Virus record (IMG/VR): IMGVR_UViG_3300021255_000060
Span: 1-62,960 of that record
DNA from: a virus
Lineage: Duplodnaviria > Heunggongvirae > Uroviricota > Caudoviricetes
Length of the DNA: 62,960 nucleotides
Strand: one strand, 5' to 3'
Under the pieces are notes generated by a model, which had not been told where the DNA came from, did no database searches, and worked only from the letters and a program-made list of their open reading frames with translations. Of the stretch, positions 1-62,960 are shown piece by piece (positions within the stretch are counted from its first letter, which is position 1; every line of letters begins with the position of its first letter). A program made the translations under genes and the position numbers.

Positions 1-1
1 T

Positions 2-745
2 ACACTTAAGAAAGCTGAACAGCAAGCTATTGACAACTTCATTGAAGCTCGTGATATGGCTATGGTTTGGGGTAAATCCAATGTTGATGTAAACGGAAAA
101 CCTAAGATCTATGATGATGAAACTGGTCGTCCTATTGTTTCTTCTGATGGTCTTATTGCACAGCTTGAGCGTTTTGCTACTAAGTTTGTGTTCTCCAAAC
201 TTACTGTTGCATACTTCCAGAAGGCTCTCGCTACTATGGTAGCAAAATCTGTAAAGCCTACTGGCAACCAGTATCTATTCCTTTGCAATACTAGAATGTG
301 GAATGAAATCAATACTGTTCTTGATCGTTGGCTCGTTGAGCATAAGACTGATGGTGCAGTTCTTTATTCTAAGGGTGCTAATGGCTATGTAGAACTTGGT
401 GCAACTTATCATTCTTATGAATTTGCTGGTAACTCTATCCTCTTCAAGGTTGAAAGAACCTTTGACGTTGAGTTCCCTACTCGTAACTATGGTATTATGG
501 TTGACCTTACTGCTGATGGCATTTCTAACAAGCCTGCTATGGAAATGCTTACCTTCAAGGGTGGTCAGTTCATTCACAACTGGATTACTGGTGTTGGTGG
601 AAAGGATGGTCTTTCCTCTGGCGAAGTTTCTAGCCGTGTTGCAGCTAGCAAGATCATTGTTTGGGGTTATGCTGGTCTCGCATTTTACAATCCTTACCGT
701 AGTGTAATCTTCATTGGTGAGGAAACAAACAATCCGCTTTTCTAG
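2..745 (+). CDS. Major capsid protein, crAss-like (C-terminal part; 5' truncated by window edge)
   Basis: Frame is open from base 2 to TAG at 743-745. Motifs DETGRPIVSSDGLIAQLERFA, GATYHSYEFAGNSILFKVERTF and GVGGKDGLSSGEVSSRVAASK match recalled crAss-like MCP C-termini. Codon usage is typical of high expression. All 5 Trp are TGG. Confidence 0.9.
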   Translation, partial: TLKKAEQQAIDNFIEARDMAMVWGKSNVDVNGKPKIYDDETGRPIVSSDGLIAQLERFATKFVFSKLTVAYFQKALATMVAKSVKPTGNQYLFLCNTRMWNEINTVLDRWLVEHKTDGAVLYSKGANGYVELGATYHSYEFAGNSILFKVERTFDVEFPTRNYGIMVDLTADGISNKPAMEMLTFKGGQFIHNWITGVGGKDGLSSGEVSSRVAASKIIVWGYAGLAFYNPYRSVIFIGEETNNPLF

Positions 746-766
746 GATAATATAGAAAGAGAATAT

Positions 767-796
767 AAAGCCCGTCTTAACGGGCGGGCTTTTTAG
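767..796 (+). terminator. Intrinsic terminator after MCP
   Basis: aaagcccgtc-ttaacg-ggcgggcttt stem followed by a T-run. Confidence 0.8.
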
Positions 797-833
797 TTTT
801 TAGATAAGATGTTTCAGATAATTGAGAAATAAT

Positions 834-1658
834 ATGGAAAATAAAGTAATAACAATTAGATCGGTTTATAAAGTAAAGGAATATCATTTTCAGCCAACAA
901 AGCAAAGAAATGGACTAAATTGGCCTTGGGTAAAACCAACTAGAATTGGCCCAGATGGACGTTCAGAAATGATTATGTCTGATGCAGAACGTGCTAATCC
1001 AGATAGTGCGTATTTTATTCCAGAAGATAAGGACATAATTGTAACTGATGGAACAACGTTTAATCTTGCAGATCCGCTACAATACAATACTTGGATGGCA
1101 ATAAAAGATCATGATTTATTTGCTCCTGCAAGAAATGCAAGAGATGAAAATGGTGTTCTTCTAATTGATGGTGATGCTAAAAAATATGGAAATGCAGAAC
1201 TATATGTAGATGTTCCTGGTGAAGAATCAGAAAAAAGTGTAAATAGAAAGAAACTTATCATTCAGGCAATGACTATGGTAGAAAAAGATTCTGTTGATGG
1301 TCGTTTGACTAAATGTAAGTTACTTGGAAAGAACATGAAATATGCTCCATCTAGTGATGTAGAAGATTATCTATATCAGGAAGCTGAGAAAAATCCAAAT
1401 AAGATTATTGATCTTTATACAAATGGAGATACAGCTTTGAGACTTCTTCTTATTGAAGCAAAAGATAGACGAATCATTAATAAGAAGAATGGAGTGTACA
1501 TGTATGGTGATGCAATTCTGGGAATGACAGATGATGCTGTTATTATGTTCTTTAAAACACCATCTAATAAGACTGTGTTTGAAGCAATTAAAAAGGAAAC
1601 ATTCCCTCAGTTTACTCAGCAAACCGATGAACCTGAAACATCTAAATCTAAGAAATAA
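834..1658 (+). CDS. Conserved crAss-like protein directly downstream of MCP (gene-75-like)
   Basis: Uninterrupted ~274 aa ORF from ATG 834 to TAA. Conserved synteny position after MCP. No TGA. Confidence 0.7.
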   Translation: MENKVITIRSVYKVKEYHFQPTKQRNGLNWPWVKPTRIGPDGRSEMIMSDAERANPDSAYFIPEDKDIIVTDGTTFNLADPLQYNTWMAIKDHDLFAPARNARDENGVLLIDGDAKKYGNAELYVDVPGEESEKSVNRKKLIIQAMTMVEKDSVDGRLTKCKLLGKNMKYAPSSDVEDYLYQEAEKNPNKIIDLYTNGDTALRLLLIEAKDRRIINKKNGVYMYGDAILGMTDDAVIMFFKTPSNKTVFEAIKKETFPQFTQQTDEPETSKSKK

Positions 1659-1684
1659 TTAATTTGAAAATAACGATAGCCTAT

Positions 1685-2560
1685 ATGACAGAACTTGGAT
1701 TATATAATGTAGCCTTAATTGAGCAGAATAAGCAAGAGGCTCCAACATTGCTGATTGAAGAATATAATTATCTTATCAATAAGGCTATCATGCAATATAT
1801 CAATTTAACTTATGCTAGATTTGATTTAAATCAGCAAGCATCTGATGATTTGCGATGGCTACAAAAAAGTATAGAATTACCTGTGTTTAAACAGGCAAAA
1901 ATTATACAACCAGCAGAAGAAGCAAATTATGCAGTACAACTACCATCTGATTATTTACACATTCTTAACTGCACTACATTATTTAAGAAAAAGAGTTGTG
2001 TAAATGATGATAGTAAAAAATGTCCAACAGATGACGATGCTGATAATAACGTAGTATTTTCTTTGTGCAGAAGATTAACTGCAAATCAATATCCAGCAAT
2101 TATACAAAACGCTTATTTAAAACCAACATATAAAAGACCATATTTTTATATAACGGATTCGATGGAAAGTGAATCTGCTTCAACCTTATATTCTACAAAA
2201 TCCCCGGATTGTGGTGATGTTCCGGAATATGTTGAACCAGATTACACTAATCCTTGTGAAGTTGGAGACGATCATAAAATTATGGAGATTCGATGTGGTA
2301 AAAATAAATTGTATTGTCCTACTACAGTTTATGTTGATTATCTTAGAAAACCAAAAGAAATCAATCTTACGTGGGAACAAGTACAAAGCGTTGAAGATAC
2401 TACTCTAAATTGTGAATTCCCAGATGCTGTTGCATATGAAATAGTAAATATATTTATGAAATTACTATTTGAAAATGCTAGTGATCCAAGATTACAAAGT
2501 CATTTTGCAATTAATCAAACTGTTGGTGGAATTCCAACTACAGAGAGTAGTAAAAAATAG
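1685..2560 (+). CDS. Tail ring/neck protein, crAss conserved (gene-74-like)
   Basis: The N-terminus LIEQNKQEAPTLLIEEYNYLINKAIMQYIN..YARFDLNQQASDDLR and C-terminus CEFPDAVAYEIVNIFMKLLFENASDPRLQSH resemble crAss ring proteins. ATG 1685 preferred over TTG 1664. TAG stop. Confidence 0.7.
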   Translation: MTELGLYNVALIEQNKQEAPTLLIEEYNYLINKAIMQYINLTYARFDLNQQASDDLRWLQKSIELPVFKQAKIIQPAEEANYAVQLPSDYLHILNCTTLFKKKSCVNDDSKKCPTDDDADNNVVFSLCRRLTANQYPAIIQNAYLKPTYKRPYFYITDSMESESASTLYSTKSPDCGDVPEYVEPDYTNPCEVGDDHKIMEIRCGKNKLYCPTTVYVDYLRKPKEINLTWEQVQSVEDTTLNCEFPDAVAYEIVNIFMKLLFENASDPRLQSHFAINQTVGGIPTTESSKK

Positions 2561-2584
2561 TTTAATTCTTAAATTTAGAAAATT

Positions 2585-3469
2585 ATGTTTAATTACACAC
2601 ATGAAGTTATTATTAACGATAACAAAGGTAGTTTTAATGGCAAACGTTTTGGCACATATGACGATGCTGCAATTGGTGTAAAACATCTTGTTATCGAGCG
2701 CGGTGGTGACTATCGTAAGGACCTTATCTTCCCTCGTGGCGAAGGTGTCATCTTTAAGACTCCTGGCTATAATGGCGAGTATGCTACACTTACAGTTACT
2801 GCTCCTGCAAGTCTTCAAGCTGGTGACGTTCTACAGTTTACTGTGTTCGTAAAGCTTCTTGATCCAGCCGCTATTGCAGAATATGCATATCCTAACTGGG
2901 CATCTTTTGGAAAACCCATTATGGTTGGTTTTACTCATAAGACAGGTGCTACTTTTGCTGATGAACTCATTGAAGCTCTTAAGCTTGCAATTCCTTACAA
3001 TAACAAGTTTGTTACCGTAGAGAAAGACAATACAGATGTAGTTCTTACTGCAACAATGTTCGGGCTTGAGTTCACTGGTGCTCGTCTAGAGAAACTCACA
3101 GAAGGAACTTGTGATGGATGTACTTTTGATAAGTATGAGCTTGTAGAGGATGGTTATGAAACAACTCCTACTGTAATTCCTTTTGGAACTGGTGAGAAAC
3201 TTGTTGAAAACTATCGTTTCCCTACCTATGGCAATACTCATTATGCTCATCTCAATGGTGATGAGACCCCCGTTCCTGGTGCTCTTTACACAATGTATTC
3301 TTTCTCCTATGATTCCCCTCGTCCTGGATTTGGCGGAATCTCTGGTGTTGGTCAGAAAGTAGACGCTATCACTCGTCACATTTATTGGGTTAAGAGTGAT
3401 GTTGTTAGTGATTTCGAAGCAGCTCTTACTGCTCTTGGAATTACTCCTACTGCACCATCCGGTGAATAA
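2585..3469 (+). CDS. Probable high-copy virion protein (auxiliary capsid protein-like)
   Basis: 294 aa with the same high-expression codon bias as MCP, followed by a terminator. The function is inferred from position only. Confidence 0.55.
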   Translation: MFNYTHEVIINDNKGSFNGKRFGTYDDAAIGVKHLVIERGGDYRKDLIFPRGEGVIFKTPGYNGEYATLTVTAPASLQAGDVLQFTVFVKLLDPAAIAEYAYPNWASFGKPIMVGFTHKTGATFADELIEALKLAIPYNNKFVTVEKDNTDVVLTATMFGLEFTGARLEKLTEGTCDGCTFDKYELVEDGYETTPTVIPFGTGEKLVENYRFPTYGNTHYAHLNGDETPVPGALYTMYSFSYDSPRPGFGGISGVGQKVDAITRHIYWVKSDVVSDFEAALTALGITPTAPSGE

Positions 3470-3498
3470 ATAGAACTACAATAAATAATGTATGTTTG

Positions 3499-3530
3499 GG
3501 CGAGTGAGAGCTTTCTCGCTCGCCTTTTTT
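3499..3530 (+). terminator. Intrinsic terminator
   Basis: ggcgagtgag-agcttt-ctcgctcgcc stem followed by T6. Confidence 0.85.
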
Positions 3531-3544
3531 AACTTATATAAGTC

Positions 3545-4213
3545 ATGGAAATAAGTCAAATGGCGTCTGCAATTTGAAATGATATAGAAGCAGGATTAAG
3601 CAATATGAATGCAAATCCTAATCTATCTCTAGAACAACTTGAAGACGAAATCATAGAAAAGCGAGAAGCTATCATTAAAGAGTGGTATCTTAAAGGCCTA
3701 TTAAAGCCCCATGACTTAATGTTAGCTATTAATTGTGTAAAAGTGGATTGTTCTGATCCCGCTAAATGTTGTATTACTCCTTCTGGTAAATCAGAAATGC
3801 ATTTTGAAATTCCCGTTTTATTAAATGATTTGGGATATGATGCAATAGAGTGAATTGGAAGTGCAGATAGAGGTGAGAGATACGATGTATACTATAGTCC
3901 AGATGCTTTAAAATATAGAAAGTATAAGAGACATGGTGCAGACAAACCTTACGTGTATATAGAAAAAGCTCCAAATAAAAATGGAATGTATGATGGTTGG
4001 GTATTTAATGTACCATTTGCTAAAATAATTTCAGTTATAGGTGTTTTTAAAGATCCAAGACAATTAGAACAATTTAACTGCTGTGACGCTCATAATTATT
4101 TGGAGTTAGGTTCCGTATCAGATGAAATTAAAAGAAGATTAACTGAGCAAAAATTACGTTATTATAGAGGTGCTAATGCTCAGGTCCTACCTAATACACA
4201 AACACCTAGATAA
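3545..4213 (+). CDS. Conserved crAss tail/neck structural protein (TGA=Trp, 2 codons)
   Basis: ATG 3545, MEISQMASAI(W)NDIEAGL..LSLEQLEDEIIEKREAIIKEW. Track ORFs 3605-3853 and 3953-4213 share one frame and are separated only by TGA. Ends TAA. Confidence 0.8.
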
Positions 4214-4905
4214 TGGCTTTACATAATTTTAATGCTGCTTATGGATTGGCAGATTCCTTATATGGAATTACTTTAAGTGAAACGGAATTTGAAGATATTG
4301 CTTTAAATGGTTGATCGCTAATTGGAAACAAGCACACTCGATTATATAGATATATCGGAAATGTAGTTGATGGCAAATTAGATTTACCATGTAATGTAGA
4401 TGTAATCGAATCTGTTCATGTTCCAATTAATGATGCACAAATGACAAGTAATCAATCTGATATAGGATTTGTTGATTCTTTGTGAACTGAAAACTATATT
4501 GATTTTTGAAAAAGAAACGAAGATCCTTATTGAACAAGAGGAAAGTATGTAAAATATGATGAAGGTAATGGTGTGTTGTACTTCAGTCATAATTACAAAC
4601 ACGTGATGGTTGTCTATCATGGTATTTTGGCAGATAATGAAACAGGACTACCTTTGTTAAATGATAAAGAACTAAGAGCTGTTGCTGCATATGTTGCATA
4701 TGTTTCTTTGTACAAAGAAGGGATTCGCAAAAGAGATGGAAATCTAATTCAGTTAGCCCAAACAATTAAAGCCGATTGATTACAATTGTGTAATTCTGCA
4801 AGAATTCCAGAACAATTTAGTCAAAATGATATGGATAGAATACTTGATGTTAAGGTTAGATGGGATAGAAAAGCCTATGGTAAAAGCCTAAAGCCAATTT
4901 TATAA
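4213..4905 (+). CDS. Tail tubular/ring protein (Ttub-like; TGA=Trp, 5 codons)
   Basis: TAATG-coupled start. MALHNFNAAYGLADSLYGI..IALNG(W)SLIGNKHTRLYRY and C-terminal QNDMDRILDVKVRWDRKAYGK match recalled crAss Ttub. Ends TAA 4903-4905. Confidence 0.8.
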
Positions 4906-5348
4906 TGCATTACAAAACTGGATATTGTTTTACTCCTAAAGATTTATTTGAAACAATGAATCTTAGAGTACTTGGTATAAAAAGAGATTATTATAGAGGA
5001 GAAGGGAAATCAGAGGGTCTTACATATTTTGTATGTAAGGTTTTTCTCTATTATATGTATTTGGTTTTAATGGACATTATAGAAAATAATGTAACCTTTT
5101 GCTTACCATTAAAAGGTAATAGATCTGCAAGTATTTATGTAAAAGTATTTGATGGAGACGATTTTCAAAAGTTATATTCTGCTGGTAAATTCACCGGAAT
5201 TGATTTTTTAAATTCAATGTTTAAAGGATATCAAATATTTTATAGATATAATTGTAAAAGTGGGGATAAAGAAAAACCAATCTACATAAACAACAAGTTG
5301 AAAGATAAATTTTATAGCTACATAAACGAAGGAAAGATTTATTATTAA
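4905..5348 (+). CDS. Conserved crAss protein (IHF-like by synteny)
   Basis: 147 aa ORF with TAATG coupling on both sides. Occupies the position of the crAss IHF-like pair between Ttub and Tstab. Confidence 0.55.
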   Translation: MHYKTGYCFTPKDLFETMNLRVLGIKRDYYRGEGKSEGLTYFVCKVFLYYMYLVLMDIIENNVTFCLPLKGNRSASIYVKVFDGDDFQKLYSAGKFTGIDFLNSMFKGYQIFYRYNCKSGDKEKPIYINNKLKDKFYSYINEGKIYY

Positions 5349-5944
5349 TGGAGTTAGTTACGTGTGAAAAATATTACGAAAAAGTAAAAGAGAGATTCCC
5401 AGGTTTAACATATGGACAAATAGATAGAATTGTTAAACATGGCTTATTGTCTTATTATATGGTTAATGCTTATGGTGGTGATGTACTATTTAAACACCCA
5501 AAATACACAATGTATACTGGAAGATTGTTTAAAAACAAACTATCTTTCTATAAGTATTGACGATTAAAATGAAAAATTAAACTTCGTATAAAATACTATC
5601 GTAATAAAACTAAATTTGACGGATATTATTATTTTGGAATGAACGAAGATGAATTTAAAAACTATCAATCTCAATTCAAGAAAAAGGTTGGCAAAAGAAG
5701 AACTAAAATTAAACTTGATAATGTTTTTATGTATAAAATATTAGATGAAGCCATCCTTGATCATTCCAAAAAATATTTTTTTAAAATTGCATATCCTGAA
5801 GATTGTGGATTCATAATGAATAAAAAGGAGTATGTGGCTAGAGATATACAATATATATTAAAAAGAAATAAAGACAATTCAATAGAACCTGTAAGTTATG
5901 AGCAAACAAACAGCAACAAATACGTGAAACGACGGATTAAATAA
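5348..5944 (+). CDS. Conserved basic crAss protein (second IHF-like gene; TGA=Trp, 2 codons)
   Basis: Track ORFs 5348-5560 and 5639-5944 are in one frame, joined by YKY(W)RLK(W)KIKLRIKY. Ends TAA. Confidence 0.65.
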
Positions 5945-8900
5945 AGATTTAAATCCAGTTATTACTCCAAATACAGTTCTTACAGATAATTTGAATGGAA
6001 CTTTTATTACATATAATGGAAACGAATTTTCTCTGCAGAACGATATGGGTAATATTGGACCTATAAATCTATCAAAAGGATTTTTTCCTATTGGACTTAC
6101 AGAGTTCGGAGACATTATATATATTATATCAATTAACGAGAATTCTGGAGAATTTGAAATCGGTTCTTTTCCAGCTCTTCCAGATGATGCATTGGAAGAG
6201 GTTGCAACTGATTTAATTCAAGAGTATCGCCCTTTTAAAAATTTAATCAAATCTAAAAGTTCAGTAAAGTTTAGAACACTTGCTTTATCTGGATATGATA
6301 GAAAGCATCCAGTTTCTATAGAAGTTCAACCTTCATATGATGGTTCTGTTAATCTAATATTTACAGATAATCAAAATGTTCCAAGACTAATTAATTCTGG
6401 TTTTGCTGTATTAAAAAATGGGCAGGGAAAGCGAATAAAAAGAAATCAAGGAACAAAAACTAATTATTATGAAGAATCTAAACTAGAATGAACAAGTAGA
6501 TTGATTAACAACACGCCTAATTTTACAAATGTAGATTTAAATGAAGTTGCTGCTGGTGGACAATTAAAAGGTGGGAATTATACATTTTATGTACAATTTG
6601 GAGATGAGGACGGAAATAAAACAGACATTGTTTGTGAATCTGGGATAGTTTCTGTATTTAAAGGTACTGTTGGAAAACCAAATACCATATCTGGCACTTT
6701 ACAGGACGAATTAACCGATAAGTTAATATCGTTAAAAATAAATGATTGCGATACTAATTTTTCTAGAATATATCTATCTTATACTAGAGAGTATTGTGAT
6801 CAATTAGGCTATAGACTAGTTGAAGCAAAAACGTTTACAGAACCATATAAACTTGATTCTACAGAAGAAACAATAATTATTTCTGGTGTTGAATCTGTAC
6901 AACCTATATCAATAGAAGAACTTAATATTGGATATCATACCGTTTCTTCTGTTAAAGCTATGGCTCAACAACAAAATATGTTGTTTTTAGGAAATATTAC
7001 TTCTGAACAACCAAACAGTGCAAAATTACAATATTTAAGTTATCAAGTTAATGTAGGTGTATCTCAATCAGATACTGTTGGATATATTGATAGTTCTACA
7101 TATGAAAGTAATAATGGTGGAGAATATTACAATCCACAAAACATATATTATAAATTAGGATATTGACCAGACGAGTTATATCGACTTGGTATAGTTTATA
7201 TCAATCAAGATGGTACAACTACCGATGTATACAATCTAAAAGGATGTGTATTATCAATTAATGATGAAGGTTCAGATTATAACAATGATGAAACACATAC
7301 GCAAGTTATTGATGAAAACGTATCAAATTTGGATGATTCTGGTGTATTTTTAAAAAATACAACAAAACAAGATAATATTTTTGGTGTGTTTAAGACTCCA
7401 GATTTAAATATTTTACGTACTGGTAATATTTATCCTATATCATTTTGAGTTAATATTCCTTTAGATGTACAAACAGAGTTATCTTCAATGGGTATATCTG
7501 GATATTTCATCGTTAGACAAAAACGCATTCCGTTAACTTTATGCCAAGGATTTAGTGTAAATATTGCAAAACATTCTTATATTCCCGTTTTAACTTTGGA
7601 TTCAGGAGAGTCTATTACACAAGGGTTTTTATCAGATATAGAACAATTAGAAAACACATTACAATATAAAGAGTTTTCTCAAAATACAGAAGCTTTTACT
7701 CCAAGTGAAGAAAGTTTAAAACTATGCTATCTTTTTAGAGAAAGTAAAAAATACACTAATAATTGAGCAATCAAAAGTACTTGATGAAGATTTAAGGTAT
7801 ACACAATGGATTCAAATGGATATGATCAATGCGTTTTTACATCTAGTTGAAAGGATAAACAATCTAATGCTAGAGAACAAGCAGAAGATTATGTAGATAG
7901 TAAAAATTTAGTTTATGTCAATCCAGACGATCATGTGTTTGATACAACAAATTATTTTAGGAATATTGTTTTAAAACAAGTTGGTACTAAAGAGTTGTTT
8001 AATAAAATAGCTGTTACAGAAATGCAAAACAATTCTTCTGGGTTAATTTGCGTTGATGCTATGTTAAATCCTGAAACTCAATCTACTTTATGTGGAACAG
8101 AATTTAAATTAGTAAAGAGTAACGCTTGTAAATTAATTCAGAATGGATTAATGTTTTTATCTAACGAATATGAAACACCACAAAAAACGAGTGTAAAAGC
8201 AAAATTAACATATATTCCTAGTAATAATCCGCTTAAATGAATTGAAAACGTTGGATTTAGTACACAACAAGGTAGTGCAGAAAATATTAGATCTTTTGGT
8301 TCGGTTAACAATACTGTAAAAGACGAAGATGCAAAAATATCTCAAGGGGAAAGACTAAATTTTGTTAGAGGCTTATATTGTCCGTATATTGCAACAGTAT
8401 TAAAAGACAAATTAACTCCAAATACAATATACAGCATTCGTTCTAATGATTTGAGTTCTAATTATACAAATGAAATTGTTGCAAGAAGTAATAATTCATC
8501 TGAATATTATGTTATTACAAATAAGACAAAACTCAATTTTGGAATAGATACTATTTATCGTGGAGACTGTTTTTCTAATACCGTTACAGTTAGAATTATT
8601 AGAAATTTTATTGATCCTAATGTTCCTGTTGCAGATAAAATTGTCTCTCCAGATTCTTGAAAAGAAAATTATAAAGGTTTTGACAATACTGGAGATGGAG
8701 ACGATAAAACACAATGAAATAAAATTAACTTGTCTGATGTAAATACAGTTTCATTAGGACACTGGTTGACATATAAATGTCTATCTAACTACAATCTTGG
8801 ATTACGTTCTGAAGACACATTCCATACAGATGAAATGGCATTAATGGGGAACTCAAGAAGTTTTTATCCTTTAATCGGAGCGTCTACTGCAACATCTATG

Positions 8901-10337
8901 AAAGTACCAGAATCCGAATTATTAAATAATGGATATTCTGCAACAGTAAGTAGAAGAAGAAACATCTTACATCAAAATACTCCATATGAAAAGAATGAGT
9001 TTTCTAATAGGGTTATGTTTTCAAATGTAAACGTTACTGATTCTTTTACAAATGGATATAGAACATTCCAAGGATTATCTTATCAAGATTACACTAAGCA
9101 ATTTGGATCAATTATTAAATTAGTTCCTTGAGGAAATCATTTGTTCTGCGTTTTTGAACATGGTTTAGCAATGCTTCCAGTAAATGAAAAGGCATTAATG
9201 CAAACCACTACAGAACAAACAATTCATATATATGGACACGGTGTACTTCCAGAACAATTATCTATAATTTCCCAAGATTTTGGTAGTTTGTGAGCAGATT
9301 CTGTTATAAGAACGCCGATTGGTATTTATGGAGTTGATACAGATGCTAAGAAAATATGACGATACACAGATAAAAATGGATTAGAAACCTTATCTGATAT
9401 GAAATTACAGCGGTTTTTAAATGACCGTATAAACTTAAAATTAAATCGTCAAGAATATCTTGGATATACAAATGTAAAAACCCATTATAATAATTATAAA
9501 GGCGATGTAATGTTTACATTTTATCATGAAGATGAAGTTTGGAATCTTTGTTATAATGAACGACAAAATTTATGAATTACGAGATATGATTGAATTCCAC
9601 TTCATTCTGGAAATATAAATAATCGTTTTTACACACTGCCTCTTATAAAATCTGTAGATCAAACTTCAGAAATTGGTATTTGGAAACACGGTAGAATTGG
9701 AATTGATTATAATTTCAAACCCACTAATTGATATGGAGAACAACATCCATTTGAAATAGAATTTGTAGTAAATGATCCACAAGGTATACACAAAATATTT
9801 GAAAATTTAGTAATAATTTCAAATAATGTGCAACCTAAAGAATTAGAGTTTGAATTTGTTGGTGATTCTTATTTGTTTAACAAAGCAAGAATTTATCACG
9901 ACTATCATGGAAACTCAAAACAAATATACGGTAATATTGGTACAGACACTCCATATGATTATCAAACAAATTACTATTCTAAAGACGATTATATTCAACC
10001 TGATTTATCACCATTGTTCTATAATGCAGATATTGGATATGATCCGGTATTAGATGAATATACGTTAATTGTAAATCAACCTTGTAAAAATGTTGAAACA
10101 TATGGTAGAAGGTTGGGAAATATTCAGTATAAAGAGGATGGCTGATATACAAATATTGAACCACTTAGATTTAATAAAAAATTAAAAGATTATGATGCTG
10201 AAACATTCTCTAATAAAGATGAATTTGTCTCTACGAAGTTAAGAGATAAATGAGTTAAAATTAGAGTTAAATATAAGGGAGATCAATTAGCAATCATTAA
10301 TGCAATATCTACACTTGAAAATATAAGTTATGCCTAA
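5898..10337 (+). CDS. Tail stabilisation / muzzle protein (Tstab-like, ~1479 aa; ~19 TGA=Trp)
   Basis: ATG 5898, MSKQTATNT(W)NDGLNKDLNP..NGTFITYNGNEFSLQNDMGN. One frame with only TGA interruptions to TAA 10335-10337. Motifs YYKLGY(W)PDELYRLGIVYI, FGSL(W)ADS, KKI(W)R, PTN(W)YGEQHPFEIEFVV, RDK(W)VKIRVKY. Confidence 0.9.
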
Positions 10338-11598
10338 CACAGAACCATTAAGAAGCACGGCAAATGGTGCCGCTGGTGTAAGAAATAAAACTCCGATTGC
10401 AGGTCTTGATCCTAGAAGTTTTTTACAAAAAACAGCACAAAAACAATTAAGTGATCAGATTCGATTAAATGGTCAGCTTGCTAAAAGGCCTGATTCAGAA
10501 CCTGCTGGTATAGATGCAAGTGAAACTGCACAAGGTGGTAATTTTTCTTCATTTATGAATGGAGCAGGAAAATATGCAGCAAAAGGTATTGGTGCAGTTG
10601 GAAGTGCAATGTCATCAATGAATGATACGGTTAGTGAACAGTCATTAGCAATGCGTAATGGTATTTCAGATGCGGCAATTAATTCTGGAAATCCTATTGC
10701 TATGGCAATTGGTGCAGCTGCGAAAGTTGTGGATGCTATTGGTGATGCTACTGGTTTTCACATTGATGATCTTGATAAGGATGCAGCTAAAGATGCTGGA
10801 GTATCTGGTGGAGCAGCATTCTTAAATAATGCAATGAACGCATTACCTGGTAATAGTTTATTAATGGCTGCATTTTCTCCTGGAAAAACCAAAGAATCTA
10901 AATCTCTTAGTGAAGAAGGTGAAGCAATCGAATCTGGATATACTGGTGTTGCATCAGACATACAATCTGCAGGAAAATTATCTGGAAAACGCACTCTGTT
11001 TGGAATTGGAAGAAATAAAATCAATAGGTTCATTGATGATACTAATAGAAAAGTTGATTTAATGAATGAAATTGGACATACTAATGCACTTAGAAAATCA
11101 TCTAATTATGGTGTTGATTTAGCACAACAAAATTTAAATCGTTATGCTGGAACTAATTATATGATGAATGCTGTTGGAAGAAACGGAATGAAATTAATTG
11201 ATTTAGATACAGCAAGATACATATTAGAAAAAAGGAAAAGTGTAGAAAAATTCCAAAAAGGTGGTACTATTGGAATAGATACAAATGTTCTTCCAGAAGG
11301 TAGTTTACATGCAAGATTAAATCATTTATCTGATATAAATCCAGATCTCGAAGAAGCTACTAAAAAAGGTATTCCTGTAATGGCTGGTGAACAAGGGGGA
11401 GAACTATCTCAAGTTGCAGAAATAGAACATTCTGAATTAATTCTTAGATTAGAAGTAACACAGAAAATTGAAGAATTAATGAAAGATGGGTCTGATGAAG
11501 CAATGATTGAGGCTGGAAAACTTTTATGCACAGAAATTATTGATAATACGCAAGATAATATGGGACAAATAACAGAGGAGGTGGAAGATGGCAAGTAA
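10330..11598 (+). CDS. Virion cargo protein (crAss cargo C1-like), Ala/Gly-rich
   Basis: 422 aa. C-terminal NVLPEGSLHARLNHL..TKKGIPV..QVAEIEHSELILR as in crAss proteins downstream of Tstab. Contains KFQKGG. Confidence 0.65.
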   Translation: MPNTEPLRSTANGAAGVRNKTPIAGLDPRSFLQKTAQKQLSDQIRLNGQLAKRPDSEPAGIDASETAQGGNFSSFMNGAGKYAAKGIGAVGSAMSSMNDTVSEQSLAMRNGISDAAINSGNPIAMAIGAAAKVVDAIGDATGFHIDDLDKDAAKDAGVSGGAAFLNNAMNALPGNSLLMAAFSPGKTKESKSLSEEGEAIESGYTGVASDIQSAGKLSGKRTLFGIGRNKINRFIDDTNRKVDLMNEIGHTNALRKSSNYGVDLAQQNLNRYAGTNYMMNAVGRNGMKLIDLDTARYILEKRKSVEKFQKGGTIGIDTNVLPEGSLHARLNHLSDINPDLEEATKKGIPVMAGEQGGELSQVAEIEHSELILRLEVTQKIEELMKDGSDEAMIEAGKLLCTEIIDNTQDNMGQITEEVEDGK

Positions 11599-12607
11599 AG
11601 CAAATTTAAATATAGCTTTGGCTATTTTATATGATTTAACTAATAATCCATCAAATAAAGCTGGATCTACTGCTGCAATTGCAGAAGCCAATATAAAAAG
11701 AGATGGATTGGATAAAAACGACATCAATGAAATTGCTGCAAATTCCACTCTTGATCAAATTGCAACACCAATAGAAAAAGTGCAATTTAATTTTGGCAGT
11801 AACCCAGGATTAATAAAGGATATTTCTGATTGGGCTGGATTTGATGTAACTCCTGTTATTTATAAAGGTTCTGTGCAAGACATAAGAGAAATGTTATCTG
11901 AATATCTACAAGCAAATAATGTAGATATTCCAAAGATAAACTCTTTTGGAGAAGGTGGGCAATTTGAGTCCAATTTAGATGTAGTAAACGTTAAAATCGG
12001 AAATAAAACATATAAATTATTATATCTATTGTCCGAAGAACAAAAAGAAACCGGATTAAAGAATGTTGAAGATATGGAGTCTGATGAAGGCGCATTATTT
12101 GATTATTCTGATAATCCACAAGAACATCTATCTTTTTGGATGAAAGATACTACTATTGGATTAAAAATTCTTTTTGTAAATAAAGACGGAGTTGTTATAT
12201 CTGTTCATAAAGGAAAACCATTATCGGAAGAACTAATAATAGAAGAATCTGAACCAATTTATTGAGTTATAGAAATAAATGATTCTGAAGATGTAACACA
12301 AGGGACTTATACAAATCTTGCATTATATAAAGAATCCGATGCTGAAGTAGAAGAGGAAGAGTCCGATGAAGACGAGCATCCAGAAATAAAAGTAAAAAAC
12401 CTGTACATCTATGGTTCAGATGGACAGGTTCAAGCAACACTCCAAGGTGGAGAAAGAATTTTTAGTCGTAAAGCAACTAAAACAATTATTAAGAAGGCTA
12501 AACGTGCATATCTTTCACATTTAGACAAAGATTATAAATCACTTGGTAGATATGTGTTTAATGAAATTAAAGCACAAGATAATAGACCTGCAGAATATAC
12601 AGAATAA
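11588..12607 (+). CDS. DUF192-domain protein (1 TGA=Trp)
   Basis: ETGLKNVEDMESDEGALFDY..SFWMKDTTIGLKILFVNKDGVVISVHKGKP is a DUF192 signature. The frame continues past TGA 12263 to TAA 12605-12607 (LQGGERIFSRKAT..LGRYVF). Confidence 0.75.
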
Positions 12608-12609
12608 TT

Positions 12610-13005
12610 ATGAATGATTTAAAAGTTATATATAACAAAATAATTGAGGGTAAAGGAGGAAGTGATTTTCCTTATGAATATGAAATAGTCCCTGATTTTA
12701 GTATAACCATTAATCCAGAAGATTGGATTGTTAATAGTGGTGAAACCAAAGTAATCGAATCCAGGTCTGTATTTACACTTGGTGATTGAGATTATAGAAT
12801 TTGGAAATGTAATGACGTTGAAACGTTTAATACATCTGAAGCTAATGTAGTTGTTCATAAAGGTAGCGATTATTACACTGTCAATGTGGCTATTTTTAGT
12901 AACGAAATACGTTTTAGAATTAATGCAGAAATTAATCCCAATAATATGGGTACTGTCGTATTTAATTTTACAAAACTAATAGCTATTGGAAACGACAAAC
13001 AATAA
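12610..13005 (+). CDS. Hypothetical protein, 131 aa (1 TGA=Trp); not in the ORF track
   Basis: ATG 12610, MNDLKVIYNKIIEGKGG..FTLGD(W)DYRIWK.., ending TAA 13003-13005. Starts 2 nt after the previous stop. Confidence 0.6.
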
Positions 13006-13018
13006 TAGTAGCGTATAA

Positions 13019-13056
13019 ATAAAAAGTCCTCCTATCTTGTTAGACGGGAGGACTAA
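13019..13056 (-). terminator. Minus-strand intrinsic terminator
   Basis: agtcctcc/ggaggact stem at 13025-13054. The T-run lies only on the minus strand (plus-strand A-run at 13019-13025). Confidence 0.75.
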
Positions 13057-13131
13057 AATGTAGAACTGATTCAGATAATTGTAGTTAGTGTAGTACCATA
13101 TGGTCGTTCACACTCTTTGTCTAATCGTTCT
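13019..13131 (-). ncRNA. Candidate ~113-nt small RNA
   Basis: Bounded by a consensus Bacteroidota promoter and a terminator. No ORF longer than 4 codons from its ATG. The 5' end forms a long irregular hairpin. Confidence 0.5.
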
Positions 13132-13136
13132 GTTTG

Positions 13137-13167
13137 CAAATTTAACAAAAATATATAACAGTACAAA
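13137..13167 (-). promoter_or_regulatory. Bacteroidota sigmaA-type promoter (minus strand)
   Basis: TTTG (13167-13164), 19 nt, TAAATTTG (13144-13137). Exact match to TTTG-N19-21-TAnnTTTG. Confidence 0.75.
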
Positions 13168-13192
13168 ATCTGTATTTTATTATTAATCAAAT

Positions 13193-13223
13193 TTTGATTT
13201 GTAAATTTATTTTACTATATTTG
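13193..13223 (+). promoter_or_regulatory. Bacteroidota sigmaA-type promoter for the cargo/vRNAP genes
   Basis: TTTG (13193-13196), 19 nt, TATATTTG (13216-13223), about 60 nt upstream of ATG 13285. Confidence 0.8.
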
Positions 13224-13284
13224 CGATTGATTAATAGGAAAATAAGAGATATATTTATATAAACAATTTAAAATAGTTAACTAT

Positions 13285-13581
13285 ATGAAGTTTAGAAAAT
13301 TTCAAGCTGGTGGTCCTATGGTGGCCGAAGATCCTAATGCAATGGCAGCTGGTGCTCCAGTAGAAGAAGGAATGGCTCCTGAAGCTGGTGCTCAGGGTGG
13401 TGGTGAAGATCCTCTCATGCAGATTGCACAAATTTTTGCACAAGGTTTACAAACTCAAGATTGTAATCTTTTAGCACAAGGTGCTCAAGCTTTCTTGGAA
13501 ATGCTTCAGCAAACAATGAGTGCAGAACAAGGTCAACCGGTATTTAAGAAAGGTGGTAAACTTGTTAGACGTGTACGCTAA
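13285..13581 (+). CDS. Small Ala/Gly/Gln-rich crAss virion-associated protein
   Basis: 98 aa, MKFRKFQAGG..VFKKGGKLVRRVR. High-expression codons. Has its own promoter and terminator. Confidence 0.75.
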   Translation: MKFRKFQAGGPMVAEDPNAMAAGAPVEEGMAPEAGAQGGGEDPLMQIAQIFAQGLQTQDCNLLAQGAQAFLEMLQQTMSAEQGQPVFKKGGKLVRRVR

Positions 13582-13602
13582 CATTTAGATTTTAGAAACT
13601 TG

Positions 13603-13635
13603 ACTCGGGATTGGGACACTCAGTCCCGAGTTTTT
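13603..13635 (+). terminator. Intrinsic terminator
   Basis: actcgggattg-ggacact-cagtcccgagt stem followed by a T-run. Confidence 0.85.
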
Positions 13636-13648
13636 AATTAATAATTAC

Positions 13649-16600
13649 ATGAGTCAAGTTAAAAAATTTCAAACTGGTGGTAGTCTTACAATTGATGGAA
13701 AGAAATATGATGTTACCCCAGAACTAATACAGAATTTATCTGGATATTTATCTAGCTATGGAGATACAGCTGCACCACTTGCAGGGTTAACCTCTGCCTT
13801 ACAACGTGGTGCAAATGTGGTATATGATTCCGTCGGAAACACCATTACTGGAATGGATGGACAGTGAGCTGGAGTTGACGAGAAAGGTGAATCTAAATAT
13901 GATGCAAATCGTAGCCAATGAAGAAAAAATTGAGATGCCACATTTAATAATGACGCACATAAGTGAAGAAAGTCATTACGGCTTTTATCTGGTTTTGCTG
14001 GATATGGCTTAAGTGGAAACAATCCACAAACTGATGCATTAGATAACATTTTTGGCAATGAAACATGGTTTGATTATATAACCAATGAAGATGGAACAAA
14101 AACATATTCTAAAGATTCAGCTAAGAACGCTTTAATTAAACAACGTCTAGAGAAATGGTCAAAGGGTCTTCCAATGACAGAAGAAGATTTTAAAAAGACT
14201 TATTCTCTTGATAGTTGGTATACACCAGATAAAGTTGCTGGTATTCGAGCTATATATGGAAATTATGCTACTCCAGAACAATGGCAAGCGAGAATTGCGG
14301 AAATTGAAGAACGTGCTCAAAATAATACATTAAGACCAGAAGATAAACAACTTCTTGCTGCATTTAATATTGTTGAAGGCGCAAATCCAAATGCTGCTAC
14401 AGATGCAGAAGCAAATAAAAATAAAAAACGTTTTACTGACGCAGGGTTTGACTATGATAAATGAAGCCCATATCTTACATGAAATGATGCTGGATATTTT
14501 AACTTAAATGATGATGCACTGGAAGAATTTCATGGAGCATTTGGAGGAAATGGTAATTATTGGTTTAATGATGCTTTTCAAAATTCTGCAAAATATAATC
14601 CTACTGGGCAATGAGATTTCCTAAATGGACATTTTGTGCTTGGTAATAGAATCTATAAACAATCTGATGCATCTGATCCAATGTCAGATTTAAGTAAAAT
14701 ATTACGCAGACAAGGTGGATTTAGAGACTTAAATGCTGCTATGCAACACAATGCTGCAAATGACTTAATTGAGCAATTATGAGGAAATGAAGTTGGATGA
14801 AATGCTCCTGATGGAAAATATTATAGCAATTGACTTGATCCTAATGGTAATCGTTATTATCGCGCAGTTACTGGAGAGTATAATTGAACTGGTAAAAATG
14901 GAAATCAGCAACTGATTAGTTGAGTTGATGCGAACCCAGAATTAGCTGATGAATTTGGTTATTATAATCCTCATTTTCAAATAACAGACGAATGGGGCAA
15001 TAGAGATTTAAGTGCACCAGAAATGGAAACTGTTCCAGGATTAGTTAAATTAGGAAAGAAAGATGTTAAACCATCAAAATTTGATCGTAGAGAACTTTAT
15101 TTTTCAGATTCTGGAAACTCTGAATTTGATGGTAGATATATTGTTGGAGACGCTGTTGACGAAGACGGCAAAGTTACTGGAGCAGCATTTTGAATAAATC
15201 CTAATAATCCTAATGCTGAATGATTGTTTGAATCATCTAAATTAAACGACTATGTTGAGGGAATGGAAGGAAACGCAGTTAGAATTCCAAAATCAATGTC
15301 TAATATATTAGCGCAAAATCCTCAATTTATGACTGTATTTCAAAATAATCCGGAGTTGAGAGATAGATTTGTTAGATTAATTGCAGGTTCTATTGCTAGT
15401 GCATGAAACGCTGGTGTTGAAAATAGTACCGTAACTGCTAAAGAATGAGAATCGTTTGGTTTTACTAAAGAACAAGCGGCTCAATTAGCAAAAGAGTCTG
15501 ATAAATTATCTGAAAGAAAACGATTGTTTGCTAGACCAAGAACAATAAGACGTCAAGAAAGAGTTGTATCTAAACCGCAACTTCATAAAACTGGAGGAAA
15601 AGTACAGAAAGCTGCAATGGGCGATATGCTTGGAAGTAAAAATGACGTTGGTGCTGCAGTAACTCAAATAAAAACGGATAAACCAATTAAAGATACTGCA
15701 CATTTCAAAAATATTGGTGACGGCGAAAAAATGCAAAAGGAAGATTGGTGAGAACTTGGTGCTTTAGTTGGGGACGCTGCTTCTTTAGGACTCGCATTTG
15801 TTCCAGGTGCAGGGGCATTATCTGGTATTGCTGGTATTGCTGGATCTACAGCAGGATTTAAAGCTGATGTTAAGAGAGATGGTTTTCAAATGGGAGATCT
15901 TGGAAACTATTTACTTAATATTGGATTGGATTCTACAGCATTTATTGGTGCCGGTGGTTTAGGTAAGACTGCTAAAGTTCTTAGAAGTCTCAAACGATCT
16001 GGAAAAGTAATAAATAAAATAATGAAAGCCGCTGCCGTATATGGTATTAGTAATGCAGCAGTTGATTCATGAAAAAAGATTCAAAATGGAGAAGGTTGAA
16101 GCATTCGTGACGTTAGAAATGTAGTAAACGCTCTCGGTGGAGCAGTTCATATGTCTAGAACTGGAATTAAAAAACCAGTTAAAGGTAAAAATTCAGTTGA
16201 ATATCCAACCATTAATTTAAAAGACGGTAAACAAGGTAACTCTATACAATTATCTGAATCTGAATTTAATGCAATACAAGCTGGAAATCCAAAAGATAAA
16301 GGAGAACTAGCTGAGATTTTAGCTGGGATTCAGAACAAACGTAGACCTGCAAATACACCAGAAATTACTAAAGAACAAATCATTGATAATTATGATTTAG
16401 ATGAATTTGTAAAAACTAGAAAACGTTTTGGTTTATTTGGTAAAGATGTATTTAAAATAAAAGGATTGGATGCAAAGAAAAAGAAAGGAAAATGGTCTTG
16501 AGAACTAATTGGTAAAGATCCTACTAAAAAACAAGCAAGAGAAGATTATCTTGCAATACTTAATGGACAACGTAGAGTTAAAAATCCTTCAAAAACAATT

Positions 16601-18211
16601 ACGGAGACAGTTACTGAAATGGTCCCACAAGGACATTGAGAACCACAATATAAGACTGTTCGTGATGTTTTAGGCGAGCCGCAAGCAAATGTTACAACTG
16701 CAGGACCAAATGGAATATATGTTCCAAACAACAATGTTCCTGCAATTCCTATAGACAGACGCATTATAATTAATGAAGCAGATAAAGCTCTTCCAGTAGT
16801 AATGACACCTCGTACTAGGACAATAACCAGAACGATTCCTGCTACATATAGGCGTCTTCCTAGAATAGTACCTACTACATCTGGCATTATATATTCTCCA
16901 TATGAAGAAGATCATATTGGATTTGGTGGAATGAAACAATATAATACTGAACAATCTCCTGCACAAGTTGTTCCCTATGTTTCAACTAGATATACTGCAT
17001 ATAATCCTTATTGAGTTGGAATTAATCAGCCAATGTTTAAAAAAGGTGGAAAAATTAAAAAGGCTCTATATGGTGCAGAATTAGATCAGGATTATCTAGA
17101 TTTACTGACAAAACAATCTGTTGTAAATGCAGAACGTTTTAGAGACGGAAAAGGAGTAGAATCACCTCAAATAAGTACAAAGGCAAGTACAAAATTAAAT
17201 GAAGTTTTAGATCCCCAAGTACGTTTAAATGCTTCACGTAAACTAAGTGATCCAATAAAGACTTTAATTGAAACAAGAGATCAACAAAATGCAATGGATG
17301 TTAAGACTCGTTTTGAAGGTACGCCAGAAGGTAAATCTTATAGTTTTGATCCTACACCTATAATAAATACAATTGGCTATTTTGATGCAAAGCGTCTTGG
17401 TGACGAACAGGAAGATAACTGACTTAACCGAGACAGACTTCAGATAGACGAATTTTTGTTAAATGCTCCAAGATACACCAATTCTGGTGCTGGTGATGCA
17501 TATCAAAATTTGGCGAATTCACAACGATTCCATAAGAATGTTACTTCAGATCCTACCGAAAATTGAGGAGAACAACAACAGCAATTACAAACTGCATTAC
17601 AAAGTGAATTACAAGGAAATCTTGCAAATTCTCAAGAATTTGGTAAATATATTGGAGGATTGGCAGAGTTTCTTAATAAGAATGCTCTTAAACGTACAGA
17701 TATTGCTAATCAAAATAAACAATATAGAGTTGCAGAAAATCAAGCAGATCAAATTCAAAAGAATACAAATATTGCAGAAGACTCTAAACGTCGTGATAGT
17801 CTAAGATATAGCTGAAATGATTGGATAAATAGAAAACTACAAGCAAAGAAAACTATTGATGCTTTACAAGATCAACAGGGCTCTTATCAGATTCTAGATA
17901 ATCTTCAGCGTAATAAAATGAATGAATGAACTCAGAAATATCCTACACAAGAAGATCAATCTAAACCACAAGCTCAAATGGAATTGACTTGAATTAAAAA
18001 TTTTGTTCAAAGTCAAAAAAATAGTATTGATAAACGTGTTGGGGCAATGATGATGGCAAATGGTGGTAAAGCTTCTAAAGTAACTTATTCTAGAGATCCA
18101 TATCCTGAATTGCTAATTCAAAATGCAAAAGATTCAACAAAACTTGTAGAAAAATTGAATGATTCTACAATTAAACTTTTATTATCAATAAAACCAATAC
18201 ATGTATCTTAA
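13649..18211 (+). CDS. Large virion cargo/ejection protein (~1520 aa; ~27 TGA=Trp)
   Basis: Eight track ORFs in the same frame are linked by TGA only, from MSQVKKFQTGG to TAA 18209-18211. Contains a Gly/Ala hydrophobic segment (LGALVGDAASLGLAFVPGAGALSGIAGIAG) and C-terminal YSRDPYPELLIQNAKD. Confidence 0.85.
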
Positions 18212-20129
18212 AAGGAAGTATCAAGTAGGGGGTGTCGTGTACACCCCTTATCTTCCTGCTCAAGCTGGAACTGCACAAGGGACAACTTCCACTTCTGCTA
18301 GTTCTAGTACTAGCAGTACTCCGGAGAAAATATCCGGAACAATGAAGAAAGAAGTTATAGATATATTAAAAGAGAATGGAATTCCTTCAGATGTAGATCA
18401 ATTTCTACAATATGCAAATAGTTTTCTAGATAAATCTAGAAATTTAAGTAGTTATAGTTTATTTGGCGGAAATGATGATGACTATGATATATCTGATTTA
18501 ATTAAAGTGCAGTCTCTTGCAAATAAAGTTAAGTTTAATAAAGCATTATACGATAAGGCTAATGAAAACTTAACTAAACAGTACGCATGATCTGAAGTGG
18601 CTTTAACTGATAAAGGCCAAATGTATGTTTATGATACAGAAAAAGGAGAAGTTACAAAAATTGATCCATCTACATATTATGAAAATTCAGATAAATATCA
18701 GGCACTAACTAATTCGGATGTACTTTCTTATAGAGAACAAAGTCAACCATTTGATAATTCTTCTTTAAATGATTTACAAAATGCAGTTGGAATGAAGTCC
18801 ATCACAGATTATCTTAGAGAAATCATTAAAGCATTTGGAAAAGATACTATTGAAGGATATGCAACCAAAGATAAAGATGCAATATTAAGTGGTTTTCACT
18901 TCTTGATGGAAAATGGACCAGATGGATTTTATAAAGTTAAATCAGAAGAGCAATTACGTGATGTTAATAGGGCTTTAACTTATCTTTACAATTCTTTACC
19001 TGAAAACATGAAACAGTTGCTTAGAGCAAAAACTGCAGCTGAAGGTGGAGATCCTAATGGTAAAGATAGATTTGAATTACTTGTTCAAGCATTATCTGAA
19101 CATACTTCTCGTGATTATTCAGCTACCTTTGATAAGCCTGCTACAGAATATGATCCATTACAATCTGGTAAAAAAGGCGGGAGTTCTGATTCTGGAGATC
19201 AATTAACTCAAAATAATTATCTTCAACGGGTTGGTAACCTTCGTGGAGATAGAACAATTGTTTCAGTTGCACCAAGAGCCGCTAAAATTTCTGATACGGC
19301 AGCACTTACTGCTCCTGCATTTTCTTTTGGTGCAGTTATTAATAGAGACAACAAACCCGTTGGTAAAATGAGTCTTGCTGATCTTTTGAAAGAGGGTTGG
19401 GCTTTTGCTGCCGGAGAACCAAATGATGTTGTATTTGGAAATAAACTACTTAAATCTTGAGAGCGTGAAGCGATTTTATTTGATGATAGTAGTAATTTAA
19501 CTGCTGTAATGTTACCTTATATAAATCGTGGAGGGCATATTATGCCAGATTTTGATAAATTTGATGCATTTAATAAACTTCAATCTATTCTTTCTAACAA
19601 CTTATATATTTCTCAAACAGAATTGAATGAGGAAGCAAGGAAGCTTGGTATTAATCCTTTTGAATTGAATTATGATCAAAAGACCAATACTATTTCGTTT
19701 AAAGATACTATGGCATTTCTAACTGTTAGTGGATATGCTGGAGATGATACTCTTGATTTAAACAAAGAAAATAAAAAGTGATTGGAAAAGGTGGATAAAT
19801 CTGATGGACAACATCTTGCTGATTTTTATAATAACATGGTTAAATTTGGAAACCTTCGTCCAGCAAAGAAAGGAAACGTTGAAATTAAAGGTTTTTCTAA
19901 ATCAGAAGCAAATGATTTCTGGAGAGGGAATATTTTTATTCCTATGAAAAATGCATTTAATGCCATGAACTTAAGTGGAATTGGAGAATATGTTTCTAAA
20001 TCGCAAGAAACCGATTTTTATGGTAGAGTTGCGGCAAGAGCTCAAGAAAACGCAATGCTACAATATCTTAAAGAAAATGATCCAAATTATACTACAAACT
20101 CACAAATAGGACAGTTTAGAAATGATTAG
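18201..20129 (+). CDS. Virion cargo protein (~642 aa; 3 TGA=Trp)
   Basis: MYLKRKYQVGGVVYTPY... Four in-frame track ORFs joined at TGA 18588, 19458 and 19779. Ends TAG. Contains ENGIPSDVDQF typical of this crAss gene. Confidence 0.85.
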
Positions 20130-23100
20130 TAGTAAGAAAAATGATTGGGTTGCTATCAATTTAAACGCACCCGAAGGAATGTCTGTAGACGCATTACATG
20201 GGTATGGTATTACACCAGATAATACAGGATTACAGTCTGAAGATTATTACAAATCTCAAAAGCAAGTCATAAATACATTTACAGATAAAAATGGAAAATT
20301 TGACGAAGAGCGCTTTCATGCCTTTTATGAGAGCGCTCAGCGTTCATATAATGACTATCAAAATGAAGATTTTACTAAGAAACTGTTAGATGATATTGAG
20401 TCTTCACCATATGATATATTCTCTCTTGGAGATGTCAATATAATGGATACTTCCGCTATAATGTATAGAAGTAAAGATCCACAAAGAACAACAATGGGTC
20501 TTGGTAATATATATGAAGTTGGCACTCCTACGTTTGATGTTCGAGAAGTAGCTCAAGCAAATAAAGCGAGAGATGAATATGGAAATATTTTAGATTGGTC
20601 TCCAAACGATAGAGGTGGATTATTCAAAGGTTTGTTTAGGCCAGCTATGGCTCTTGGCACATGAAATGAAGATCAATATGATGATAATGGTATACTTTTA
20701 CATAAAGCTGGCGATCTTAAATATGATAAAAATGGAGATCCTTTCTATGAAAAGATAGGAAATAAAGAAGCGTATGGTAAAGAAACGTTACATTATTGGG
20801 ATACTATTACTAGAGATGATTCTGCTTGAAATAAGATAGACTTCATGGATAGTGATGGTCTCACTAAGAGCCTTGGTGGAACTATTGCTAAAACAGCTTT
20901 TCAATTAGTTCCTTATTTTATTCCTGGTGTTGGTGAGGTAATGGGCTGGATTGGAGCATCTGTTGCACTAAGTCAGACATTACCAGTTCTTGCTAAAGGT
21001 TTAGATGGCATTATAATGGGAACCGCAGACAATGAATTTGGTCGAAACATGACTTGATTAGAAAACGTTACTGATAGATTCAGAACGTCTCAATCAAGAG
21101 CGGCTATGGGCAAATTTCTTAGTATGGAAAACCTTGGAGACATCATCAGCTCTTCAGCAGGTCAGTTATTTCAACAAAGAATGATTGGACAGGTTGGGCA
21201 AAAGCTCTTAAAGTCAAAGGACATGTTAGGAGCTTCTAAGATTGGACAAAGACTATCTCTTGGTTATATGGCTGCTACTTCTGCAACCGATACATATCAA
21301 ACGTTTAAAGAAGCTGGTGCTGACGATCGTACTGCCGGTGTTGCTGTTCTTGGCTATATGGCTGGTTTGTATGGACTGATGAATATAAATTACTTTAAGG
21401 ATATGCTCTTTACTAACACCTGATTAGACGAAGATATTGCTCTTAGAGATACCATGCAGCAACTTGTTAAAGAAACAACGATAGAACCTTTTAAAACATT
21501 TGCTGCATCTACAAGCAAACCGATGACTGAATTAGAAAGACGTTTTGCAAGAACTAAACTTTATAAGGCCATTCAAGAAAAGGTTGCCCCAACTTGAAAA
21601 AAGTGAATGGAATCTACAAAAGCGGCAAGACCAACAATTCATCAACTTGATAATGCTGTAGTTAAAGAAGGTGAAAAGGCAGGAATTTCTGTAGGAATGC
21701 GAGCTTCTATGTATCTTTCTAGAGCCATGAATGAAGGCATAGAAGAAACTATGGAAGAAGGACTTACTGATGTATTTAAAGCAATTACGCTCGGATTGGA
21801 TTCTTTAGGAGTAAAAGTTACAAAAGATGATAAACAACTTGATTTTGGACTTTCTCTTCAAGACGCAATGCTTCGTTATGTATCGTCTTTTATAGGAGGT
21901 GCTATTGGTGGTGCTGTGTTTGAAGGATTTAATCATTGAGAAGGTGGCCCTTATGATAGTTTGCTTGAAAAGTCTTTAGTAGAACGTCTTACATGGTATG
22001 AAAGAAACGGCTATGATAAAGAAATTAGAGAACGTATAGACAATCTTTATCGAAAAGGAAAACTTGGTAATAAGAATCTCTCATCTAAAGGAAAATCGAT
22101 TAAATCTGTTGATGGTAAAAGGGAAACTGTTGTATTTGGAGAAGGATCGGAATCAGATAATCAAAATCTTTTTGTTTATAATGTTATTAATAGCTATCTT
22201 GATAGATTAAATAGTGCATTAGCTAATAATGGATTATTTACTTCAGATAATGAAATATTTACTAAAATTTGGGAATCTGTTAAAGCAAAACGCGGGGATG
22301 ATGGTGAAGACCCAGAAGTAAAACTTTATCATTTCTTAGAGGACTTGGATACCGCAAAAGCTTTAACTATTCAAGAAATGGGATTCTTAAATGCTGTTAA
22401 GGAAGATGCAGATAAACTTGCTTATGACATACTCAGAAAGGATGGAGAAATAAAGAAAGTTAAAGATAATATTCGTAAGCGCAACAACATTACAGATGCC
22501 AATCGTTCTATTGAAGATGAATTGTTTAAAAATAATCAGTACCTTAAAACTCTTGAAAAAGAGCTTTCTGATATGAAAAAAGCTTGAGATCAAATTCTTA
22601 ATGGAGAACGTAATGGTTATTACATGGGATATGCAGCTGTAATGGCAAATGGTTCTTATCTTGATCTTTATGATAATCCAAATCCATCTGTAGAAGTTTT
22701 TAAGAATCTACAAGAGGTTTTTCCTAAAACAGGCATCGAAAACTGAACTAAATACACTTACGGATTTGAATTTGAATCTATAACGGATGACGACCTTAAG
22801 AAAAAGATTCAAGATGAATATTCTGCTTATTTGAATTTATCTGAAAAGGATAAGATGCGCAAAATTTATGATATGCACATTCAGTTCTCTGAAAAATTTG
22901 CTCCAGATATAATGGCGATTAATAAAAAATTTGCTGCAAAGAAGGCTGTAAACCCAGTTACTTATTTTACTGAATTTTTAGGTAAATATTCTGAATCTAT
23001 TGGACATGCTGTTGGTAAACGGGTTGCTGCAGATTTAACAGAAGCTTTTAAACAAATTGATAATTCAAAACTTCCAGAACAATTGGCGGTGTACCAAAAG

Positions 23101-26100
23101 ATGATGCTTCTTGAAGGTGCTCTAAATCAAGTTTTCCCTGATATCGCAGGTTATGATACAACTAAAGATAAACTTAATTTTATAAAAGCTCTTAATCAGT
23201 CTCTTACAGACGATAATGCCATTATGGATACAAAACTTATTCGTAATGGTATTATGAAAAGCATTATCGATAAAGATACCAAGAGAATAGCAGATGAAAA
23301 TAAAGTCAACACACCAGATAGTGTCAATGCAAGATTAAACAATAGACTTGGACAATTATCTAATAATCTTGTGAGTTCCACATCTGAATTAGATGCTTTT
23401 CTCGATAGTCTTTCAGATGAAGAGCTAGCGTCTGAAACTGTTTTTAGCGACTATATTAATTCTGAAGACCGAGACCAATTCTTGGCAGAAAGTGGCGAAC
23501 AACTTGGACAAGCAATTGAAAATATTCTTCAAGATAAAAACAGACTATTATCTGTTGGTTCAGAAAGAACCATTTTAATGAGCAAACTTAATGATATTCT
23601 TGATGCAATTGCTCGCAATAGCGATAATGTGCAGAGTCTTTATGAGAACGCCATAAAATATCTTTCTGAAAATTCAGGATTAACAGAATCTGAAGCAAAA
23701 TCTTTTATTGATGAAGTTCTATTTCCAGATGGAACAAACCTTGTAGATTTTACTGTTCAACAACAAAAAATAGAACGTGCTAATCGTGCCAATGCTATTG
23801 AAGAACTTCTTGAAAAATTTGATATTTACATTGGAGGTAAGATTTATAACACTATAAAGTTATTAAGAGACCAGGAAGCTTATATGGAAAGGCTTGCTCG
23901 TCCAGAAGAATATTCTATTACAAGTAAAACTATTGAAAAAGAACTCGAAACAGCACTATCTTTCTTGAGGGCGATTACTGCGGTTATCAATAGTACAGTT
24001 GATGGAACAAATGAACAAATAAATCTTAGTAGAGATGGCGAACAATTGGCTATAACAGATGAATCTTTAGTTTCTCTTTATAATGATCAATTACTTGATG
24101 TTGTAAATAGAATTAATCGTCTTTTAGAAGTTTCTAGACAAAATCGTCTTAAAACAACTAAAGTTCAACAAGATACAATGTTGAACATGAACAAACTTCG
24201 CGTTCAGTCTTTAAAAAATATTGGTAAAATTAATTTTGATGGGATTGAATTGGATTTTGAAAAGATTTGAGCAGATACAGGATTTAATCTTTCTGATTTT
24301 AAACTTGATAAATCTAAAGATGCGGATAAAGCATATCGTCAATTCCAATCCGAAGTTTCTAAACAATTAAAGCCAATTCTTGCTAAATATCTGAGTACTG
24401 GAGAAGTCCCTAAGTTTATAGAAGCTTTAGTCAGTAAATTTGGTACAGATGTTTATAGGCAAGATCCAGGTGTATTTAGCGATGATCCTAATATTGGAAT
24501 AACACCTTATTCTAATGTTACTTATTTATTAACACTTGCTAGTATTGATGCTGCGGAATTTGATTCTCTTTGGAAATCGATTACTGGTGAAAATCCAGAT
24601 TTAATTCCAATATCTAGTCAAGAATATCTCGTAAGAGAAGCATTTGCTCACATAGTTGACTTCAAGAATGGAAACAATGTATTTGATACATTACATGTAT
24701 ACATTCAATCTAATTTCCCAGATTCTATTTCTCAGCATAATAAGGACTATGTTAAAGGTCGTGGCGTTGCTAAACGATTCTTAAATATTGACGGTATTGG
24801 AGGAACTGGTAAAACTACAGGTGTTGATTATCTATTAGATAGATGTTTAAAGAAATATTACGATGGTGTGTCTTCTACAGCATCTAGTATTACTCTTTCT
24901 GCAGCAGAAAATCTTCATTCTGCTTTACGATTAGGTAATGATAATATTAAGCCAACCACTATACAAGATATTATTGATACAATATCTAAGGATGCGGATG
25001 GTAAAGTTATATTTGATTTTAATACGGCCTATGAATCAAATGGAACATCTTATCAGCTTAAGCGAAACAAAGAGGGTGAAATTATAGATGGTAAGGATAA
25101 TAAACTCAGTAATGTAAAAAACGTAGACTTTTTATTTAATGATAAAAACGGTCTTAGAATATTATACATTGATGAATCTGGTTTAGTAAATCGTCCTCAA
25201 ATGGAGCTTTTGCTTGAGCTTGCAAATAGATTTAACTTCTTTATTGTTGGTTCTGGTGATGTTCTTCAGAACAAGGCTCAAATAAAAACAAAGAAAGGTG
25301 ATTATGATCAAACTGGCATTGAGGATCTTGTTTATCATAGAACCCCCTCTTTAACCATTTCTATGCGTTCTGAAAATAATGGTAAATATAAAAACACAGA
25401 GGCCATTAAAGACGTTTTAAGAAAGGTTAGTAAGAATTTCTTTGTTGATCCATCTATTCCAATTTCTAAACTAAACGATGCTGTAAAAACCGCTATTGGT
25501 GAAACAATAGGTTCTGCTTCAGAATTAAGTCTGATTTATGCTGATTCTAATCTTGCAGGTGATCGTTTAATAAGAAGTTCAGAAGTTTTGGATTTCTCGA
25601 AAAAAATGCTTACTCTTGTAAAAGAATTAGCTGAAAACGAAACAGATCCATCTAAGAAACATCAATTGGCAATTGTTGTTGATGATGAAGCTAAAGCAAA
25701 TAATTATAGAAATCAACTTGCAAGTTTTGGAGATTCTGTAATTGTTATTGATTCAAAGAAAGTACAAGGTAGAGAATATGATTACGTTATTGTAGATAAA
25801 TCTTTCAATGAGACGAATCCTTATGACGCACTTACTGATTTTTACACAATGATGACTCGTGCTAAGATTGGAAGTGCAATTGTTGACGACAAAGGTGTTA
25901 TTAAGAGTTTAAATATAGGAACTCATCCAGACGATACTGCATCAGAACCTGTTTTAGGATCAGACCCTGAAACAAGAGCTCAATTGTTTAAAGAATATTC
26001 TGATTGGCGTAAAAGTCTTATGGAAGACATTCCTGATTTCGCAAGAAAGACCACAAGTGCTCCTTCTGCACCGACACCTAGCGGTTCGAGTGGTACGAGT

Positions 26101-29100
26101 GGATTTAGTTCAGGAGGTTCTGGAACCGGAAGCGTAACACCAACAGTGGTACTTAATGGCCCAGCAAAAATTGATGAAGAACTCGCTGAAAAACTAAAGA
26201 GCAAAAATGAACGTGATGCTTATTATACTCAGAAATTACTTGAAGGCAAATCTGGGCACCCATATTATCAAAAGCTATTAGAGGCAAGAACTTCGAAAGC
26301 AGGAAAGAATGGGTATATTGATTTTGATACATTTATATCAGAGTTAAAAGATTTTGATAATGATTTCTTTGAAACACATCCTCTTTCAATAGCAAATGGA
26401 AAAACGATCGTTGGAACTGATGCAAAGATGGCTTATAGAAGTATTATTTCTATAATTGCTAGAGCAATTCTTAATAATAAAACAGCTGGAGGTCGTTCTC
26501 AGTTTATACAATCTGCAACCGATTATTTAAAAGATAAATTAAATAAAATCGGATTATCAGCAAATACTTTCTGTACAGATCTTGCTTTAAGTTTTGAAAA
26601 TGGAGGCTTCTTTGTATGTAATAACGGACACATTTTCTATACATTTGAAACAAGTGGGCAACAAATCGCAGTTCCTATTTCTACTTATACTGACTCTATA
26701 TTAAATGATTCTTACTTTGAAAATCTTGAGTTTAACATTGAAATCGGAAGCATTCCAGTAAGTACAATTGGTGAGGTTTTTGTTCCTGTTGTAGATGCAT
26801 TATCCGAAATAGACGGAATCGTTCTCGATAAGAACGGAAACCAATACGTTGGTGTAGTTACTTATACAGACGAACTTAAAAATGCGGCTTTGAACTTCTT
26901 TAAGAATCGCGATGATAGTGATGCTAGTAGAAAAGCATCTGGTGCATTTAGGTATTTACAAGGAAACTCTGGTAAGTCGATGCTTGCTGTTTCTACAGCG
27001 TCTTCTAGATTTGAAGATGGGGATGCTGTTTTTAATATAAATTGGAAAAACGGAAAGCCCACGTCTGCTACAAATAAAGAATATGATACCAAAAATCTTG
27101 CTCAAGAAACTGCAATGATTGGCATTCAGCAAATAACTAATATTCAAGATTGGTTTAGAGCTGTAAGTATTCTTTACAGAGTGGTAAGACACAAAGAAGA
27201 TATTACTAATTCAGATAGTGCTTGATTAGATAGCTACTTTAGTGAAGAACATATACTTGATAAATTTAATGCGGTAACTGCTGAAGATCGAGTTAATATT
27301 GCAGCAAACTATAAAACACTTGCTTCGTACAAGGTATTAAATAGAGAAGCTGTTAATGGGCTTAGTTCTGCTATATTTAGGTTCTTAAATTCCGAAGGAG
27401 TTAATGAAAACTTTAGAATGCGGTTCTGGCAGAACTTCATTAAATGGTTGGGTGACAAAAAATCCAATGACGATACAAGAATTCATCGTAAGGGTTTTGG
27501 CATTAATTTTAAAGATGCAGAAGGTAATGCTTACATCTTTTCGGTTATTCCTAAACCTAACCAAACGGGATATGATATCGTATATCAGGATAGTAATAAC
27601 CCTACATGACAAACGGTAGCAAGTAATCCAAATGCAGAAATAAATACTCTTTTCTCTGGAACGCAATTTGATTTTGTTCAAGCTATTACTAAAACTCTTT
27701 CTGAGATAAGTAATAGTAACATTGCAGCAGATGAAATTAAAAATATTGTAATCCCTGTTGAATCTGATTTAGACGCATCTTTGTCAGATGGTTCTGTTAT
27801 AGTGTTTCCAATTGATCTATATACAGATAGTGAAACTGAACAAATTGTTGGATATTATTCTCCATTTGAAACAGATATATACCATTGGATGGTTCAAGGT
27901 GATACAGGCCTTGTTGAGATGGAAGCTGGTGTTCTAGACGCTTTATCGGAATTCCTACAAAACGATACAATATTTAAAAATAATATGTATCGTAATATTG
28001 CTGCTACTCCAAGAGAAGGTGGTTTGGAAGGATGGGCTCAATCTAAAATGGCATTAAGCGGGCAAGATATTTATACAGATGTTACCAAAATTATTGCCCC
28101 TTTATATGTACTTGGTACAACCTCTAAAGTTGATCCAGAAAGTGAAACCGGTAAGCAAATGAAAGCCAAAATTGGAAACTTTTTTTCTTTAAATAACGAC
28201 GATAGTGGCCCAACGCTTAATATAGATGATGTGATGCCTCCAACCTTAAATGGAATGGTAATTAAGTTTACAGATGGAAAACCTAAAGTAAACTCTGATT
28301 GGATTTCTGAATTTACAACGTCTGATGGTGATGGAGGTTCTATAGAATCAATAAATATTGGAAACAATACAATCACTCTTTCTAACGGTACTTCATATAT
28401 ACTTAATAATGATGGATTAAATGCATTACTAACAATTCCTGCTGTAAAATCAGTCGTTGATAAAAACATTATTAAAGACGTTTCTGGAAAGATAACAATT
28501 GTTGGAAATACAATTTCTATCGCATTAGACGGTAGTGGAAGACAAGAATTTTCTAACGCATATTTAATTGGAGTTAACGAAAACACTTATAGTTTTGAAA
28601 CTTCTTCTGGAATAAAGAATGTTACTTTATCTGAAGAGATGGCTAATAAACTTAATAGAAAAGATAAACAAGCGGCAATCAACCGTGGTATTTATCTTGG
28701 AGAACATCAGGATGAAGTAGGAACGAGTTTTCATGTGTACTATACTCCAACCGATTTGGTTTTAGTTGAAAGTAACGATCCATCTAATCCAACTACAACA
28801 ATTCCTATTAGTTCTGTTACACGAACTCCTACGGCTATATATGCTGGAGTGATTAATTTCATAAATCCTGAAATTATTAATAACTTTGCAAAAGTCTTTA
28901 ACCCTAAACCAGATTTTTCGCAATCCTGAAAGACAGATGTTGGAAACGGAATAATGTTAGTTGCCAGGTCCCCTGTAATTAATGGTTCTTGAATGCAAGG
29001 CTATACTGATGATACTGTTGATGAAAACAAATCGTATAGAATTCTTGCCTATGATAATGATAGATTAGGCATTTATACAGATGATGATTTATCTACCTTT

Positions 29101-29865
29101 ATTTGGGTTTCTCGTAACGATAAATTCAATAGTGATGAAATTGGTAGTGGTGATGCTACTGCTACTGATATTGTAGATCTCACAGAAAATGCTGGAATTG
29201 ATTGAAGTAATCCGGCGGAAGCTATTTTACAAGTAATATCTAAGACAAACGAAGAAGCTATTGCTGAATTTGCAGATTTAGAATCTGATGAAAGCACTCT
29301 TATACAGTGAATTTGAGAAAATGGAGACCTTGATGTAATAGAACAATCCGATATAGAAATTGAAGGTATTTCTGTTAAATCTAGAAGAGCAATTTACAAA
29401 TATCTTAAGAGTATTATTGCAGGAGAAATTTCTGATGTTAAATTCTTACGCGAAGGGTCGTTTGATAATGAAATTACAGCGGAATTTAAGGTAGATGGAA
29501 AGACGCAACAAGAAACGTTTAAAGTTGCTGGAGATAGAGTAGTGCCTTTAAAACCTGAGGTTAAAAGTGCATTTGAAGCTATTGAATCCGAATTTAATAG
29601 TGTATTTGATACAGCACAAAATAGATTCAATGCTCTTCAGGAACAATTAAGTGCCGGAATTACAATGGAAGCTCAGGTAGAAATTCAAAATGAATTAAAT
29701 GAGCTTTCTATCAAATTAAATGCAATGCAGGCTGTTAAAGATGCTATTGCTAATCCATCAATTAATAAAAATTCTATTATAGAGAAATTAAAATTATTAG
29801 ATGCTGCCACTAGAAGGCTTGTATTACAATACTATAAAGCAAATAACAATAAAAATAAATGCTAA
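20122..29865 (+). CDS. Giant virion protein with SF1-helicase-like P-loop domain (~3247 aa; ~17 TGA=Trp)
   Basis: Continuous frame from MISSKKNDW to TAA 29863-29865. Walker A GIGGTGKT (24793-24816), Walker B ILYIDES, and late helicase motifs VQGREYDYVIVD and FYTMMTRAK. Confidence 0.85.
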
Positions 29866-29868
29866 ATT

Positions 29869-32800
29869 ATGGCGTGTGATGTATTAAGACAATATTCAAA
29901 AGATGATTATTTTAACATATATGCTGAACTTGAATTAGCGGAGGGCGATCCAATTGCACTTTCAGACGTGTTCGAAAGTATACATCAGACATATGAACGC
30001 TCTGTGGCAGATGCTATACAAGAAGCTATTGAGAGTGGCACATTTAATGAAAATTGGGATATGAAACCGGGGATTTTACCGTCCCCGGTTCAAACCCCTT
30101 TTAACATGAATGGAGCAAAAAACTCGGAAACTGCTCCTGATCAATTGTCTGATTATTATTACAACAAAAAGAATGGTTATGTACGTCTTAGTAATATGAC
30201 AAAAAGATTTTTTGAAGATGTTATTTCTAAGACGGTATTTGATAAAAAGACCGGAGGCTTCTTTAGACCGACAACAAGTTCTATAAATCAAGCTTTATAT
30301 GATTATAAAGTAGAATTACTTAATAAACTTTGGAATTTTACTGGTAAATCATATATGCCAGAATTGGTTGTAAGTGATAACAATCTAACACTTGTTATTA
30401 GTAGAACTCTTTCTGATTTTGCATCAATGTCTACAATAGAAGGTGCAGATGCTATTTGGGACGATTATATTATATTAAAACAATTTGATAAACTCCTAAA
30501 GGACTATGCTCCCTTTATTAAGAAGGATGCTGCTTTTGAGAACACAAACTATCAAAGCAAAAACATGTATAGATGGGATCCTTCTGGTACGTATAGACAA
30601 AATTGGACAGATTCAGAAGATTCTGATATTTCTAAAACAACATCTCCTTTGGTTAGATTACTTGCTGACTATTTTACATGTGCTGATGCTAATGGAAATG
30701 AAATAAATCGTCCTATTGGATTTACTACATTTAATATCGCGATGGCAACACTTGCGAAGTGAATGCATGAAAATAGACAATGGTTAGATGTTCAAGACGT
30801 TAATAGAGATATTAGAAAGAATGGACTATCTGCTGATTTAGGAAAAGCAATTGATGTTTATGTTGCACACGCGAATCCTAATGATTCTTTGAAGGAAGTT
30901 CTTTATGGTATTAAGAAGCATGTGTTTAACAAAAATAGTGCGATTCCTCTTAGTATTAAACAAGCATTTGCAAATCAATTTTTTATTACTGCAAAGTATT
31001 CATATATGGCATATCGTCAGAATTATGAAGATGGCCAACTTGATATAAACGGACAATACCTCGAAGACTCTTTTGTTAATATAAAGACAATGAGTCTTAT
31101 GAAAACTTTTCAAAACAAAGTATGGTTTTATCAATGGAAGCCAGAACTATTTGCAAAACTAAAAACAAAACATGGTATTGTAACATCTGCTAAAGATGGT
31201 ATTATATCAATTAAATTTGATGGCGCAAAGGGTTGAGGAGATGGATTTACCATTACTGTCACTAAAGATGGAGATGGTATCTCAATTAAGACACCAGATA
31301 ATCAAGCAATACGAGATGATGTAATGATTTCATTAATACAAGATACTCTTGATACTCTTATTCCTTCGGATTATCAGAATATCCTTGATGCAATGTCAAT
31401 CTCTGCTCCAGTTACTGCAACTTTATTTAATACATTTATTCATCCTATTGCATTAATGCTTGCTGCAGCAGAAGAAGGTTCTGACTTTGCTTCCGTATTT
31501 AGTTATAATGAAGATTCCGAATTAATTAATACTTATCACTTTCAACAAAGATTTGTACAATCTGGCAAATTTCAAAGTATTGTTGATGGTATTAATGATC
31601 TCAATGTATTGAAGAATGGTGAAGGAAATAATCTACCTATTTATCAGTTAGCACCAGCAATTTTTGATATCTTTACAAATATTGATGAAATTGCAGATGC
31701 GGCAAATAAAGATAGGACAGGCAAATCTATTGGTGGAATTACTTTAGAAAATACTGTTTCTAAAGAACTTAGTAATTGATGGGCAACTAAAGAAATATCC
31801 AGTGTTTTTGGAGAAAATTTATTTGTAAAACATCGTGATTTACTTAAGAAGATTATTGTTCGTTCTGACATTAAAGTTGGAAATATAACAAAGTCTTCTG
31901 ATAAACTTACTGCATCTGAAGTAGCATCTGTTGCTATATTTAATGACTTTTATCAGAATCTTGTAAGAGAACCTGACGCAAATAATCCAGATGCTTTAAG
32001 TGGTACAATTCTTATCCAACCTATTACTTATTCAGATAAGAAAACGCATTTCCTTCCTGCAATTGATCTAACTAAACTTTATTTAACGGTTGATTCTGAT
32101 AGAGTCAAAGCGATTGACGTCTTTAGAAGACTTGTTAGACCTGATCTAGAAGGTAGATATAAATATGTAGAAGCCGTTCAAAATGAAATAGCAAGAACTA
32201 GAGGAGAGAAGACGAAAGCACAAATATATAACCAGTATATTAGATTTAGAAATGCAGTTCAAAATGCAGATTATGATTCAATAGAAGCTGTTGATAAATC
32301 TGGTAGAGTTTGAAATGGGAGTGACCTAATGAGCGTCTTATTAAAAGATATTGTTTCTCCGAATGTAAACAATTATTCTAATTTTGATTCTCTTACCGGA
32401 TTTAAGGCTGTATCTAAAATTCTTTCTAATTTAAATCAATTTGAAGATCCAATTAAGTTACTTCGTGCAGTCTTTAAGAGTGCAGGGACAATGCTTAATG
32501 AAGATTTTGATGTCATTCAGCTTAAGAATGGTAATTTACAAGGTAATGAATCCCTTTATTTTGCAGCAACAACGTATACTCCTAAAGGGATTGAAAATTA
32601 CTTAAAACAAGAAAAACTTAAATTTGCATTTGACCTACAGGAGTATGGTGTATCAATGGATGTTCTAACGCATCCAGAATTGAGAAAGTATATTGGCACT
32701 TTGTCAAAAGATATGCAACGTATTTGGTTTGATCCGCACTCCAAGATAATGCGTCTGTTTAGAGTATTTCAAACAGATGCTAATGATAAATTAACAGAAA

Positions 32801-35800
32801 TTTTCCCAACTCAAGCAGATTTTGAAAACGATGCTTTTAAGCATAGAACGGATTTAACCGTACAACTTAATCCAATGCTAGAGGGTTTCTTTTTAGCAAA
32901 CTCTTTATTCGGAAGTCAGTTTAACGATGTAATGTTTGGAGGAACAGAAGGTTATATTCCGAAATTCTCAGATTCTATCGATTTTGAAAACGCCAATCAG
33001 TCCATTATTGGACAGATGATGGCCTCTCGTCTCGCTAATGAGTTTAAACGTACTACATATGGTGGTGCTATTAAACGTAAATTTGCAACTGGTTTAAAGT
33101 TTGGCGTAGCTAATAAGATTAGATTTTCTATTGTTGAAGATGATGAACCAAAACTTTCCACATTAAGAGGTAATACAGAAGGACAAGTAGCACAAGATGG
33201 CTCTGGTTGGGTTCTTCCTTTCCTTGGTAGAATGATTAACAAATCTCTTGTAGATTCTCCTGTTGGTGATGTTAGAAAAACTATTGCTGGATGAGTTGAT
33301 CCAAGAACTGGTACACAAGTTCACTTTAAATGAGCAGAGACAACAATCACTGCTGATATGCGTCAAAAGGCGCAAGGCGATGGTTCTGCTGAAGTAATGT
33401 ATCGTAAAGGAACAAGTGCCTTTGATATTACAGATAAATTTAAAGCAATAAAGAATCTGCATGTTTATTACAGTATACGTGAAAACGCACCTACATATGT
33501 TATTAACGATGAACCAATTACAAGAACAAAACCGATCTATCGATATGATTTAGATACCGGTCAGTATTGGAAACTTGAAGCAATTAGAAATACAGATAAA
33601 GGACTCGAAACGGCTTGAAGTCTTGTTGATAAGAAAGGAGAACAGATTTACCAGGGTGGCAAAGCTGTAAGAAATACACCTACAAAGGAAATTCATACAT
33701 TATATGATTTAGACCAAGCTCTTGGCGGAGCATTTGTATATGAGTTAGATGAAAATGGAGATATGGTTACATCTGAAGGAGTTCATGATATTCTTACTAA
33801 TATTATTTGTACTAATGATATGAAAGAGGATTTCATTGGCTATATTGTAAATCATTCTTCTGCAAAAGCCGGTGCCATTAATGTCAATGATTATTCTACA
33901 CTTAATGACGATGACACAACACTTAATCATCATTATTTAAATGCTACTGGAATAGGTGTTCAAATGGATGCTGACCACGAAATGGATTTTGCATCTGTTA
34001 CGGAAATGTCACAGATGGTTTCCCTTCTTACACAAAGTGGTACTAACATTGAATTGGTAAATAAAATCTATTCTGACATTGGTCAAGTTGCTGCAGAAGC
34101 TATGAGAGATATTTTAGCGGCTGTAGAAAGCGATGATACAGATATTTATCGCATTATTGGTAAAGCTCTTCTTGATACATTTGATTCCGGAAGAAAAGAA
34201 GAAATTGGTCTTGCTCAAGCTTTTATCAGAAATGCACAAAATGCAATTCTTAAAGAGAAAGGTTTGGATAATATAATTCTTCCTTATTCTGCGGAAAGTG
34301 TTAGAGGTTCTTTTGTTGCTGCAGTTACTTCTTTAATTAATAAAAAAGGTATTAAACGTAAATATGCTGGATTTGGTGGTGTTCAGGTTCCTGCCGATAA
34401 AACTATGCAACATTATCGTTATTTAGTAAACGGAAAGGAATTAATTACCGATTATGTTGGTCTAAGAGATAGAATTAGACCAATATTACAGCAAAACGGA
34501 ATTACCTGGGAACAAGCTTCTACACAACAAATTATAAATGGAAAACTCAATCCATTTATTGTACCTATAAATAAAAAAACTGCTCAATTTGAAGATACAA
34601 TTGTCTATAAATTAAAAGGTTCTACTGGAGAAGGAACTGTTCTAAAGATTCAAACAGCTGAAGATTTAGATTTAGTTCATAATCTATTAGATCCTAATTT
34701 ATATGAAGTTTCAATTTGAACAATTAAGCCAAGAGAACTTGCACAAAGTGATATTCGGTTTAATTCTGAACTCGGAGAATTCTCAGAATATGATATTGAT
34801 GCTGTTCGTGCTTCGTTCTATTTAAATGACTTAATTGATGTTGCTGAAGGAAAGAAGACGTTAGAATCCATTCCGTTCTTACAAAGAAAACTTGCTGTAC
34901 TTAATGCAACAATAGTTGATTCTGATTTAGTAACTCCTGATGGTACACAGATAGCAAGTACAGCAGATTTTACAGTATTGAACGCAAATATTTTAAGGAA
35001 TCTTAAAAAGCTTTGTGTACATAAAGCACAAGAAATATTTAGAACTATTGGAAAGAAAGATATTCCTATGCAAATGTCAATGATTAATGATGATTTGAAC
35101 AAAAGAGGTGAACTTATTCTTGGAAAAGGTTTTGTTTCAAATACAGTCAAAGTAGATAAGAATTACAAGAATCAAGTAATGCAAGTTGTCATTGGTCGTA
35201 GAAACTTTGCTAAATTCGGAATTAGAAAGGGTGACAAACTTGCAGATATCAAGGAACAAGGTTCTAAATTCTTCTATAAAAGATTGTTAGAAAAAACTGG
35301 AAGCATTGATAAAGTAAAAACACAAATTCCAACTTCTAGATTTGATGGAGTGTTCCAATTAAGTAATGGCGAGAACATGCTTGTCTTAGTTGGAGATCAA
35401 AGCGATAATTTGCAGCACTTTTGTCCTTCTGATGATTTTGTTATTTCAGATAATGCTGTATCATATAAAGGACAGGTAATAGTAGATAATACAAAACTTA
35501 AAGGTCTTGCAAAAGTAACAGATTTCAATTACTTCACTTATATGAATGACACAACTGGAGAATTGATGCCTGTTATAATGATTCCGGACTACGATGTCTT
35601 TGATAGAATTGCAACATCTGAATCTGTTACGTCTTCTTTATATGTGTATAATGGAACCAACTGACTCGATGCCATAAAGCATAAATATGCCTCTAAATTC
35701 AAAGATGATAAGTTAATTGAAGACTTTACAACAGATTCTGGTGTTTTAATTACTAACAACCCGTCTGAAACAATTTATGAGGAATTAAATAAGAACGAAC

Positions 35801-38800
35801 ATAAAATTAGAAACAAAGCGTTAAGTCGTAAAGCTGATGTCTTATATAGAAATTTCTTAACACAGCTTAATTATATTCAAACGCGTATCCCTTCTCAGGC
35901 TATGCAGTCTACTGCCAATATTGAAGTAATAGACTTCGCAGATACTGATACAAACTATATTTGGGTGCCTAAAATGATATTCAAACTGCAAGGAAGCGAT
36001 TTGGATATTGATAAGGCCTATTGTATGGGTTATGATGTAGATGATTCTGGGAACATTTACGCTATGTCAGATTTAATTTATCAATCCAAATATGATGTAG
36101 ATGATATCTTATCTCTTCCTAAACCGACCTATGGCTATATGCGCTTTAATTATACTGGAGAAGGTTCAGATGTTCAATATGATGTTACAAAGGATATTGA
36201 CGAGATAATGATTAACGGTGGTTCTGATTTTGATATTCTACAATATTTAATCGGATTAATGCAAAACAATCCGGGAAGAACAGTATCTATTCAATATGCT
36301 CCTCAAAGTAATGCTTTTAGAGATAGAATTAAAAATATTGTTGATGATGTTAATACACACGAAAACTCTTTTAGATCAGAATCGGAAATAGAACACGCTC
36401 TTCGTAATCAAGTATTATCTTCTGCAAGACGAGTAATGAATAATCCTGCATCTCAGTTGGATGCTTATACTCCTATTGCTATGAAGGAACCTCGTGATGC
36501 ATCCAAACTTAATACGGCTTTAGGTTCTAAAGAAAAAGAAATGACTTTGGACAACGCAATGTCTATCTTTATCATGCAAATTCAGAATATGTCTGGTAAG
36601 GAAGTTATTGCTATGACTGCTACCGGTATTAAATCATACTTTATGGTAACAACATACTTTAACACTCTAGCAAAACAGATTGAAAATGATTTAGCACAAT
36701 ACATTAAAACAAGAGATGTTAATCTCATGAATAATATTGTATCTGCCTTAAATGAAATGACATTTAATGGTAAGCTAGATGATACAGAGGTTCCTTATCT
36801 ATATACATTTGCTAACATTAATTTCTCAGGAATTCTTGACATAATAAATAGTACACCAGAATTAAGAGAATCATTAAAGTATGTATCATATACAACTGAA
36901 ATAGAAACTACTCCAGCAAATAGTAGTTTTGAAGTATATGCTAATAATGGAACATTAGAATTAGTGAGATTAATAGAAGATTTGAATCAAAGAGCTAACG
37001 GAAATGTTTGACAGATTAATGATAAAGGCGATTACGAATACTTTGTAGTTAACGCGCCGGATTCATTAAGCGCATTGTTATCCAGTGCTACTGACAACGC
37101 TAAAGAGCTTATTCTGGACAAACTTAATGCTACATCTAAATTTGCAGATATTTATACAACACTATTATCGCAAGGTGTACCTTTCATAAAGATTGCAAAA
37201 ATGATGACCAATAATGCATTTAGAATTATTGCAAAATACGCTCAAAGTAATATTTTTGATCCAAATACTTCTGGTTTTAGAGTGCAAAATGCTCTTGACT
37301 TTGTTCTAAATAAAAAATCTCTTCCGAATATTAGTCAAGGTTTATTTGAAAAGTTCCTTACTGATAATTTTGGAATAACTACAGAACATAAACAAAAAGG
37401 TTTCTTAAAAGCCATTTTTGAAGAGGGCTTGAAATTTAAAGATTCTTCTAATAAAATAAGTAGTCTTCCAGAATTGATTTATGATGAATTCTTAACAAGA
37501 AGTGGACAAACAGAAACAGAATTATTGGAAGCACTAAAGGATAGAAATCTATTACTTAATTCTAATAAAAACTCTGCTTTAATAATTAACACGATTATTG
37601 AAAAGGGCAGTAATAACTGAAAGAACGAAATTGCAAGAATTATACTCGATATGTTTAGTGATATTGATCATCAAACATTAAATAATGTGACACTTGCAGA
37701 TTATTTAAAATCGACATTACTGAAAAACTTACAACAAGGTATTCAGAATTATGCTAATAATACAAGTTCTATAGTAAACGATGATAATCAACAATGGGAA
37801 CCTGAAGCAGAATATGATCCTATTGAAGCTATGATGGACATGAACGAAGAAGATTGAACAGAAGTTGTTCAATCTAACGCTCAGAGACAAGCTTACTGAT
37901 TTAACGGCCCTATTCGAGCTAATGAGTTAACAAGACTATATCGTTATACAGTTCAATACTTTATTCCAAAAACAGAATTATGGAATGCACTAGATAAAGA
38001 AAGTCAACGTAAAGCAAAACTGGATTTTGAAAAACTTGGTTCTCAGATTATTTATGCCGCACAAGAAATGAAGATTCTTGGTTCTATTGGTAGTATTAAT
38101 CAAGGTTTAAAATCAAAAGATTTCGATGAATATAAGTTTGCTGCAAACATTGCTAAGTTTATAAATCAAGCATACATCAGTCGCGGTAATGGAGAAATTA
38201 CTGAAGAATTTGACTTATTTAGATTTTTAAGTGATAAGGCTTATCATGATAGACATGTAAAATATTATGATAAAGTTAAATCTAGCATTAATATTCTTAG
38301 AGCATTAGACGCTACTGCAAATTTCAAAGAAATGTTTAACTATATTTTAGTAAATCGTAAAGTAATCGAACATTCTGCATCTATTAAACTCGAAAGAAGT
38401 ATTGCTAAATCTTTTGTTAATTCTGTTTCTAAGATTGATGAAAATAGTGGCATTAATCGGGGTTCTACACTTGTTTTAAATGATCAAGAATTTAGAATTT
38501 TAAGTCAATACGTCAGAGACTCTGTTGTTTATAATTTCTTTAGACATCTTGATCATATGCGATTTGAGGTTCCCGCTGGTGAACAGTATTATGATCCAAC
38601 TAAAACAACTACGGGCGAATCTGAGCTATTAGTTGCACGTTCAACACGTTCTTTTGATATGAGCAATATTCATAATCTTGCAACATTTAAACATCTAATG
38701 GACTGGTACATCATTCCAAAACTTCAAATGGATACAAGATTTAAAGATAATGCTTTTATTAAAAATCTTACTAGAGATAGATTTACAGATGCGAAAACAA

Positions 38801-40209
38801 GAAAAGCAATCGTTTCCTTTAAAGTAAATGTACCAATTGCTAATATTGACAGTTCTCCTAAAGCAAAAGACAAATATAGTGATATTCTCACTGCATTTAA
38901 TGAATTACTTTATATGCCACTTGATTCTGAATCCGCATCTGAAAAATATAATATCGGAAACTGAACAATCGGAAACCTTTTCTTCATTTATAATTTACTT
39001 GTAAATAAAGATCGTGTTGGCGCAAATGCAATGACAAGGTTATTTGAAGATCTTATTTCCTCTGGAAACACAAGTTCGCTGCCTTATATTTATTATAAAT
39101 ACATTAGTGATTTGGATAATGGAAGAATAAAGGTCTTTAATGAAGATGGTTCAATAAACCAAGATGTTTTTGTTGCAAATCTAAATGATCTCAAGTATCG
39201 TCTTTCTGGAACGGCTAGAGCTAGAACTAGATTTGAAATTACTGAAAGTAAATCTGGGAAAGCTGTTACTCAAGTGGAAATTACTGAGGATGTTAATGAA
39301 GCTGGAGAACCAATTAGAATTAATCCTGAAGCAGATGTATTTAAAGTTTCTGACTATATATTAGATTTACCTTTTGCTACAAAACTTGTTGATGACTTAA
39401 AAGGTACCACACATAATAAATATGCGGAAGGATTTAATTCAGAGGATACTGTTTTAGCTAGTTCTAAAACTGTGTTTGATATTTTAACGCAAGAATTAGC
39501 TGATACTTATGGAAAGGAAATTCCAATTGAAGTGCTAACGGAAGAAGAAATGGATATGGAATTCGCAGATAGAACACAAAACGAACGTGATGCTATGAAA
39601 GATGCAACAGGGTTTATAGTAGACGGTAATATCTATTTAAACGGCAGTAAGAATAGTCTTGATGCTCCCATGCATGAAATAATGCACTTTATTGCAGCTG
39701 CTATGAAATTTAGCAAAGACCAAAAGATTAGGAGTAGCTATTATAAACTTCTTGATTGAGTCGCTAACTGATTAGATGGCAAAGTTAAATCTGGAAGTAA
39801 AGAAGATGCAGAATTACGTCAAAAACTTCTTGATAAAACAGGGCAATATGGCAATAGGCATATGTCTGACATTAAAGAGGAAATCCTGGTAACATTACTT
39901 GCTAGAGAATTCAAGAATCGCTTTAATAGTGTTTGGGGTGATTCTAGAATAATTAGTTCTCAATTGGTTCAAGCAAATGTAAAGCAAGTACTTGCTGATG
40001 TACTTAATTCCGATGATATTCTTAGTTTAGATTTTAATGAGCTTGGCAATGCAACATTAGGTTCTGTTCTTAAAAAGTTTGCATCACAGATTTTATCTGT
40101 AGATTCTACATTATTGTCTATGACAATAAATCAAAATCAAGAGATGGCCGATTTAAAGGATCTATTGATTAAAAGCGGCTTTATTGAATTAAGTAAAGAT
40201 TGTTTATAA
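29869..40209 (+). CDS. Virion-packaged two-barrel DNA-dependent RNA polymerase (~3446 aa; ~16 TGA=Trp) with C-terminal zincin-like HExxH
   Basis: One frame to TAA 40207-40209. Motifs QPITYSDK, QDGSGW, HFK(W)AE, RIPSQAMQS, catalytic GSDLDIDK (DLDID at 35998-36012), SATDNAKEL, and HEIMH (39673-39687). Confidence 0.9.
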
Positions 40210-40212
40210 TAT

Positions 40213-43200
40213 ATGGGTTGTGAAGTAACACTAACTGATAAAATAAAACTTAAGGATCGAAAAAGGGCTTTCTCTTCGGAGGAAGCCTTCGATTCTTGGT
40301 TATTTGAAAATAGAGCTGCTATTAGTCAACAATTAGAAGCGTCTGGATTTAAATCTGGTAAAGCAAGTCCTACTTTTGCAATAACTCTTACTCCTGTTGA
40401 TGAAAGAAAAGCAAAATGAGATAAATTTCAATCGGATATGGCAGGACTACATGCTAGAGTCAAAGACAGATCCGGCTTATTTACCGGTGCTGGTATGGAT
40501 AATATTATTACAATGGGAACAACAACTTTATTTAAGTATGTTGGTAATGCTGATGATCCAAATAAGCCTGTTAATGATTTTGACCCTGCTGTACAAAGAA
40601 AGAACTTTGTGGATCGTATGAAAAACAAAGGGCTTTCTGAAGTAGAAGCTGAAAAGAAATGACAAGCAAGAGAAAAAATTCATAAACTTACTACAATTGA
40701 TGGTACGGTTTTTGGTGCTCTTGTTCAAGACGGCCTCACCAATACAACAAAAGATGTTGATGCTCTTAGAAGTAGAAAAGACTTTCAAGACAAATTAAAA
40801 GAAGTTGGCTTAACGACTGACCAATCCATTCAACGTGTAAGTACTATTGCCAATGATGCTATTAAACAAATAAAGTCAGAAATCTTTAGTGAGTATGGAA
40901 GCGATGCTAAAATTTTTACAGAGGTAGAGGTATTTTCAAAATCTCTTAGTAAAGACTTTGCCGCTGCATTAAATGTTGCATCTCTTCATAGTGGAAGAAA
41001 GGAAAAGGCAAACACTGTAAATGGATTCTTAGACATTGTTGTACAAGATGCTTCTGGACAATTATACACGTTTGACGTTAAATTATCTACACATAAAGCC
41101 CAAGATTGATGGTCTCCAAGTACAGAATCGTCTAACTGAAAATATAATGAAATATCTGCACAACAGATGGCTTATGCTACAATGGCTGCTCAATGAGGTA
41201 TTGACTTTCAATCTATTAATATTATTCCTGCTTATATTGAATACGACGATGATGGAAATATCCTATCCATTACAAAAGAGGACTTTAGAACTTTTAGTTT
41301 AACAAATCCTTATGCAATTGCTTGCGAGAGGTACTTTCCAGTTCATACAGTAACTGATTCTAAAGTAATTAGAAATCTTTCTAAATTAATGGAAGAACTT
41401 TATCCAGGTTTACAGCTTGATACGAAAGCACAAACTGTTCAATATACCAAAGATTTCATTATGAATAAACTTGTAAAAGAACGTAATGGAAAATACTGGC
41501 TAAAATTGGATAGTAATTATGATGAAGGTAATTCTTTATTAAATAAGGAGATTTCTTTTAATACTAAAGAAGAAATGGAAACTTTTGTTACAGAAAACTA
41601 TATTCCAAAAATGAATGCTGCTTTCTCTAGTGAACTTCGTAATTTTGCTAAAGATTTTAGACGTATTGCAAATTCTAATAAGTCTAGGCAATCTATTACA
41701 GATGATCTAATGGAAGTTGCTAGAGGTATTACAAAAGATAAATCAAAGCAGGAATGAATTGTCAATAAGTTTAAAAAATATGCAGTGCAACATTGAGATT
41801 TAGTCTCTGATGAAGATAATTTACTTGCGGATTATGGTGTATTTATCTTTAAGAGAAACGGACTTGCTGAAATCGTAATGATTGATAAAACAGATCTTTA
41901 TGCAAAGATTGAATTAGGAAAAGCAAAGAATACAACCGTTCTTGGCAATCTTAAACACGATCTTGATCCAGGAATGGACGATTTAAACGTCATGCAATCT
42001 CTTAGAGGTAATCTTATGCTTATGAAGGCTTTAGCTTTTATTAGTCAGAATGATATGACATTGTTCAATAATGTTCGTGTTCAAGCAATTAAAGCATTGA
42101 ATTTACGTTGAGGACAAGAAATATCTGAAGCCAATGGAAAGCTATTGAATAACTGGAATAGGCTTGTAAGCATTTACAATATAAAAAATGGAGGAGATTC
42201 TTCTAAAACAAAATTAAGAGCACTTAGCGACAGTACTCTTTTGTCTTCTACTTTGTCTTATGTGAATCAGGCAAACGATATTGCTGAAACATTTTTAACG
42301 GATAAAGTTCACTTTAAAGGCCACATGGATAGACTTGGCGCATTTTCAGACGATAGTGCAGAAGACATTCTTCGTTATATGAGAAACCTTGCTGCCGAAT
42401 ATAATGTAACAAAAACAGAAGATTGAAGTATACATACCGATGCGTTTGAAGCGTATAAACTTTTGATGCAAGCATATATGTCAGTGAGAGGTTGAATAAT
42501 GTCTGTTGAAAATGATGTTGGCGACTATATTTCAAATAAAATATTCCTTTCTGGTACACGTTCTTCTTCTCCAGCTGAATCACCATCTATAACACTTCGC
42601 ATTTTTAATCAAATTGAAACCACTTATGAACAAAAGCTTCGCGATGAGTTTAAATCTATTGTGTTCCCTTGACAGAATTTAATGGCAGAAGTATACAAAG
42701 AAAATGGAGGAGACGGTTTGTTTGGAAATGAAAGAAACATGTTTAAGATGTGTTTTGAAAGAGACGCAGATGATAACATAACAAAGGATTTTTGTCTAAT
42801 TCCACCTGAAGAAAATCCATATCTTCAGAACAAACCAAAGCTTAAAGCTCTTGTTCAAATGTTTTTGGAAAAGATAAATGAAATTAGAATTCCAAATGAG
42901 AATGAACGGGAAGCTTTAGCACTTCGCAGAGGTAGTGTTTATTATCAAGTCCCTCTTACAGAAGCAAGTTTTAGACAGCAGGCATTAAACGGAAATCTTT
43001 GAGATGCTATTAAATTAAAAGCACAGAACACATTTAGTGAAGTAAAGAATTTTGCTTATGGGCACCCAATGTCTAACTGGGAAATAAAGCAATTCAATGA
43101 TGTAGGAAAGGATAAAGTTTATGACCCTTATTTAAATATTTCTGATGAAGCACAAACAGTGCGAGCAGAACAGCTTAGTGGAGAAAAGACAGAAAGTGGA

Positions 43201-44865
43201 AGAAAATATTCTGTAGATACTTTTGAAACAAGTCTTGATACAGTTTTCTTAAAAACTATGGCATCGGCTCTCCGTGCAAGAGTTAGTGAGGAATTTATGC
43301 CATTGTTTACTGGAATGCGTGCAATTCTTGCGTTTAATAATAATGTAAATGGCGCAGAGGTTCCCGGTATTACAAAAGCGTTAGATGATTTTATTAAATC
43401 CGCTGTTTTTGGGAAACTTATTATTGAACCGTCCAATCAAACATTATATCATATAATAGGTGTACTTAGAGCCATTACATCTACAACTGCACTAGCCTTT
43501 AATTCTGTCTCTTTTACACGAGAAATGTTGACATCTGCTATTAGAACTAGTATCAATAAGGAAATAGATCCTATTATGAAAGGACAATTCTCTCAGGCAG
43601 ATTACGTCTCTGCGATGTTTGATATTATTGAAAAAGCACCGCAGAATTTAGATGTTAGAAGTAAATATATGCAATTAAATTTCATATATGGTTTAGCTAA
43701 TGCCTCTGAAGAACACTTAGCAAACGCATCTAAATCTAATTGAGCCAATATTGCTAATTGAACAGATGACATTCTTTTCTGAACATCTACTTCTCCAGAT
43801 TTTGTTCATAGAAATGGAATTTTAACAGCGGTTCTTAAACATCGTGGTTCTTGGGACGCATATTATCTAAATGAAGATAATGAGCTTGTATATGATATGA
43901 GCAAAGATAAATTCTATGAAGTTTTCTGAAAGTATAAAGATCGGTATTCTGAAATAATGAATGATAAAATCAAACTTCAATTTAAAGAACAGGAACAGTA
44001 TTACATCAATGCACTTAATGACTGAAATAGAAGTTATGGAATGAATTTAAAGTATGGCGATGAACTTCCACAAGCACTATCTCCTCAAGAAGCGAACGGT
44101 ATAAGAGTTTACGCGGATCACTTATATGGTAACTATGATAGAAACACTAAGTCACTTTTACAAAAAAGCTTGCTTGGTTCTATAGTATTACAATTTAAAA
44201 CTTATACACTTCAACAATTCTTACAAAATGTTAGAGATACTGGCCACATTAATGTAACAAAACAAATTCATCGTAAATCTGATGATGGAGAAAAACTTTA
44301 TTGGAAGGTATCTACAACAATGGAGGATTTTCAAGAACATGGGGCTGGACAAATTCTTAAAGAATCTGAATTAGAAGGAGTTGATATGACAAATGTTGTT
44401 CCATATGTAGAACTCATGGGTAGTCCAACTGGTGGAAAAATTGCTACAGATGTAGAAATGGCTAAAGACATCTTATTTAATCATGATAAATTCCTTGAAA
44501 ACTGAAAAAATCAGGTATATAGAGCTAATTTATACATGTCTCTTATAGATAATCTTGGGATGCTTATTATGGCAATGCTTCTTAGACTTATGTATGGTGA
44601 GGACACGATTAAAGATATTAAGTCTGAAGATTGGTGAACAAGATGAACCTATACTGTTTTAATGGGCGTTGCCCAAGATGGACCAATTGATCAAGTAATC
44701 AATGGCATTATTGGCAATGGTACACCACCTTCAATAGCAACATTACAATCTTTTTATAGAAACGCTTACAACGTTATAACTGGCAATGACTCTGCTATCT
44801 ATGGATTTATGAATTCGTTTGGTGCTACAAGACAATTTACTGGTATGTTTAATAACGTTAGATAA
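40213..44865 (+). CDS. Large virion cargo protein with PD-(D/E)xK nuclease-like domain (~1550 aa; ~20 TGA=Trp)
   Basis: One frame to TAA 44863-44865. GFLDIVV..TFDVK..QQMAY (41023-41175) and PDFVHRNGILTAVLKHRGSWDAY. Confidence 0.8.
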
Positions 44866-44920
44866 AAAAATAAGCCCCGAGTCGCATAAAGCGGCCCGGG
44901 GCAAATTGTTTTATTTATTT
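44864..44920. terminator. Terminator at the convergence of the late (+) and replication (-) modules
   Basis: gccccgagtcgc-ataaa-gcggcccggggc stem (44874-44902). An A-run on the left gives a minus-strand U-tract. T-rich on the right. Confidence 0.8.
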
Positions 44921-45192
44921 TGTAAATTATTTGTAGTAGTGATATTATAAGGTGGAAATGTTAGATTACTACTCCAAGTGTCTGTATGTTTCGTGCTTTC
45001 ATTAGTATTATCATGACTACTATCACTTGTGTTCCATGTTATCCATGGACTAGTATAAGGTTGAATGTACGGTTCTCTTACTGGAACATACTCTATCTTC
45101 TTAATACTAATTGCATTCATTAATTCAAATGCTTCTTCACCACTTATTAAGCCTTTGTCAATAAGGTTTATAATAACTTCTTTAGCTGTCAT
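44911..45192 (-). CDS. Hypothetical protein
   Basis: 93 aa ORF with ATG and TAA, coupled to the upstream gene. Confidence 0.6.
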   Translation of the reverse strand: MTAKEVIINLIDKGLISGEEAFELMNAISIKKIEYVPVREPYIQPYTSPWITWNTSDSSHDNTNESTKHTDTWSSNLTFPPYNITTTNNLQNK

Positions 45193-45415
45193 CGTTCATT
45201 ATTTCTATAACTCGTTGTATAGGAAATGTAGAAAATTTATTTCCTGCATCTACCCAATCTCTTGTTTCTTGTAATAAAATCTTTACATGGTTATCCCATT
45301 TATCTGGCATCGTAGCATTAATAAAAATCATTAAACTTACAGAACATAACATTCCAAGGTAAAAAATACCTGCAGCAATTAATGCTATGAATATAATCCA
45401 AAGTACTGTATACAT
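45182..45415 (-). CDS. Small membrane protein
   Basis: 77 aa with a hydrophobic N-terminal helix (VLWIIFIALIAAGIFYLGMLCSVSLMIFI). Confidence 0.55.
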   Translation of the reverse strand: MYTVLWIIFIALIAAGIFYLGMLCSVSLMIFINATMPDKWDNHVKILLQETRDWVDAGNKFSTFPIQRVIEIMNDDS

Positions 45416-46107
45416 TTGTTTATTTTATTAAATAAGTCTTTTAAGTCTCCATTATTGGTAATTATATAATTAAAAGCATCTTCGTTTAAGAGATCAATCA
45501 CTTCTCTTTCTGAAGAATGTGTTCCAGGCTGTGTTCCAGGACGGTCAATGTATATTGTAATACCTTTACGTTTTTTGATTTCTTCTAATTCTACTCTAAA
45601 CCGTAAATCAGATATAATTAATTTTTCTCTTGTATTTATAGTACAATTTATCCAAAGTTTATCACTTAAGAATTTTCTAAGTACATTGGTTCCACAATAT
45701 TGCATTAATTGTCTTACAGATATCCAATAATCAGATGGGATTGGTTCTCCAGATTTAATATATTTATTAAATTGATTATCAGTTAATGTTTTATCAGGTA
45801 AAGCAATTCCGTTTGTGTAAAGTTCTTGTAATGTATCTAATTGTACATAACAATTTTCTTTGAAGTTTCTGCTTTCAAAAGTTTCTGGTCTAACTTTTAA
45901 TATGATAGCAAGGACTTCTTTTAAAGGTTTAGCAAATGAAGTGATTTTCCACTTCTTGCTAAACCTTATTTTTCTTTTATATCACCAATAAGTTCTAAAA
46001 GGTTTAGGAGTATTTAAAAGATATTCAAACATTGCAGCAGCTTCAGTTTTGCCACTATTCTTTAAACCACCAACTGCTATGATATTAGTTTGTAATGTAG
46101 ATCCCAT
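45385..46107 (-). CDS. Deoxynucleoside monophosphate kinase (1 TGA=Trp)
   Basis: ATG 46107, IIAVGGLKNSGKT P-loop, SFAKPLKE, SVRQLMQYCGT, ISDLRF. In-frame TGA at 45984-45982. Ends TAG. Confidence 0.85.
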
Positions 46108-47075
46108 ATATTCATATGTTTTAGTTCATCAATACTAATGTATTTATCTTGATATGGAAATTCTACAGTAGTATATCTGTTACCAATAATTTTAATTATT
46201 GTCTCTAATTGTAAAGGAGTTATTGTTTTTTCATTATGTTCTGAATCTGGAGTAAATATTTTATCTCCGTGCTGTTTAATCCATTTATTCTTTTCCATCC
46301 ATTCATCTGGATTATTTGATTCTGGAACAATTTGCTGATCCATTAAACGATTAGATATATTAATATGCAGAAAGTTAGCAGCAGTTCCATCCAACCCATA
46401 ATAATCTCCATTCGGGGCAATCCATCCAGCATCATGATATTCCTTTGTAGGAAGAAGTTCACCTAGTTCAGCTATTCTTCTATAAGCATCTGTATATTTT
46501 GATAAAGCTTTTTCTTCTGGAGATTCAAAGTTATCGTTTAACATTTCTTCTTTATAATGATTTAACATTCCTTGAACATAACAAATGTCTTGTAGATCTT
46601 CTCCAAACAAATAGTTCCAACAGTCATTTATTTTTTCAAGAATAGAAATATCATTTATAATATCTTTATATGTTCGGAAGTAACAATTTACATCATCGTT
46701 ATAGTAAAATGGATCTTCATTGTGAATACAATAATTAACAGCATCACTAAATTCTAATGTTATATATCTTATCCTTGTTTTTAAGTTATATATATTAAAA
46801 TCAGTCCATCGTTTTTCAATGTAATCAACTTCTTCTCGCAAGCACTCTGTAATATCTATTGTGTTATTTTCATCCGGTACATCTTCAACATCTCCTCCAA
46901 AATCAGAGTTCATTACAAGTGACTTGTTGCCTAATAAGATATCTGCTATTAACTTTGGCTCTTTTGGAAGTCCTAAAGCATCACACAAGAAAGATTCTGC
47001 ATCGTGTATATTATAATCACATGCTACTTTTTCTCTGGCTATTTTGAGTGTTAAATCTACTAAATCGTTAACCAT
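46077..47075 (-). CDS. Hypothetical protein with GW-x-x-P-x-G motif
   Basis: 332 aa intact ORF. AGWIAPNGDYY is a recurrent phage motif of unknown function. Confidence 0.7.
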   Translation of the reverse strand: MVNDLVDLTLKIAREKVACDYNIHDAESFLCDALGLPKEPKLIADILLGNKSLVMNSDFGGDVEDVPDENNTIDITECLREEVDYIEKRWTDFNIYNLKTRIRYITLEFSDAVNYCIHNEDPFYYNDDVNCYFRTYKDIINDISILEKINDCWNYLFGEDLQDICYVQGMLNHYKEEMLNDNFESPEEKALSKYTDAYRRIAELGELLPTKEYHDAGWIAPNGDYYGLDGTAANFLHINISNRLMDQQIVPESNNPDEWMEKNKWIKQHGDKIFTPDSEHNEKTITPLQLETIIKIIGNRYTTVEFPYQDKYISIDELKHMNIWDLHYKLIS

Positions 47076-47935
47076 AACTTTTCTTTTAGTTCATTTGCAA
47101 GTTTTTGCATGTCTGGATGCGCTGCTTTATCACATCTGAGTTTGAAGAAGCCATTCCAATCATCTTCAAACCCAGTCATAACAACTTCTGTTTTAGTTGC
47201 ATTAGGGAGAACCTCTCTTGCTTCCTGTGGTTTGCAACCAGAATCAATAAGAGTCATATATGCCGCTTCACAATGATCCAAAGCATGAAGAAAATTTAAT
47301 TTTAATGGATCATCGGCAATATCTGATCCAAGGTATATTTTGTCTTCGTCTCCCTGATTATAATTTAACCAATAAGGAATAATATATGTAATTTCACTTC
47401 CAAATTTACCTTTATTATATCCGATGTAGCGTTGAGATTCTTGCATAAAAGAAAATACGCGATGACGCACTAGTTCATGACTTATAGACCTACTACAAAT
47501 AAATCTCACTGTTATTCTTTTTATATGATGAATACTTGGCAAAGAAATATATTGTAAATCCTCTTGCCAATCATTTTCATATATTACTCTTGCGTTAGTT
47601 GTAATATAATACCAAGTATATCCATCTGCAGATACATGATCTACAACTCTAGAGTATGGATTTTTCTTATACCGTTGTATTAAATCAAATACTTCAATGT
47701 AGTTTGGATCGGACAAAGGTGTTCCAATTCTAGCAATAAGATAAATTGTACCATGTTCGAGTGGTGCAGTATGACCTCTACTGATGAGCATATCTACAAA
47801 TTTCTTTGCTGAATCTTCAGTAATTCTATCTTCCGATTTGTAAGAGGTTCTTCCTGCAATTTCAATCTGTTTATATATTCCATCTAATCCTTCAGATTGA
47901 GGAATTATTTCAACAGAGCTATTAATTAATTTCAT
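47060..47935 (-). CDS. thyX: Flavin-dependent thymidylate synthase
   Basis: GHTAPLEH, RSISHELVRHRVFSFMQESQRY, AREVLPNA, FFKLRCDKAAHPDMQ. Confidence 0.95.
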   Translation of the reverse strand: MKLINSSVEIIPQSEGLDGIYKQIEIAGRTSYKSEDRITEDSAKKFVDMLISRGHTAPLEHGTIYLIARIGTPLSDPNYIEVFDLIQRYKKNPYSRVVDHVSADGYTWYYITTNARVIYENDWQEDLQYISLPSIHHIKRITVRFICSRSISHELVRHRVFSFMQESQRYIGYNKGKFGSEITYIIPYWLNYNQGDEDKIYLGSDIADDPLKLNFLHALDHCEAAYMTLIDSGCKPQEAREVLPNATKTEVVMTGFEDDWNGFFKLRCDKAAHPDMQKLANELKEKLWLTI

Positions 47936-48185
47936 TCTTTACTATTTTACATGTACCATCCCAGAAATCTCCGCAGATGAGAAATCCAGTATCTTTTCCA
48001 GATTCAAAGTATATTCTTCCACTATAAAATCCAGCACCAGGATCTGCATCAAAATCTGATATATCATATCCAAATTCTTCTAGTACTTGTCTTACTTGGC
48101 CAAATGGAAAATCACTCAAATCAAGCTCCTGAGGACCATCTCTCAGGAGTTGTTCTAACTGATATTTTATACTAGGAAATATCAT
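47922..48185 (-). CDS. Hypothetical protein
   Basis: 87 aa ORF in a tightly packed operon. Confidence 0.6.
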   Translation of the reverse strand: MIFPSIKYQLEQLLRDGPQELDLSDFPFGQVRQVLEEFGYDISDFDADPGAGFYSGRIYFESGKDTGFLICGDFWDGTCKIVKNEIN

Positions 48186-48411
48186 ATTCTAAAAAATTAA
48201 CATCTATATCAAATCCAAAGAAATCAAAGCATAAACAATCTAATATTTGCAATCTTAACCAGTCAAACATCTCTTCACTACTTTGAAATTTTACATTTGC
48301 ATTTACTCTATATTCTAGAACATCTGATTCAAATTTAATATCACATATATTAAGAACCAGTTTATATTTTACCCAAATATTGTGTTCGTCATACGGTGCC
48401 ATATTAATCAT
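48172..48411 (-). CDS. Hypothetical protein
   Basis: 79 aa ORF overlapping its neighbours. Confidence 0.55.
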   Translation of the reverse strand: MINMAPYDEHNIWVKYKLVLNICDIKFESDVLEYRVNANVKFQSSEEMFDWLRLQILDCLCFDFFGFDIDVNFLEYDIS

Positions 48412-48574
48412 CTATTTTAGTTAATATACATTCATACCCCATTTTATAAGGATATGCTTTTTCTATTTGTGTTTGTGCATCGAATTTATCTCTTGCACTA
48501 ATCCATTCTTTAAAATCATCTAACAATTCGTGATGATTGTTATATTTTGAAATTATAAATGTAAATTTTGGCAT
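48404..48574 (-). CDS. Small hypothetical protein, 56 aa (not in track)
   Basis: MPKFTFIISKYNNHHELLDDFKEWISARDKFDAQTQIEKAYPYKMGYECILTKIDD. Fills the gap exactly. Confidence 0.6.
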   Translation of the reverse strand: MPKFTFIISKYNNHHELLDDFKEWISARDKFDAQTQIEKAYPYKMGYECILTKIDD

Positions 48575-48575
48575 A

Positions 48576-48719
48576 TTATCCAATTAAAATATATTGCCAT
48601 CCATCTTGCTGTGGATACTCATTAGAGATAATATCCAAAGCTTCATCTTCACTAAATGCATTCACATCTAATAAAAATTCACATTCTCCAAGACGAACGA
48701 AAAAATTATAAGTTCTCAT
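48576..48719 (-). CDS. Small hypothetical protein, 47 aa (not in track)
   Basis: MRTYNFFVRLGECEFLLDVNAFSEDEALDIISNEYPQQDGWQYILIG. Similar to the neighbouring 56-aa ORF. Confidence 0.6.
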   Translation of the reverse strand: MRTYNFFVRLGECEFLLDVNAFSEDEALDIISNEYPQQDGWQYILIG

Positions 48720-49113
48720 GGTATTTTTCATAAAAACGTCTTATGACATCTTCTCCAACTGGACGTTCTCTCAAAGCATCTCTTCTAATACATTCCTCAA
48801 CATCAGTAGAAATTAATTTATAATCTACCTCTGCATTATATTGTTTAGCAATTGCTTTTAATTTATTAATCTTTTTAGGATTTAAATTTGTATCATCAAC
48901 AATTACATTATATTTTTGATTAAATGCATAAGTTATTGATGTAAGTTCGATTTGTTCAACAAGTTTTTCTTTATTAAAATCACTTGTTACCAACATACTT
49001 CTAATATCATCCAAATTAACTCTTACATACGTTGGATCTTGTTTAACCATCTTTTTTGCAAGTGTTGACTTACCTGCTCCAGGAAGTCCAGCAAGAATAA
49101 TCATCTTAGCCAT
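48706..49113 (-). CDS. Polynucleotide-kinase-like P-loop kinase (AAA_33), kinase domain only
   Basis: AGLPGAGKSTLAK, VRVNLDDIR, VIVDDTNLN, ECIRRDALRERPVGEDVI. Confidence 0.85.
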   Translation of the reverse strand: MAKMIILAGLPGAGKSTLAKKMVKQDPTYVRVNLDDIRSMLVTSDFNKEKLVEQIELTSITYAFNQKYNVIVDDTNLNPKKINKLKAIAKQYNAEVDYKLISTDVEECIRRDALRERPVGEDVIRRFYEKYHENL

Positions 49114-49756
49114 TTTGAATAATCTTTTTTATTTTGTCTCTACGTAAAAGATCGTCTGTATACTTTTTGAATATAGTCAATTCCTCATTTAAGTAATCGT
49201 CAAACTTATTTAAATCGTATTCGTTTGCAGTGACTATGTTTCTATAATCTTCTGCAAGACATTTAAAGTTTACAATCTTATGATTTTCTATGATTTGATT
49301 TGAAAACTTTACTAATTTAAATAAATTAAACAATTCTTGTTGTGCAGAAATTATTGCTCCCTGTTTAAGAAGTTCTTTATATCTGTTTCTACACAATTGG
49401 TTTTCATATTCATAGCTTTTTCTAAGTTGAAGTGGATTTGTTTGTAGTAACAATTTTACATATTCTTTATGAATAAATTTTTTTGGCAAACAAGCACATT
49501 CCCAACCAAGCATTGAGCCATTCATTACAATTGGAAACCAGTTTTTAATTTCCACTCCGAGAAAATGATTATTTTCATCAAATGCCTCCAATTTAAATGT
49601 TGCAACATTTGAAAAATCTTGTGGACAATAGTCGTTTTCACAAATGACTATGAATTCTCTATTGTCCACATTTTTAAATAATCCGAATATTTGTAATCCA
49701 ACTTCATAGATATACAAGACTTTAGGATCTTCAATTAATTTTTCAAGTAATCCCAT
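49106..49756 (-). CDS. Hypothetical protein, possibly a degenerate nucleotidyltransferase fold
   Basis: 216 aa. VLYIYEVGLQIFG..DNREFIVI resembles the GS..YG..SDxD signature without the catalytic residues. Confidence 0.45.
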   Translation of the reverse strand: MGLLEKLIEDPKVLYIYEVGLQIFGLFKNVDNREFIVICENDYCPQDFSNVATFKLEAFDENNHFLGVEIKNWFPIVMNGSMLGWECACLPKKFIHKEYVKLLLQTNPLQLRKSYEYENQLCRNRYKELLKQGAIISAQQELFNLFKLVKFSNQIIENHKIVNFKCLAEDYRNIVTANEYDLNKFDDYLNEELTIFKKYTDDLLRRDKIKKIIQNG

Positions 49757-50046
49757 TATACACCAAAAGTATTAAGTAGTTCTTCCAAAGTTTCGCTATC
49801 TCTACTTTGAATCTTGTTTATAAGTTGGGACATGGTTTCTTTATCTACTTTATATGAATTTGTAAACAGATTTTTAGAATCTTCATCAATAGAAATATAA
49901 ACTAATCCAACAAATTTATGTGGATCTATTTGTAGATAATGTGTACTATTATTAAGTGTAATTTTATTCCCAATCTTACTAGTACATCTCCATTCTCTAA
50001 GTGCTAAATCACAAAGAGACATCATTCTATCTTTTATTTGTTTCAT
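49756..50046 (-). CDS. Hypothetical protein
   Basis: 96 aa with TAATG coupling on both sides. Confidence 0.6.
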   Translation of the reverse strand: MKQIKDRMMSLCDLALREWRCTSKIGNKITLNNSTHYLQIDPHKFVGLVYISIDEDSKNLFTNSYKVDKETMSQLINKIQSRDSETLEELLNTFGV

Positions 50047-51437
50047 TATGCATTATCTTCAATGTCTATTTCTCCTGCGTCCAATGCTTTTTGTTCTTTA
50101 TTTAAATGCCTAAACGTTTTTAGTTTCCAGGCTTCGGAACGCATTTTATCTTGCTTAATAACTATTCCTTCATGCGGAACAGAATTGTTACAATCAGGAG
50201 AATCTAATTCCATATAAAATTTCTTATCATCAGCAAGACGATTTAAGAAATTAGTAAACCAATTTTCATCTTGAATTATATCAGGATATAAATTTTTTGC
50301 ATATCCATAATAAAATTCAGGAACTGCTTTCAAACCATGAGTTTCACACCATACTTGTACTTCTCTTGGTGAAAACTCATGAACTAGTCCATCTACATTC
50401 GTTAGGGTAATGCGATAAACTCTTACTTTAAAATGTTTTTCTGGGGTATATGTTTCTCCCTCTTTTGGAGGAATGCATCCATAATCATAATTTTTCTGAA
50501 TCCATCCACCATTAGGTAAAAATCCAACAATTTCAGCATAAATAGTCATACCCTTAATTAGATAAGGTTTTAAATATTTATCTGCTTGTTCCCAAACATC
50601 TACTCCATAAAATCCAGATGTTACGTTTTGATTAATATATTTATTTTTAATTACTGTTCTAGAAGAATAAACATAATCGTATACTTCTTCATAAGGATTA
50701 AACCCTTTACCAGATACAAAATTACTAATACGTTTTATTAGATTAATTGGCTTTTTAGTAAGCACATATGCAGAAATATGAGAAGTACCATTCCATTTAC
50801 TCGTAATTGAAATTAAATCATTTGGATCTATTGCGTTTGGGCACTTCCTTAATTGAACTGTATCGTAATGTAGTCTAAATTGAGTATCTATAATTCTATC
50901 AAAACGTTTTATCTTCTTTTGTCTGCGGTTATATCGAGATTGAGAATTATTAGAAATTCTTTTTTCAACAATATATTTCTTATTTACCCAAAATTGTTTT
51001 CCGTTGTGCTCTACACTATCAAACTCCAATCCATTTATTAATTCTGAATCTGGAATTTCTTGATTAACAGAATCAACAACCCAATCCAATAAAATTTGAA
51101 TTGGAAGTAAAAAACCTTCAGATATTACACCTCTTAATTTAATTGCTTTAACCCTACCATTATCTTCAAACATTCCAGTCTGTTCTGGATTGGAATTGAG
51201 TTGTCCGTGACGATAGAGATTAGCGAACGAAAGAAATTGAGGATTAATAGTTGAGCTGGTTGGAAAATATACATATTTACCGGGTTTAGAATCAATACCA
51301 ACAATAATATTATATCCATCAACATACGCACATTTTAATTTAGTTACTTCTGGGTCTGAATGAGGGTGGAATTCATTTATTTCTACGATTTTTGCTAAAT
51401 AGTTAATATTAGCATTTTTTGATTTTATAAGTTTCAT
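50046..51437 (-). CDS. RNA ligase (DRB0094/Rnl2-like, N-terminal OB domain)
   Basis: N-terminal LAKIVEI..HPHSD..LKCAYVDGYNIIV. Ligase motifs ITSKWNGTS, TIYAEIVG, EGIVIK, WKLKT. Confidence 0.85.
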   Translation of the reverse strand: MKLIKSKNANINYLAKIVEINEFHPHSDPEVTKLKCAYVDGYNIIVGIDSKPGKYVYFPTSSTINPQFLSFANLYRHGQLNSNPEQTGMFEDNGRVKAIKLRGVISEGFLLPIQILLDWVVDSVNQEIPDSELINGLEFDSVEHNGKQFWVNKKYIVEKRISNNSQSRYNRRQKKIKRFDRIIDTQFRLHYDTVQLRKCPNAIDPNDLISITSKWNGTSHISAYVLTKKPINLIKRISNFVSGKGFNPYEEVYDYVYSSRTVIKNKYINQNVTSGFYGVDVWEQADKYLKPYLIKGMTIYAEIVGFLPNGGWIQKNYDYGCIPPKEGETYTPEKHFKVRVYRITLTNVDGLVHEFSPREVQVWCETHGLKAVPEFYYGYAKNLYPDIIQDENWFTNFLNRLADDKKFYMELDSPDCNNSVPHEGIVIKQDKMRSEAWKLKTFRHLNKEQKALDAGEIDIEDNA

Positions 51438-51441
51438 AAAT

Positions 51442-51545
51442 TTTAAAATTAAGCCTTTTCAGACACTTTGTTATATAAAATGACCTCCTATACCATGTGC
51501 CTATAAAAAGTTCAGCACACGGCACAAGAGGCCTTAAATTTTAAA
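51442..51545 (-). other. Structured RNA element in the RNA-ligase leader
   Basis: 17-bp uninterrupted stem (51531-51515 with 51500-51484) that pairs only on the minus strand via several G-U pairs. Enclosed by an AU-rich outer stem. Confidence 0.6.
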
Positions 51546-51702
51546 TTTTTGACTTTAATTTTTCGACTATATTTTTTAGAGTCAAATATTGACTTTTTAG
51601 AAATATATCATCTGAATTTTCATTTCTAGAATTATCATCAAGATATTCCTTTAAATGTAAATACAGAATTATAATTTCAAATACGCTTAAATTAATTTTC
51701 AT
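51541..51702 (-). CDS. Small hypothetical protein, 53 aa (not in track)
   Basis: MKINLSVFEIIILYLHLKEYLDD..KLKSKI. The ATG overlaps the end of YqeY. Confidence 0.5.
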   Translation of the reverse strand: MKINLSVFEIIILYLHLKEYLDDNSRNENSDDIFLKSQYLTLKNIVEKLKSKI

Positions 51703-52126
51703 TTATAAAGTCTAAAATTATTTGAGAATCAATCTTTTGTCCGAATTTTTCAACACATGCATCTTGAAACTTTTTAAATGAAGATTTTTGTTTAGGTATA
51801 TCAAGTTTATTTAAAAAGTCAACAACTTGTGTCTTACTTGGTTCTGGCGGAAGATAGTTATTTAATAAATTCAATTCTGTATTTTCCTGAATCCACAAGT
51901 CATTTCTACCTTCCGACAAATAAAGACTTGCGTTATCACTTCTTTCTTTATACATACTTCTAAGAATATCTATTGCTGACAATTTATTATTCTTAGAAGC
52001 GATGTAGTTAAAATCAGATTTAATGTTTCTTAATCCGGTTAATTTATTTTCATTTTTAGATAACCCCAAAAGCATTTCCTGCTTAATAGCTTCATCTATA
52101 TACGAAATAAATTCAATGTTATTCAT
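51692..52126 (-). CDS. GatB/YqeY-domain protein
   Basis: IKQEML..LRNIKSDF..ILRSMYKERSDNASLY..GRNDL..E..ELNLLNNYLP follows the YqeY pattern. Confidence 0.75.
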   Translation of the reverse strand: MNNIEFISYIDEAIKQEMLLGLSKNENKLTGLRNIKSDFNYIASKNNKLSAIDILRSMYKERSDNASLYLSEGRNDLWIQENTELNLLNNYLPPEPSKTQVVDFLNKLDIPKQKSSFKKFQDACVEKFGQKIDSQIILDFINEN

Positions 52127-52529
52127 TTGCTTTTTTCCAAAGAGTTTGTTTATCTACCGTAGGATTGTACACGTTGTCTATAATCTTTTCTGCAATTTCA
52201 TCACTAAAGATATAACCCAATAGATCATAAACAATATTCCATAATTTTTGAATCATAGGAGTATTTATAATATTCACTCCAAGATCTTCCAACTTTTCTT
52301 CTTCTGTACGAACAAATTCCAAATCATTAAGAAGAGCCAAAAACTCTTTCTCGTTCATAATAGAATTTACATATTCTTCAGTCTCTGACTTCTTATCCTC
52401 TTGTTTAGTGATTTCCTTTTCAGCTTCTGCAATTGCATCATCAAAAGCCTGCGGTCCAGCAAAATGAATAAGCATTTTTACAAATGGATCGTTTTTAAAA
52501 TTCTTAATGTCTTCTTCAGTAAATTTCAT
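52119..52529 (-). CDS. Hypothetical protein
   Basis: 136 aa acidic helical ORF. Confidence 0.65.
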   Translation of the reverse strand: MKFTEEDIKNFKNDPFVKMLIHFAGPQAFDDAIAEAEKEITKQEDKKSETEEYVNSIMNEKEFLALLNDLEFVRTEEEKLEDLGVNIINTPMIQKLWNIVYDLLGYIFSDEIAEKIIDNVYNPTVDKQTLWKKANE

Positions 52530-52547
52530 AATTGTTTTATTTTAAAG

Positions 52548-53729
52548 TTAATCTAAATCCTTCTCCCAACGAACACTTCTAAAAGATGGGAGATTTGGAA
52601 CAGGATGCTCTGTATTAGTCATACCAAAGTATTTTACAGTTCCCATCTGTCCAATTATTTCATCCAAATGGTTTCTATATCATTCTTTTAGTGCTCTATC
52701 ACCAATAGGTTTTGCTTTAAATTGAGTACCATCTGGCATCTCCATTACAAAACACATGTCTTCATCACGTAAACCTTCTGCAAGTCCAACTATCTTAAAT
52801 TCTGCATCATTAAAGATTTTTATTTTCATCATTCGATTGTCTCTTGCTCCAGGTTTATACTCTTTTTCTGGATCTCTTACAACTAATCCTTCATATCCTT
52901 TAGAGATGGCTTCATCATGCATTTGCATGATTTGGTCCAATCCTTTCACAGGTCTATGTTCCACGAATACAATTCTGGAGTCAGATGGTCTATCTTTTGC
53001 AAGTTCTCCAAGTTTTTTCGCTCTGAGCTTAAATGGAGTTTGTGTATCAACGATATCATAACAATGAAATACAAGTTCTTTATGCGCATCTACAAGTTCT
53101 TCACGTCTGCATAGTCCACTAATTGTTTGAAGATTTCAGAAATGTCGATATATTTCACCATCTAGAATCATTCCAGGATTCTCTGTAAGAATCTGAATAA
53201 CATATGGATCTTCTCGAATATATGTTGCAGGAATATCATAATCTTGACCACCTCTAGAAGAAGTATGAACTTCACCATCATGCATAAACAACAAACAACG
53301 TACACCGTCATGTTTATAACTTGCCAATCATTGCTTATCTGTCTGTGATGACTTGTCTCTATCCATAACTTTACATAGTTGAGGTTTAATTACTCCATTT
53401 TGATCTGTGTTGTCAATAGGAAGTGCGTTTTCTGCAGACTCTAAAGTGAGTTCTTCTATACCAAGGTCTTTAATGTTTTTATATCCTTTATCAAGATATT
53501 TTTTAAGTTCACTATTATATTGTAAAATACCTTGTTCGGTAACAGTTCTTGAAGCTTTACCTCTGTGAATCTCTATTACTGGAGCTATAACTTGTTTACC
53601 ATCTAATAAGCCACTTGATCTTTCAATTACATATGCGTGTAAATCGTCAGATCAACTAAGGGAAATATCGACTCTACGAATTTTTCCCTTAGCGTCTCTG
53701 CATATAAGTGTGTCTTGTGCTTTAGCCAT
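52548..53729 (-). CDS. ATP-dependent DNA ligase (393 aa; 4 TGA=Trp)
   Basis: ATG 53729 coupled to the dUTPase stop. Q(W)LASYKHDGVRC (KxDGxR), LDGEIY, YEGLVVR, MMKIK. Track fragments 53136-53327 and 52680-52964 are in frame. Ends TAA 52550-52548. Confidence 0.92.
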
Positions 53730-54175
53730 TATTTTATTCCACTGTGACCAAATCCTCCCATTCCTCTATCAGTAGAAGAAAGTTCATCTAATGTATTAAC
53801 TGGTACCCAATTAATCTGAGGGACTTGATTTATAACTAACTGAGCAATTCTATCTCCATGAAGAACAGCAAAATCTTCATCTCCTAGATTCATAAGAATA
53901 ACACCAATGCCATTTCTATAATCAGAATCTATTGTACCAGGAGAATTCAACACAAATACTCGTTTCTTAGCTGCAAGTCCACTTCTTGAGCGTACTTGAA
54001 TCTCATAACCTACTGGAATTTCTACATGCAAACCAGTTGGAATAATTGCACATTTTCCAGGTTTGATTATAACAGTTTGGTCTAAACTTGCTCTAACGTC
54101 CATTCCAGCAGAACCAATTGTTTCGTATTTGGGAAGTTCATTACTTCCAGCATTGTAAATTTTTACATCAATCAT
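53729..54175 (-). CDS. dut: dUTPase (trimeric)
   Basis: GSAGMDVRA, RSRSGLAAK, PGTIDSDYR, GDRIAQLV, RGMGGFGHSG. Confidence 0.96.
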   Translation of the reverse strand: MIDVKIYNAGSNELPKYETIGSAGMDVRASLDQTVIIKPGKCAIIPTGLHVEIPVGYEIQVRSRSGLAAKKRVFVLNSPGTIDSDYRNGIGVILMNLGDEDFAVLHGDRIAQLVINQVPQINWVPVNTLDELSSTDRGMGGFGHSGIK

Positions 54176-54393
54176 TATACTTCATTTTCATCAACATAAA
54201 TCTTATCTTTACTAAATCTATCATACCTCCAATTAGCAATAACAAGATCATCTTCAACAAGCATCCAAGAAACTTCAGATTCTTTGTAGCCTAATACATT
54301 ATATACGAAATCAGAGTAATCGTCAATATCATCAGGGACACTTCTTACAATATCAACATCTCCAAGTTCATAATTAAGAACAATTAACACCAT
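54175..54393 (-). CDS. Small acidic hypothetical protein (paralog pair, copy 2)
   Basis: 72 aa. LNYELGDVDI..LGYKESEVSWML. Confidence 0.6.
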   Translation of the reverse strand: MVLIVLNYELGDVDIVRSVPDDIDDYSDFVYNVLGYKESEVSWMLVEDDLVIANWRYDRFSKDKIYVDENEV

Positions 54394-54602
54394 ACTGGAT
54401 AAATATCATCGGTTTCTTCATCATATCTAAATGCCTCAAATGATGGCTTTTTATCAAATACATACCAATCAATATGGTCTATATCATATCCAAGTGAAGA
54501 AATAAATTCTTCTTGTCCATCAAGTTCTTCTAATGCTGGAATATTGCTAGCATTAATTAAATCACAACTGCCAGCAATATAATTAACTATCAGTATCCAC
54601 AT
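54384..54602 (-). CDS. Small acidic hypothetical protein (paralog pair, copy 1)
   Basis: 72 aa. VNYIAGSCDL..LGYDIDHIDWYV. Confidence 0.6.
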   Translation of the reverse strand: MWILIVNYIAGSCDLINASNIPALEELDGQEEFISSLGYDIDHIDWYVFDKKPSFEAFRYDEETDDIYPVWC

Positions 54603-54801
54603 TTTTCTTTACATATAATGTACAATGACATGTGTCGCTCTCTCTATACTCAAGGCAAGGACACATTCTATCTTCTCTTGTTTTCCCTGGGTTTACACAA
54701 GGACACTCTCCACCGTTTATTTCACAACGCTTCAAAATAGCATTAACCACTTTATCGTTAGGATTTAAATCCCAGCCTTCTTTTCTAAGAATTTGAATCA
54801 T
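54583..54801 (-). CDS. Ferredoxin-thioredoxin reductase catalytic-chain-like protein (72 aa)
   Basis: Start chosen at ATG 54801. GWDLNPNDKVVNAILKRCEINGGECPC..RMCPC..TCHCTLY gives the CPC/CPC/CHC FTR pattern. Confidence 0.75.
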   Translation of the reverse strand: MIQILRKEGWDLNPNDKVVNAILKRCEINGGECPCVNPGKTREDRMCPCLEYRESDTCHCTLYVKKNVDTDS

Positions 54802-55258
54802 TTTTCCAAAATTTATAGGTAATATCTTGAAATTTATTTTCAGAGTCTCTGCAATAGAATTTCTGATTTGTAGTTTTCTTATTAATTGGACCACATTCTT
54901 CTTTATATGGGCCAATTTTAATATAATTCAAACAATCTGGAACGTCCTCTGGTATGGAAGATCTTCCTGTATACCATGCTATTTTTAAATGTTTAAAAAG
55001 CATTGGTATAAATTTAAATAGATTATATAGTTCTTCCAAGTCAGAATCTCCACCCATAAAACAAATACAAGTAATACCATCGTTTTTATTTACCAAATCT
55101 ATTAATTTTCCCACACTCAATCACTCTCCAATATCTTCTCAAAGTTCTTTACTGTGACAACCTGGACAATGGTATGGACAATTTGATATATCTATACATA
55201 ACGTAACTTCATCAGGAACTTCTGAAAAAGTCACCAAACTATCAGTATATTTTAACAT
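54785..55258 (-). CDS. nrdG: Anaerobic ribonucleotide reductase activating protein (radical SAM; 2 TGA=Trp)
   Basis: FSEVPDEVTLCIDISNCPYHCPGCHSKEL(W)EDIGE(W)L, CICFMGGD, IAWYTG, IKIGPY. Adjacent to nrdD. Confidence 0.92.
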
Positions 55259-57405
55259 TTTAAATTATTTGCTGGATGATAAATCCTAGTTAACGCTTCT
55301 TTATATCGTTCTTTATCAAACTTTGGTACCGGTCGCAAATAACCAATAATTCTTGTTCAGTCTGTAGTTTCTTTACTTCCACATTTTGGACAAATATCAA
55401 AATGATGTTTTTCTATATGTCCACATTTATCACATTGACAATTTGGAATGTTAAATGTAAAATAAGAACACCCTACTTTGATGGCATAACCAATCAAATA
55501 TTCATATTGTTTTTGCGAAAGATGTTCACTAAGATTACAATGTAATCCAACTCCTCCATCAAGAGTACCAGTGAATTCACGTCCATGTAGTTTAAATCTA
55601 TCAAGAATAGAGGTATCTGGATCAGAAGCAAGATAAAAATAAGAGTTGTAGAGATTTCTGTTAGAAGGAACCCAATAACCATCCTCTTTATCTCAGTTAT
55701 AGTTCTTAGACGACAAACTCTCAGCAGGAACAAATTCTGTATTAAATTGATATTTACTTGTAGAATTTTTACGATTTAATTCAGAGATTGTGCTAGTTAT
55801 TAATTGACAGAACTTCTTATAATCATCATTATATGAACATTTAAGTCCGAGAAATTCTGCTGCTTCATTAATTCCGTTTAATCCAACAGTAGAATAGAGT
55901 TTAGACATTGTTATATATCCAGCCTTACTTGCTGTAAACATTCCATTTGCTTCTCATTCATATAACATTGTTTTATATGCAATATGATATTTGTGAACTC
56001 TTTCTACTACCTCTGTTAATAGATTTTTAATTCTTACATATGGAGGAATACTAGAATCAAATTCGGGTCCTCTACACGCATCTTGAGTTAATCGATTAAG
56101 ATTAATTGTAATTACATTACATGAACCAGTCTGAACTCCAGTTAAACCATTAGTGAATGAGAAAACATTCTCATTAATTTGATTACGTAAACGACAGCAT
56201 GATGCTAAACTATCAGGATTATCTGAAAGATATGTAAAGAAACTATGCCCGGCTGCATACATTTCTGTAGTAAGATCCTTATATGCTTTATCAATGACAT
56301 CTTCTCCATTTGTAAGCAAGGCCATTGTTTCTACAGGAAATGTTAACAATGTTTCACTTCTAGCATTATTGAATCAATGAATAAATAATCTTTGAAGATA
56401 ATCTATTCTTCTCCATTTAGGTTGTGTTCCATCAGGAAAATAAAAATCATCAAATAATGCATGCCAATAGTTTTCATCGTAATAAGAAATATTAGTAAAT
56501 GGTGATTGAGCTCCTCTGTTACCTGCGGGTTGATTTCAATTAAATACAACGTGTTGGAACTGTTGTTTGATTTTATCCTCAATAGTATCAGGATGATCAA
56601 ACAATTCTGGATTATCAACAAATGTATCTTTCTTTAAATCATAATCTTCACCATAGTCTTTAGCTGCATAATAATCGAAAAAATTAAAGAATTCTCCGAA
56701 TGCTACTGCACCTTTACATTGTGATGCAAGTAAAAATGTAGCATTCACAAGTTGTCCACAGAAAGAATCTAAGTGTTTTGGTGCTTTAGTACTTGTTCCA
56801 TCTAGTGTACCAGTTCCATTTAGCAAAGGATAAAGTGTAACTGCCTCACAATAATTTTTTATTACAGGAGTAGACGCTTCATCATGTGTATAAATTAAAT
56901 GACTTTCTAAGTCCTTTAAATATTGATCCGCCAATTCTTTTCCGTATAATTTTTCAATGGAATCATATGTCATAATCCTTTGTGTTTTACGATTTTGTGG
57001 TTTATATACTTCTGATTCCATATTTGCAACATTCTTCAAATTCATATTTGCATTTGGATCTGTTGCACTTGATGTTGCCGCATTCTCTCCATTTAATTGA
57101 TAATCCTTCATATATTTGATGTGTTCACGAAGAATTCTTTCTTCAGTATGTTTGTCTCTGTAAACAATATATGCTCTAGCAACATCATACCATTTATGCT
57201 CCATTAAAGATTTTTCGACAAAATCTTGAATCTCTTCAACTGTTTTATCTTCTTTAAATGTGAAACAAAGAGTCTCCAGATAATTTATAAGACTGTCTGG
57301 AGCATCAGTCTGTTCAACCGCTTTAAATGCTTTGTTTACAGCATTTTTAATTTTTTGAAAGTCAAACGGTTCAACACTTCCGTTACGTTTAATGACATTT
57401 ATCAT
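55252..57405 (-). CDS. nrdD: Anaerobic ribonucleoside-triphosphate reductase, class III (717 aa; 5 TGA=Trp)
   Basis: ATP-cone VIKRNGSVEPFD, LTFPVET, LASCCRL, KNYN(W)DKEDGY, Zn-site CxxC motifs, and glycyl-radical D(W)TRIIGYLRP. Ends TAA 55254-55252. Confidence 0.95.
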
Positions 57406-57406
57406 A

Positions 57407-58174
57407 TTACTTCAATAGATTAAATAAAGAGTCTACAAGTAAAGTCTTTTCATACTTTGCCATAATATCTTTATTATCATCAGTAATGATTTGAGTAAAT
57501 GCATTATAATAGTTAAATACACTACATTCTTCTGTATCTTTTACATAATATGGAGATCTGGAATCCATATATACCATTTGAAAAGCTTTTACACACATTG
57601 CACTAGAAATTTTTGCTTTACCTCCACTATTATTCCATTCTAGTGTCATTGCTTTTTCAATTTGCTCTCCAAGTACACGATGTACTGAATCTGGATCTCT
57701 ATCCAAGAATGTGTTTTTCATATTCTTTAATCTGACTTCGAGATCATTCGTTTGTTCCATCAAATTTCGAATAGAATATTTAAAGTTTTCTCCTGGTTGA
57801 AGTTCTTCAACCTTAAGCCAGTCTGGGTTAAATACGCATAGGTTTGTGCATGCACGATTAAGAGAACCTCTATAGACTTTATATACTGGGGTTCTTACAT
57901 CCAATCCATATAAAAGACTATATACTTCATCGTGATTATCAATACAATATTTATCCGGCATTACTGCCTGAATCCAGACTCTATTATAAGTCATATCCTC
58001 ATCACCATCAGTTAATGTAATTTGATCTGGCGTCTGGACATTTACTATAAACTTATCTGTAAATTTTGACATTTCGTCAAAGAATGGCTGAACATAATCA
58101 GCCGTGGGAAGATATTCTTTTCCCTTTATAATTGTAGGTTTGCCTTTAAGCAGCAATTCCGGTGTAATTTCCAT
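57407..58174 (-). CDS. Conserved crAss-like hypothetical protein
   Basis: 255 aa intact ORF. LLKGKPTIIKGKEYLPTADYVQPF..TYNRVWIQAV is recalled as conserved in crAss replication regions. Confidence 0.65.
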   Translation of the reverse strand: MEITPELLLKGKPTIIKGKEYLPTADYVQPFFDEMSKFTDKFIVNVQTPDQITLTDGDEDMTYNRVWIQAVMPDKYCIDNHDEVYSLLYGLDVRTPVYKVYRGSLNRACTNLCVFNPDWLKVEELQPGENFKYSIRNLMEQTNDLEVRLKNMKNTFLDRDPDSVHRVLGEQIEKAMTLEWNNSGGKAKISSAMCVKAFQMVYMDSRSPYYVKDTEECSVFNYYNAFTQIITDDNKDIMAKYEKTLLVDSLFNLLK

Positions 58175-58625
58175 TTATATAAACATTAATCATTCTTTCA
58201 TACTTTCTCTCACGTCTTTTATTTATGAGAGAAACTCCATCTCAATCTTGACCAATTTTAGATAACGGTTGTTTTGCATTTAATATTAGAAGAGCCTCTA
58301 TTATATGTGCTTCAGTCTTTGTTAAACCCATTGCGAATATTCTACAAGTTCATCCTGGGCCAATTGCTTTTGCTAAATTATCATTTCTATGATTAAATGG
58401 TCTAGATTTTTTTCATTCTGTCATTTTATGGGAAGTTAAATCATAATATCTTCCCATACCATAATAACAAGCGATTTTCATTTGATTTTCGAAGATATAT
58501 ACACAATATCCTCTATCAGATGATTCTTCTCTTGTTTTAAATATTTTTGTTACGTCTATTGTTCGATTAAGATCGACAGCATATCCCGCCGTAAATGGGT
58601 GTAATATCGGTAATTTAACCTGCAT
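58146..58625 (-). CDS. GIY-YIG nuclease-family protein (159 aa; 3 TGA=Trp)
   Basis: ATG 58625. GYCVYIF..CYYGMGR..H..MGLTKTEAHIIEALLI..LINKRRE. The frame continues through three TGAs to TAA 58148-58146. Confidence 0.7.
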
Positions 58626-58631
58626 AATAGA

Positions 58632-58670
58632 TAAAAAAATAAGGCCAGGCATCAACAAGATACCCGGCCT
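58632..58670 (-). terminator. Intrinsic terminator (minus strand)
   Basis: aggccgggtatc-ttgtt-gatgcctggcct (G-U pairs work only on the minus strand) followed by tattttttt. Confidence 0.85.
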
Positions 58671-58697
58671 ATTTTACATTGTTAATCAGCCGATTAA

Positions 58698-59222
58698 TTA
58701 AAACTGGCGTTCGTTACCAAAGACGATATAAGTACCTTCCTTGGTGTTAGTAGAAGGAACATAGTCAAGGGTGAAAGCGAGATCCTTACCCTCAGTGACG
58801 TGATAAACGATAACGCACTCAAGATCAGTCTTGAGATCAACCATGGCCTTCTTTGCTTTCTTCTCAGCTTCATCCTTCTTGGAAGCGGTGAGAACAACAG
58901 CACCATTGTCCTTACGACGGACTTCGTAAACGCGCTCAATATTCTTGCGACCCTCGACCACATTATTTGTGTACTTATACGGACGCTCGCGGGTGTCAGC
59001 ACTACCACCTGCTACAACAACCATAAGACCAACACCCTCGGCACTGGCAAGATGATTCTTCTGGAGAGAATCAATAGCAAACTCCTTAAAGGACTTGTCA
59101 GTAGTTGGAGAACCTGCATTCTTCCAAGACATAGTAACATTACGGACAACAGTCATACCAAGATCAGCGGCCTTAGCCTTTGCCTCCTCCATAGAGAAAG
59201 CCTTAATTTCAAAACGCTTCAT
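58698..59222 (-). CDS. Conserved, highly expressed crAss-like protein of unknown function
   Basis: 174 aa. ADTRERPYK..LAFTLDYVPSTNTKEGTYIVFG. Strong high-expression codon bias. Has its own promoter and terminator. Confidence 0.8.
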   Translation of the reverse strand: MKRFEIKAFSMEEAKAKAADLGMTVVRNVTMSWKNAGSPTTDKSFKEFAIDSLQKNHLASAEGVGLMVVVAGGSADTRERPYKYTNNVVEGRKNIERVYEVRRKDNGAVVLTASKKDEAEKKAKKAMVDLKTDLECVIVYHVTEGKDLAFTLDYVPSTNTKEGTYIVFGNERQF

Positions 59223-59338
59223 AAATCAATTAATTTTTAAAACATTAGTTCAATAGGAGTTCTTTAACCATCCCTACCTCCTTTAAAGGGATTTTGATTC
59301 CGTCAACAATTTATTTGTATCTTTCGGAATCAACAATA

Positions 59339-59369
59339 CAAAGATACAAATAATTTTTTTAAAAACAAA
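59339..59369 (-). promoter_or_regulatory. Bacteroidota sigmaA-type promoter (minus strand)
   Basis: TTTG (59369-59366), 19 nt, TATCTTTG (59346-59339). Confidence 0.8.
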
Positions 59370-59386
59370 ATAAAATTTAAAAAATT

Positions 59387-60442
59387 TTACAAAAACTGAA
59401 TTTCCTCATTTGAACCGAAAATTTGATATGCTGCAATTTCTTTAAGACAATATTCGGCTTCTATTTTTCCTTTTTTAAGCCAATACGAATTTAGATTGCA
59501 ACATTTACTATCGAAATTATCTCCAGTATGAACTACAAGGAAATTACATTCAGACTTCCATCCATTTTCTTTAGTTATACCTTCTTTACTATAAAATAAC
59601 CAAAGTATCCAATTATAAAGATAAAGCTGACGATAATAATGATAGTGAACAAGTGAACCATATTCTTCATTCATAAACCAAGGTGTAGGCTTAGATGAAG
59701 TTTTAAGATCATTTAGTGTTAGAGTTTTAGAATCTCGATTTATTGTGTAATTATCTGCTTTCATTTTAAATTTAAGTCTGGCACACTGTTTATCTTTATA
59801 TGTAACAATTAAATCTACAAAGAAAGCGGTTTCATTATATGACTCTACAGGTTGTCCAAAATCATCAATTGGATGAAGTTTTGACATTATTTGGTTATTA
59901 TCTGTGCAAGATTTAACACAACTTTCAACAATGTCGTAATCTTTATCTGACAGAATTATTTCTTCTATACCTTCCTTTTTCCATCTTGGTTCATCCAATT
60001 TTTCCCAATAAGGTGTACATTTTTCAATTATAGAGTTTACTTTTCTATCAATTTGATTTACAAAATATCCTACTTTTGTACAAGCCTCTCTAATAGCATC
60101 AATCCTATCCATTCCATCTTTTTCCAATTTATAAACCATATCTGCAACATCACCGAGTTTTGCAGAAGGCCTACCCATCTTAGGAACAAGTACGAAATCA
60201 TCAGGTTGAAGCAATAGTTCATGTACAGCACTACCAATTTTTAAACTGGATGTTTCAATTTTAGGAGAATTGTTATACAACTCTATAGATCCACCTTCAT
60301 TTGGATTAATATACTTAAGTCTGCTATTACTAATATAATTACTATACTTTTTAGAAAAATATTCTTCGTCTGACATATCAATCCTTTTAATTGAACTCAT
60401 GTCAGGGATAATTTTGAAGTCTGATAATTTTAATTGTAGCAT
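59387..60442 (-). CDS. PD-(D/E)xK exonuclease (RecE/ExoVIII/DUF3799-like)
   Basis: YISNSRLK, SLKIGSAVHELLLQP, KMKADNY, NDLKTSS, YHYYRQLYLY. Confidence 0.85.
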   Translation of the reverse strand: MLQLKLSDFKIIPDMSSIKRIDMSDEEYFSKKYSNYISNSRLKYINPNEGGSIELYNNSPKIETSSLKIGSAVHELLLQPDDFVLVPKMGRPSAKLGDVADMVYKLEKDGMDRIDAIREACTKVGYFVNQIDRKVNSIIEKCTPYWEKLDEPRWKKEGIEEIILSDKDYDIVESCVKSCTDNNQIMSKLHPIDDFGQPVESYNETAFFVDLIVTYKDKQCARLKFKMKADNYTINRDSKTLTLNDLKTSSKPTPWFMNEEYGSLVHYHYYRQLYLYNWILWLFYSKEGITKENGWKSECNFLVVHTGDNFDSKCCNLNSYWLKKGKIEAEYCLKEIAAYQIFGSNEEIQFL

Positions 60443-61206
60443 TATTTTATATTTAAATTTAAATCATAAATACGTCTGTGTCCAACATGATAATATTTAT
60501 TATGTGGAGCATCCATAAGATAACAGAAGATTCCAGCGTCAGTTGCATCTTTATAGTTAGCAAATTTATCGTCAATTAAAATGCTTACATTATGTTCCTT
60601 CAGTAAATCAAGCTTACTTTCATTCCATGGAACACAATAAACTGGAGCACAAGGAAATCCATTTCTTTCCAGATTTTCCTTTGTCCATTCAACTGGAATA
60701 CTTCTACTCGTAATATAAAGGTCTGGTTCAAATGAAGGCATATGTTTTGTTTTCAATGTAGTCCAGAACTCTTTATCTGTAGAAAGTTCTGTTAGTTTGT
60801 CCTTCATTTCATATGTACCATTCCAATAATCGTTTAATTTGATACCTGTTTTGCTTTCAAAACCTCCAACAAAATCTAAACAGACATCATCAATATCCAA
60901 TGCTACAATAGGTCTATTAATCGGAAGAAATTCACGATTGTCACCAGCGGGATTTATGAAAAAGTATTCTGTTAGAATTAAAGCATTTGCAGCAACTTCT
61001 GCAATACTTAAGTTATTTTCGGGAGTAAAATCTTCTCCAAGCTCAAATGCGGTTAAGTGCTTTTTAAGAGAAGACAGGACTTCTGTCCATTTCAGTCCTG
61101 TCTTCCAACCATTAACTTCGTATTTATCTAATTTTGAAGTTAAAACTTTATTTACTTCGTTTAGACCCCGCATAGGGACTAAATCGTATCTAATCTTCTG
61201 ATTCAT
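60442..61206 (-). CDS. DUF5664 (dATP/dGTP diphosphohydrolase-like) fused to HAD 5'(3')-deoxyribonucleotidase-like domain
   Basis: KIRYDLVP..KY..GWKTGLKWTEVLSSLKKHL.AFELGED followed by VALDIDDVCLDF and ILIDDKFANY. Confidence 0.8.
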   Translation of the reverse strand: MNQKIRYDLVPMRGLNEVNKVLTSKLDKYEVNGWKTGLKWTEVLSSLKKHLTAFELGEDFTPENNLSIAEVAANALILTEYFFINPAGDNREFLPINRPIVALDIDDVCLDFVGGFESKTGIKLNDYWNGTYEMKDKLTELSTDKEFWTTLKTKHMPSFEPDLYITSRSIPVEWTKENLERNGFPCAPVYCVPWNESKLDLLKEHNVSILIDDKFANYKDATDAGIFCYLMDAPHNKYYHVGHRRIYDLNLNIK

Positions 61207-62524
61207 TTAATATAAATTTATCTTCTTCTGCGTTCCACTCTATTCGAGGGTCAGTATAAAAATAATATTTTTCGTTAATTTTAACAAATTTGTCGCCATA
61301 CTTATATTTAGCATCATCCTCGTTGACAACTACGTGATCTAAAATATAATCGTCTGGATAATCAATTTCTTCATCATCTTCATCCAATACAGCAAAAACA
61401 TCGTGGCTACTACTTATATAATCAGATAGTGCTTCACAGTACCAACAACAATCATCGCAATAATAATCGTCATCATACTCAGAATAATGCATATCTTCGG
61501 GAAGATCATCCTCATAATCAGTATATGATGTGTGACCGCAACGTGCACAAGTATAACTGTAAGTTTCTTGCCAATATCCATCGGTTCTATCCAAGCTGTT
61601 TGTAAATCCAGACAACTCTTTAGTACAGATAGTATGTTCTCCATCAAAATATCTAAAAGAATCTACATAAGGAAAATATTCGTAGCATTTCTTTATATCC
61701 ATTTTGATAGGTTCATAAGTAACCTCTTGATAATCATCTTTTGGAGTTTTCCATCCTTGCGTTTCTCCAGTACTTAGAAGTGAATTATACTCTCTGATCC
61801 ACCAACCATTGTCCTTTGCATAATCAATGAAACAGTTGTCAAGATAATCAAAGCATGTATAAATCCTATCCAATAAAGTAATACCATTATCAAGTTCCCA
61901 CACAATTGCTCTACCAGTAAGTAAGCCATCTTTTTTAGAGATTAGCATTTTCGCATTATCTACATAAACATCCATATATTTTTGACATTCCCGATAACGC
62001 ATGCAGCTGTTACCAAGAGAACCAGCAATCTTAAAATAGTTGTCTTCAAGATACCATTTTCTAATATCTTCTCCTTCAACTATTTCAAAATTAGTACAAC
62101 AACAAATTTCAGCTTTCAGTCGATTGTTAAAAGTTTCCCAATCTATGGTTTTAAACTCTTTACGTACAAGTTTCTGAAAGATTCTAGTTGGTTTCCCAGA
62201 TTGTCTATTTTTTCTTGCCCAATCACCATTGTCATTATACTCTGCTTCTTTTCCTTCAGGAAGAAAACTGACTTCAAAGTCACCTCCCATTCTTGCAGTA
62301 ATCATTCTTACAGAATTTGTAACTAATTCGTTTACTGCATCTGGAACAAGAGAGAATACACTATACAGTGCATCATCCTCAGAAATCCAAGTATTTCTAT
62401 TATATGTATCAACAAGTTCATGAGTTTTACATATAATATTGGCGATTGGATCGTCATACTTATTACGTATAACTTTAAAGACCTCATACAGAGATCCACT
62501 CAAAATAGGTAAAAGTTTTTCCAT
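61190..62524 (-). CDS. Conserved phage hypothetical protein with C-terminal Cys-rich acidic region
   Basis: 444 aa. LGNSCMRY, GRAIVW, LLDRIY, YFPYVDSF, then CARC and CDDC..C. All 11 Trp are TGG. Confidence 0.7.
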   Translation of the reverse strand: MEKLLPILSGSLYEVFKVIRNKYDDPIANIICKTHELVDTYNRNTWISEDDALYSVFSLVPDAVNELVTNSVRMITARMGGDFEVSFLPEGKEAEYNDNGDWARKNRQSGKPTRIFQKLVRKEFKTIDWETFNNRLKAEICCCTNFEIVEGEDIRKWYLEDNYFKIAGSLGNSCMRYRECQKYMDVYVDNAKMLISKKDGLLTGRAIVWELDNGITLLDRIYTCFDYLDNCFIDYAKDNGWWIREYNSLLSTGETQGWKTPKDDYQEVTYEPIKMDIKKCYEYFPYVDSFRYFDGEHTICTKELSGFTNSLDRTDGYWQETYSYTCARCGHTSYTDYEDDLPEDMHYSEYDDDYYCDDCCWYCEALSDYISSSHDVFAVLDEDDEEIDYPDDYILDHVVVNEDDAKYKYGDKFVKINEKYYFYTDPRIEWNAEEDKFILNESED

Positions 62525-62575
62525 TAATGTTTCCTTTTCAAAAATTTAATATTTTATCTATGGACATTAATGGGG

Positions 62576-62785
62576 CTACTCAGTAGTCCCATCTACCGGA
62601 TTAAGTCCGGCTAAAATTAATTGTGATATATACATTACAAGGTCTTTAGAAAGATCCTCGTTTTTATCTGGCATAGGTTCAATTTGAACTTCTTTTATCT
62701 CAACAACATCTGTTTCTTCGTTATACTCCATTGGAATTATAACTATTCTGTTTTCTCCGTTAATACTGATTTTTATTTTTTGCAT
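62576..62785 (-). CDS. Small acidic hypothetical protein
   Basis: 69 aa ORF with ATG and TAG. Confidence 0.6.
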   Translation of the reverse strand: MQKIKISINGENRIVIIPMEYNEETDVVEIKEVQIEPMPDKNEDLSKDLVMYISQLILAGLNPVDGTTE

Positions 62786-62790
62786 ATAAT

Positions 62791-62822
62791 ATAAAAGGAA
62801 GCCCTGTTATTCAGAGCTTCCT
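62791..62822 (-). terminator. Intrinsic terminator (minus strand)
   Basis: aggaagctctg-aataa-cagggcttcct followed by tttatatt. Confidence 0.65.
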
Positions 62823-62959
62823 GCATAAGGTTTAATTAATTTATAAAACAATGACTTGTCCATAATTACTGCTTCTCCAACAGATACTATGTTTACTTCT
62901 CTTTTTTCTTGTTTGGACCAAATGATAACAAATTCTTTTGGATCAACTGTAGATTCCGA
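62807..62959 (-). CDS. C-terminus of a gene truncated by the window edge (possibly a crAss resolvase/endonuclease-like protein)
   Basis: Open frame SESTVDPKEFVIIWSKQEKREVNIVSVGEAVIMDKSLFYKLIKPYAGSSE-TAA. The choice of frame is a judgement call. Confidence 0.4.
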   Translation of the reverse strand, partial: SESTVDPKEFVIIWSKQEKREVNIVSVGEAVIMDKSLFYKLIKPYAGSSE

Positions 62960-62960
62960 T

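Follow-up and report, generated by a model that had tools for sequence, protein, structure and literature searches.

The question raised by this locus is whether TGA terminates translation in it or is read as a tryptophan codon. The window, by which we mean the whole stretch of 62,960 nucleotides that was analyzed, makes up the opening 63 kb of the complete genome, 168 kb in size, of a crAss-like gut phage. The genome is a single contig of 167,986 nt with a direct terminal repeat of ~100 nt, its completeness is estimated in its record at 100%, and its GC content is 29-36%. When the window is translated with table 11, the region is broken into many short ORFs, and translation with table 4 restores long ORFs. 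By the ORF table made under table 4, in-frame TGA occurs in exactly 16 genes of the window, all lying between 3545 and 58658 and together spanning 14,681 codons (44,091 nt), the longest of which encode 3446 and 3247 aa. Within these genes there are 128 in-frame TGA codons and not one in-frame TAA or TAG, and the genes terminate in TAA (13) or TAG (3). Since the two other frames of the same codons hold hundreds of stops (492 and 977 TAA, 278 and 329 TAG), the open frames are not a product of chance. These figures bear out the first-pass annotation, which had described long single-frame genes split by TGA and never by TAA or TAG, 16 of them full-length at up to 3446 aa and closing in TAA or TAG, with roughly 125 in-frame TGAs by hand count and about 45 kb of genes lost to standard annotation. 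Broken genes would have accumulated TAA and TAG as well, yet none is present in the 14,681 codons, and the same TGA-bearing genes are found in independent assemblies of other samples, which argues against assembly errors.

The same pattern extends through the genome. Greedy ORF coverage, the comparison of tables that had been proposed as a check, is 0.752 with table 11 and climbs to 0.937 with table 4, and treating TAG or TAA as sense brings no gain in genome-wide coding density. About half of the ORFs of at least 80 aa (79 of 155) carry in-frame TGA, at 382 sites genome-wide, with a maximum per gene of 27 in the window and 29 elsewhere. Thus, table 11 shreds 44 kb of the window, comprising 16 genes with three of 1,500-3,400 aa among them, and table 4 has to be used whenever this genome is annotated or its proteins are catalogued.

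The residue encoded by TGA was examined by alignment to two comparators in which TGA is not a sense codon, MT835470, which uses the standard code, and MT835492, which is TAG-recoded (coding density 0.574 under table 11 vs 0.933 under table 15). TGA was entered as X in the query, so the test has no bias toward tryptophan. Tryptophan is the commonest residue opposite TGA, occurring at 22 of 103 sites in MT835470 (F, 12; Y, 10) and at 24 of 81 in MT835492 (Y, 11; L, 9; F, 7), which is ~20-fold above its background of 1.1-1.2%. The residue profile at TGA sites matches that at TGG control sites, and the summed BLOSUM62 score is highest for tryptophan (+338), followed by tyrosine (+164) and phenylalanine (+84). 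As the first-pass annotation had anticipated, TGA thus falls where the families have tryptophan, and the aligned residues are tryptophan first and then the other aromatics, not mostly glycine or random. In the distant comparators, about 20-30% of TGA sites face tryptophan, vs about 43-45% of TGG sites. This lower share indicates that many TGA codons occupy poorly conserved positions, and therefore alignment alone is no proof of the residue site by site. Further comparisons come from six TGA-recoded relatives, in which the 347 cells facing a window TGA include TGA (106), TGG (43), Phe (36), Tyr (28) and GGA (3), and those facing a window TGG include TGG (72) and TGA (50). Judged by these aligned codons, TGA and TGG are freely interchangeable among the six.

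The same alignments bear on a reading of TGA as glycine (code 25), as in Absconditabacteria, Gracilibacteria and their phages. Such phages occur in gut and oral metagenomes (bioRxiv 10.1101/2021.08.26.457843), and the frames opened by table 25 are just those opened by table 4. However, glycine is outside the 12 commonest residues opposite TGA in both comparators (its background is 5-6%), its summed BLOSUM62 score is -375, and the recoded relatives show GGA 3 times against TGG 43 times opposite TGA. In addition, the tRNA with anticodon UCA described below is Trp-like, and the genome carries a separate tRNA-Gly(UCC). The glycine reading is left with a vanishingly small probability. Taken together, the open frames and the alignments show TGA to be a sense codon placed where tryptophan stands, and they support tryptophan as the best-fitting assignment under every test run.

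The recoded genes on the plus strand include a crAss-type virion module, in which the muzzle protein scores above the cut-off and rings 1 and 2 score 23 bits, below it; syntenic relatives have Crass_capsid, ring and muzzle matches. The tail ring protein 2-like gene (3545..4213; 222 aa, 2 TGA, stop TAA) matches Pfam CrAss_Ring_2 at 23.6 bits against a cut-off of 27, and the two comparators have Y/H and Y/Y opposite its TGA sites. The tail ring protein 1-like gene (4213..4905; 230 aa, 5 TGA, stop TAA) matches Pfam CrAss_Ring_1 at 23.3 bits, likewise below the cut-off, with W, F, Y, R or L opposite its TGA sites. A 198-aa gene follows (5348..5944; plus strand, 2 TGA facing Y/Y and M/L, stop TAA), for which family searches in Pfam and PHROGs gave no significant match. 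The crassvirus muzzle protein gene (5898..10337; 1479 aa, plus strand, stop TAA) has 19 TGA vs 3 TGG, a Pfam crAss_MUZ match of 129.8 bits and 1836 homologues. The first-pass annotation had named this gene Tstab, a name that gives way to the muzzle match. Its homologous proteins were excluded from the residue test because the five relatives checked are TGA-recoded and the gene callers wrote W, which would make the test circular; the DNA of relatives was used instead. Seven of the muzzle TGA sites are TGG in MT835470 and MT835492 alike, and the two motifs cited earlier for this protein, G-Y-W-P and K-K-I-W-R, hold up, with TGG in both of these relatives.

Farther along the plus strand are a DUF192-domain gene (Pfam; 11588..12607; 339 aa, 1 TGA facing F/Y, stop TAA) and a 131-aa gene (12610..13005; 1 TGA, stop TAA) without a family match in Pfam or PHROGs. 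No gene of the window is richer in TGA than the virion-block gene at 13649..18211 (1520 aa, plus strand, stop TAA), which has 27 TGA vs 9 TGG; syntenic genes of 1379-1677 aa are present in five TGA-recoded relatives, and 25 of its TGA sites are aligned in one relative, L001. It is followed by a 642-aa gene (18201..20129; plus strand, 3 TGA, stop TAG) with syntenic genes of 604-655 aa in relatives. The giant gene after the tail genes (20122..29865; plus strand, 3247 aa, 17 TGA, stop TAA) has a weak, sub-threshold helicase-like region (Pfam AAA_30, UvrD_C_2), and relatives have genes of 2770-3520 aa at the same place. A second giant gene (29869..40209; plus strand, 3446 aa, 16 TGA, stop TAA) matches no Pfam family and can be aligned with MT835470 and MT835492. 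Next is a 1550-aa gene (40213..44865; plus strand, 20 TGA vs 8 TGG, stop TAA) with no family match in Pfam or PHROGs; the PHROGs search returned nothing for most TGA-rich genes. We also observed that the genes at 20122-29865, 29869-40209 and 40213-44865 share one frame, with a single TAA between neighbors. Joining of these genes by read-through was considered and rejected: the genome has no ochre suppressor and an ATG lies two codons past each stop, so the shared frame is attributed to chance (1 in 9) together with tight coupling.

The recoded genes on the minus strand are a dNMP kinase gene (45385..46107; 240 aa, 1 TGA, stop TAG; Pfam DNMK, 48.3 bits), an ATP-dependent DNA ligase gene (52548..53729; 393 aa, 4 TGA, stop TAA; Pfam DNA_ligase_A_M, 80.6 bits), a gene for an NrdG-like radical-SAM activase (54785..55258; 157 aa, 2 TGA, stop TAG; Pfam Fer4_12, 23.4 bits), the gene for the anaerobic ribonucleotide reductase NrdD (55252..57405; 717 aa, 5 TGA, stop TAA; Pfam NRDD, 289.6 bits, plus ATP-cone), and a 170-aa gene (58146..58658; 3 TGA, 0 TGG, stop TAA) without a family match in Pfam or PHROGs. 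In NrdD, all seven standard-code phages compared have TGG at site 571, and most of them have W, F or Y at sites 344 and 683. The proposed tryptophan of the NrdD motif N-W-D-K-E-D-G-Y is confirmed, the codon at that TGA site being TGG in all seven standard-code phage NrdD genes. The other two motif assignments held in part. The ligase TGA sites face W/W, W/Y, R/W and E/Y, and the tryptophan of W-x-x-S-x-K-x-D-G is W in one relative but Y in the other; in NrdG, the tryptophan of L-W-E-D (site 40) is matched in Vibrio phage Va1 alone, whereas crass-like comparators have A, S or T. Comparison with solved structures places L, W, R and Y at the four alignable TGA sites of NrdD, and the solved structures for NrdG and ligase are too distant to judge their TGA sites.

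A candidate for the decoding tRNA is encoded outside the window, on the minus strand at 79692-79763 of the genome, which has some 18 tRNA genes in an array. This 72-nt tRNA(UCA) matches the Rfam tRNA model at 60.1 bits and folds into a clean cloverleaf whose acceptor stem is 7 bp and whose variable loop is 4 nt. In the phage collection it matches only annotated crassvirus tRNA-Trp genes, and blastn against E. coli genomes gave no match. Its alignment with crassvirus tRNA-Trp(CCA) is gapless, the anticodon stem-loop is identical apart from C34U, and its D arm, anticodon arm, T loop and discriminator G73 all remain of the Trp type. It clearly descends from the tRNA-Trp of crassviruses, converted by one change in its anticodon. 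A tRNA(UCA) is likewise carried by G001, a complete TGA-recoded relative. The genome itself has no tRNA-Trp(CCA), and a search of it for release factor or TrpRS genes found none. A separate ARAGORN call, 'tRNA-Stop (tta)' at 83959-84033 of the genome, was rejected as an ochre suppressor, because Infernal alignment to the tRNA model gives the anticodon loop CUUUUAA and identifies it as tRNA-Lys(UUU).

ARAGORN labels tRNA(UCA) itself 'tRNA-SeC'. This label, like the finding that the genome encodes no anti-RF2 factor, would suit a reading in which TGA has not been reassigned and is passed by context-bound read-through (with selenocysteine, cysteine or a leaky host tRNA-Trp), or in which the genes are simply broken or misassembled. 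Selenocysteine identity is ruled out by the length, the short variable loop, the 7-bp acceptor stem and the match to the general tRNA model, and cysteine has a summed BLOSUM62 score of -294. No special read-through context was found 3' of TGA: across the 382 sites there is no special following base, and in-frame TGA is followed by much the same bases as TGG (p = 0.15), unlike true stops, after which T stands in 46% of genes. With the clean frames described above, these observations make a reading without reassignment extremely improbable.

The recoded codons are unevenly distributed, and this bears on when, and in which host, they are read. Measured as TGA/(TGA+TGG), the share of TGA falls from 0.61 in the presumed late block through 0.37 at 44.9-75 kb to 0.13 in the tRNA and presumed early block (75-105 kb). 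Within the window, TGA:TGG is 113:75 for plus-strand genes vs 15:81 for minus-strand genes (Fisher p = 2e-13). There are exceptions to the late/early split: several virion-block genes at 822-3469 and 10330-11598 lack TGA, and on the replication strand the genes for NrdD, NrdG, ligase and dNMP kinase contain TGA all the same. The load on virion genes is also very uneven, from 0 in three genes beside the capsid gene to 19-27 in the muzzle gene and its neighbors. As for the host, Bacteroidota use the standard code. Matches to the Bacteroidota promoter consensus TTTG-N17-21-TAnnTTTG are intergenic in 10 of 20 cases in the genome, intergenic DNA being 6.3% of the total, and one match lies ~130 nt upstream of tRNA(UCA). 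Because such promoters are enriched in intergenic DNA (9 vs 0.51 expected), we infer that the host is probably a Bacteroidota bacterium with the standard code.

A host that itself uses code 4, as Mycoplasma and Spiroplasma do, would share its code with the phage, and no switch would occur during infection. The AT-rich genome resembles those of code-4 bacteria; TGA is never needed as a stop, as 155 of 155 ORFs of at least 80 aa close with TAA or TAG, an outcome fixed by the use of table 4 in defining the ORFs; and hosts in the Erysipelotrichales (Holdemanella, Faecalibacillus) have been predicted for some opal-suppressing Zeta phages (PMC12386605). Nevertheless, with such a host there would be no reason for one block to be spared, at 13% TGA vs 61% in the late block, nor for the phage to bring its own tRNA-Trp(UCA). 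The consensus enriched in intergenic DNA is a promoter type found in Bacteroidota, a standard-code group, and relatives exist that are standard-code or TAG-recoding, which fits a trait borne by the phage and not by the host. Surveys also predict standard-code hosts for code-4 phages (bioRxiv 10.1101/2021.08.26.457843). We therefore consider a code-4 host very unlikely.

The explanation that best accounts for the whole, and one in which we have high confidence from the sequence data, is that this is a Zeta-like crAss-like phage for which TGA is an ordinary tryptophan codon, read by its own tRNA-Trp(UCA) in a host that is probably standard-code. Under this explanation, the anticodon of a phage tRNA-Trp has shifted from CCA to UCA; the tRNA would be charged with tryptophan by the host tryptophanyl-tRNA synthetase, as its likeness to tRNA-Trp suggests, and would then decode UGA, and UGG by wobble. 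The tRNA/early block could be translated before the suppressor tRNA builds up, because it has very few in-frame TGAs, and full-length virion proteins, with some dNTP-supply and ligation proteins, would be made only once that tRNA is present. Recoding would thereby also gate the TGA-bearing genes in time, in keeping with a published model. Host RF2 would presumably be outcompeted at up to 27 TGA codons in a window gene and 29 elsewhere, and proteins from genes with that many UGAs would need near-complete suppression at every site. Given such genes in a genome encoding no release factor or TrpRS, we considered that the phage may carry an undescribed way of disabling or outcompeting host RF2, and that the uneven TGA load of the virion genes may in addition tune how much protein is made, or when; this is a speculative and rather unlikely addition. 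Escape from RF2 and TGA load as a late-gene timer are questions of the whole field and not peculiar to this locus.

In Mycoplasma and Spiroplasma, RF2 has been lost from the whole cell and code 4 is always on. The phage resembles them in the meaning of the codon and in having a tRNA-Trp with U34 that would read UGA and UGG. It differs in that the tRNA is virus-borne, host RF2 is presumably retained and part of the genome avoids TGA. Further parallels are the Agate and Jade clades of code-4 phages from human and animal guts (Borges et al., bioRxiv 10.1101/2021.08.26.457843), in which TGA likewise means tryptophan, a suppressor tRNA(TCA) is present, TGA piles up in structural and lysis genes, GC is low, TAA is favored as stop, and the host is standard-code, as the present host probably is. 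Those phages belong to another lineage than the present genome, which is of the Crassvirales, and Jade phages have a 'code-change operon' with genes for RF1 and TrpRS, whereas the present genome has neither. Code 15 crAss-like phages, MT835492 among them, are of the same phage order and also reassign a stop by way of a phage suppressor tRNA, with a different stop codon and amino acid (TAG to Gln). Their peptides have been seen by metaproteomics (Peters et al. 2022, PMC9523058), whereas the case for the present genome is drawn from sequence.

Recoding of TGA to tryptophan in crAss-like phages is itself already described and is not new here, as the first-pass annotation stated and the literature confirms (PMC7886860, PMC12386605). 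Opal suppression with tRNA(TCA) is reported for Zeta crAss-like phages, mostly in late genes and including those for muzzle and ring (PMC7886860, PMC12386605, bioRxiv 10.1101/2021.08.26.457843). Assignment of the present phage to this group rests on genome size, gene content and nearest homologues, and is accordingly proposed as probable. Compared with phage Lera of that group (PMC12386605), which has a CTA suppressor as well and TGA in about 18% of its ORFs, the present genome has only the TCA suppressor and TGA in 79 of 155 ORFs of at least 80 aa. Its size of 168 kb falls within the 145-192 kb of the Zeta group (PMC7886860; PMC12386605), and it resembles the group in its GC content of about 32%, its about 18 tRNA genes, TGA inside structural genes (muzzle, ring), a tRNA with anticodon TCA, recoding that is mostly late, and near relatives that are standard-code or TAG-recoding.

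With the standard code (table 11), only short ORFs are found between 3.5 and 45 kb, whereas long ORFs appear there when TGA is read as Trp (table 4). In the table-4 ORF table, 16 genes of the window contain in-frame TGA. Together they comprise 14,681 codons (44,091 nt) with 128 in-frame TGA versus 74 TGG, the longest of them encode 3446 and 3247 aa, and they end in TAA (13 genes) or TAG (3 genes). The first-pass annotation, which had proposed that TGA encodes Trp here, gave 16 genes, about 125 TGA codons, proteins of up to 3446 aa and about 45 kb of affected genes, figures that our counts bear out. If these were broken genes, as an alternative explanation would have it, TAA and TAG should interrupt the same frames, which the first-pass annotation had also regarded as fatal to its proposal. 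Neither codon occurs in frame in any of the 14,681 codons, which contradicts that explanation; read in their other two frames, the 16 genes contain 492 and 977 TAA and 278 and 329 TAG codons. Genome-wide ORF coverage is 0.937 with table 4 versus 0.752 with table 11, and reading TAG or TAA as sense produces no gain in this coverage.

We translated all table-4 ORFs with X at each TGA, compared them with the DNA of relatives by tblastn and recorded the subject codon opposite each TGA; because the query carries X, the search has no preference for any residue. As a control, TGG sites in these genes were read in the same way. The relatives MT835470.1 and MT835492.1 are unannotated GenBank scaffolds from Mexican faecal samples, both related to the phage but differing in code, with MT835470 following the standard code (density 0.968 under table 11) and MT835492 recoding TAG (density 0.574 under table 11 versus 0.933 under table 15); TGA is a sense codon in neither. 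ARAGORN did not find a suppressor tRNA in MT835492, though TAG is needed there as sense. The residue most often facing TGA is W in both MT835470 (22 of 103, then F 12 and Y 10) and MT835492 (24 of 81, then Y 11, L 9 and F 7), against a W background of 1.1-1.2% in aligned columns. TGG control sites show the same order, W and then Y and F. Summed over 172 cells, BLOSUM62 scores are +338 for W, +164 for Y and +84 for F, and negative for all other residues. The reading of TGA as Gly (code 25) is contradicted, since Gly is not among the 12 commonest residues opposite TGA in either relative, its summed score is -375, and GGA faces TGA in only 3 cells of closer relatives versus 43 for TGG; the predominance of Gly that the first-pass annotation had set against its own proposal is thus not seen. 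Likewise, Sec or Cys is contradicted by the sum of -294 for Cys. In the muzzle gene (5898-10337), seven TGA sites are TGG in both MT835470 and MT835492, among them the G-Y-W-P and K-K-I-W-R sites that had been singled out from the sequence. The predicted Trp of N-W-D-K-E-D-G-Y in NrdD also holds: seven standard-code phages were compared, five of them crass-like plus Citrobacter phage Ci1 and Vibrio phage Va1, and every one has TGG at this TGA site. The proposed NrdG Trp site fares less well: W is found in Vibrio phage Va1 only, and the crass-like comparators have A, S or T.

Codon interchange was tested in six closer relatives (L001 and L012-L016), all TGA-recoded. Of the 347 cells facing a TGA of the window, 106 have TGA, 43 TGG, 36 a Phe codon and 28 a Tyr codon; among single-base neighbors of TGA, TGG is far above GGA (3), TGT (7), AGA (5) and TTA (7). 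Opposite window TGG, we observed 72 TGG and 50 TGA. Hence, the two codons are used as synonyms. The base after in-frame TGA is distributed like that after TGG (p = 0.15) and unlike that after true stops, which T follows in 46% of genes. Thus, there is no sign of a special read-through context, and leaky read-through is contradicted. Separately, among ORFs of at least 80 aa, the ORF listing has 10 TGA codons lying 0-4 codons ahead of a TAA or TAG stop, versus roughly 4-5 estimated from the genome-wide TGA frequency. Examples, none within the window, are G000:C1:125536-125542, 130325-130330 and 70099-70107, and some lie at ATGATAA junctions. They may be the footprint of former TGA stops with a nearby TAA as backup.

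All 18 tRNA genes of the genome lie outside the window. Among them is a minus-strand gene at 79692-79763 for a 72-nt tRNA with anticodon UCA, which matches the general tRNA model at 60.1 bits and forms a 7-bp acceptor stem. ARAGORN labels it SeC, by anticodon alone. In the phage collection it matches only the annotated tRNA-Trp(CCA) genes of two crassviruses, and the alignment of all three is gapless. They are nearly identical in the D arm, anticodon stem-loop and T loop; within the anticodon arm, tRNA(UCA) departs from the other two only by C34 to U, and all have the same discriminator G. The main identity elements recognized by bacterial TrpRS are G73 and the anticodon, and UCA suppressors of the tRNA-Trp type are charged with Trp. 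Since tRNA-Trp(CCA) is absent from the genome, tRNA(UCA) would decode TGG as well as TGA. The genome encodes neither a release factor nor a TrpRS domain. The initial assignment of TGA to Trp is correct, given W as the top residue and score, the TGA/TGG exchange and the Trp-type tRNA(UCA), and it is important for annotation. A tRNA(UCA) is also present in G001, a complete TGA-recoded relative (L024:1492-1584, on an IMG/VR contig of 166,911 nt). It is 93 nt long, and its UCA anticodon arm is followed by a second stem-loop whose loop, GUCCAAAAC, resembles the Trp CCA anticodon loop, an arrangement that looks like a duplicated anticodon arm; the stem-loop is read by ARAGORN as a long variable arm. 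A "tRNA-Stop (tta)" ochre suppressor called by ARAGORN outside the window (G000:C1:83959-84033, L008:4959-5033, minus strand) was rejected, because its anticodon loop in the Infernal alignment to the tRNA model, CUUUUAA, makes it a tRNA-Lys(UUU) with weak acceptor and T stems (42.6 bits). TAA reassignment is not seen. On the plus strand at 20122-44865, three giant genes (3247, 3446 and 1550 aa) share one reading frame, separated at each junction by a single TAA and one codon before ATG, and the N termini of the second and third proteins are similar (MACDV, MGCEV). Because the genome lacks an ochre suppressor, we attribute the common frame to chance combined with translational coupling.

TGA makes up 0.61 of Trp codons in the plus-strand virion block (112 kb, via the contig ends, to 45 kb), 0.37 in the minus-strand block (44.9-75 kb) and 0.13 in the tRNA-rich block (75-105 kb). 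The table-4 ORFs at 105.5-112.3 kb also contain TGA (16, versus 14 TGG). In the window, TGA:TGG is 113:75 for plus-strand genes versus 15:81 for minus-strand genes (Fisher p = 2e-13). This division has exceptions: the minus-strand genes for NrdD, NrdG, ligase, dNMP kinase and one unknown protein carry TGA, and the load within the virion module is very uneven. The plus-strand stretches 56-3469 (the capsid gene end and, at 822-3469, three following genes, with 12 TGG in these four) and 10330-11598 (a 422-aa gene after the muzzle gene) are TGA-free, and genes neighboring these stretches carry 19-27 TGA. The most loaded genes have 27 (window 13649-18211) and 29 (genome 138014-145975).

The Bacteroidota housekeeping promoter consensus is TTTG-N17-21-TAnnTTTG. 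The genome has 20 matches, 10 of them inside intergenic DNA (6.3% of the genome); intergenic matches numbered 9 versus 0.51 expected in shuffled intergenic sequence, and the signal is weak in the window alone (8 versus 3.95). One match, TTTG-N-TAATTTTG, lies about 130 nt upstream of tRNA(UCA) (G000:C1:79764-79923, L008:764-923, minus strand, outside the window). It is followed by a ACTTACAA motif, a small tRNA-like element with a T-arm-like hairpin, GTAGGTTCGAATCCTAC, then tRNA(UCA) and another hairpin, so arranged that the suppressor is apparently co-transcribed with the tRNA-like element. These matches suggest that the host is a member of the Bacteroidota, presumably with the standard code, and that its polymerase probably transcribes the suppressor. 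That the host itself uses code 4 is unlikely given the TGA-poor block, the phage's own tRNA-Trp(UCA), the promoter type and the relatives using other codes. The reading that fits best is that, in a host with the standard code, the phage would reassign UGA to Trp through its tRNA-Trp(UCA). On this model, genes of the TGA-poor block could be translated at once, and TGA-rich genes would require tRNA-Trp(UCA). A gene with 27 or 29 TGA needs almost complete suppression at every one of them, and no feature of the genome accounts for how RF2 would be overcome.

The window is bases 1-62,960 of a single contig of 167,986 nt whose first 100 nt recur near its end; in the collection, the record is listed as 100% complete with direct terminal repeats. 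Pfam matches in the window include crAss_MUZ, the crassvirus muzzle protein (129.8 bits), two crassvirus ring proteins below threshold, NrdD, an NrdG-like activase, ATP-dependent DNA ligase and dNMP kinase. For the NrdD and muzzle genes, the nearest GenBank relatives are crAss-like phages from the human gut plus two "Bacteriophage sp." scaffolds that are unannotated, and contigs with muzzle-protein homologs reach about 178 kb. Zeta group crAss-like phages have genomes of 145-192 kb (PMC7886860), and size, gene content and relatives fit an affiliation with this group. As the first-pass annotation rightly remarked, stop recoding is already reported in crAss-like phages (PMC7886860; PMC12386605). 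For crAss-like phages, especially the Zeta group, opal reassignment to Trp, tRNA(TCA), TGA within muzzle and ring genes, late-gene bias of TGA and code switches between near relatives are all published (PMC7886860; PMC12386605; bioRxiv 10.1101/2021.08.26.457843), and so is the suppressor-tRNA model with a TGA-poor block readable first. The genome is thus not a new case, but a clear further example of published TGA-to-Trp recoding.

What the first reader, a model, noticed from the sequence alone, without database searches (positions are those of the whole stretch)
13019..13167. Hidden antisense-oriented small-RNA gene inside the late operon
Seen on the minus strand: a consensus promoter (TTTG-N19-TAAATTTG, 13167-13137) and, about 110 nt downstream, a terminator whose U-tract exists only on this strand. 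The only ATG gives MVLH-stop. The predicted start (~13131, AGAAC) is exactly the base of a hairpin: AGAAC-GAUU-AGA pairs with UCU-g-AAUC-a-GUUCU and encloses AGUGU/ACACU and ACC/GGU stems around an internal bubble. UUAGAC in the 5' arm is also complementary to GUCUAA in the terminator loop, a possible alternative fold. Inference: a host-RNAP-transcribed phage sRNA (protein decoy or 6S-like mimic, antisense regulator, or factor in the code switch). I do not recognise it as a known family.
Basis: partly seen in the sequence, partly recalled or inferred. Interest (0 to 1): 0.75.

Follow-up and report, generated by a model that had tools for sequence, protein, structure and literature searches.

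The report
Conserved small RNA gene in crAss-like phages
A backwards-facing gene for a folded RNA of about 110 bases, with its own host-type promoter and terminator, sits among the virion genes of a 168-kb crAss-like phage and is kept at that spot across a whole clade, so it is very likely a real new phage small RNA, though its job is unknown.

Summary
On the minus strand, 13167-13021 contains a Bacteroidota-type promoter (TTTG-N19-TAAATTTG), a 70-nt folded core (P1-P2-P3) that begins at the predicted +1 (13131), and a hairpin with a U-tract on that strand only.

Comparative evidence makes it a gene:
- 22 distinct versions occur in the same slot and orientation, between a DUF192 gene and a ~100-aa gene, in every TGA-recoded or standard-code relative examined.
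- All 22 keep TAnnTTTG, and 21 have a one-way terminator.
- In class I, 10 of 20 base pairs show compensatory changes.
- G.U versus A.C cells (38:10) favour the minus strand.
- No ORF is conserved, and there is no Rfam, tRNA, 6S or Y-RNA match.

The TAG-recoded sister clade lacks the RNA (0 of 10 loci), but this is a single phylogenetic split. An opal-suppressor tRNA elsewhere in the genome already explains the recoding.

Expression could not be tested; the RNA-run contigs cover only the neighbouring gene. Function is unknown. My best guess is a stable riboregulator made by host RNA polymerase and acting in trans.

The scan met this family before on other DNA (note e1-5398165, the genome of my locus L019). 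New here are the four sequence classes in one slot and the absence from the TAG clade.

The parts
13164..13167 (-). -33 element TTTG of the small-RNA promoter
   Evidence: Pattern match. TTTG lies 19-20 nt upstream of the -7 box in 19 of 22 distinct homologous units.
13137..13144 (-). -7 box TAAATTTG (Bacteroidota sigma-A type, TAnnTTTG)
   Evidence: All 22 distinct units keep TA..TTTG while the two middle bases vary among six dinucleotides. The consensus is as given in PMC7366714.
13131..13131 (-). Predicted transcription start (+/-2 nt), first base of helix P1
   Evidence: Inferred from the promoter geometry. P1 begins 5-6 nt after the -7 box in nearly all units. It has not been mapped experimentally.
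13062..13131 (-). 70-nt structured core. P1 = 13131-13120 paired with 13075-13062. P2 = 13114-13109 with 13092-13087. P3 = 13104-13102 with 13097-13095.
   Evidence: Fold. Model R1 scores it at 89 bits. In 10 class-I sequences 93% of cells are paired, 10 of 20 pairs show compensatory change, and slid controls reach at most 47%.
13021..13054 (-). Intrinsic terminator: hairpin 13054-13025 followed by a U-run ending at 13021 (then A-UUU-A-U)
   Evidence: hairpin dG -15.5 kcal/mol. A U-tract on this strand only is seen in 21 of 22 distinct units, and relatives use unrelated hairpin sequences at the same place. The U-run ends 16 nt from the stop codon of the upstream + strand ORF (13003-13005).
13193..13223 (+). 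Context: divergent promoter of the neighbouring 98-aa gene (13285-13581), back to back with the RNA promoter
   Evidence: Its -7 box is invariant in alignment A1. RNA-run contigs cover 13282-13635 and end at the + strand terminator 13602-13632.

Best explanation
This is a genuine, independently transcribed, non-coding small-RNA gene of a TGA-recoded crAss-like phage.

How it is made (inferred): host Bacteroidota sigma-A RNA polymerase starts at about 13131 on the minus strand and stops at the intrinsic terminator near 13021. That gives an RNA of about 110 nt.

Structure: the 5' end is locked in a conserved, bulged closing helix (P1). P1 encloses A/U-rich single-stranded joiners and a P2-P3 hairpin.

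Distribution: the gene is single-copy, phage-specific and vertically inherited. It occupies a fixed slot between the DUF192 gene and the ~100-aa gene across a clade of 145-177-kb phages. There it occurs in at least four sequence classes that share one architecture.

What is shown and what is inferred:
- Shown by sequence comparison: promoter, structure, terminator, strand, lack of an ORF, and distribution.
- Inferred only: that it is expressed, and what it does.

Most likely mechanism: a stable riboregulator acting in trans. It would bind a protein or RNA partner through the sequence-conserved P1 helix and joiners during infection. I put about 0.4 on this mechanism, against about 0.8-0.85 that it is a real RNA gene. 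It is probably not a classical antisense RNA against a coding region. The confidence given for this entry (0.7) is for the statement as a whole, weighted towards the gene claim.
For: - Promoter: a strict match in the window. All 22 distinct homologous units keep TAnnTTTG with variable middle bases, and 19 have TTTG 19-20 nt upstream. This motif precedes 81% of primary start sites in B. thetaiotaomicron (PMC7366714). Middle and late genes of a crAss-like phage are transcribed by host RNAP (bioRxiv 10.1101/2020.03.07.982082).
- Structure: z = -3.9. A MAFFT alignment of 5 variants gives 93% paired cells and 5 compensatory pairs. Ten class-I sequences give 10 of 20 pairs with changes on both sides (0 of 500 shuffles reach this) and at most 47% pairing in slid controls. 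Class II shows 8 compensatory pairs on its own. Representatives of all classes fold alike, with z from -2.9 to -5.1.
- Strand: G.U versus A.C cells are 14:4 in class I and 24:6 in class II. The U-tract is on this strand only in 21 of 22 units.
- Terminator: the hairpin sequence is replaced by unrelated hairpins while its position and U-tract are kept.
- Non-coding: no ORF is conserved on either strand.
- Distribution: 23 of 23 non-TAG syntenic loci have a unit. The classes follow the phage tree. The RNA core is 63-79% identical to the window's, against 56-60% for the adjacent coding DNA and 37% amino-acid identity for the neighbouring large protein. It is single-copy in its own genome and has no copy in about 186,000 prokaryotic species genomes.
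Against: - There is no direct evidence of transcription. The run search for the RNA alone listed no RNA holder, and the contigs laid cannot show a 110-nt RNA.
- The start site is inferred from the motif only.
- The covariation rests on 10 class-I and 7 class-II related sequences, and the class-I alignment A4 was fitted to the model.
- Homology between the sequence classes is not demonstrable. Models R1 and R2 do not cross-detect each other's classes, so 'one family' is established for class I only.
- For the trans-acting mechanism, no target or partner was identified. The most conserved bases are paired in P1, which is atypical for seed-type base-pairing sRNAs.
Confidence: 0.7

Rival explanations
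1. It is a cis-antisense or transcriptional-interference module. The unit fires against the late operon. Its RNA pairs perfectly with any + strand read-through transcript between the DUF192 (or 131-aa) gene and the ~100-aa gene. That would trigger RNase III cleavage or polymerase collision, uncoupling the strongly expressed ~100-aa gene and the cargo genes from the upstream operon, in the manner of lambda OOP.
For: - The unit is antisense within a co-directional gene block.
- No + strand terminator lies upstream of it, because the hairpin has no U-tract on the + strand.
- The neighbouring gene has its own promoter and terminator and appears as a separate stretch in RNA contigs.
- A cis-antisense RNA always matches its target, so free sequence drift between classes would be tolerated.
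Against: - The RNA overlaps no coding sequence; there is a 16-nt gap to the upstream stop codon.
- TAG-clade relatives do without it at the same junction.
- Strong sequence conservation of P1 within class I, and conserved structure, go beyond what a pure collision or duplex mechanism needs.
- Whether a sense transcript crosses the region is unknown.
Confidence: 0.2
2. It is a protein decoy or ribonucleoprotein component. Candidates are a 6S-like RNA polymerase mimic, a Y-RNA-like ligand of a host Ro/TROVE protein, a decoy for an RNA-targeting defence, or a helper of TGA recoding (for example acting against RF2).
For: - The architecture suits protein binding: the 5' and 3' parts form a sequence-conserved, bulged helix that closes an internal loop.
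- The RNA is present in all non-TAG loci and absent from the TAG sister clade.
- Bacteroides encodes a TROVE protein (control), and crAss001 encodes one (PMC8375218).
- The phage encodes no release factor of its own.
Against: - No 6S, Y RNA or other Rfam model matches, even at E up to 10 or 1.
- A 70-nt core is far shorter than 6S RNA.
- No TROVE gene is found in six complete RNA-bearing phage genomes.
- The recoding is explained by a phage tRNA with anticodon UCA.
- A standard-code relative also has a slot RNA, and the link with recoding type is one split on the tree.
Confidence: 0.12
3. It is not an RNA gene. It is instead a DNA-level element or a structure in the + strand transcript, such as a 3' UTR stabiliser or terminator of the upstream operon, and the promoter match is fortuitous.
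For: - The helices could also form on the + strand RNA or in single-stranded DNA.
- The region is AT-rich, where promoter-like words are common (the sigma-70-type scan is below expectation, and the strict motif occurs 3 times by chance per window).
Against: - G.U versus A.C cells (38:10) favour the minus strand.
- The U-tract is on the minus strand only in 21 of 22 units.
- TAnnTTTG is kept in all 22 units at a fixed 5-6 nt from P1 while its middle bases vary.
Confidence: 0.05
4. It encodes a small protein on one of the two strands.
For: Short ORFs exist in some members, for example 28 aa on the + strand of the window.
Against: - No ORF is conserved in position or frame.
- Several members have none on one or both strands (L026, L044, L035).
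- Substitutions are compensatory across helices rather than codon-patterned.
Confidence: 0.01

Closest known systems
Canonical intergenic sRNA genes of Bacteroides, e.g. GibS (Ryan et al. 2020, PMC7366714)
   Same: Both have a sigma-ABfr-type promoter (TAnnTTTG at -7, TTTG at -33), a length of about 100-150 nt, a Rho-independent terminator and no ORF. These are the criteria that paper uses for high-confidence sRNAs.
   Different: This RNA is phage-encoded, not chromosomal. It has no sequence or Rfam relationship. GibS has a long single-stranded 5' seed, whereas here the 5' end is paired from +1 and the best-conserved bases lie in a helix.
Lambda OOP RNA and similar phage antisense RNAs (P22 sar, P1/P7 c4); from my own knowledge
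   Same: It is a short RNA with its own promoter and intrinsic terminator, oriented against the surrounding phage operon.
   Different: OOP overlaps the 3' end of cII and acts on that mRNA. This RNA overlaps no ORF. No cognate-specific pairing to the neighbouring genes was found, and a sense transcript across the site is unproven.
Abundant intergenic non-coding RNAs of the crAss-like Cellulophaga phage phi14:2 (bioRxiv 10.1101/2020.03.07.982082)
   Same: These are non-coding transcripts of unknown function in a crAss-like phage, a group whose middle and late genes are transcribed by host RNAP.
   Different: Those are long RNAs from the early region (g004-g006 junctions), present from the earliest time point. 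No defined structure or conservation was reported in the text I read. This one is a ~110-nt structured RNA in the virion/cargo module of a distant clade.
6S RNA (Rfam RF00013, RF01685)
   Different: No model matches. The core is 70 nt against about 180 nt, and the loop is small and asymmetric (about 5 and 11 nt in this phage). Membership is rejected.
Y RNAs bound by Ro/TROVE proteins; from my own knowledge, with the TROVE protein in crAss001 from PMC8375218
   Same: The 5' and 3' parts pair into a sequence-conserved helix with bulged bases, enclosing loops or a hairpin.
   Different: No Rfam Y RNA or YrlA match. No TROVE gene in six complete RNA-bearing phage genomes. The helix sequence is unrelated to the Ro-binding consensus as I recall it. 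This is a resemblance only.

Membership tests
Bacteroidota-type intergenic sRNA gene (promoter + terminator + non-coding) | Sigma-ABfr promoter: TAnnTTTG at -7, TTTG near -33 | tested here: met
   window; 22 of 22 units have the -7 box, 19 of 22 have TTTG at 19-20 nt.
Bacteroidota-type intergenic sRNA gene (promoter + terminator + non-coding) | Rho-independent terminator at the 3' end, on the RNA strand | tested here: met
   (hairpin dG from -10.9 to -20.8 kcal/mol, U-run of 4-7; one-way in 21 of 22 units).
Bacteroidota-type intergenic sRNA gene (promoter + terminator + non-coding) | No conserved ORF | tested here: met
Bacteroidota-type intergenic sRNA gene (promoter + terminator + non-coding) | Detected transcript with mapped 5' and 3' ends | not testable with these tools
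   Only assembled contigs of RNA runs were available, and they cannot show a 110-nt RNA or its ends.
Structured RNA family (conserved secondary structure) | Base pairs maintained by compensatory changes | tested here: met
   Class I has 10 of 20 pairs compensatory; class II has 8 of 35.
6S RNA | Match to Rfam 6S models; about 180 nt with a large central bubble | tested here: not met
   Searches give no match. The core is 70 nt.
Y RNA / Ro RNP | Match to Rfam Y RNA models | tested here: not met
Y RNA / Ro RNP | Co-encoded Ro/TROVE protein | tested here: not met
   PF05731 is absent from G000 and five other complete RNA-bearing genomes. Host Ro could not be tested because the host is unknown.
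cis-antisense RNA of the OOP type | Overlap with the coding region of an opposite-strand gene | tested here: not met
   The RNA ends at about 13021 and the upstream ORF stops at 13005.
cis-antisense RNA of the OOP type | A sense transcript crossing the RNA gene | not testable with these tools
   Contigs cannot show absence or strand.
tRNA / tmRNA (including suppressor tRNA) | Cloverleaf recognised by ARAGORN | tested here: not met
   One search finds none in the window. The 18 tRNAs, including anticodon UCA, lie at 79.6-107 kb.
Repeat-based RNA elements (DGR template, CRISPR-like, type III antitoxin) | A second related copy or tandem repeats | tested here: not met
   Single copy. The weak CRISPR-DR66 hit (E = 1) falls on the terminator hairpin, which is not conserved.

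The most novel reading that the evidence does not exclude
The slot holds a fast-diversifying riboregulator that the non-TAG lineage of these large crAss-like phages specifically needs for host takeover. It could be a decoy that captures a host RNA-binding protein (Ro/TROVE, an RNA-targeting defence nuclease or RNA polymerase), or an RNA that lowers host RF2 so that TGA can be read as Trp. On this reading the sequence classes reflect adaptation to different hosts.
Probability: 0.1. Interest if true: 0.85.

Novelty: new member of a known kind. Interest (0 to 1): 0.6.

Why it matters
crAss-like phages are among the most abundant gut viruses, yet apart from tRNAs almost nothing is known about their non-coding RNAs. 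I found no paper describing a conserved small RNA in them, and the RNA matches nothing in Rfam 15.

This RNA is kept at one genomic slot across a deep clade whose neighbouring proteins are down to 37% identical. It has a near-consensus host promoter, so it is probably made in quantity by the host's own polymerase.

It gives a concrete, cheap target for experiments on how these phages manipulate Bacteroidota cells or time their virion-gene expression. It also gives annotators a covariance model for a feature that ORF-based pipelines miss, particularly in recoded genomes.

Tried and rejected
- Expression. The run search with the RNA alone listed no RNA holder. Contigs of four metatranscriptome runs laid on 12600-13700 cover only 13282-13635, the neighbouring gene. 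This is no evidence either way for a 110-nt RNA.
- Known families. Rfam at gathering and at loose thresholds gave nothing on the window and on 8 relatives: only chance-level CRISPR-DR66, sau-41, MIR1120 and GcvB hits, all far below their gathering scores. ARAGORN found nothing.
- Deposited phages. blastn found no match. tblastn with the DUF192 protein found only two unannotated, distant records. PHROGs gave no family for five neighbouring proteins.
- Alternative fold (UUAGAC with GUCUAA in the terminator loop): not conserved.
- Small ORFs on either strand: not conserved.
- Targets. Naive duplex energies against all start regions of the genome were uninformative because they allow long unrealistic loops. 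Cognate versus non-cognate duplexes with the start regions of the ~100-aa gene (-14.7 vs -15.1 kcal/mol) and of the large downstream gene (-19.9 vs -18.5, SD about 4) showed no cognate preference.
- A 16-nt perfect sense identity between RNA nt 49-64 and 16245-16260 (E = 0.004) recurs only in the near-identical genome, not in relatives. It is probably chance.
- Code-switch helper. A tRNA with anticodon UCA exists, the phage has no release factor, and the association with recoding type is a single split on the tree.
- Y-RNA/Ro lead. No TROVE gene in six complete RNA-bearing genomes.
- Host copy. A degenerate class-I pattern finds nothing in the prokaryotic genome collection. The RNA is not elsewhere in three near-complete TAG-clade genomes.
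- Homology between classes. Models R1 and R2 do not cross-detect; the only correctly placed cross-hit is at E = 2.4.

Full report
CONTEXT. The window is the first 62,960 nt of a complete 167,986-bp virus record with direct terminal repeats. The + strand genes from 3545 to 44865 are open only if TGA is read as Trp. The giant gene upstream of the finding carries the Pfam crAss_MUZ muzzle domain, and there are ORFs of 3247 and 3446 aa. This is therefore a large crAss-like phage with TGA recoding.

The finding lies in a 279-nt gap (13006-13284). On one side is a 131-aa ORF (12610-13005), which follows a DUF192-domain gene (11588-12607). On the other side is a 98-aa gene (13285-13581).

THE OBSERVATION.
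- Promoter. On the minus strand, TTTG-N19-TAAATTTG lies at 13167-13137. This is the Bacteroidota primary-sigma consensus, TAnnTTTG at -7 and TTTG at -33, found upstream of 81% of primary start sites in B. thetaiotaomicron (PMC7366714).
- Rarity of the motif. The strict pattern occurs 7 times in the window against 3.0 expected, and 19 times in the whole genome. Two of these matches are back to back in this gap; the other (13193-13223, + strand) serves the 98-aa gene.
- Fold. From 13131 the RNA folds as described. P1 pairs nt 1-12 with nt 57-70 and has two single-base bulges. P2 is 6 bp and P3 is 3 bp. A terminator hairpin (nt 78-107) is followed by U5-A-U3. The MFE is -30.9 kcal/mol and z = -3.9.
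- Terminator direction. On the + strand the hairpin is followed by UAAAAUG, so it can terminate only minus-strand transcription.
- Uniqueness. Of the 19 promoter matches in the genome, this is the only one followed by a strong hairpin and U-run within 300 nt.

IS IT MORE THAN CHANCE? COMPARATIVE EVIDENCE. I found relatives in three ways: through the 131-aa ORF, through a DNA pattern built from the invariant blocks, and through a profile of the ~100-aa protein.

A MAFFT alignment of five distinct variants already showed several things:
- TTTG and TA..TTTG are kept while the spacer and the two middle bases change.
- 93% of cells are paired, with five pairs changed on both sides.
- One G.U pair is invariant.
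- The terminator hairpin is swapped for an unrelated hairpin with its U-tract kept on the same strand.

A covariance model of the 70-nt core (R1) then found further homologs in six phage contigs. All are on the minus strand, 150-250 nt upstream of the ~100-aa gene. On ten distinct class-I sequences:
- 93% of cells are paired, against at most 47% when the 3' partners are slid.
- 10 of 20 pairs show a change on both sides (0 of 500 shuffles reach this).
- P2 is 98% paired, with 4 of its 6 pairs covarying.
That alignment was fitted to the model, but it is almost gap-free and agrees with the MAFFT result.

THE SLOT IS CONSERVED BEYOND CLASS I. The TGA-recoded loci with no R1 hit carry a different RNA at the same place and in the same orientation: a TAnnTTTG box, a different structured RNA, and a hairpin with a U-run. 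I call these class II (10 loci), class III (2 loci) and class IV (2 loci that appear to use the standard code).
- Class II has its own covariation, with 35 pairs of which 8 are compensatory.
- Single-sequence folds of eight representatives of all classes give the same architecture, with z from -2.9 to -5.1. That architecture is P1 starting at the predicted +1, A/U-rich joiners, P2 with an internal loop, an apical P3 and a terminator.
- Across 22 distinct units, all have the -7 box with six different middle dinucleotides, 19 have TTTG at 19-20 nt, and 21 have a U-tract only on the RNA strand.
- G.U versus A.C cells are 14:4 in class I and 24:6 in class II. This favours the minus strand as the functional RNA.
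- No ORF is conserved on either strand.

Caveat: R1 and R2 do not cross-detect each other's classes. Common descent of the classes is inferred from position, orientation and architecture, not shown by sequence.

DISTRIBUTION.
- All 23 syntenic loci that use TGA=W or the standard code have a unit. None of the 10 loci that use TAG=Q does; there the ~100-aa gene follows the DUF192 gene after 80-110 nt.
- On a tree of the large downstream protein, the TAG/no-RNA phages are one side of a single branch (support 100). Class II is monophyletic (97), and 8 of 9 class-I rows form one group (95) (quick tree).
- The RNA is therefore inherited vertically, and its link with recoding type is a single event that cannot be separated from phylogeny.
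- Three near-complete TAG-clade genomes do not carry the class-I RNA elsewhere.
- The RNA is single-copy in its own genome and absent from about 186,000 prokaryotic species genomes at the pattern level.
- The class-I core is 63-79% identical to the window's. The adjacent coding DNA is 56-60% identical, and the neighbouring large protein is 37% identical at the amino-acid level to its nearest relative. The excess conservation is real but moderate.
- The 131-aa ORF next to the RNA is present in only some class-I phages. In others the RNA directly follows the DUF192 gene. That ORF is therefore not part of the unit.

WHAT IT IS NOT.
- It matches no Rfam family, including 6S, Y RNA, tRNA and tmRNA.
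- It is unlikely to be needed for the code switch. The genome encodes 18 tRNAs at 79.6-107 kb, including one with anticodon UCA and its own promoter match.
- The phage has no release-factor gene.
- A Y-RNA/Ro idea was prompted by the TROVE protein of crAss001 (PMC8375218) and by the bulged helix that joins the RNA's 5' end to the segment just before the terminator. It finds no TROVE gene in six complete RNA-bearing genomes. A host Ro protein cannot be excluded.

HOW IT MOST LIKELY WORKS. What the sequences show is a promoter-to-terminator unit under selection for promoter function, RNA structure and one-way termination.

What is inferred is as follows. [quoted passage not shown] Its 5' end is sequestered in P1 and it ends in a strong terminator hairpin, a design typical of stable RNAs. 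Within class I the best-conserved bases lie in P1 and the joiners. This points to recognition by a partner rather than to a free seed.

I therefore favour a stable riboregulator acting in trans (about 0.4). The main rival is a cis-antisense or interference role at the junction between the upstream operon and the separately promoted ~100-aa gene (about 0.2). Specific decoy ideas together get about 0.12.

I found no support for pairing with the start regions of the neighbouring genes and no conserved complementary site in the genome.

EXPRESSION. The search for runs holding the RNA alone listed no RNA holder. Contigs from four metatranscriptome runs of four studies (animal or bovine gut) cover only 13282-13635. 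That is the 98-aa gene up to its + strand terminator (13602-13632), at 95-100% identity. This shows that the phage or close kin is present in those RNA libraries. It says nothing about a 110-nt RNA.

PRIOR KNOWLEDGE. I found no paper describing conserved small RNAs in crAss-like phages. The closest report is of two abundant long non-coding intergenic RNAs of unknown function in phi14:2.

Within this scan the same family was already reported on other DNA. Note e1-5398165 shares 28 of 28 words with my locus L019, which R1 scores at 75.5 bits. My results agree with that note: a real new RNA, with the 6S role not supported. They add the multi-class slot, the absence from the TAG sister clade, the strand test and the suppressor-tRNA context.

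VERDICT. This is a real and previously uncatalogued small-RNA gene family of a clade of large crAss-like phages. Confidence that it is an RNA gene is about 0.8-0.85. Its function is unknown and its expression is untested.

Noticed in passing
window 13193-13635 (+): The 98-aa gene (13285-13581; starts MKFRKFQAGG, ends KKGGKLVRRVR) is a self-contained unit with its own Bacteroidota-type promoter (13193-13223) and a strong terminator (13602-13632). It is the only part of 12600-13700 covered by contigs of four metatranscriptome runs from four studies. Homologs exist in both the TGA- and the TAG-recoded clades, with QxGG and KGG motifs invariant.
   Followed up: partly
G000:C1:79692-79763 (-) and 83959-84033 (-), outside the window: ARAGORN finds 18 tRNAs at 79.6-107 kb. 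One has anticodon UCA (an opal suppressor, with a promoter match at 79923-79892). A second suppressor-like tRNA has anticodon UUA, which would read TAA. That is odd for a phage that still appears to use TAA as a stop codon.
   Followed up: no
window 12610-13005 (+): The 131-aa ORF (one in-frame TGA) between the DUF192 gene and the RNA has only two related clusters among 5.8 billion proteins and no PHROG family. It is present in only some class-I phages; a 134-aa ORF with a similar N-terminus sits there in L014. It is a variable insertion next to the RNA gene.
   Followed up: partly
loci L016-L048 (syntenic region of 33 related phages): Two sister clades of the same phage lineage, with the same gene order here, use different stop-codon reassignments: 10 loci need TAG=Q and about 21 need TGA=W. 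Two loci (L035, L036) seem to need none.
   Followed up: partly
window 13068-13083 (-) and 16245-16260 (+): A 16-nt perfect identity in sense orientation links the 3' arm of the RNA and the 1520-aa gene (blastn-short E = 0.004). It recurs only in the near-identical genome, not in relatives, so it is probably chance.
   Followed up: yes
window 13185-13199: A perfect 7-bp inverted repeat (AATCAAA-T-TTTGATT) lies between the two divergent promoters and overlaps the -33 TTTG of the 98-aa gene's promoter. It is not palindromic in L006-L009, so it is probably not a conserved operator.
   Followed up: partly

Follow-up and report, generated by a model that had tools for sequence, protein, structure and literature searches.

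The stretch of DNA analyzed here (the window; 62,960 nucleotides) is part of a complete 168-kb genome (167,986 bp) that carries a terminal repeat and 18 tRNAs and fits the size (145-192 kb) and the richness in tRNAs that are a feature of the Zeta group. Its source is a large crAss-like phage of the cattle gut that is Zeta-type and uses TGA as a tryptophan codon; parts of the stretch are present in rumen metatranscriptomes, all of them as contigs. Coding density in the window rises from 0.73 to 0.96 once TGA is treated as sense, and the residues aligned opposite the in-frame TGA codons of the phage are Trp in 350 of 562 cases, Phe or Tyr in 85, and Gly in none. TAG recoding and code 25 were rejected for this phage, as was selenocysteine as the meaning of TGA in NrdG and NrdD, where the aligned residues are Trp or variable and not Cys. 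A Trp-type tRNA with the anticodon UCA, which ARAGORN folds into a cloverleaf, lies 17 kb past the window end (G000 c[79692-79763]). The gene order (helicase-DnaB-AAA-SSB-primase-resolvase-nucleotidase-exonuclease-RNR-dUTPase-ligase-RNA ligase-PNK-ThyX-dNMP kinase, facing giant ORFs) matches that in Table S1 for phage Lera. TerL and the portal protein match PHROGs, while the giant ORFs and a 475-aa gene, at the places expected for the virion RNA polymerase and the capsid, gave no profile or PDB match.

To describe codon use, we give TGA/TGG counts per gene under code 4, both for this phage and pooled over up to 10 TGA genomes, with identities from Pfam or PHROG except for the GIY-YIG gene. The 26 minus-strand genes of the window hold 15 TGA among 96 Trp codons, and all 15 fall into five genes (permutation p = 5e-5); the gene-specific pattern is confirmed as non-random, and the counts of an earlier, sequence-only reading of this DNA were reproduced exactly. 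The recoded genes encode a dNMP kinase (45385..46107; PF21448; 1/4, with the TGA at 45982-45984; pooled 22/11), an ATP-dependent DNA ligase (52548..53729; PF01068; 4/1, pooled 26/23), the NrdG activase (54785..55258; 2/2, TGA-free in four of eight genomes), the class III ribonucleotide reductase NrdD (55252..57405; PF13597; 5/4, pooled 29/47, TGA-free in one relative), and a GIY-YIG-like nuclease (58146..58625; 3/0, pooled 18/11). The ORF of the latter extends to 58658, the true start probably being 58625; the protein has no Pfam or PHROG match and is named from a motif in the alignment, and the gene resides at the same position in nine of 11 genomes.

The TGA-free genes on this strand comprise ThyX thymidylate synthase (47060..47935; PF02511; 0/5, pooled 6/30), an RNA ligase (50046..51437; 0/8, pooled 1/40), dUTPase (53729..54175; PF00692; 0/1, pooled 0/5), an exonuclease VIII-like gene (59387..60442; 0/7; TGA-free in eight of 10 genomes and recoded in one two-genome clade), and hypothetical phage protein 61190 (61190..62524; 0/11, pooled 4/64 in seven genomes). 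An AAA_33 polynucleotide-kinase-like gene (PNK; 48706..49113) has no Trp codon here and a pooled count of 2/26. The strictest member is protein 60442 (60442..61206; 0/6), a fusion of a dATP/dGTP-diphosphohydrolase N-terminal domain with an NT5C-like HAD nucleotidase; it has no PDB match, and its six invariant Trp residues are encoded by TGG throughout in all 10 genomes (0/60). Two further genes lack TGA here. Hypothetical protein 46077 (46077..47075; 0/6) is patchy among relatives and no stable member of this class, since its C-terminal homologues in two relatives carry three TGA each; the conserved hypothetical gene at 57407..58174 (0/3) is TGA-free here by chance, given that it is recoded in nine of 10 genomes (13/13). 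A role of TGA as a true stop in the TGA-free genes was rejected: it terminates none of 16 conserved genes, a few C-terminal TGAs in relatives being ambiguous. The two gene types alternate within apparent operons, as the sequence-only reading had it, with stops and starts overlapping at the junctions dUTPase/ligase (where dUTPase overlaps the ligase start), 46077/dNMP kinase, and polymerase/peptidase/SF2 helicase.

Conserved gene 58698 (58698..59222, minus strand; 2/9) has a codon bias typical of high expression together with its own promoter and terminator. A Bacteroidetes sigma-A-like motif (TTTG ... TAnnTTTG) at 59339..59372 precedes it in 10 of 10 TGA genomes and is the only one on the minus strand between 45 and 79 kb; an intrinsic terminator-like hairpin follows at 58642..58670, with hairpin and T-run present in all relatives inspected. 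A second terminator-like hairpin (62796..62822, minus strand) lies after a RusA-like gene, upstream of the TGA-free run 62576-61190-60442-exonuclease. The promoter motifs, whose consensus is that of Bacteroidetes, and the TGA-free early genes may point to a host with the standard code.

Beyond the window, at 63-75 kb on the same strand, the primase (6/0), DnaB (4/2), SF2 helicase (5/1), polymerase (9/2) and RNase H are recoded; scans for DnaB and primase returned fragments only. With these five genes and with ligase and NrdD from the window, recoding covers the entire replisome. The proposal that only dNTP-supply and ligation genes are recoded thus applies inside the window and fails at 63-75 kb, and the functional boundary it implied did not hold up: recoding is heaviest in the core replisome, and ThyX, dUTPase and 60442 are TGA-free though they are nucleotide-pool enzymes. 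Because of the in-frame TGAs, full-length replisome proteins need UGA suppression, and DNA replication would therefore depend on the phage's own decoder tRNA; the first TGA is codon 26 in the ligase and codon 8 in DnaB, and truncation there would destroy the enzymes. The suppressor lies on the replication strand, 14-23 kb upstream of the primase, in eight of eight TGA genomes, and the conserved recoded genes begin at RNase H, downstream of it. The UCA tRNA was found in seven of nine further near-complete TGA relatives, two recoded genomes having no detectable suppressor. In all three TAG-recoded relatives the suppressor sits on the late strand and the replication orthologues are devoid of TAG; these three genomes are related, so that the contrast in tRNA position is one between two lineages only. 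Neither a release factor nor a TrpRS was detected in five genomes, this phage included, and no RF/TrpRS code-change module like that of Jade was found.

The gene-level mosaic is conserved: the same genes are TGA-rich or TGA-poor in 10 genomes despite near-saturation of their silent sites (kappa about 0-0.27), and heterogeneity among genes in TGA use is far above chance (chi-square 381 against a null maximum of 70). With the two classes kept as the sequence-only reading had set them, the nine other genomes hold 88 TGA/101 TGG in the recoded genes versus 18/157 in the TGA-free genes, the opposite of the random distribution that would have spoken against that reading. The contrast is seen in every genome (Fisher p < 1e-3 in nine of 10) and repeats in five held-out loci. 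Virion genes are recoded as well, the late strands of the 10 genomes containing 960 TGA and 597 TGG codons. As a control, the 3' part of the putative major-capsid gene and the three next late genes (56..3469, plus strand) contain 0 TGA and 12 TGG; genes 56 and 2585 show 0/62 in relatives and a strong codon bias. The capsid identity follows from the gene order shared with Lera, the putative capsid protein giving no profile match and neither it nor the putative ring proteins a PDB match.

We consider it fairly probable that these data reflect an early code switch combined with selective avoidance, in which TGA was purged from some genes and drifted into others. Production of the suppressor tRNA would precede translation of the replisome block, and the tRNA would compete with host RF2, so that UGA is read through early, yet never for free. 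In genes whose products are needed after the switch and at a moderate level (primase, helicases, polymerase, RNase H, ligase, NrdD, dNMP kinase, and most virion genes), mutation pressure toward AT may then have let TGG drift to TGA, up to a share of about 63-66%. Purging would affect genes needed before the switch or independently of the suppressor, i.e., the upstream early genes and, in the window, RNA ligase, PNK, exonuclease, 60442, 61190 and ThyX, and likewise genes whose products are probably required in large amounts (putative capsid proteins, SSB, and 58698). The TGA fraction is 0.63 among recoded replication genes and 0.66 among their late counterparts, compared with 0.07 in embedded TGA-free genes and 0.01 in upstream genes. 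For the embedded genes we lean slightly toward timing or suppressor-independence over dose. A Bacteroidetes-motif scan revealed no promoter specific to TGA-free blocks and none between most embedded TGA-free genes and their recoded neighbours, and a sigma-70 promoter scan performed below chance; a timing difference within one transcript would consequently have to be purely translational. Contrary to what had been supposed, lack of TGA is no proof of early expression, since the putative capsid genes are late and codon-biased and still show 0/62.

Those same capsid genes, and two genes of the same operon with 3/25 and 2/16, are what a purely dose-based account would predict, in which the module is translated together after the switch and an inefficient TGA is shunned by abundant proteins and tolerated by, or tunes down, low-copy enzymes. 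Shared operons without separate promoters and the lack of a phage RF to lift the competition fit this account, as does a weak negative correlation, across the embedded genes, of TGA fraction with a codon-bias index (rho -0.47, p = 0.018). In phages T4 and T7, SSB and recombination proteins outnumber primase or polymerase. However, codon bias in the embedded TGA-free genes is unremarkable (median index -0.11 vs -0.13, p = 0.14) and differs from that of the capsid-like genes (+0.15 to +0.18), and the small accessory genes upstream are all TGA-free regardless of codon bias. We regard dose as the sole cause, with no part for timing in the embedded genes, as rather unlikely, albeit the best of the alternatives. 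Against timing, and so against the favoured reading, speaks that in non-Trp codon usage the embedded TGA-free genes do not group with early genes (p = 0.49); a non-Trp signature of early expression failed to separate the two classes.

Still less probable is the active translational lock that the sequence-only reading had proposed, in which positive selection keeps TGA in particular replication genes and bulk DNA synthesis waits for the code switch. Besides the conserved gene classes and the destructive truncations, two observations are weakly lock-like: all 67 core-replisome orthologues keep at least one TGA (1.8 losses expected), and recoded genes have an excess of TGA at their first Trp codon, 87 of 119 versus 302 of 508 (p = 0.006; the counts are non-independent), with no parallel in Lys, Glu and Gln codons. 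Nevertheless, TGA does not exceed the late-gene level or the mutational level, the A-ending share of Lys/Glu/Gln codons (0.77-0.85) being above the TGA fraction of recoded genes. TGG/TGA flips occur at 45 of 50 conserved Trp sites, invariant sites are not beyond chance (4 versus 2 expected), and orthologues without TGA number 12 against 12.4 expected. The five genes on which the proposal was built lose all TGA more often than expected (7 versus 2.5), with dNMP kinase, ligase and NrdD all TGA-free in G013; ThyX, dUTPase and 60442 are unlocked, and neither the TAG-recoded relatives nor Lera (PMC12386605 Table S1) need a recoded replisome to replicate. We infer that the dependence of replication on the suppressor is de facto, with no sign that TGA is kept for that purpose. 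An equally improbable variant is a replication checkpoint at the level of translation in shared operons, with the core replisome held behind 5'-biased UGA and tRNA-repair (RNA ligase, PNK), recombination and nucleotide-pool enzymes left host-readable to restore or protect the suppressor tRNA; if true, the phage could persist in a carrier state, with active transcription and no replication, until the suppressor has been charged.

Recent import of the TGA-free genes from standard-code phages, or steady exchange with them, is very unlikely. It would suit 46077 and many small accessory genes, which are patchy, and the distances of RNA ligase, dUTPase and AAA_24 track the core poorly (rho 0.36, 0.19 and 0.14); it is largely refuted for the conserved genes, as exonuclease and 60442 keep their synteny across all TGA and TAG genomes and have trees that follow the core tree (rho 0.88 and 0.86), and the distances of 61190 correlate with the core at rho 0.74. 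Clearly swapped genes are recoded anyway, such as the NrdD of G006, which clusters with the TAG clade but contains 6 TGA, and the relocated polymerase of G008 (4/4). That the TGA codons, few as they are, scattered by chance, or stem from errors in the sequence or from pseudogenes, can practically be dismissed despite the few Trp codons per gene and the case of 57407, given the permutation tests, the replication in nine genomes and five held-out loci, and the Trp residues opposite TGA in homologues.

The favoured reading, an early code switch with selective avoidance, modifies the published two-block model (replication genes host-readable, late genes recoded): in this clade the switch would come early enough to include the replisome, which links the recoded gene set to the position of the suppressor tRNA. 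It makes testable whether recoded stops serve regulation or reflect drift that is tolerated, and Trp codon choice may serve as a sequence-only marker of genes needed without the suppressor or at high dose. In practical terms, annotation of such replication blocks under code 11 breaks primase, polymerase, ligase and RNR. We found no per-gene study of recoding inside crAss replication modules in the literature outside subscription papers.

In block-structured recoded crAss-like phages, recoding sets in where the coding strand changes, the replication genes are dual-coded, and the late strand carries the suppressor at its 5' end (Yutin 2021, PMC7886860; Pfennig, Mgcod, bioRxiv 10.1101/2022.06.29.495998; preprint bioRxiv 10.64898/2026.08.21.746148); the major capsid gene is spared in recoded crAss-like phages (bioRxiv 10.64898/2026.08.21.746148). 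Our phage resembles them in reading a stop as sense via its own tRNA, in having upstream early genes that both codes can read, and in recoding its late genes with the putative capsid gene spared. It differs in that its replication strand is a conserved gene-by-gene mosaic and also carries the suppressor, which lies upstream of the replisome genes. Replication genes that lack the recoded codon, with the switch at the strand switch, occur only in the TAG relatives, whereas the replisome here has a TGA fraction of 0.63. Our phage has gene order, size class, TGA as Trp and the UCA tRNA in common with the Zeta phage Lera (PMC12386605) and the Zeta cMAG OLWB01000021 (PMC7886860). Yutin showed a Zeta PolB with in-frame TGA as a single anecdote, with no per-gene analysis (PMC7886860), and the primase, replicative helicase, polymerase, ligase and RNR of Lera are, in contrast to ours, listed as unsuppressed (PMC12386605 Table S1). 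Borges et al. proposed stop codons as translational regulators in Lak, Jade and Agate phages, described recoding of the replication machinery as 'variable' (mostly recoded in Lak), and noted gene-level avoidance in integrases (bioRxiv 10.1101/2021.08.26.457843). Their gene-level signal is an enrichment in lysis genes, whereas the signal described here is a depletion that affects a conserved part of the replication module, and enrichment is seen nowhere.

The phage record is complete (167,986 bp with terminal repeats; window, bases 1-62960), and the sequencing runs containing the window are mostly from bovine gut. Its size, 18 tRNAs, TerL and portal matches and a gene order matching that of phage Lera appear to place it with the Zeta-group crAss-like phages. 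Reading TGA as sense raised the coding density of the window from 0.73 to 0.96. Homologues carry Trp opposite 350 of 562 TGA codons and Gly opposite none; as judged by this alignment, TGA is a Trp codon. At 79692-79763 the minus strand encodes the opal suppressor tRNA (anticodon UCA), and neither a release factor nor a TrpRS was found in five genomes. ARAGORN also reported a tRNA-like gene with an ochre anticodon (UUA) and a poor T-arm at 83959-84033, minus strand (locus L112, 3959-4033), probably a pseudo-tRNA or mimic, the main stop here being TAA.

All per-gene TGA and TGG counts of the sequence-only reading were reproduced, the GIY-YIG label being backed by a motif in our alignment, and the 15 TGA among 96 Trp codons cluster non-randomly (permutation p=5e-5). 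Its claim that only dNTP-supply and ligation genes are recoded did not hold, because the window edge hid recoded genes that follow at 63-75 kb on this strand: primase (6 TGA/0 TGG), DnaB (4/2), SF2 helicase (5/1), DNA polymerase (9/2) and RNase H. A nucleotide-supply rule fails as well, since three nucleotide-pool enzymes inside the window are TGA-free: ThyX, dUTPase and the product of gene 60442, in which an NT5C-like nucleotidase is joined to a dGTP-diphosphohydrolase-type domain. Directly after NrdG, a small CPC/CPC/CHC protein (54583-54804, minus strand; 0 TGA/1 TGG; absent from the automatic gene calls), which we take to resemble the ferredoxin-thioredoxin reductase catalytic chain, contains TGA in relative G007.

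We compared 10 further TGA-recoded and 4 TAG-recoded relatives, one 57-kb close relative being omitted from pooled counts. The ten TGA genomes are near silent-site saturation (kappa about 0-0.27). Their gene-level TGA heterogeneity was 381, the highest null value being 70. Classes set in our phage gave 323 TGA/203 TGG versus 31/233 in the other nine genomes; the gene lists of the sequence-only reading gave 88/101 versus 18/157, and five held-out loci repeated the pattern. Pooled, the clearest cases are gene 60442 (0/60), RNA ligase (1/40) and gene 61190 (4/64) in the TGA-free class, and primase (40/11), SF2 helicase (48/14) and polymerase (54/21) in the recoded class. Class membership is not fixed: one clade of two genomes has recoded exonuclease and ThyX, gene 57407 is TGA-free in our phage only, and gene 46077 is patchy.

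A suppressor was detected in eight TGA genomes; in every one this tRNA shares the strand of the replication genes and lies upstream of primase by 14-23 kb, with RNase H as the first conserved recoded gene downstream. In the TAG relatives with a suppressor it lies on the late strand (3/3) and replication orthologues are without TAG, which is the usual layout according to Mgcod. This arrangement, observed in two lineages only, is compatible with a code switch that comes sooner in the TGA clade. At about 79892 (minus strand) a Bacteroidetes sigma-A-like motif precedes the suppressor by 130 bp; G002 and G010 have such a motif too, and it was not found in the other genomes. Two near-complete TGA-recoded genomes, G007 (L176-L184) and G009 (L194-L202), gave no UCA tRNA even at a relaxed threshold. 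The suppressor of our phage has a single anticodon arm; those of G001, G003, G008, G010 and G013 carry two in tandem, UCA then CCA, the CCA arm occupying the variable position and the paired stems differing between arms (e.g., L275:3925-3957, that is G001 80187-80280, minus strand; also loci L253-L286). A pattern search of viral contigs returned such double-arm opal suppressors in 32 of 34 matches; we did not find them in the literature searched.

TGA makes up 63% of Trp codons in recoded replication genes and 66% in recoded late genes, in both cases below the A-ending share of Lys/Glu/Gln codons (77-85%), but only 7% in the TGA-free genes embedded among them and 1% in the upstream early genes, codon usage being otherwise the same. 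The anomaly is therefore missing TGA, not excess. Selective TGA avoidance on top of an early code switch is the best explanation of these data and, in our judgment, a reasonably probable one. The suppressor would be expressed early and compete with host RF2 at UGA, purifying selection would remove TGA from pre-switch or abundant proteins, and DNA replication would become de facto dependent on the suppressor.

Contrary to the sequence-only reading, TGA-free does not equate with early: two late genes with strong codon bias, 2585 and the one for the putative major capsid protein, stand at 0/62, so UGA is costly even late in infection. That abundance alone dictates avoidance is nevertheless unlikely; a weak trend of TGA against codon bias exists among embedded genes (rho -0.47), but the embedded TGA-free genes lack capsid-type codon bias (p=0.14 versus recoded genes). 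In numerous free/recoded gene pairs, start overlaps stop with no promoter motif in between. A terminator-like hairpin stands ahead of the run 61190-60442-exonuclease, and gene 58698 alone carries a host-type promoter. Conserved in all relatives, gene 58698 forms a monocistronic unit (58642-59372, minus strand) with a terminator as well, and no gene on the strand is more strongly codon-biased. Divergent promoter motifs at 13137 (minus) and 13223 (plus) in a late-operon gap are conserved in relatives. The replication module is a single early class in phi14:2 (bioRxiv 10.1101/2020.03.07.982082) and middle in crAss001 (PMC8375218).

An active gene-by-gene lock, with TGA selected for in replication genes, seems more doubtful still. 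Its gene-specific classes are real and conserved, but TGA stands at a near-neutral level, with no surplus over late genes or the A-ending background; 45 of 50 conserved Trp sites flip between codons, and orthologues without any TGA number 12 against 12.4 expected. The five genes originally listed as recoded lose TGA entirely more often than expected (7 versus 2.5), one genome having none in dNMP kinase, ligase and NrdD alike. A weak lock-like residue persists in the core replisome, where 67/67 orthologues retain TGA, against an expected 1.8 losses (a difference that is not significant), and where TGA is over-represented at the first Trp codon (p=0.006, from non-independent counts).

Recent import may account for small accessory TGA-free genes and perhaps for RNA ligase or dUTPase, but not for the conserved ones: every TGA and TAG genome has exonuclease and gene 60442 in the same position, and the trees of both genes track the core tree, demonstrating vertical inheritance at the level of phylogeny and synteny. 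Moreover, one NrdD clusters with the TAG clade yet has six TGA, so swapped genes become recoded. This NrdD, from G006, was exchanged between clades, and the polymerase was relocated or replaced in G008 and G009, as reported for Zeta phages. ORFs splitting replication genes (RNA ligase, AAA_24, ligase, NrdD) in G010, G009, G001 and G003, probably intron endonucleases, are TGA-rich even within TGA-free genes, often with a host-type promoter motif immediately upstream.

Recoding in crAss-like phages is already known; recoded replication genes were noted only in passing, for the Zeta PolB (PMC7886860), and recoding of the replication machinery was called 'variable' (bioRxiv 10.1101/2021.08.26.457843). 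The searchable literature yielded no conserved gene-by-gene mosaic inside a single replication module that is linked to where the suppressor sits.
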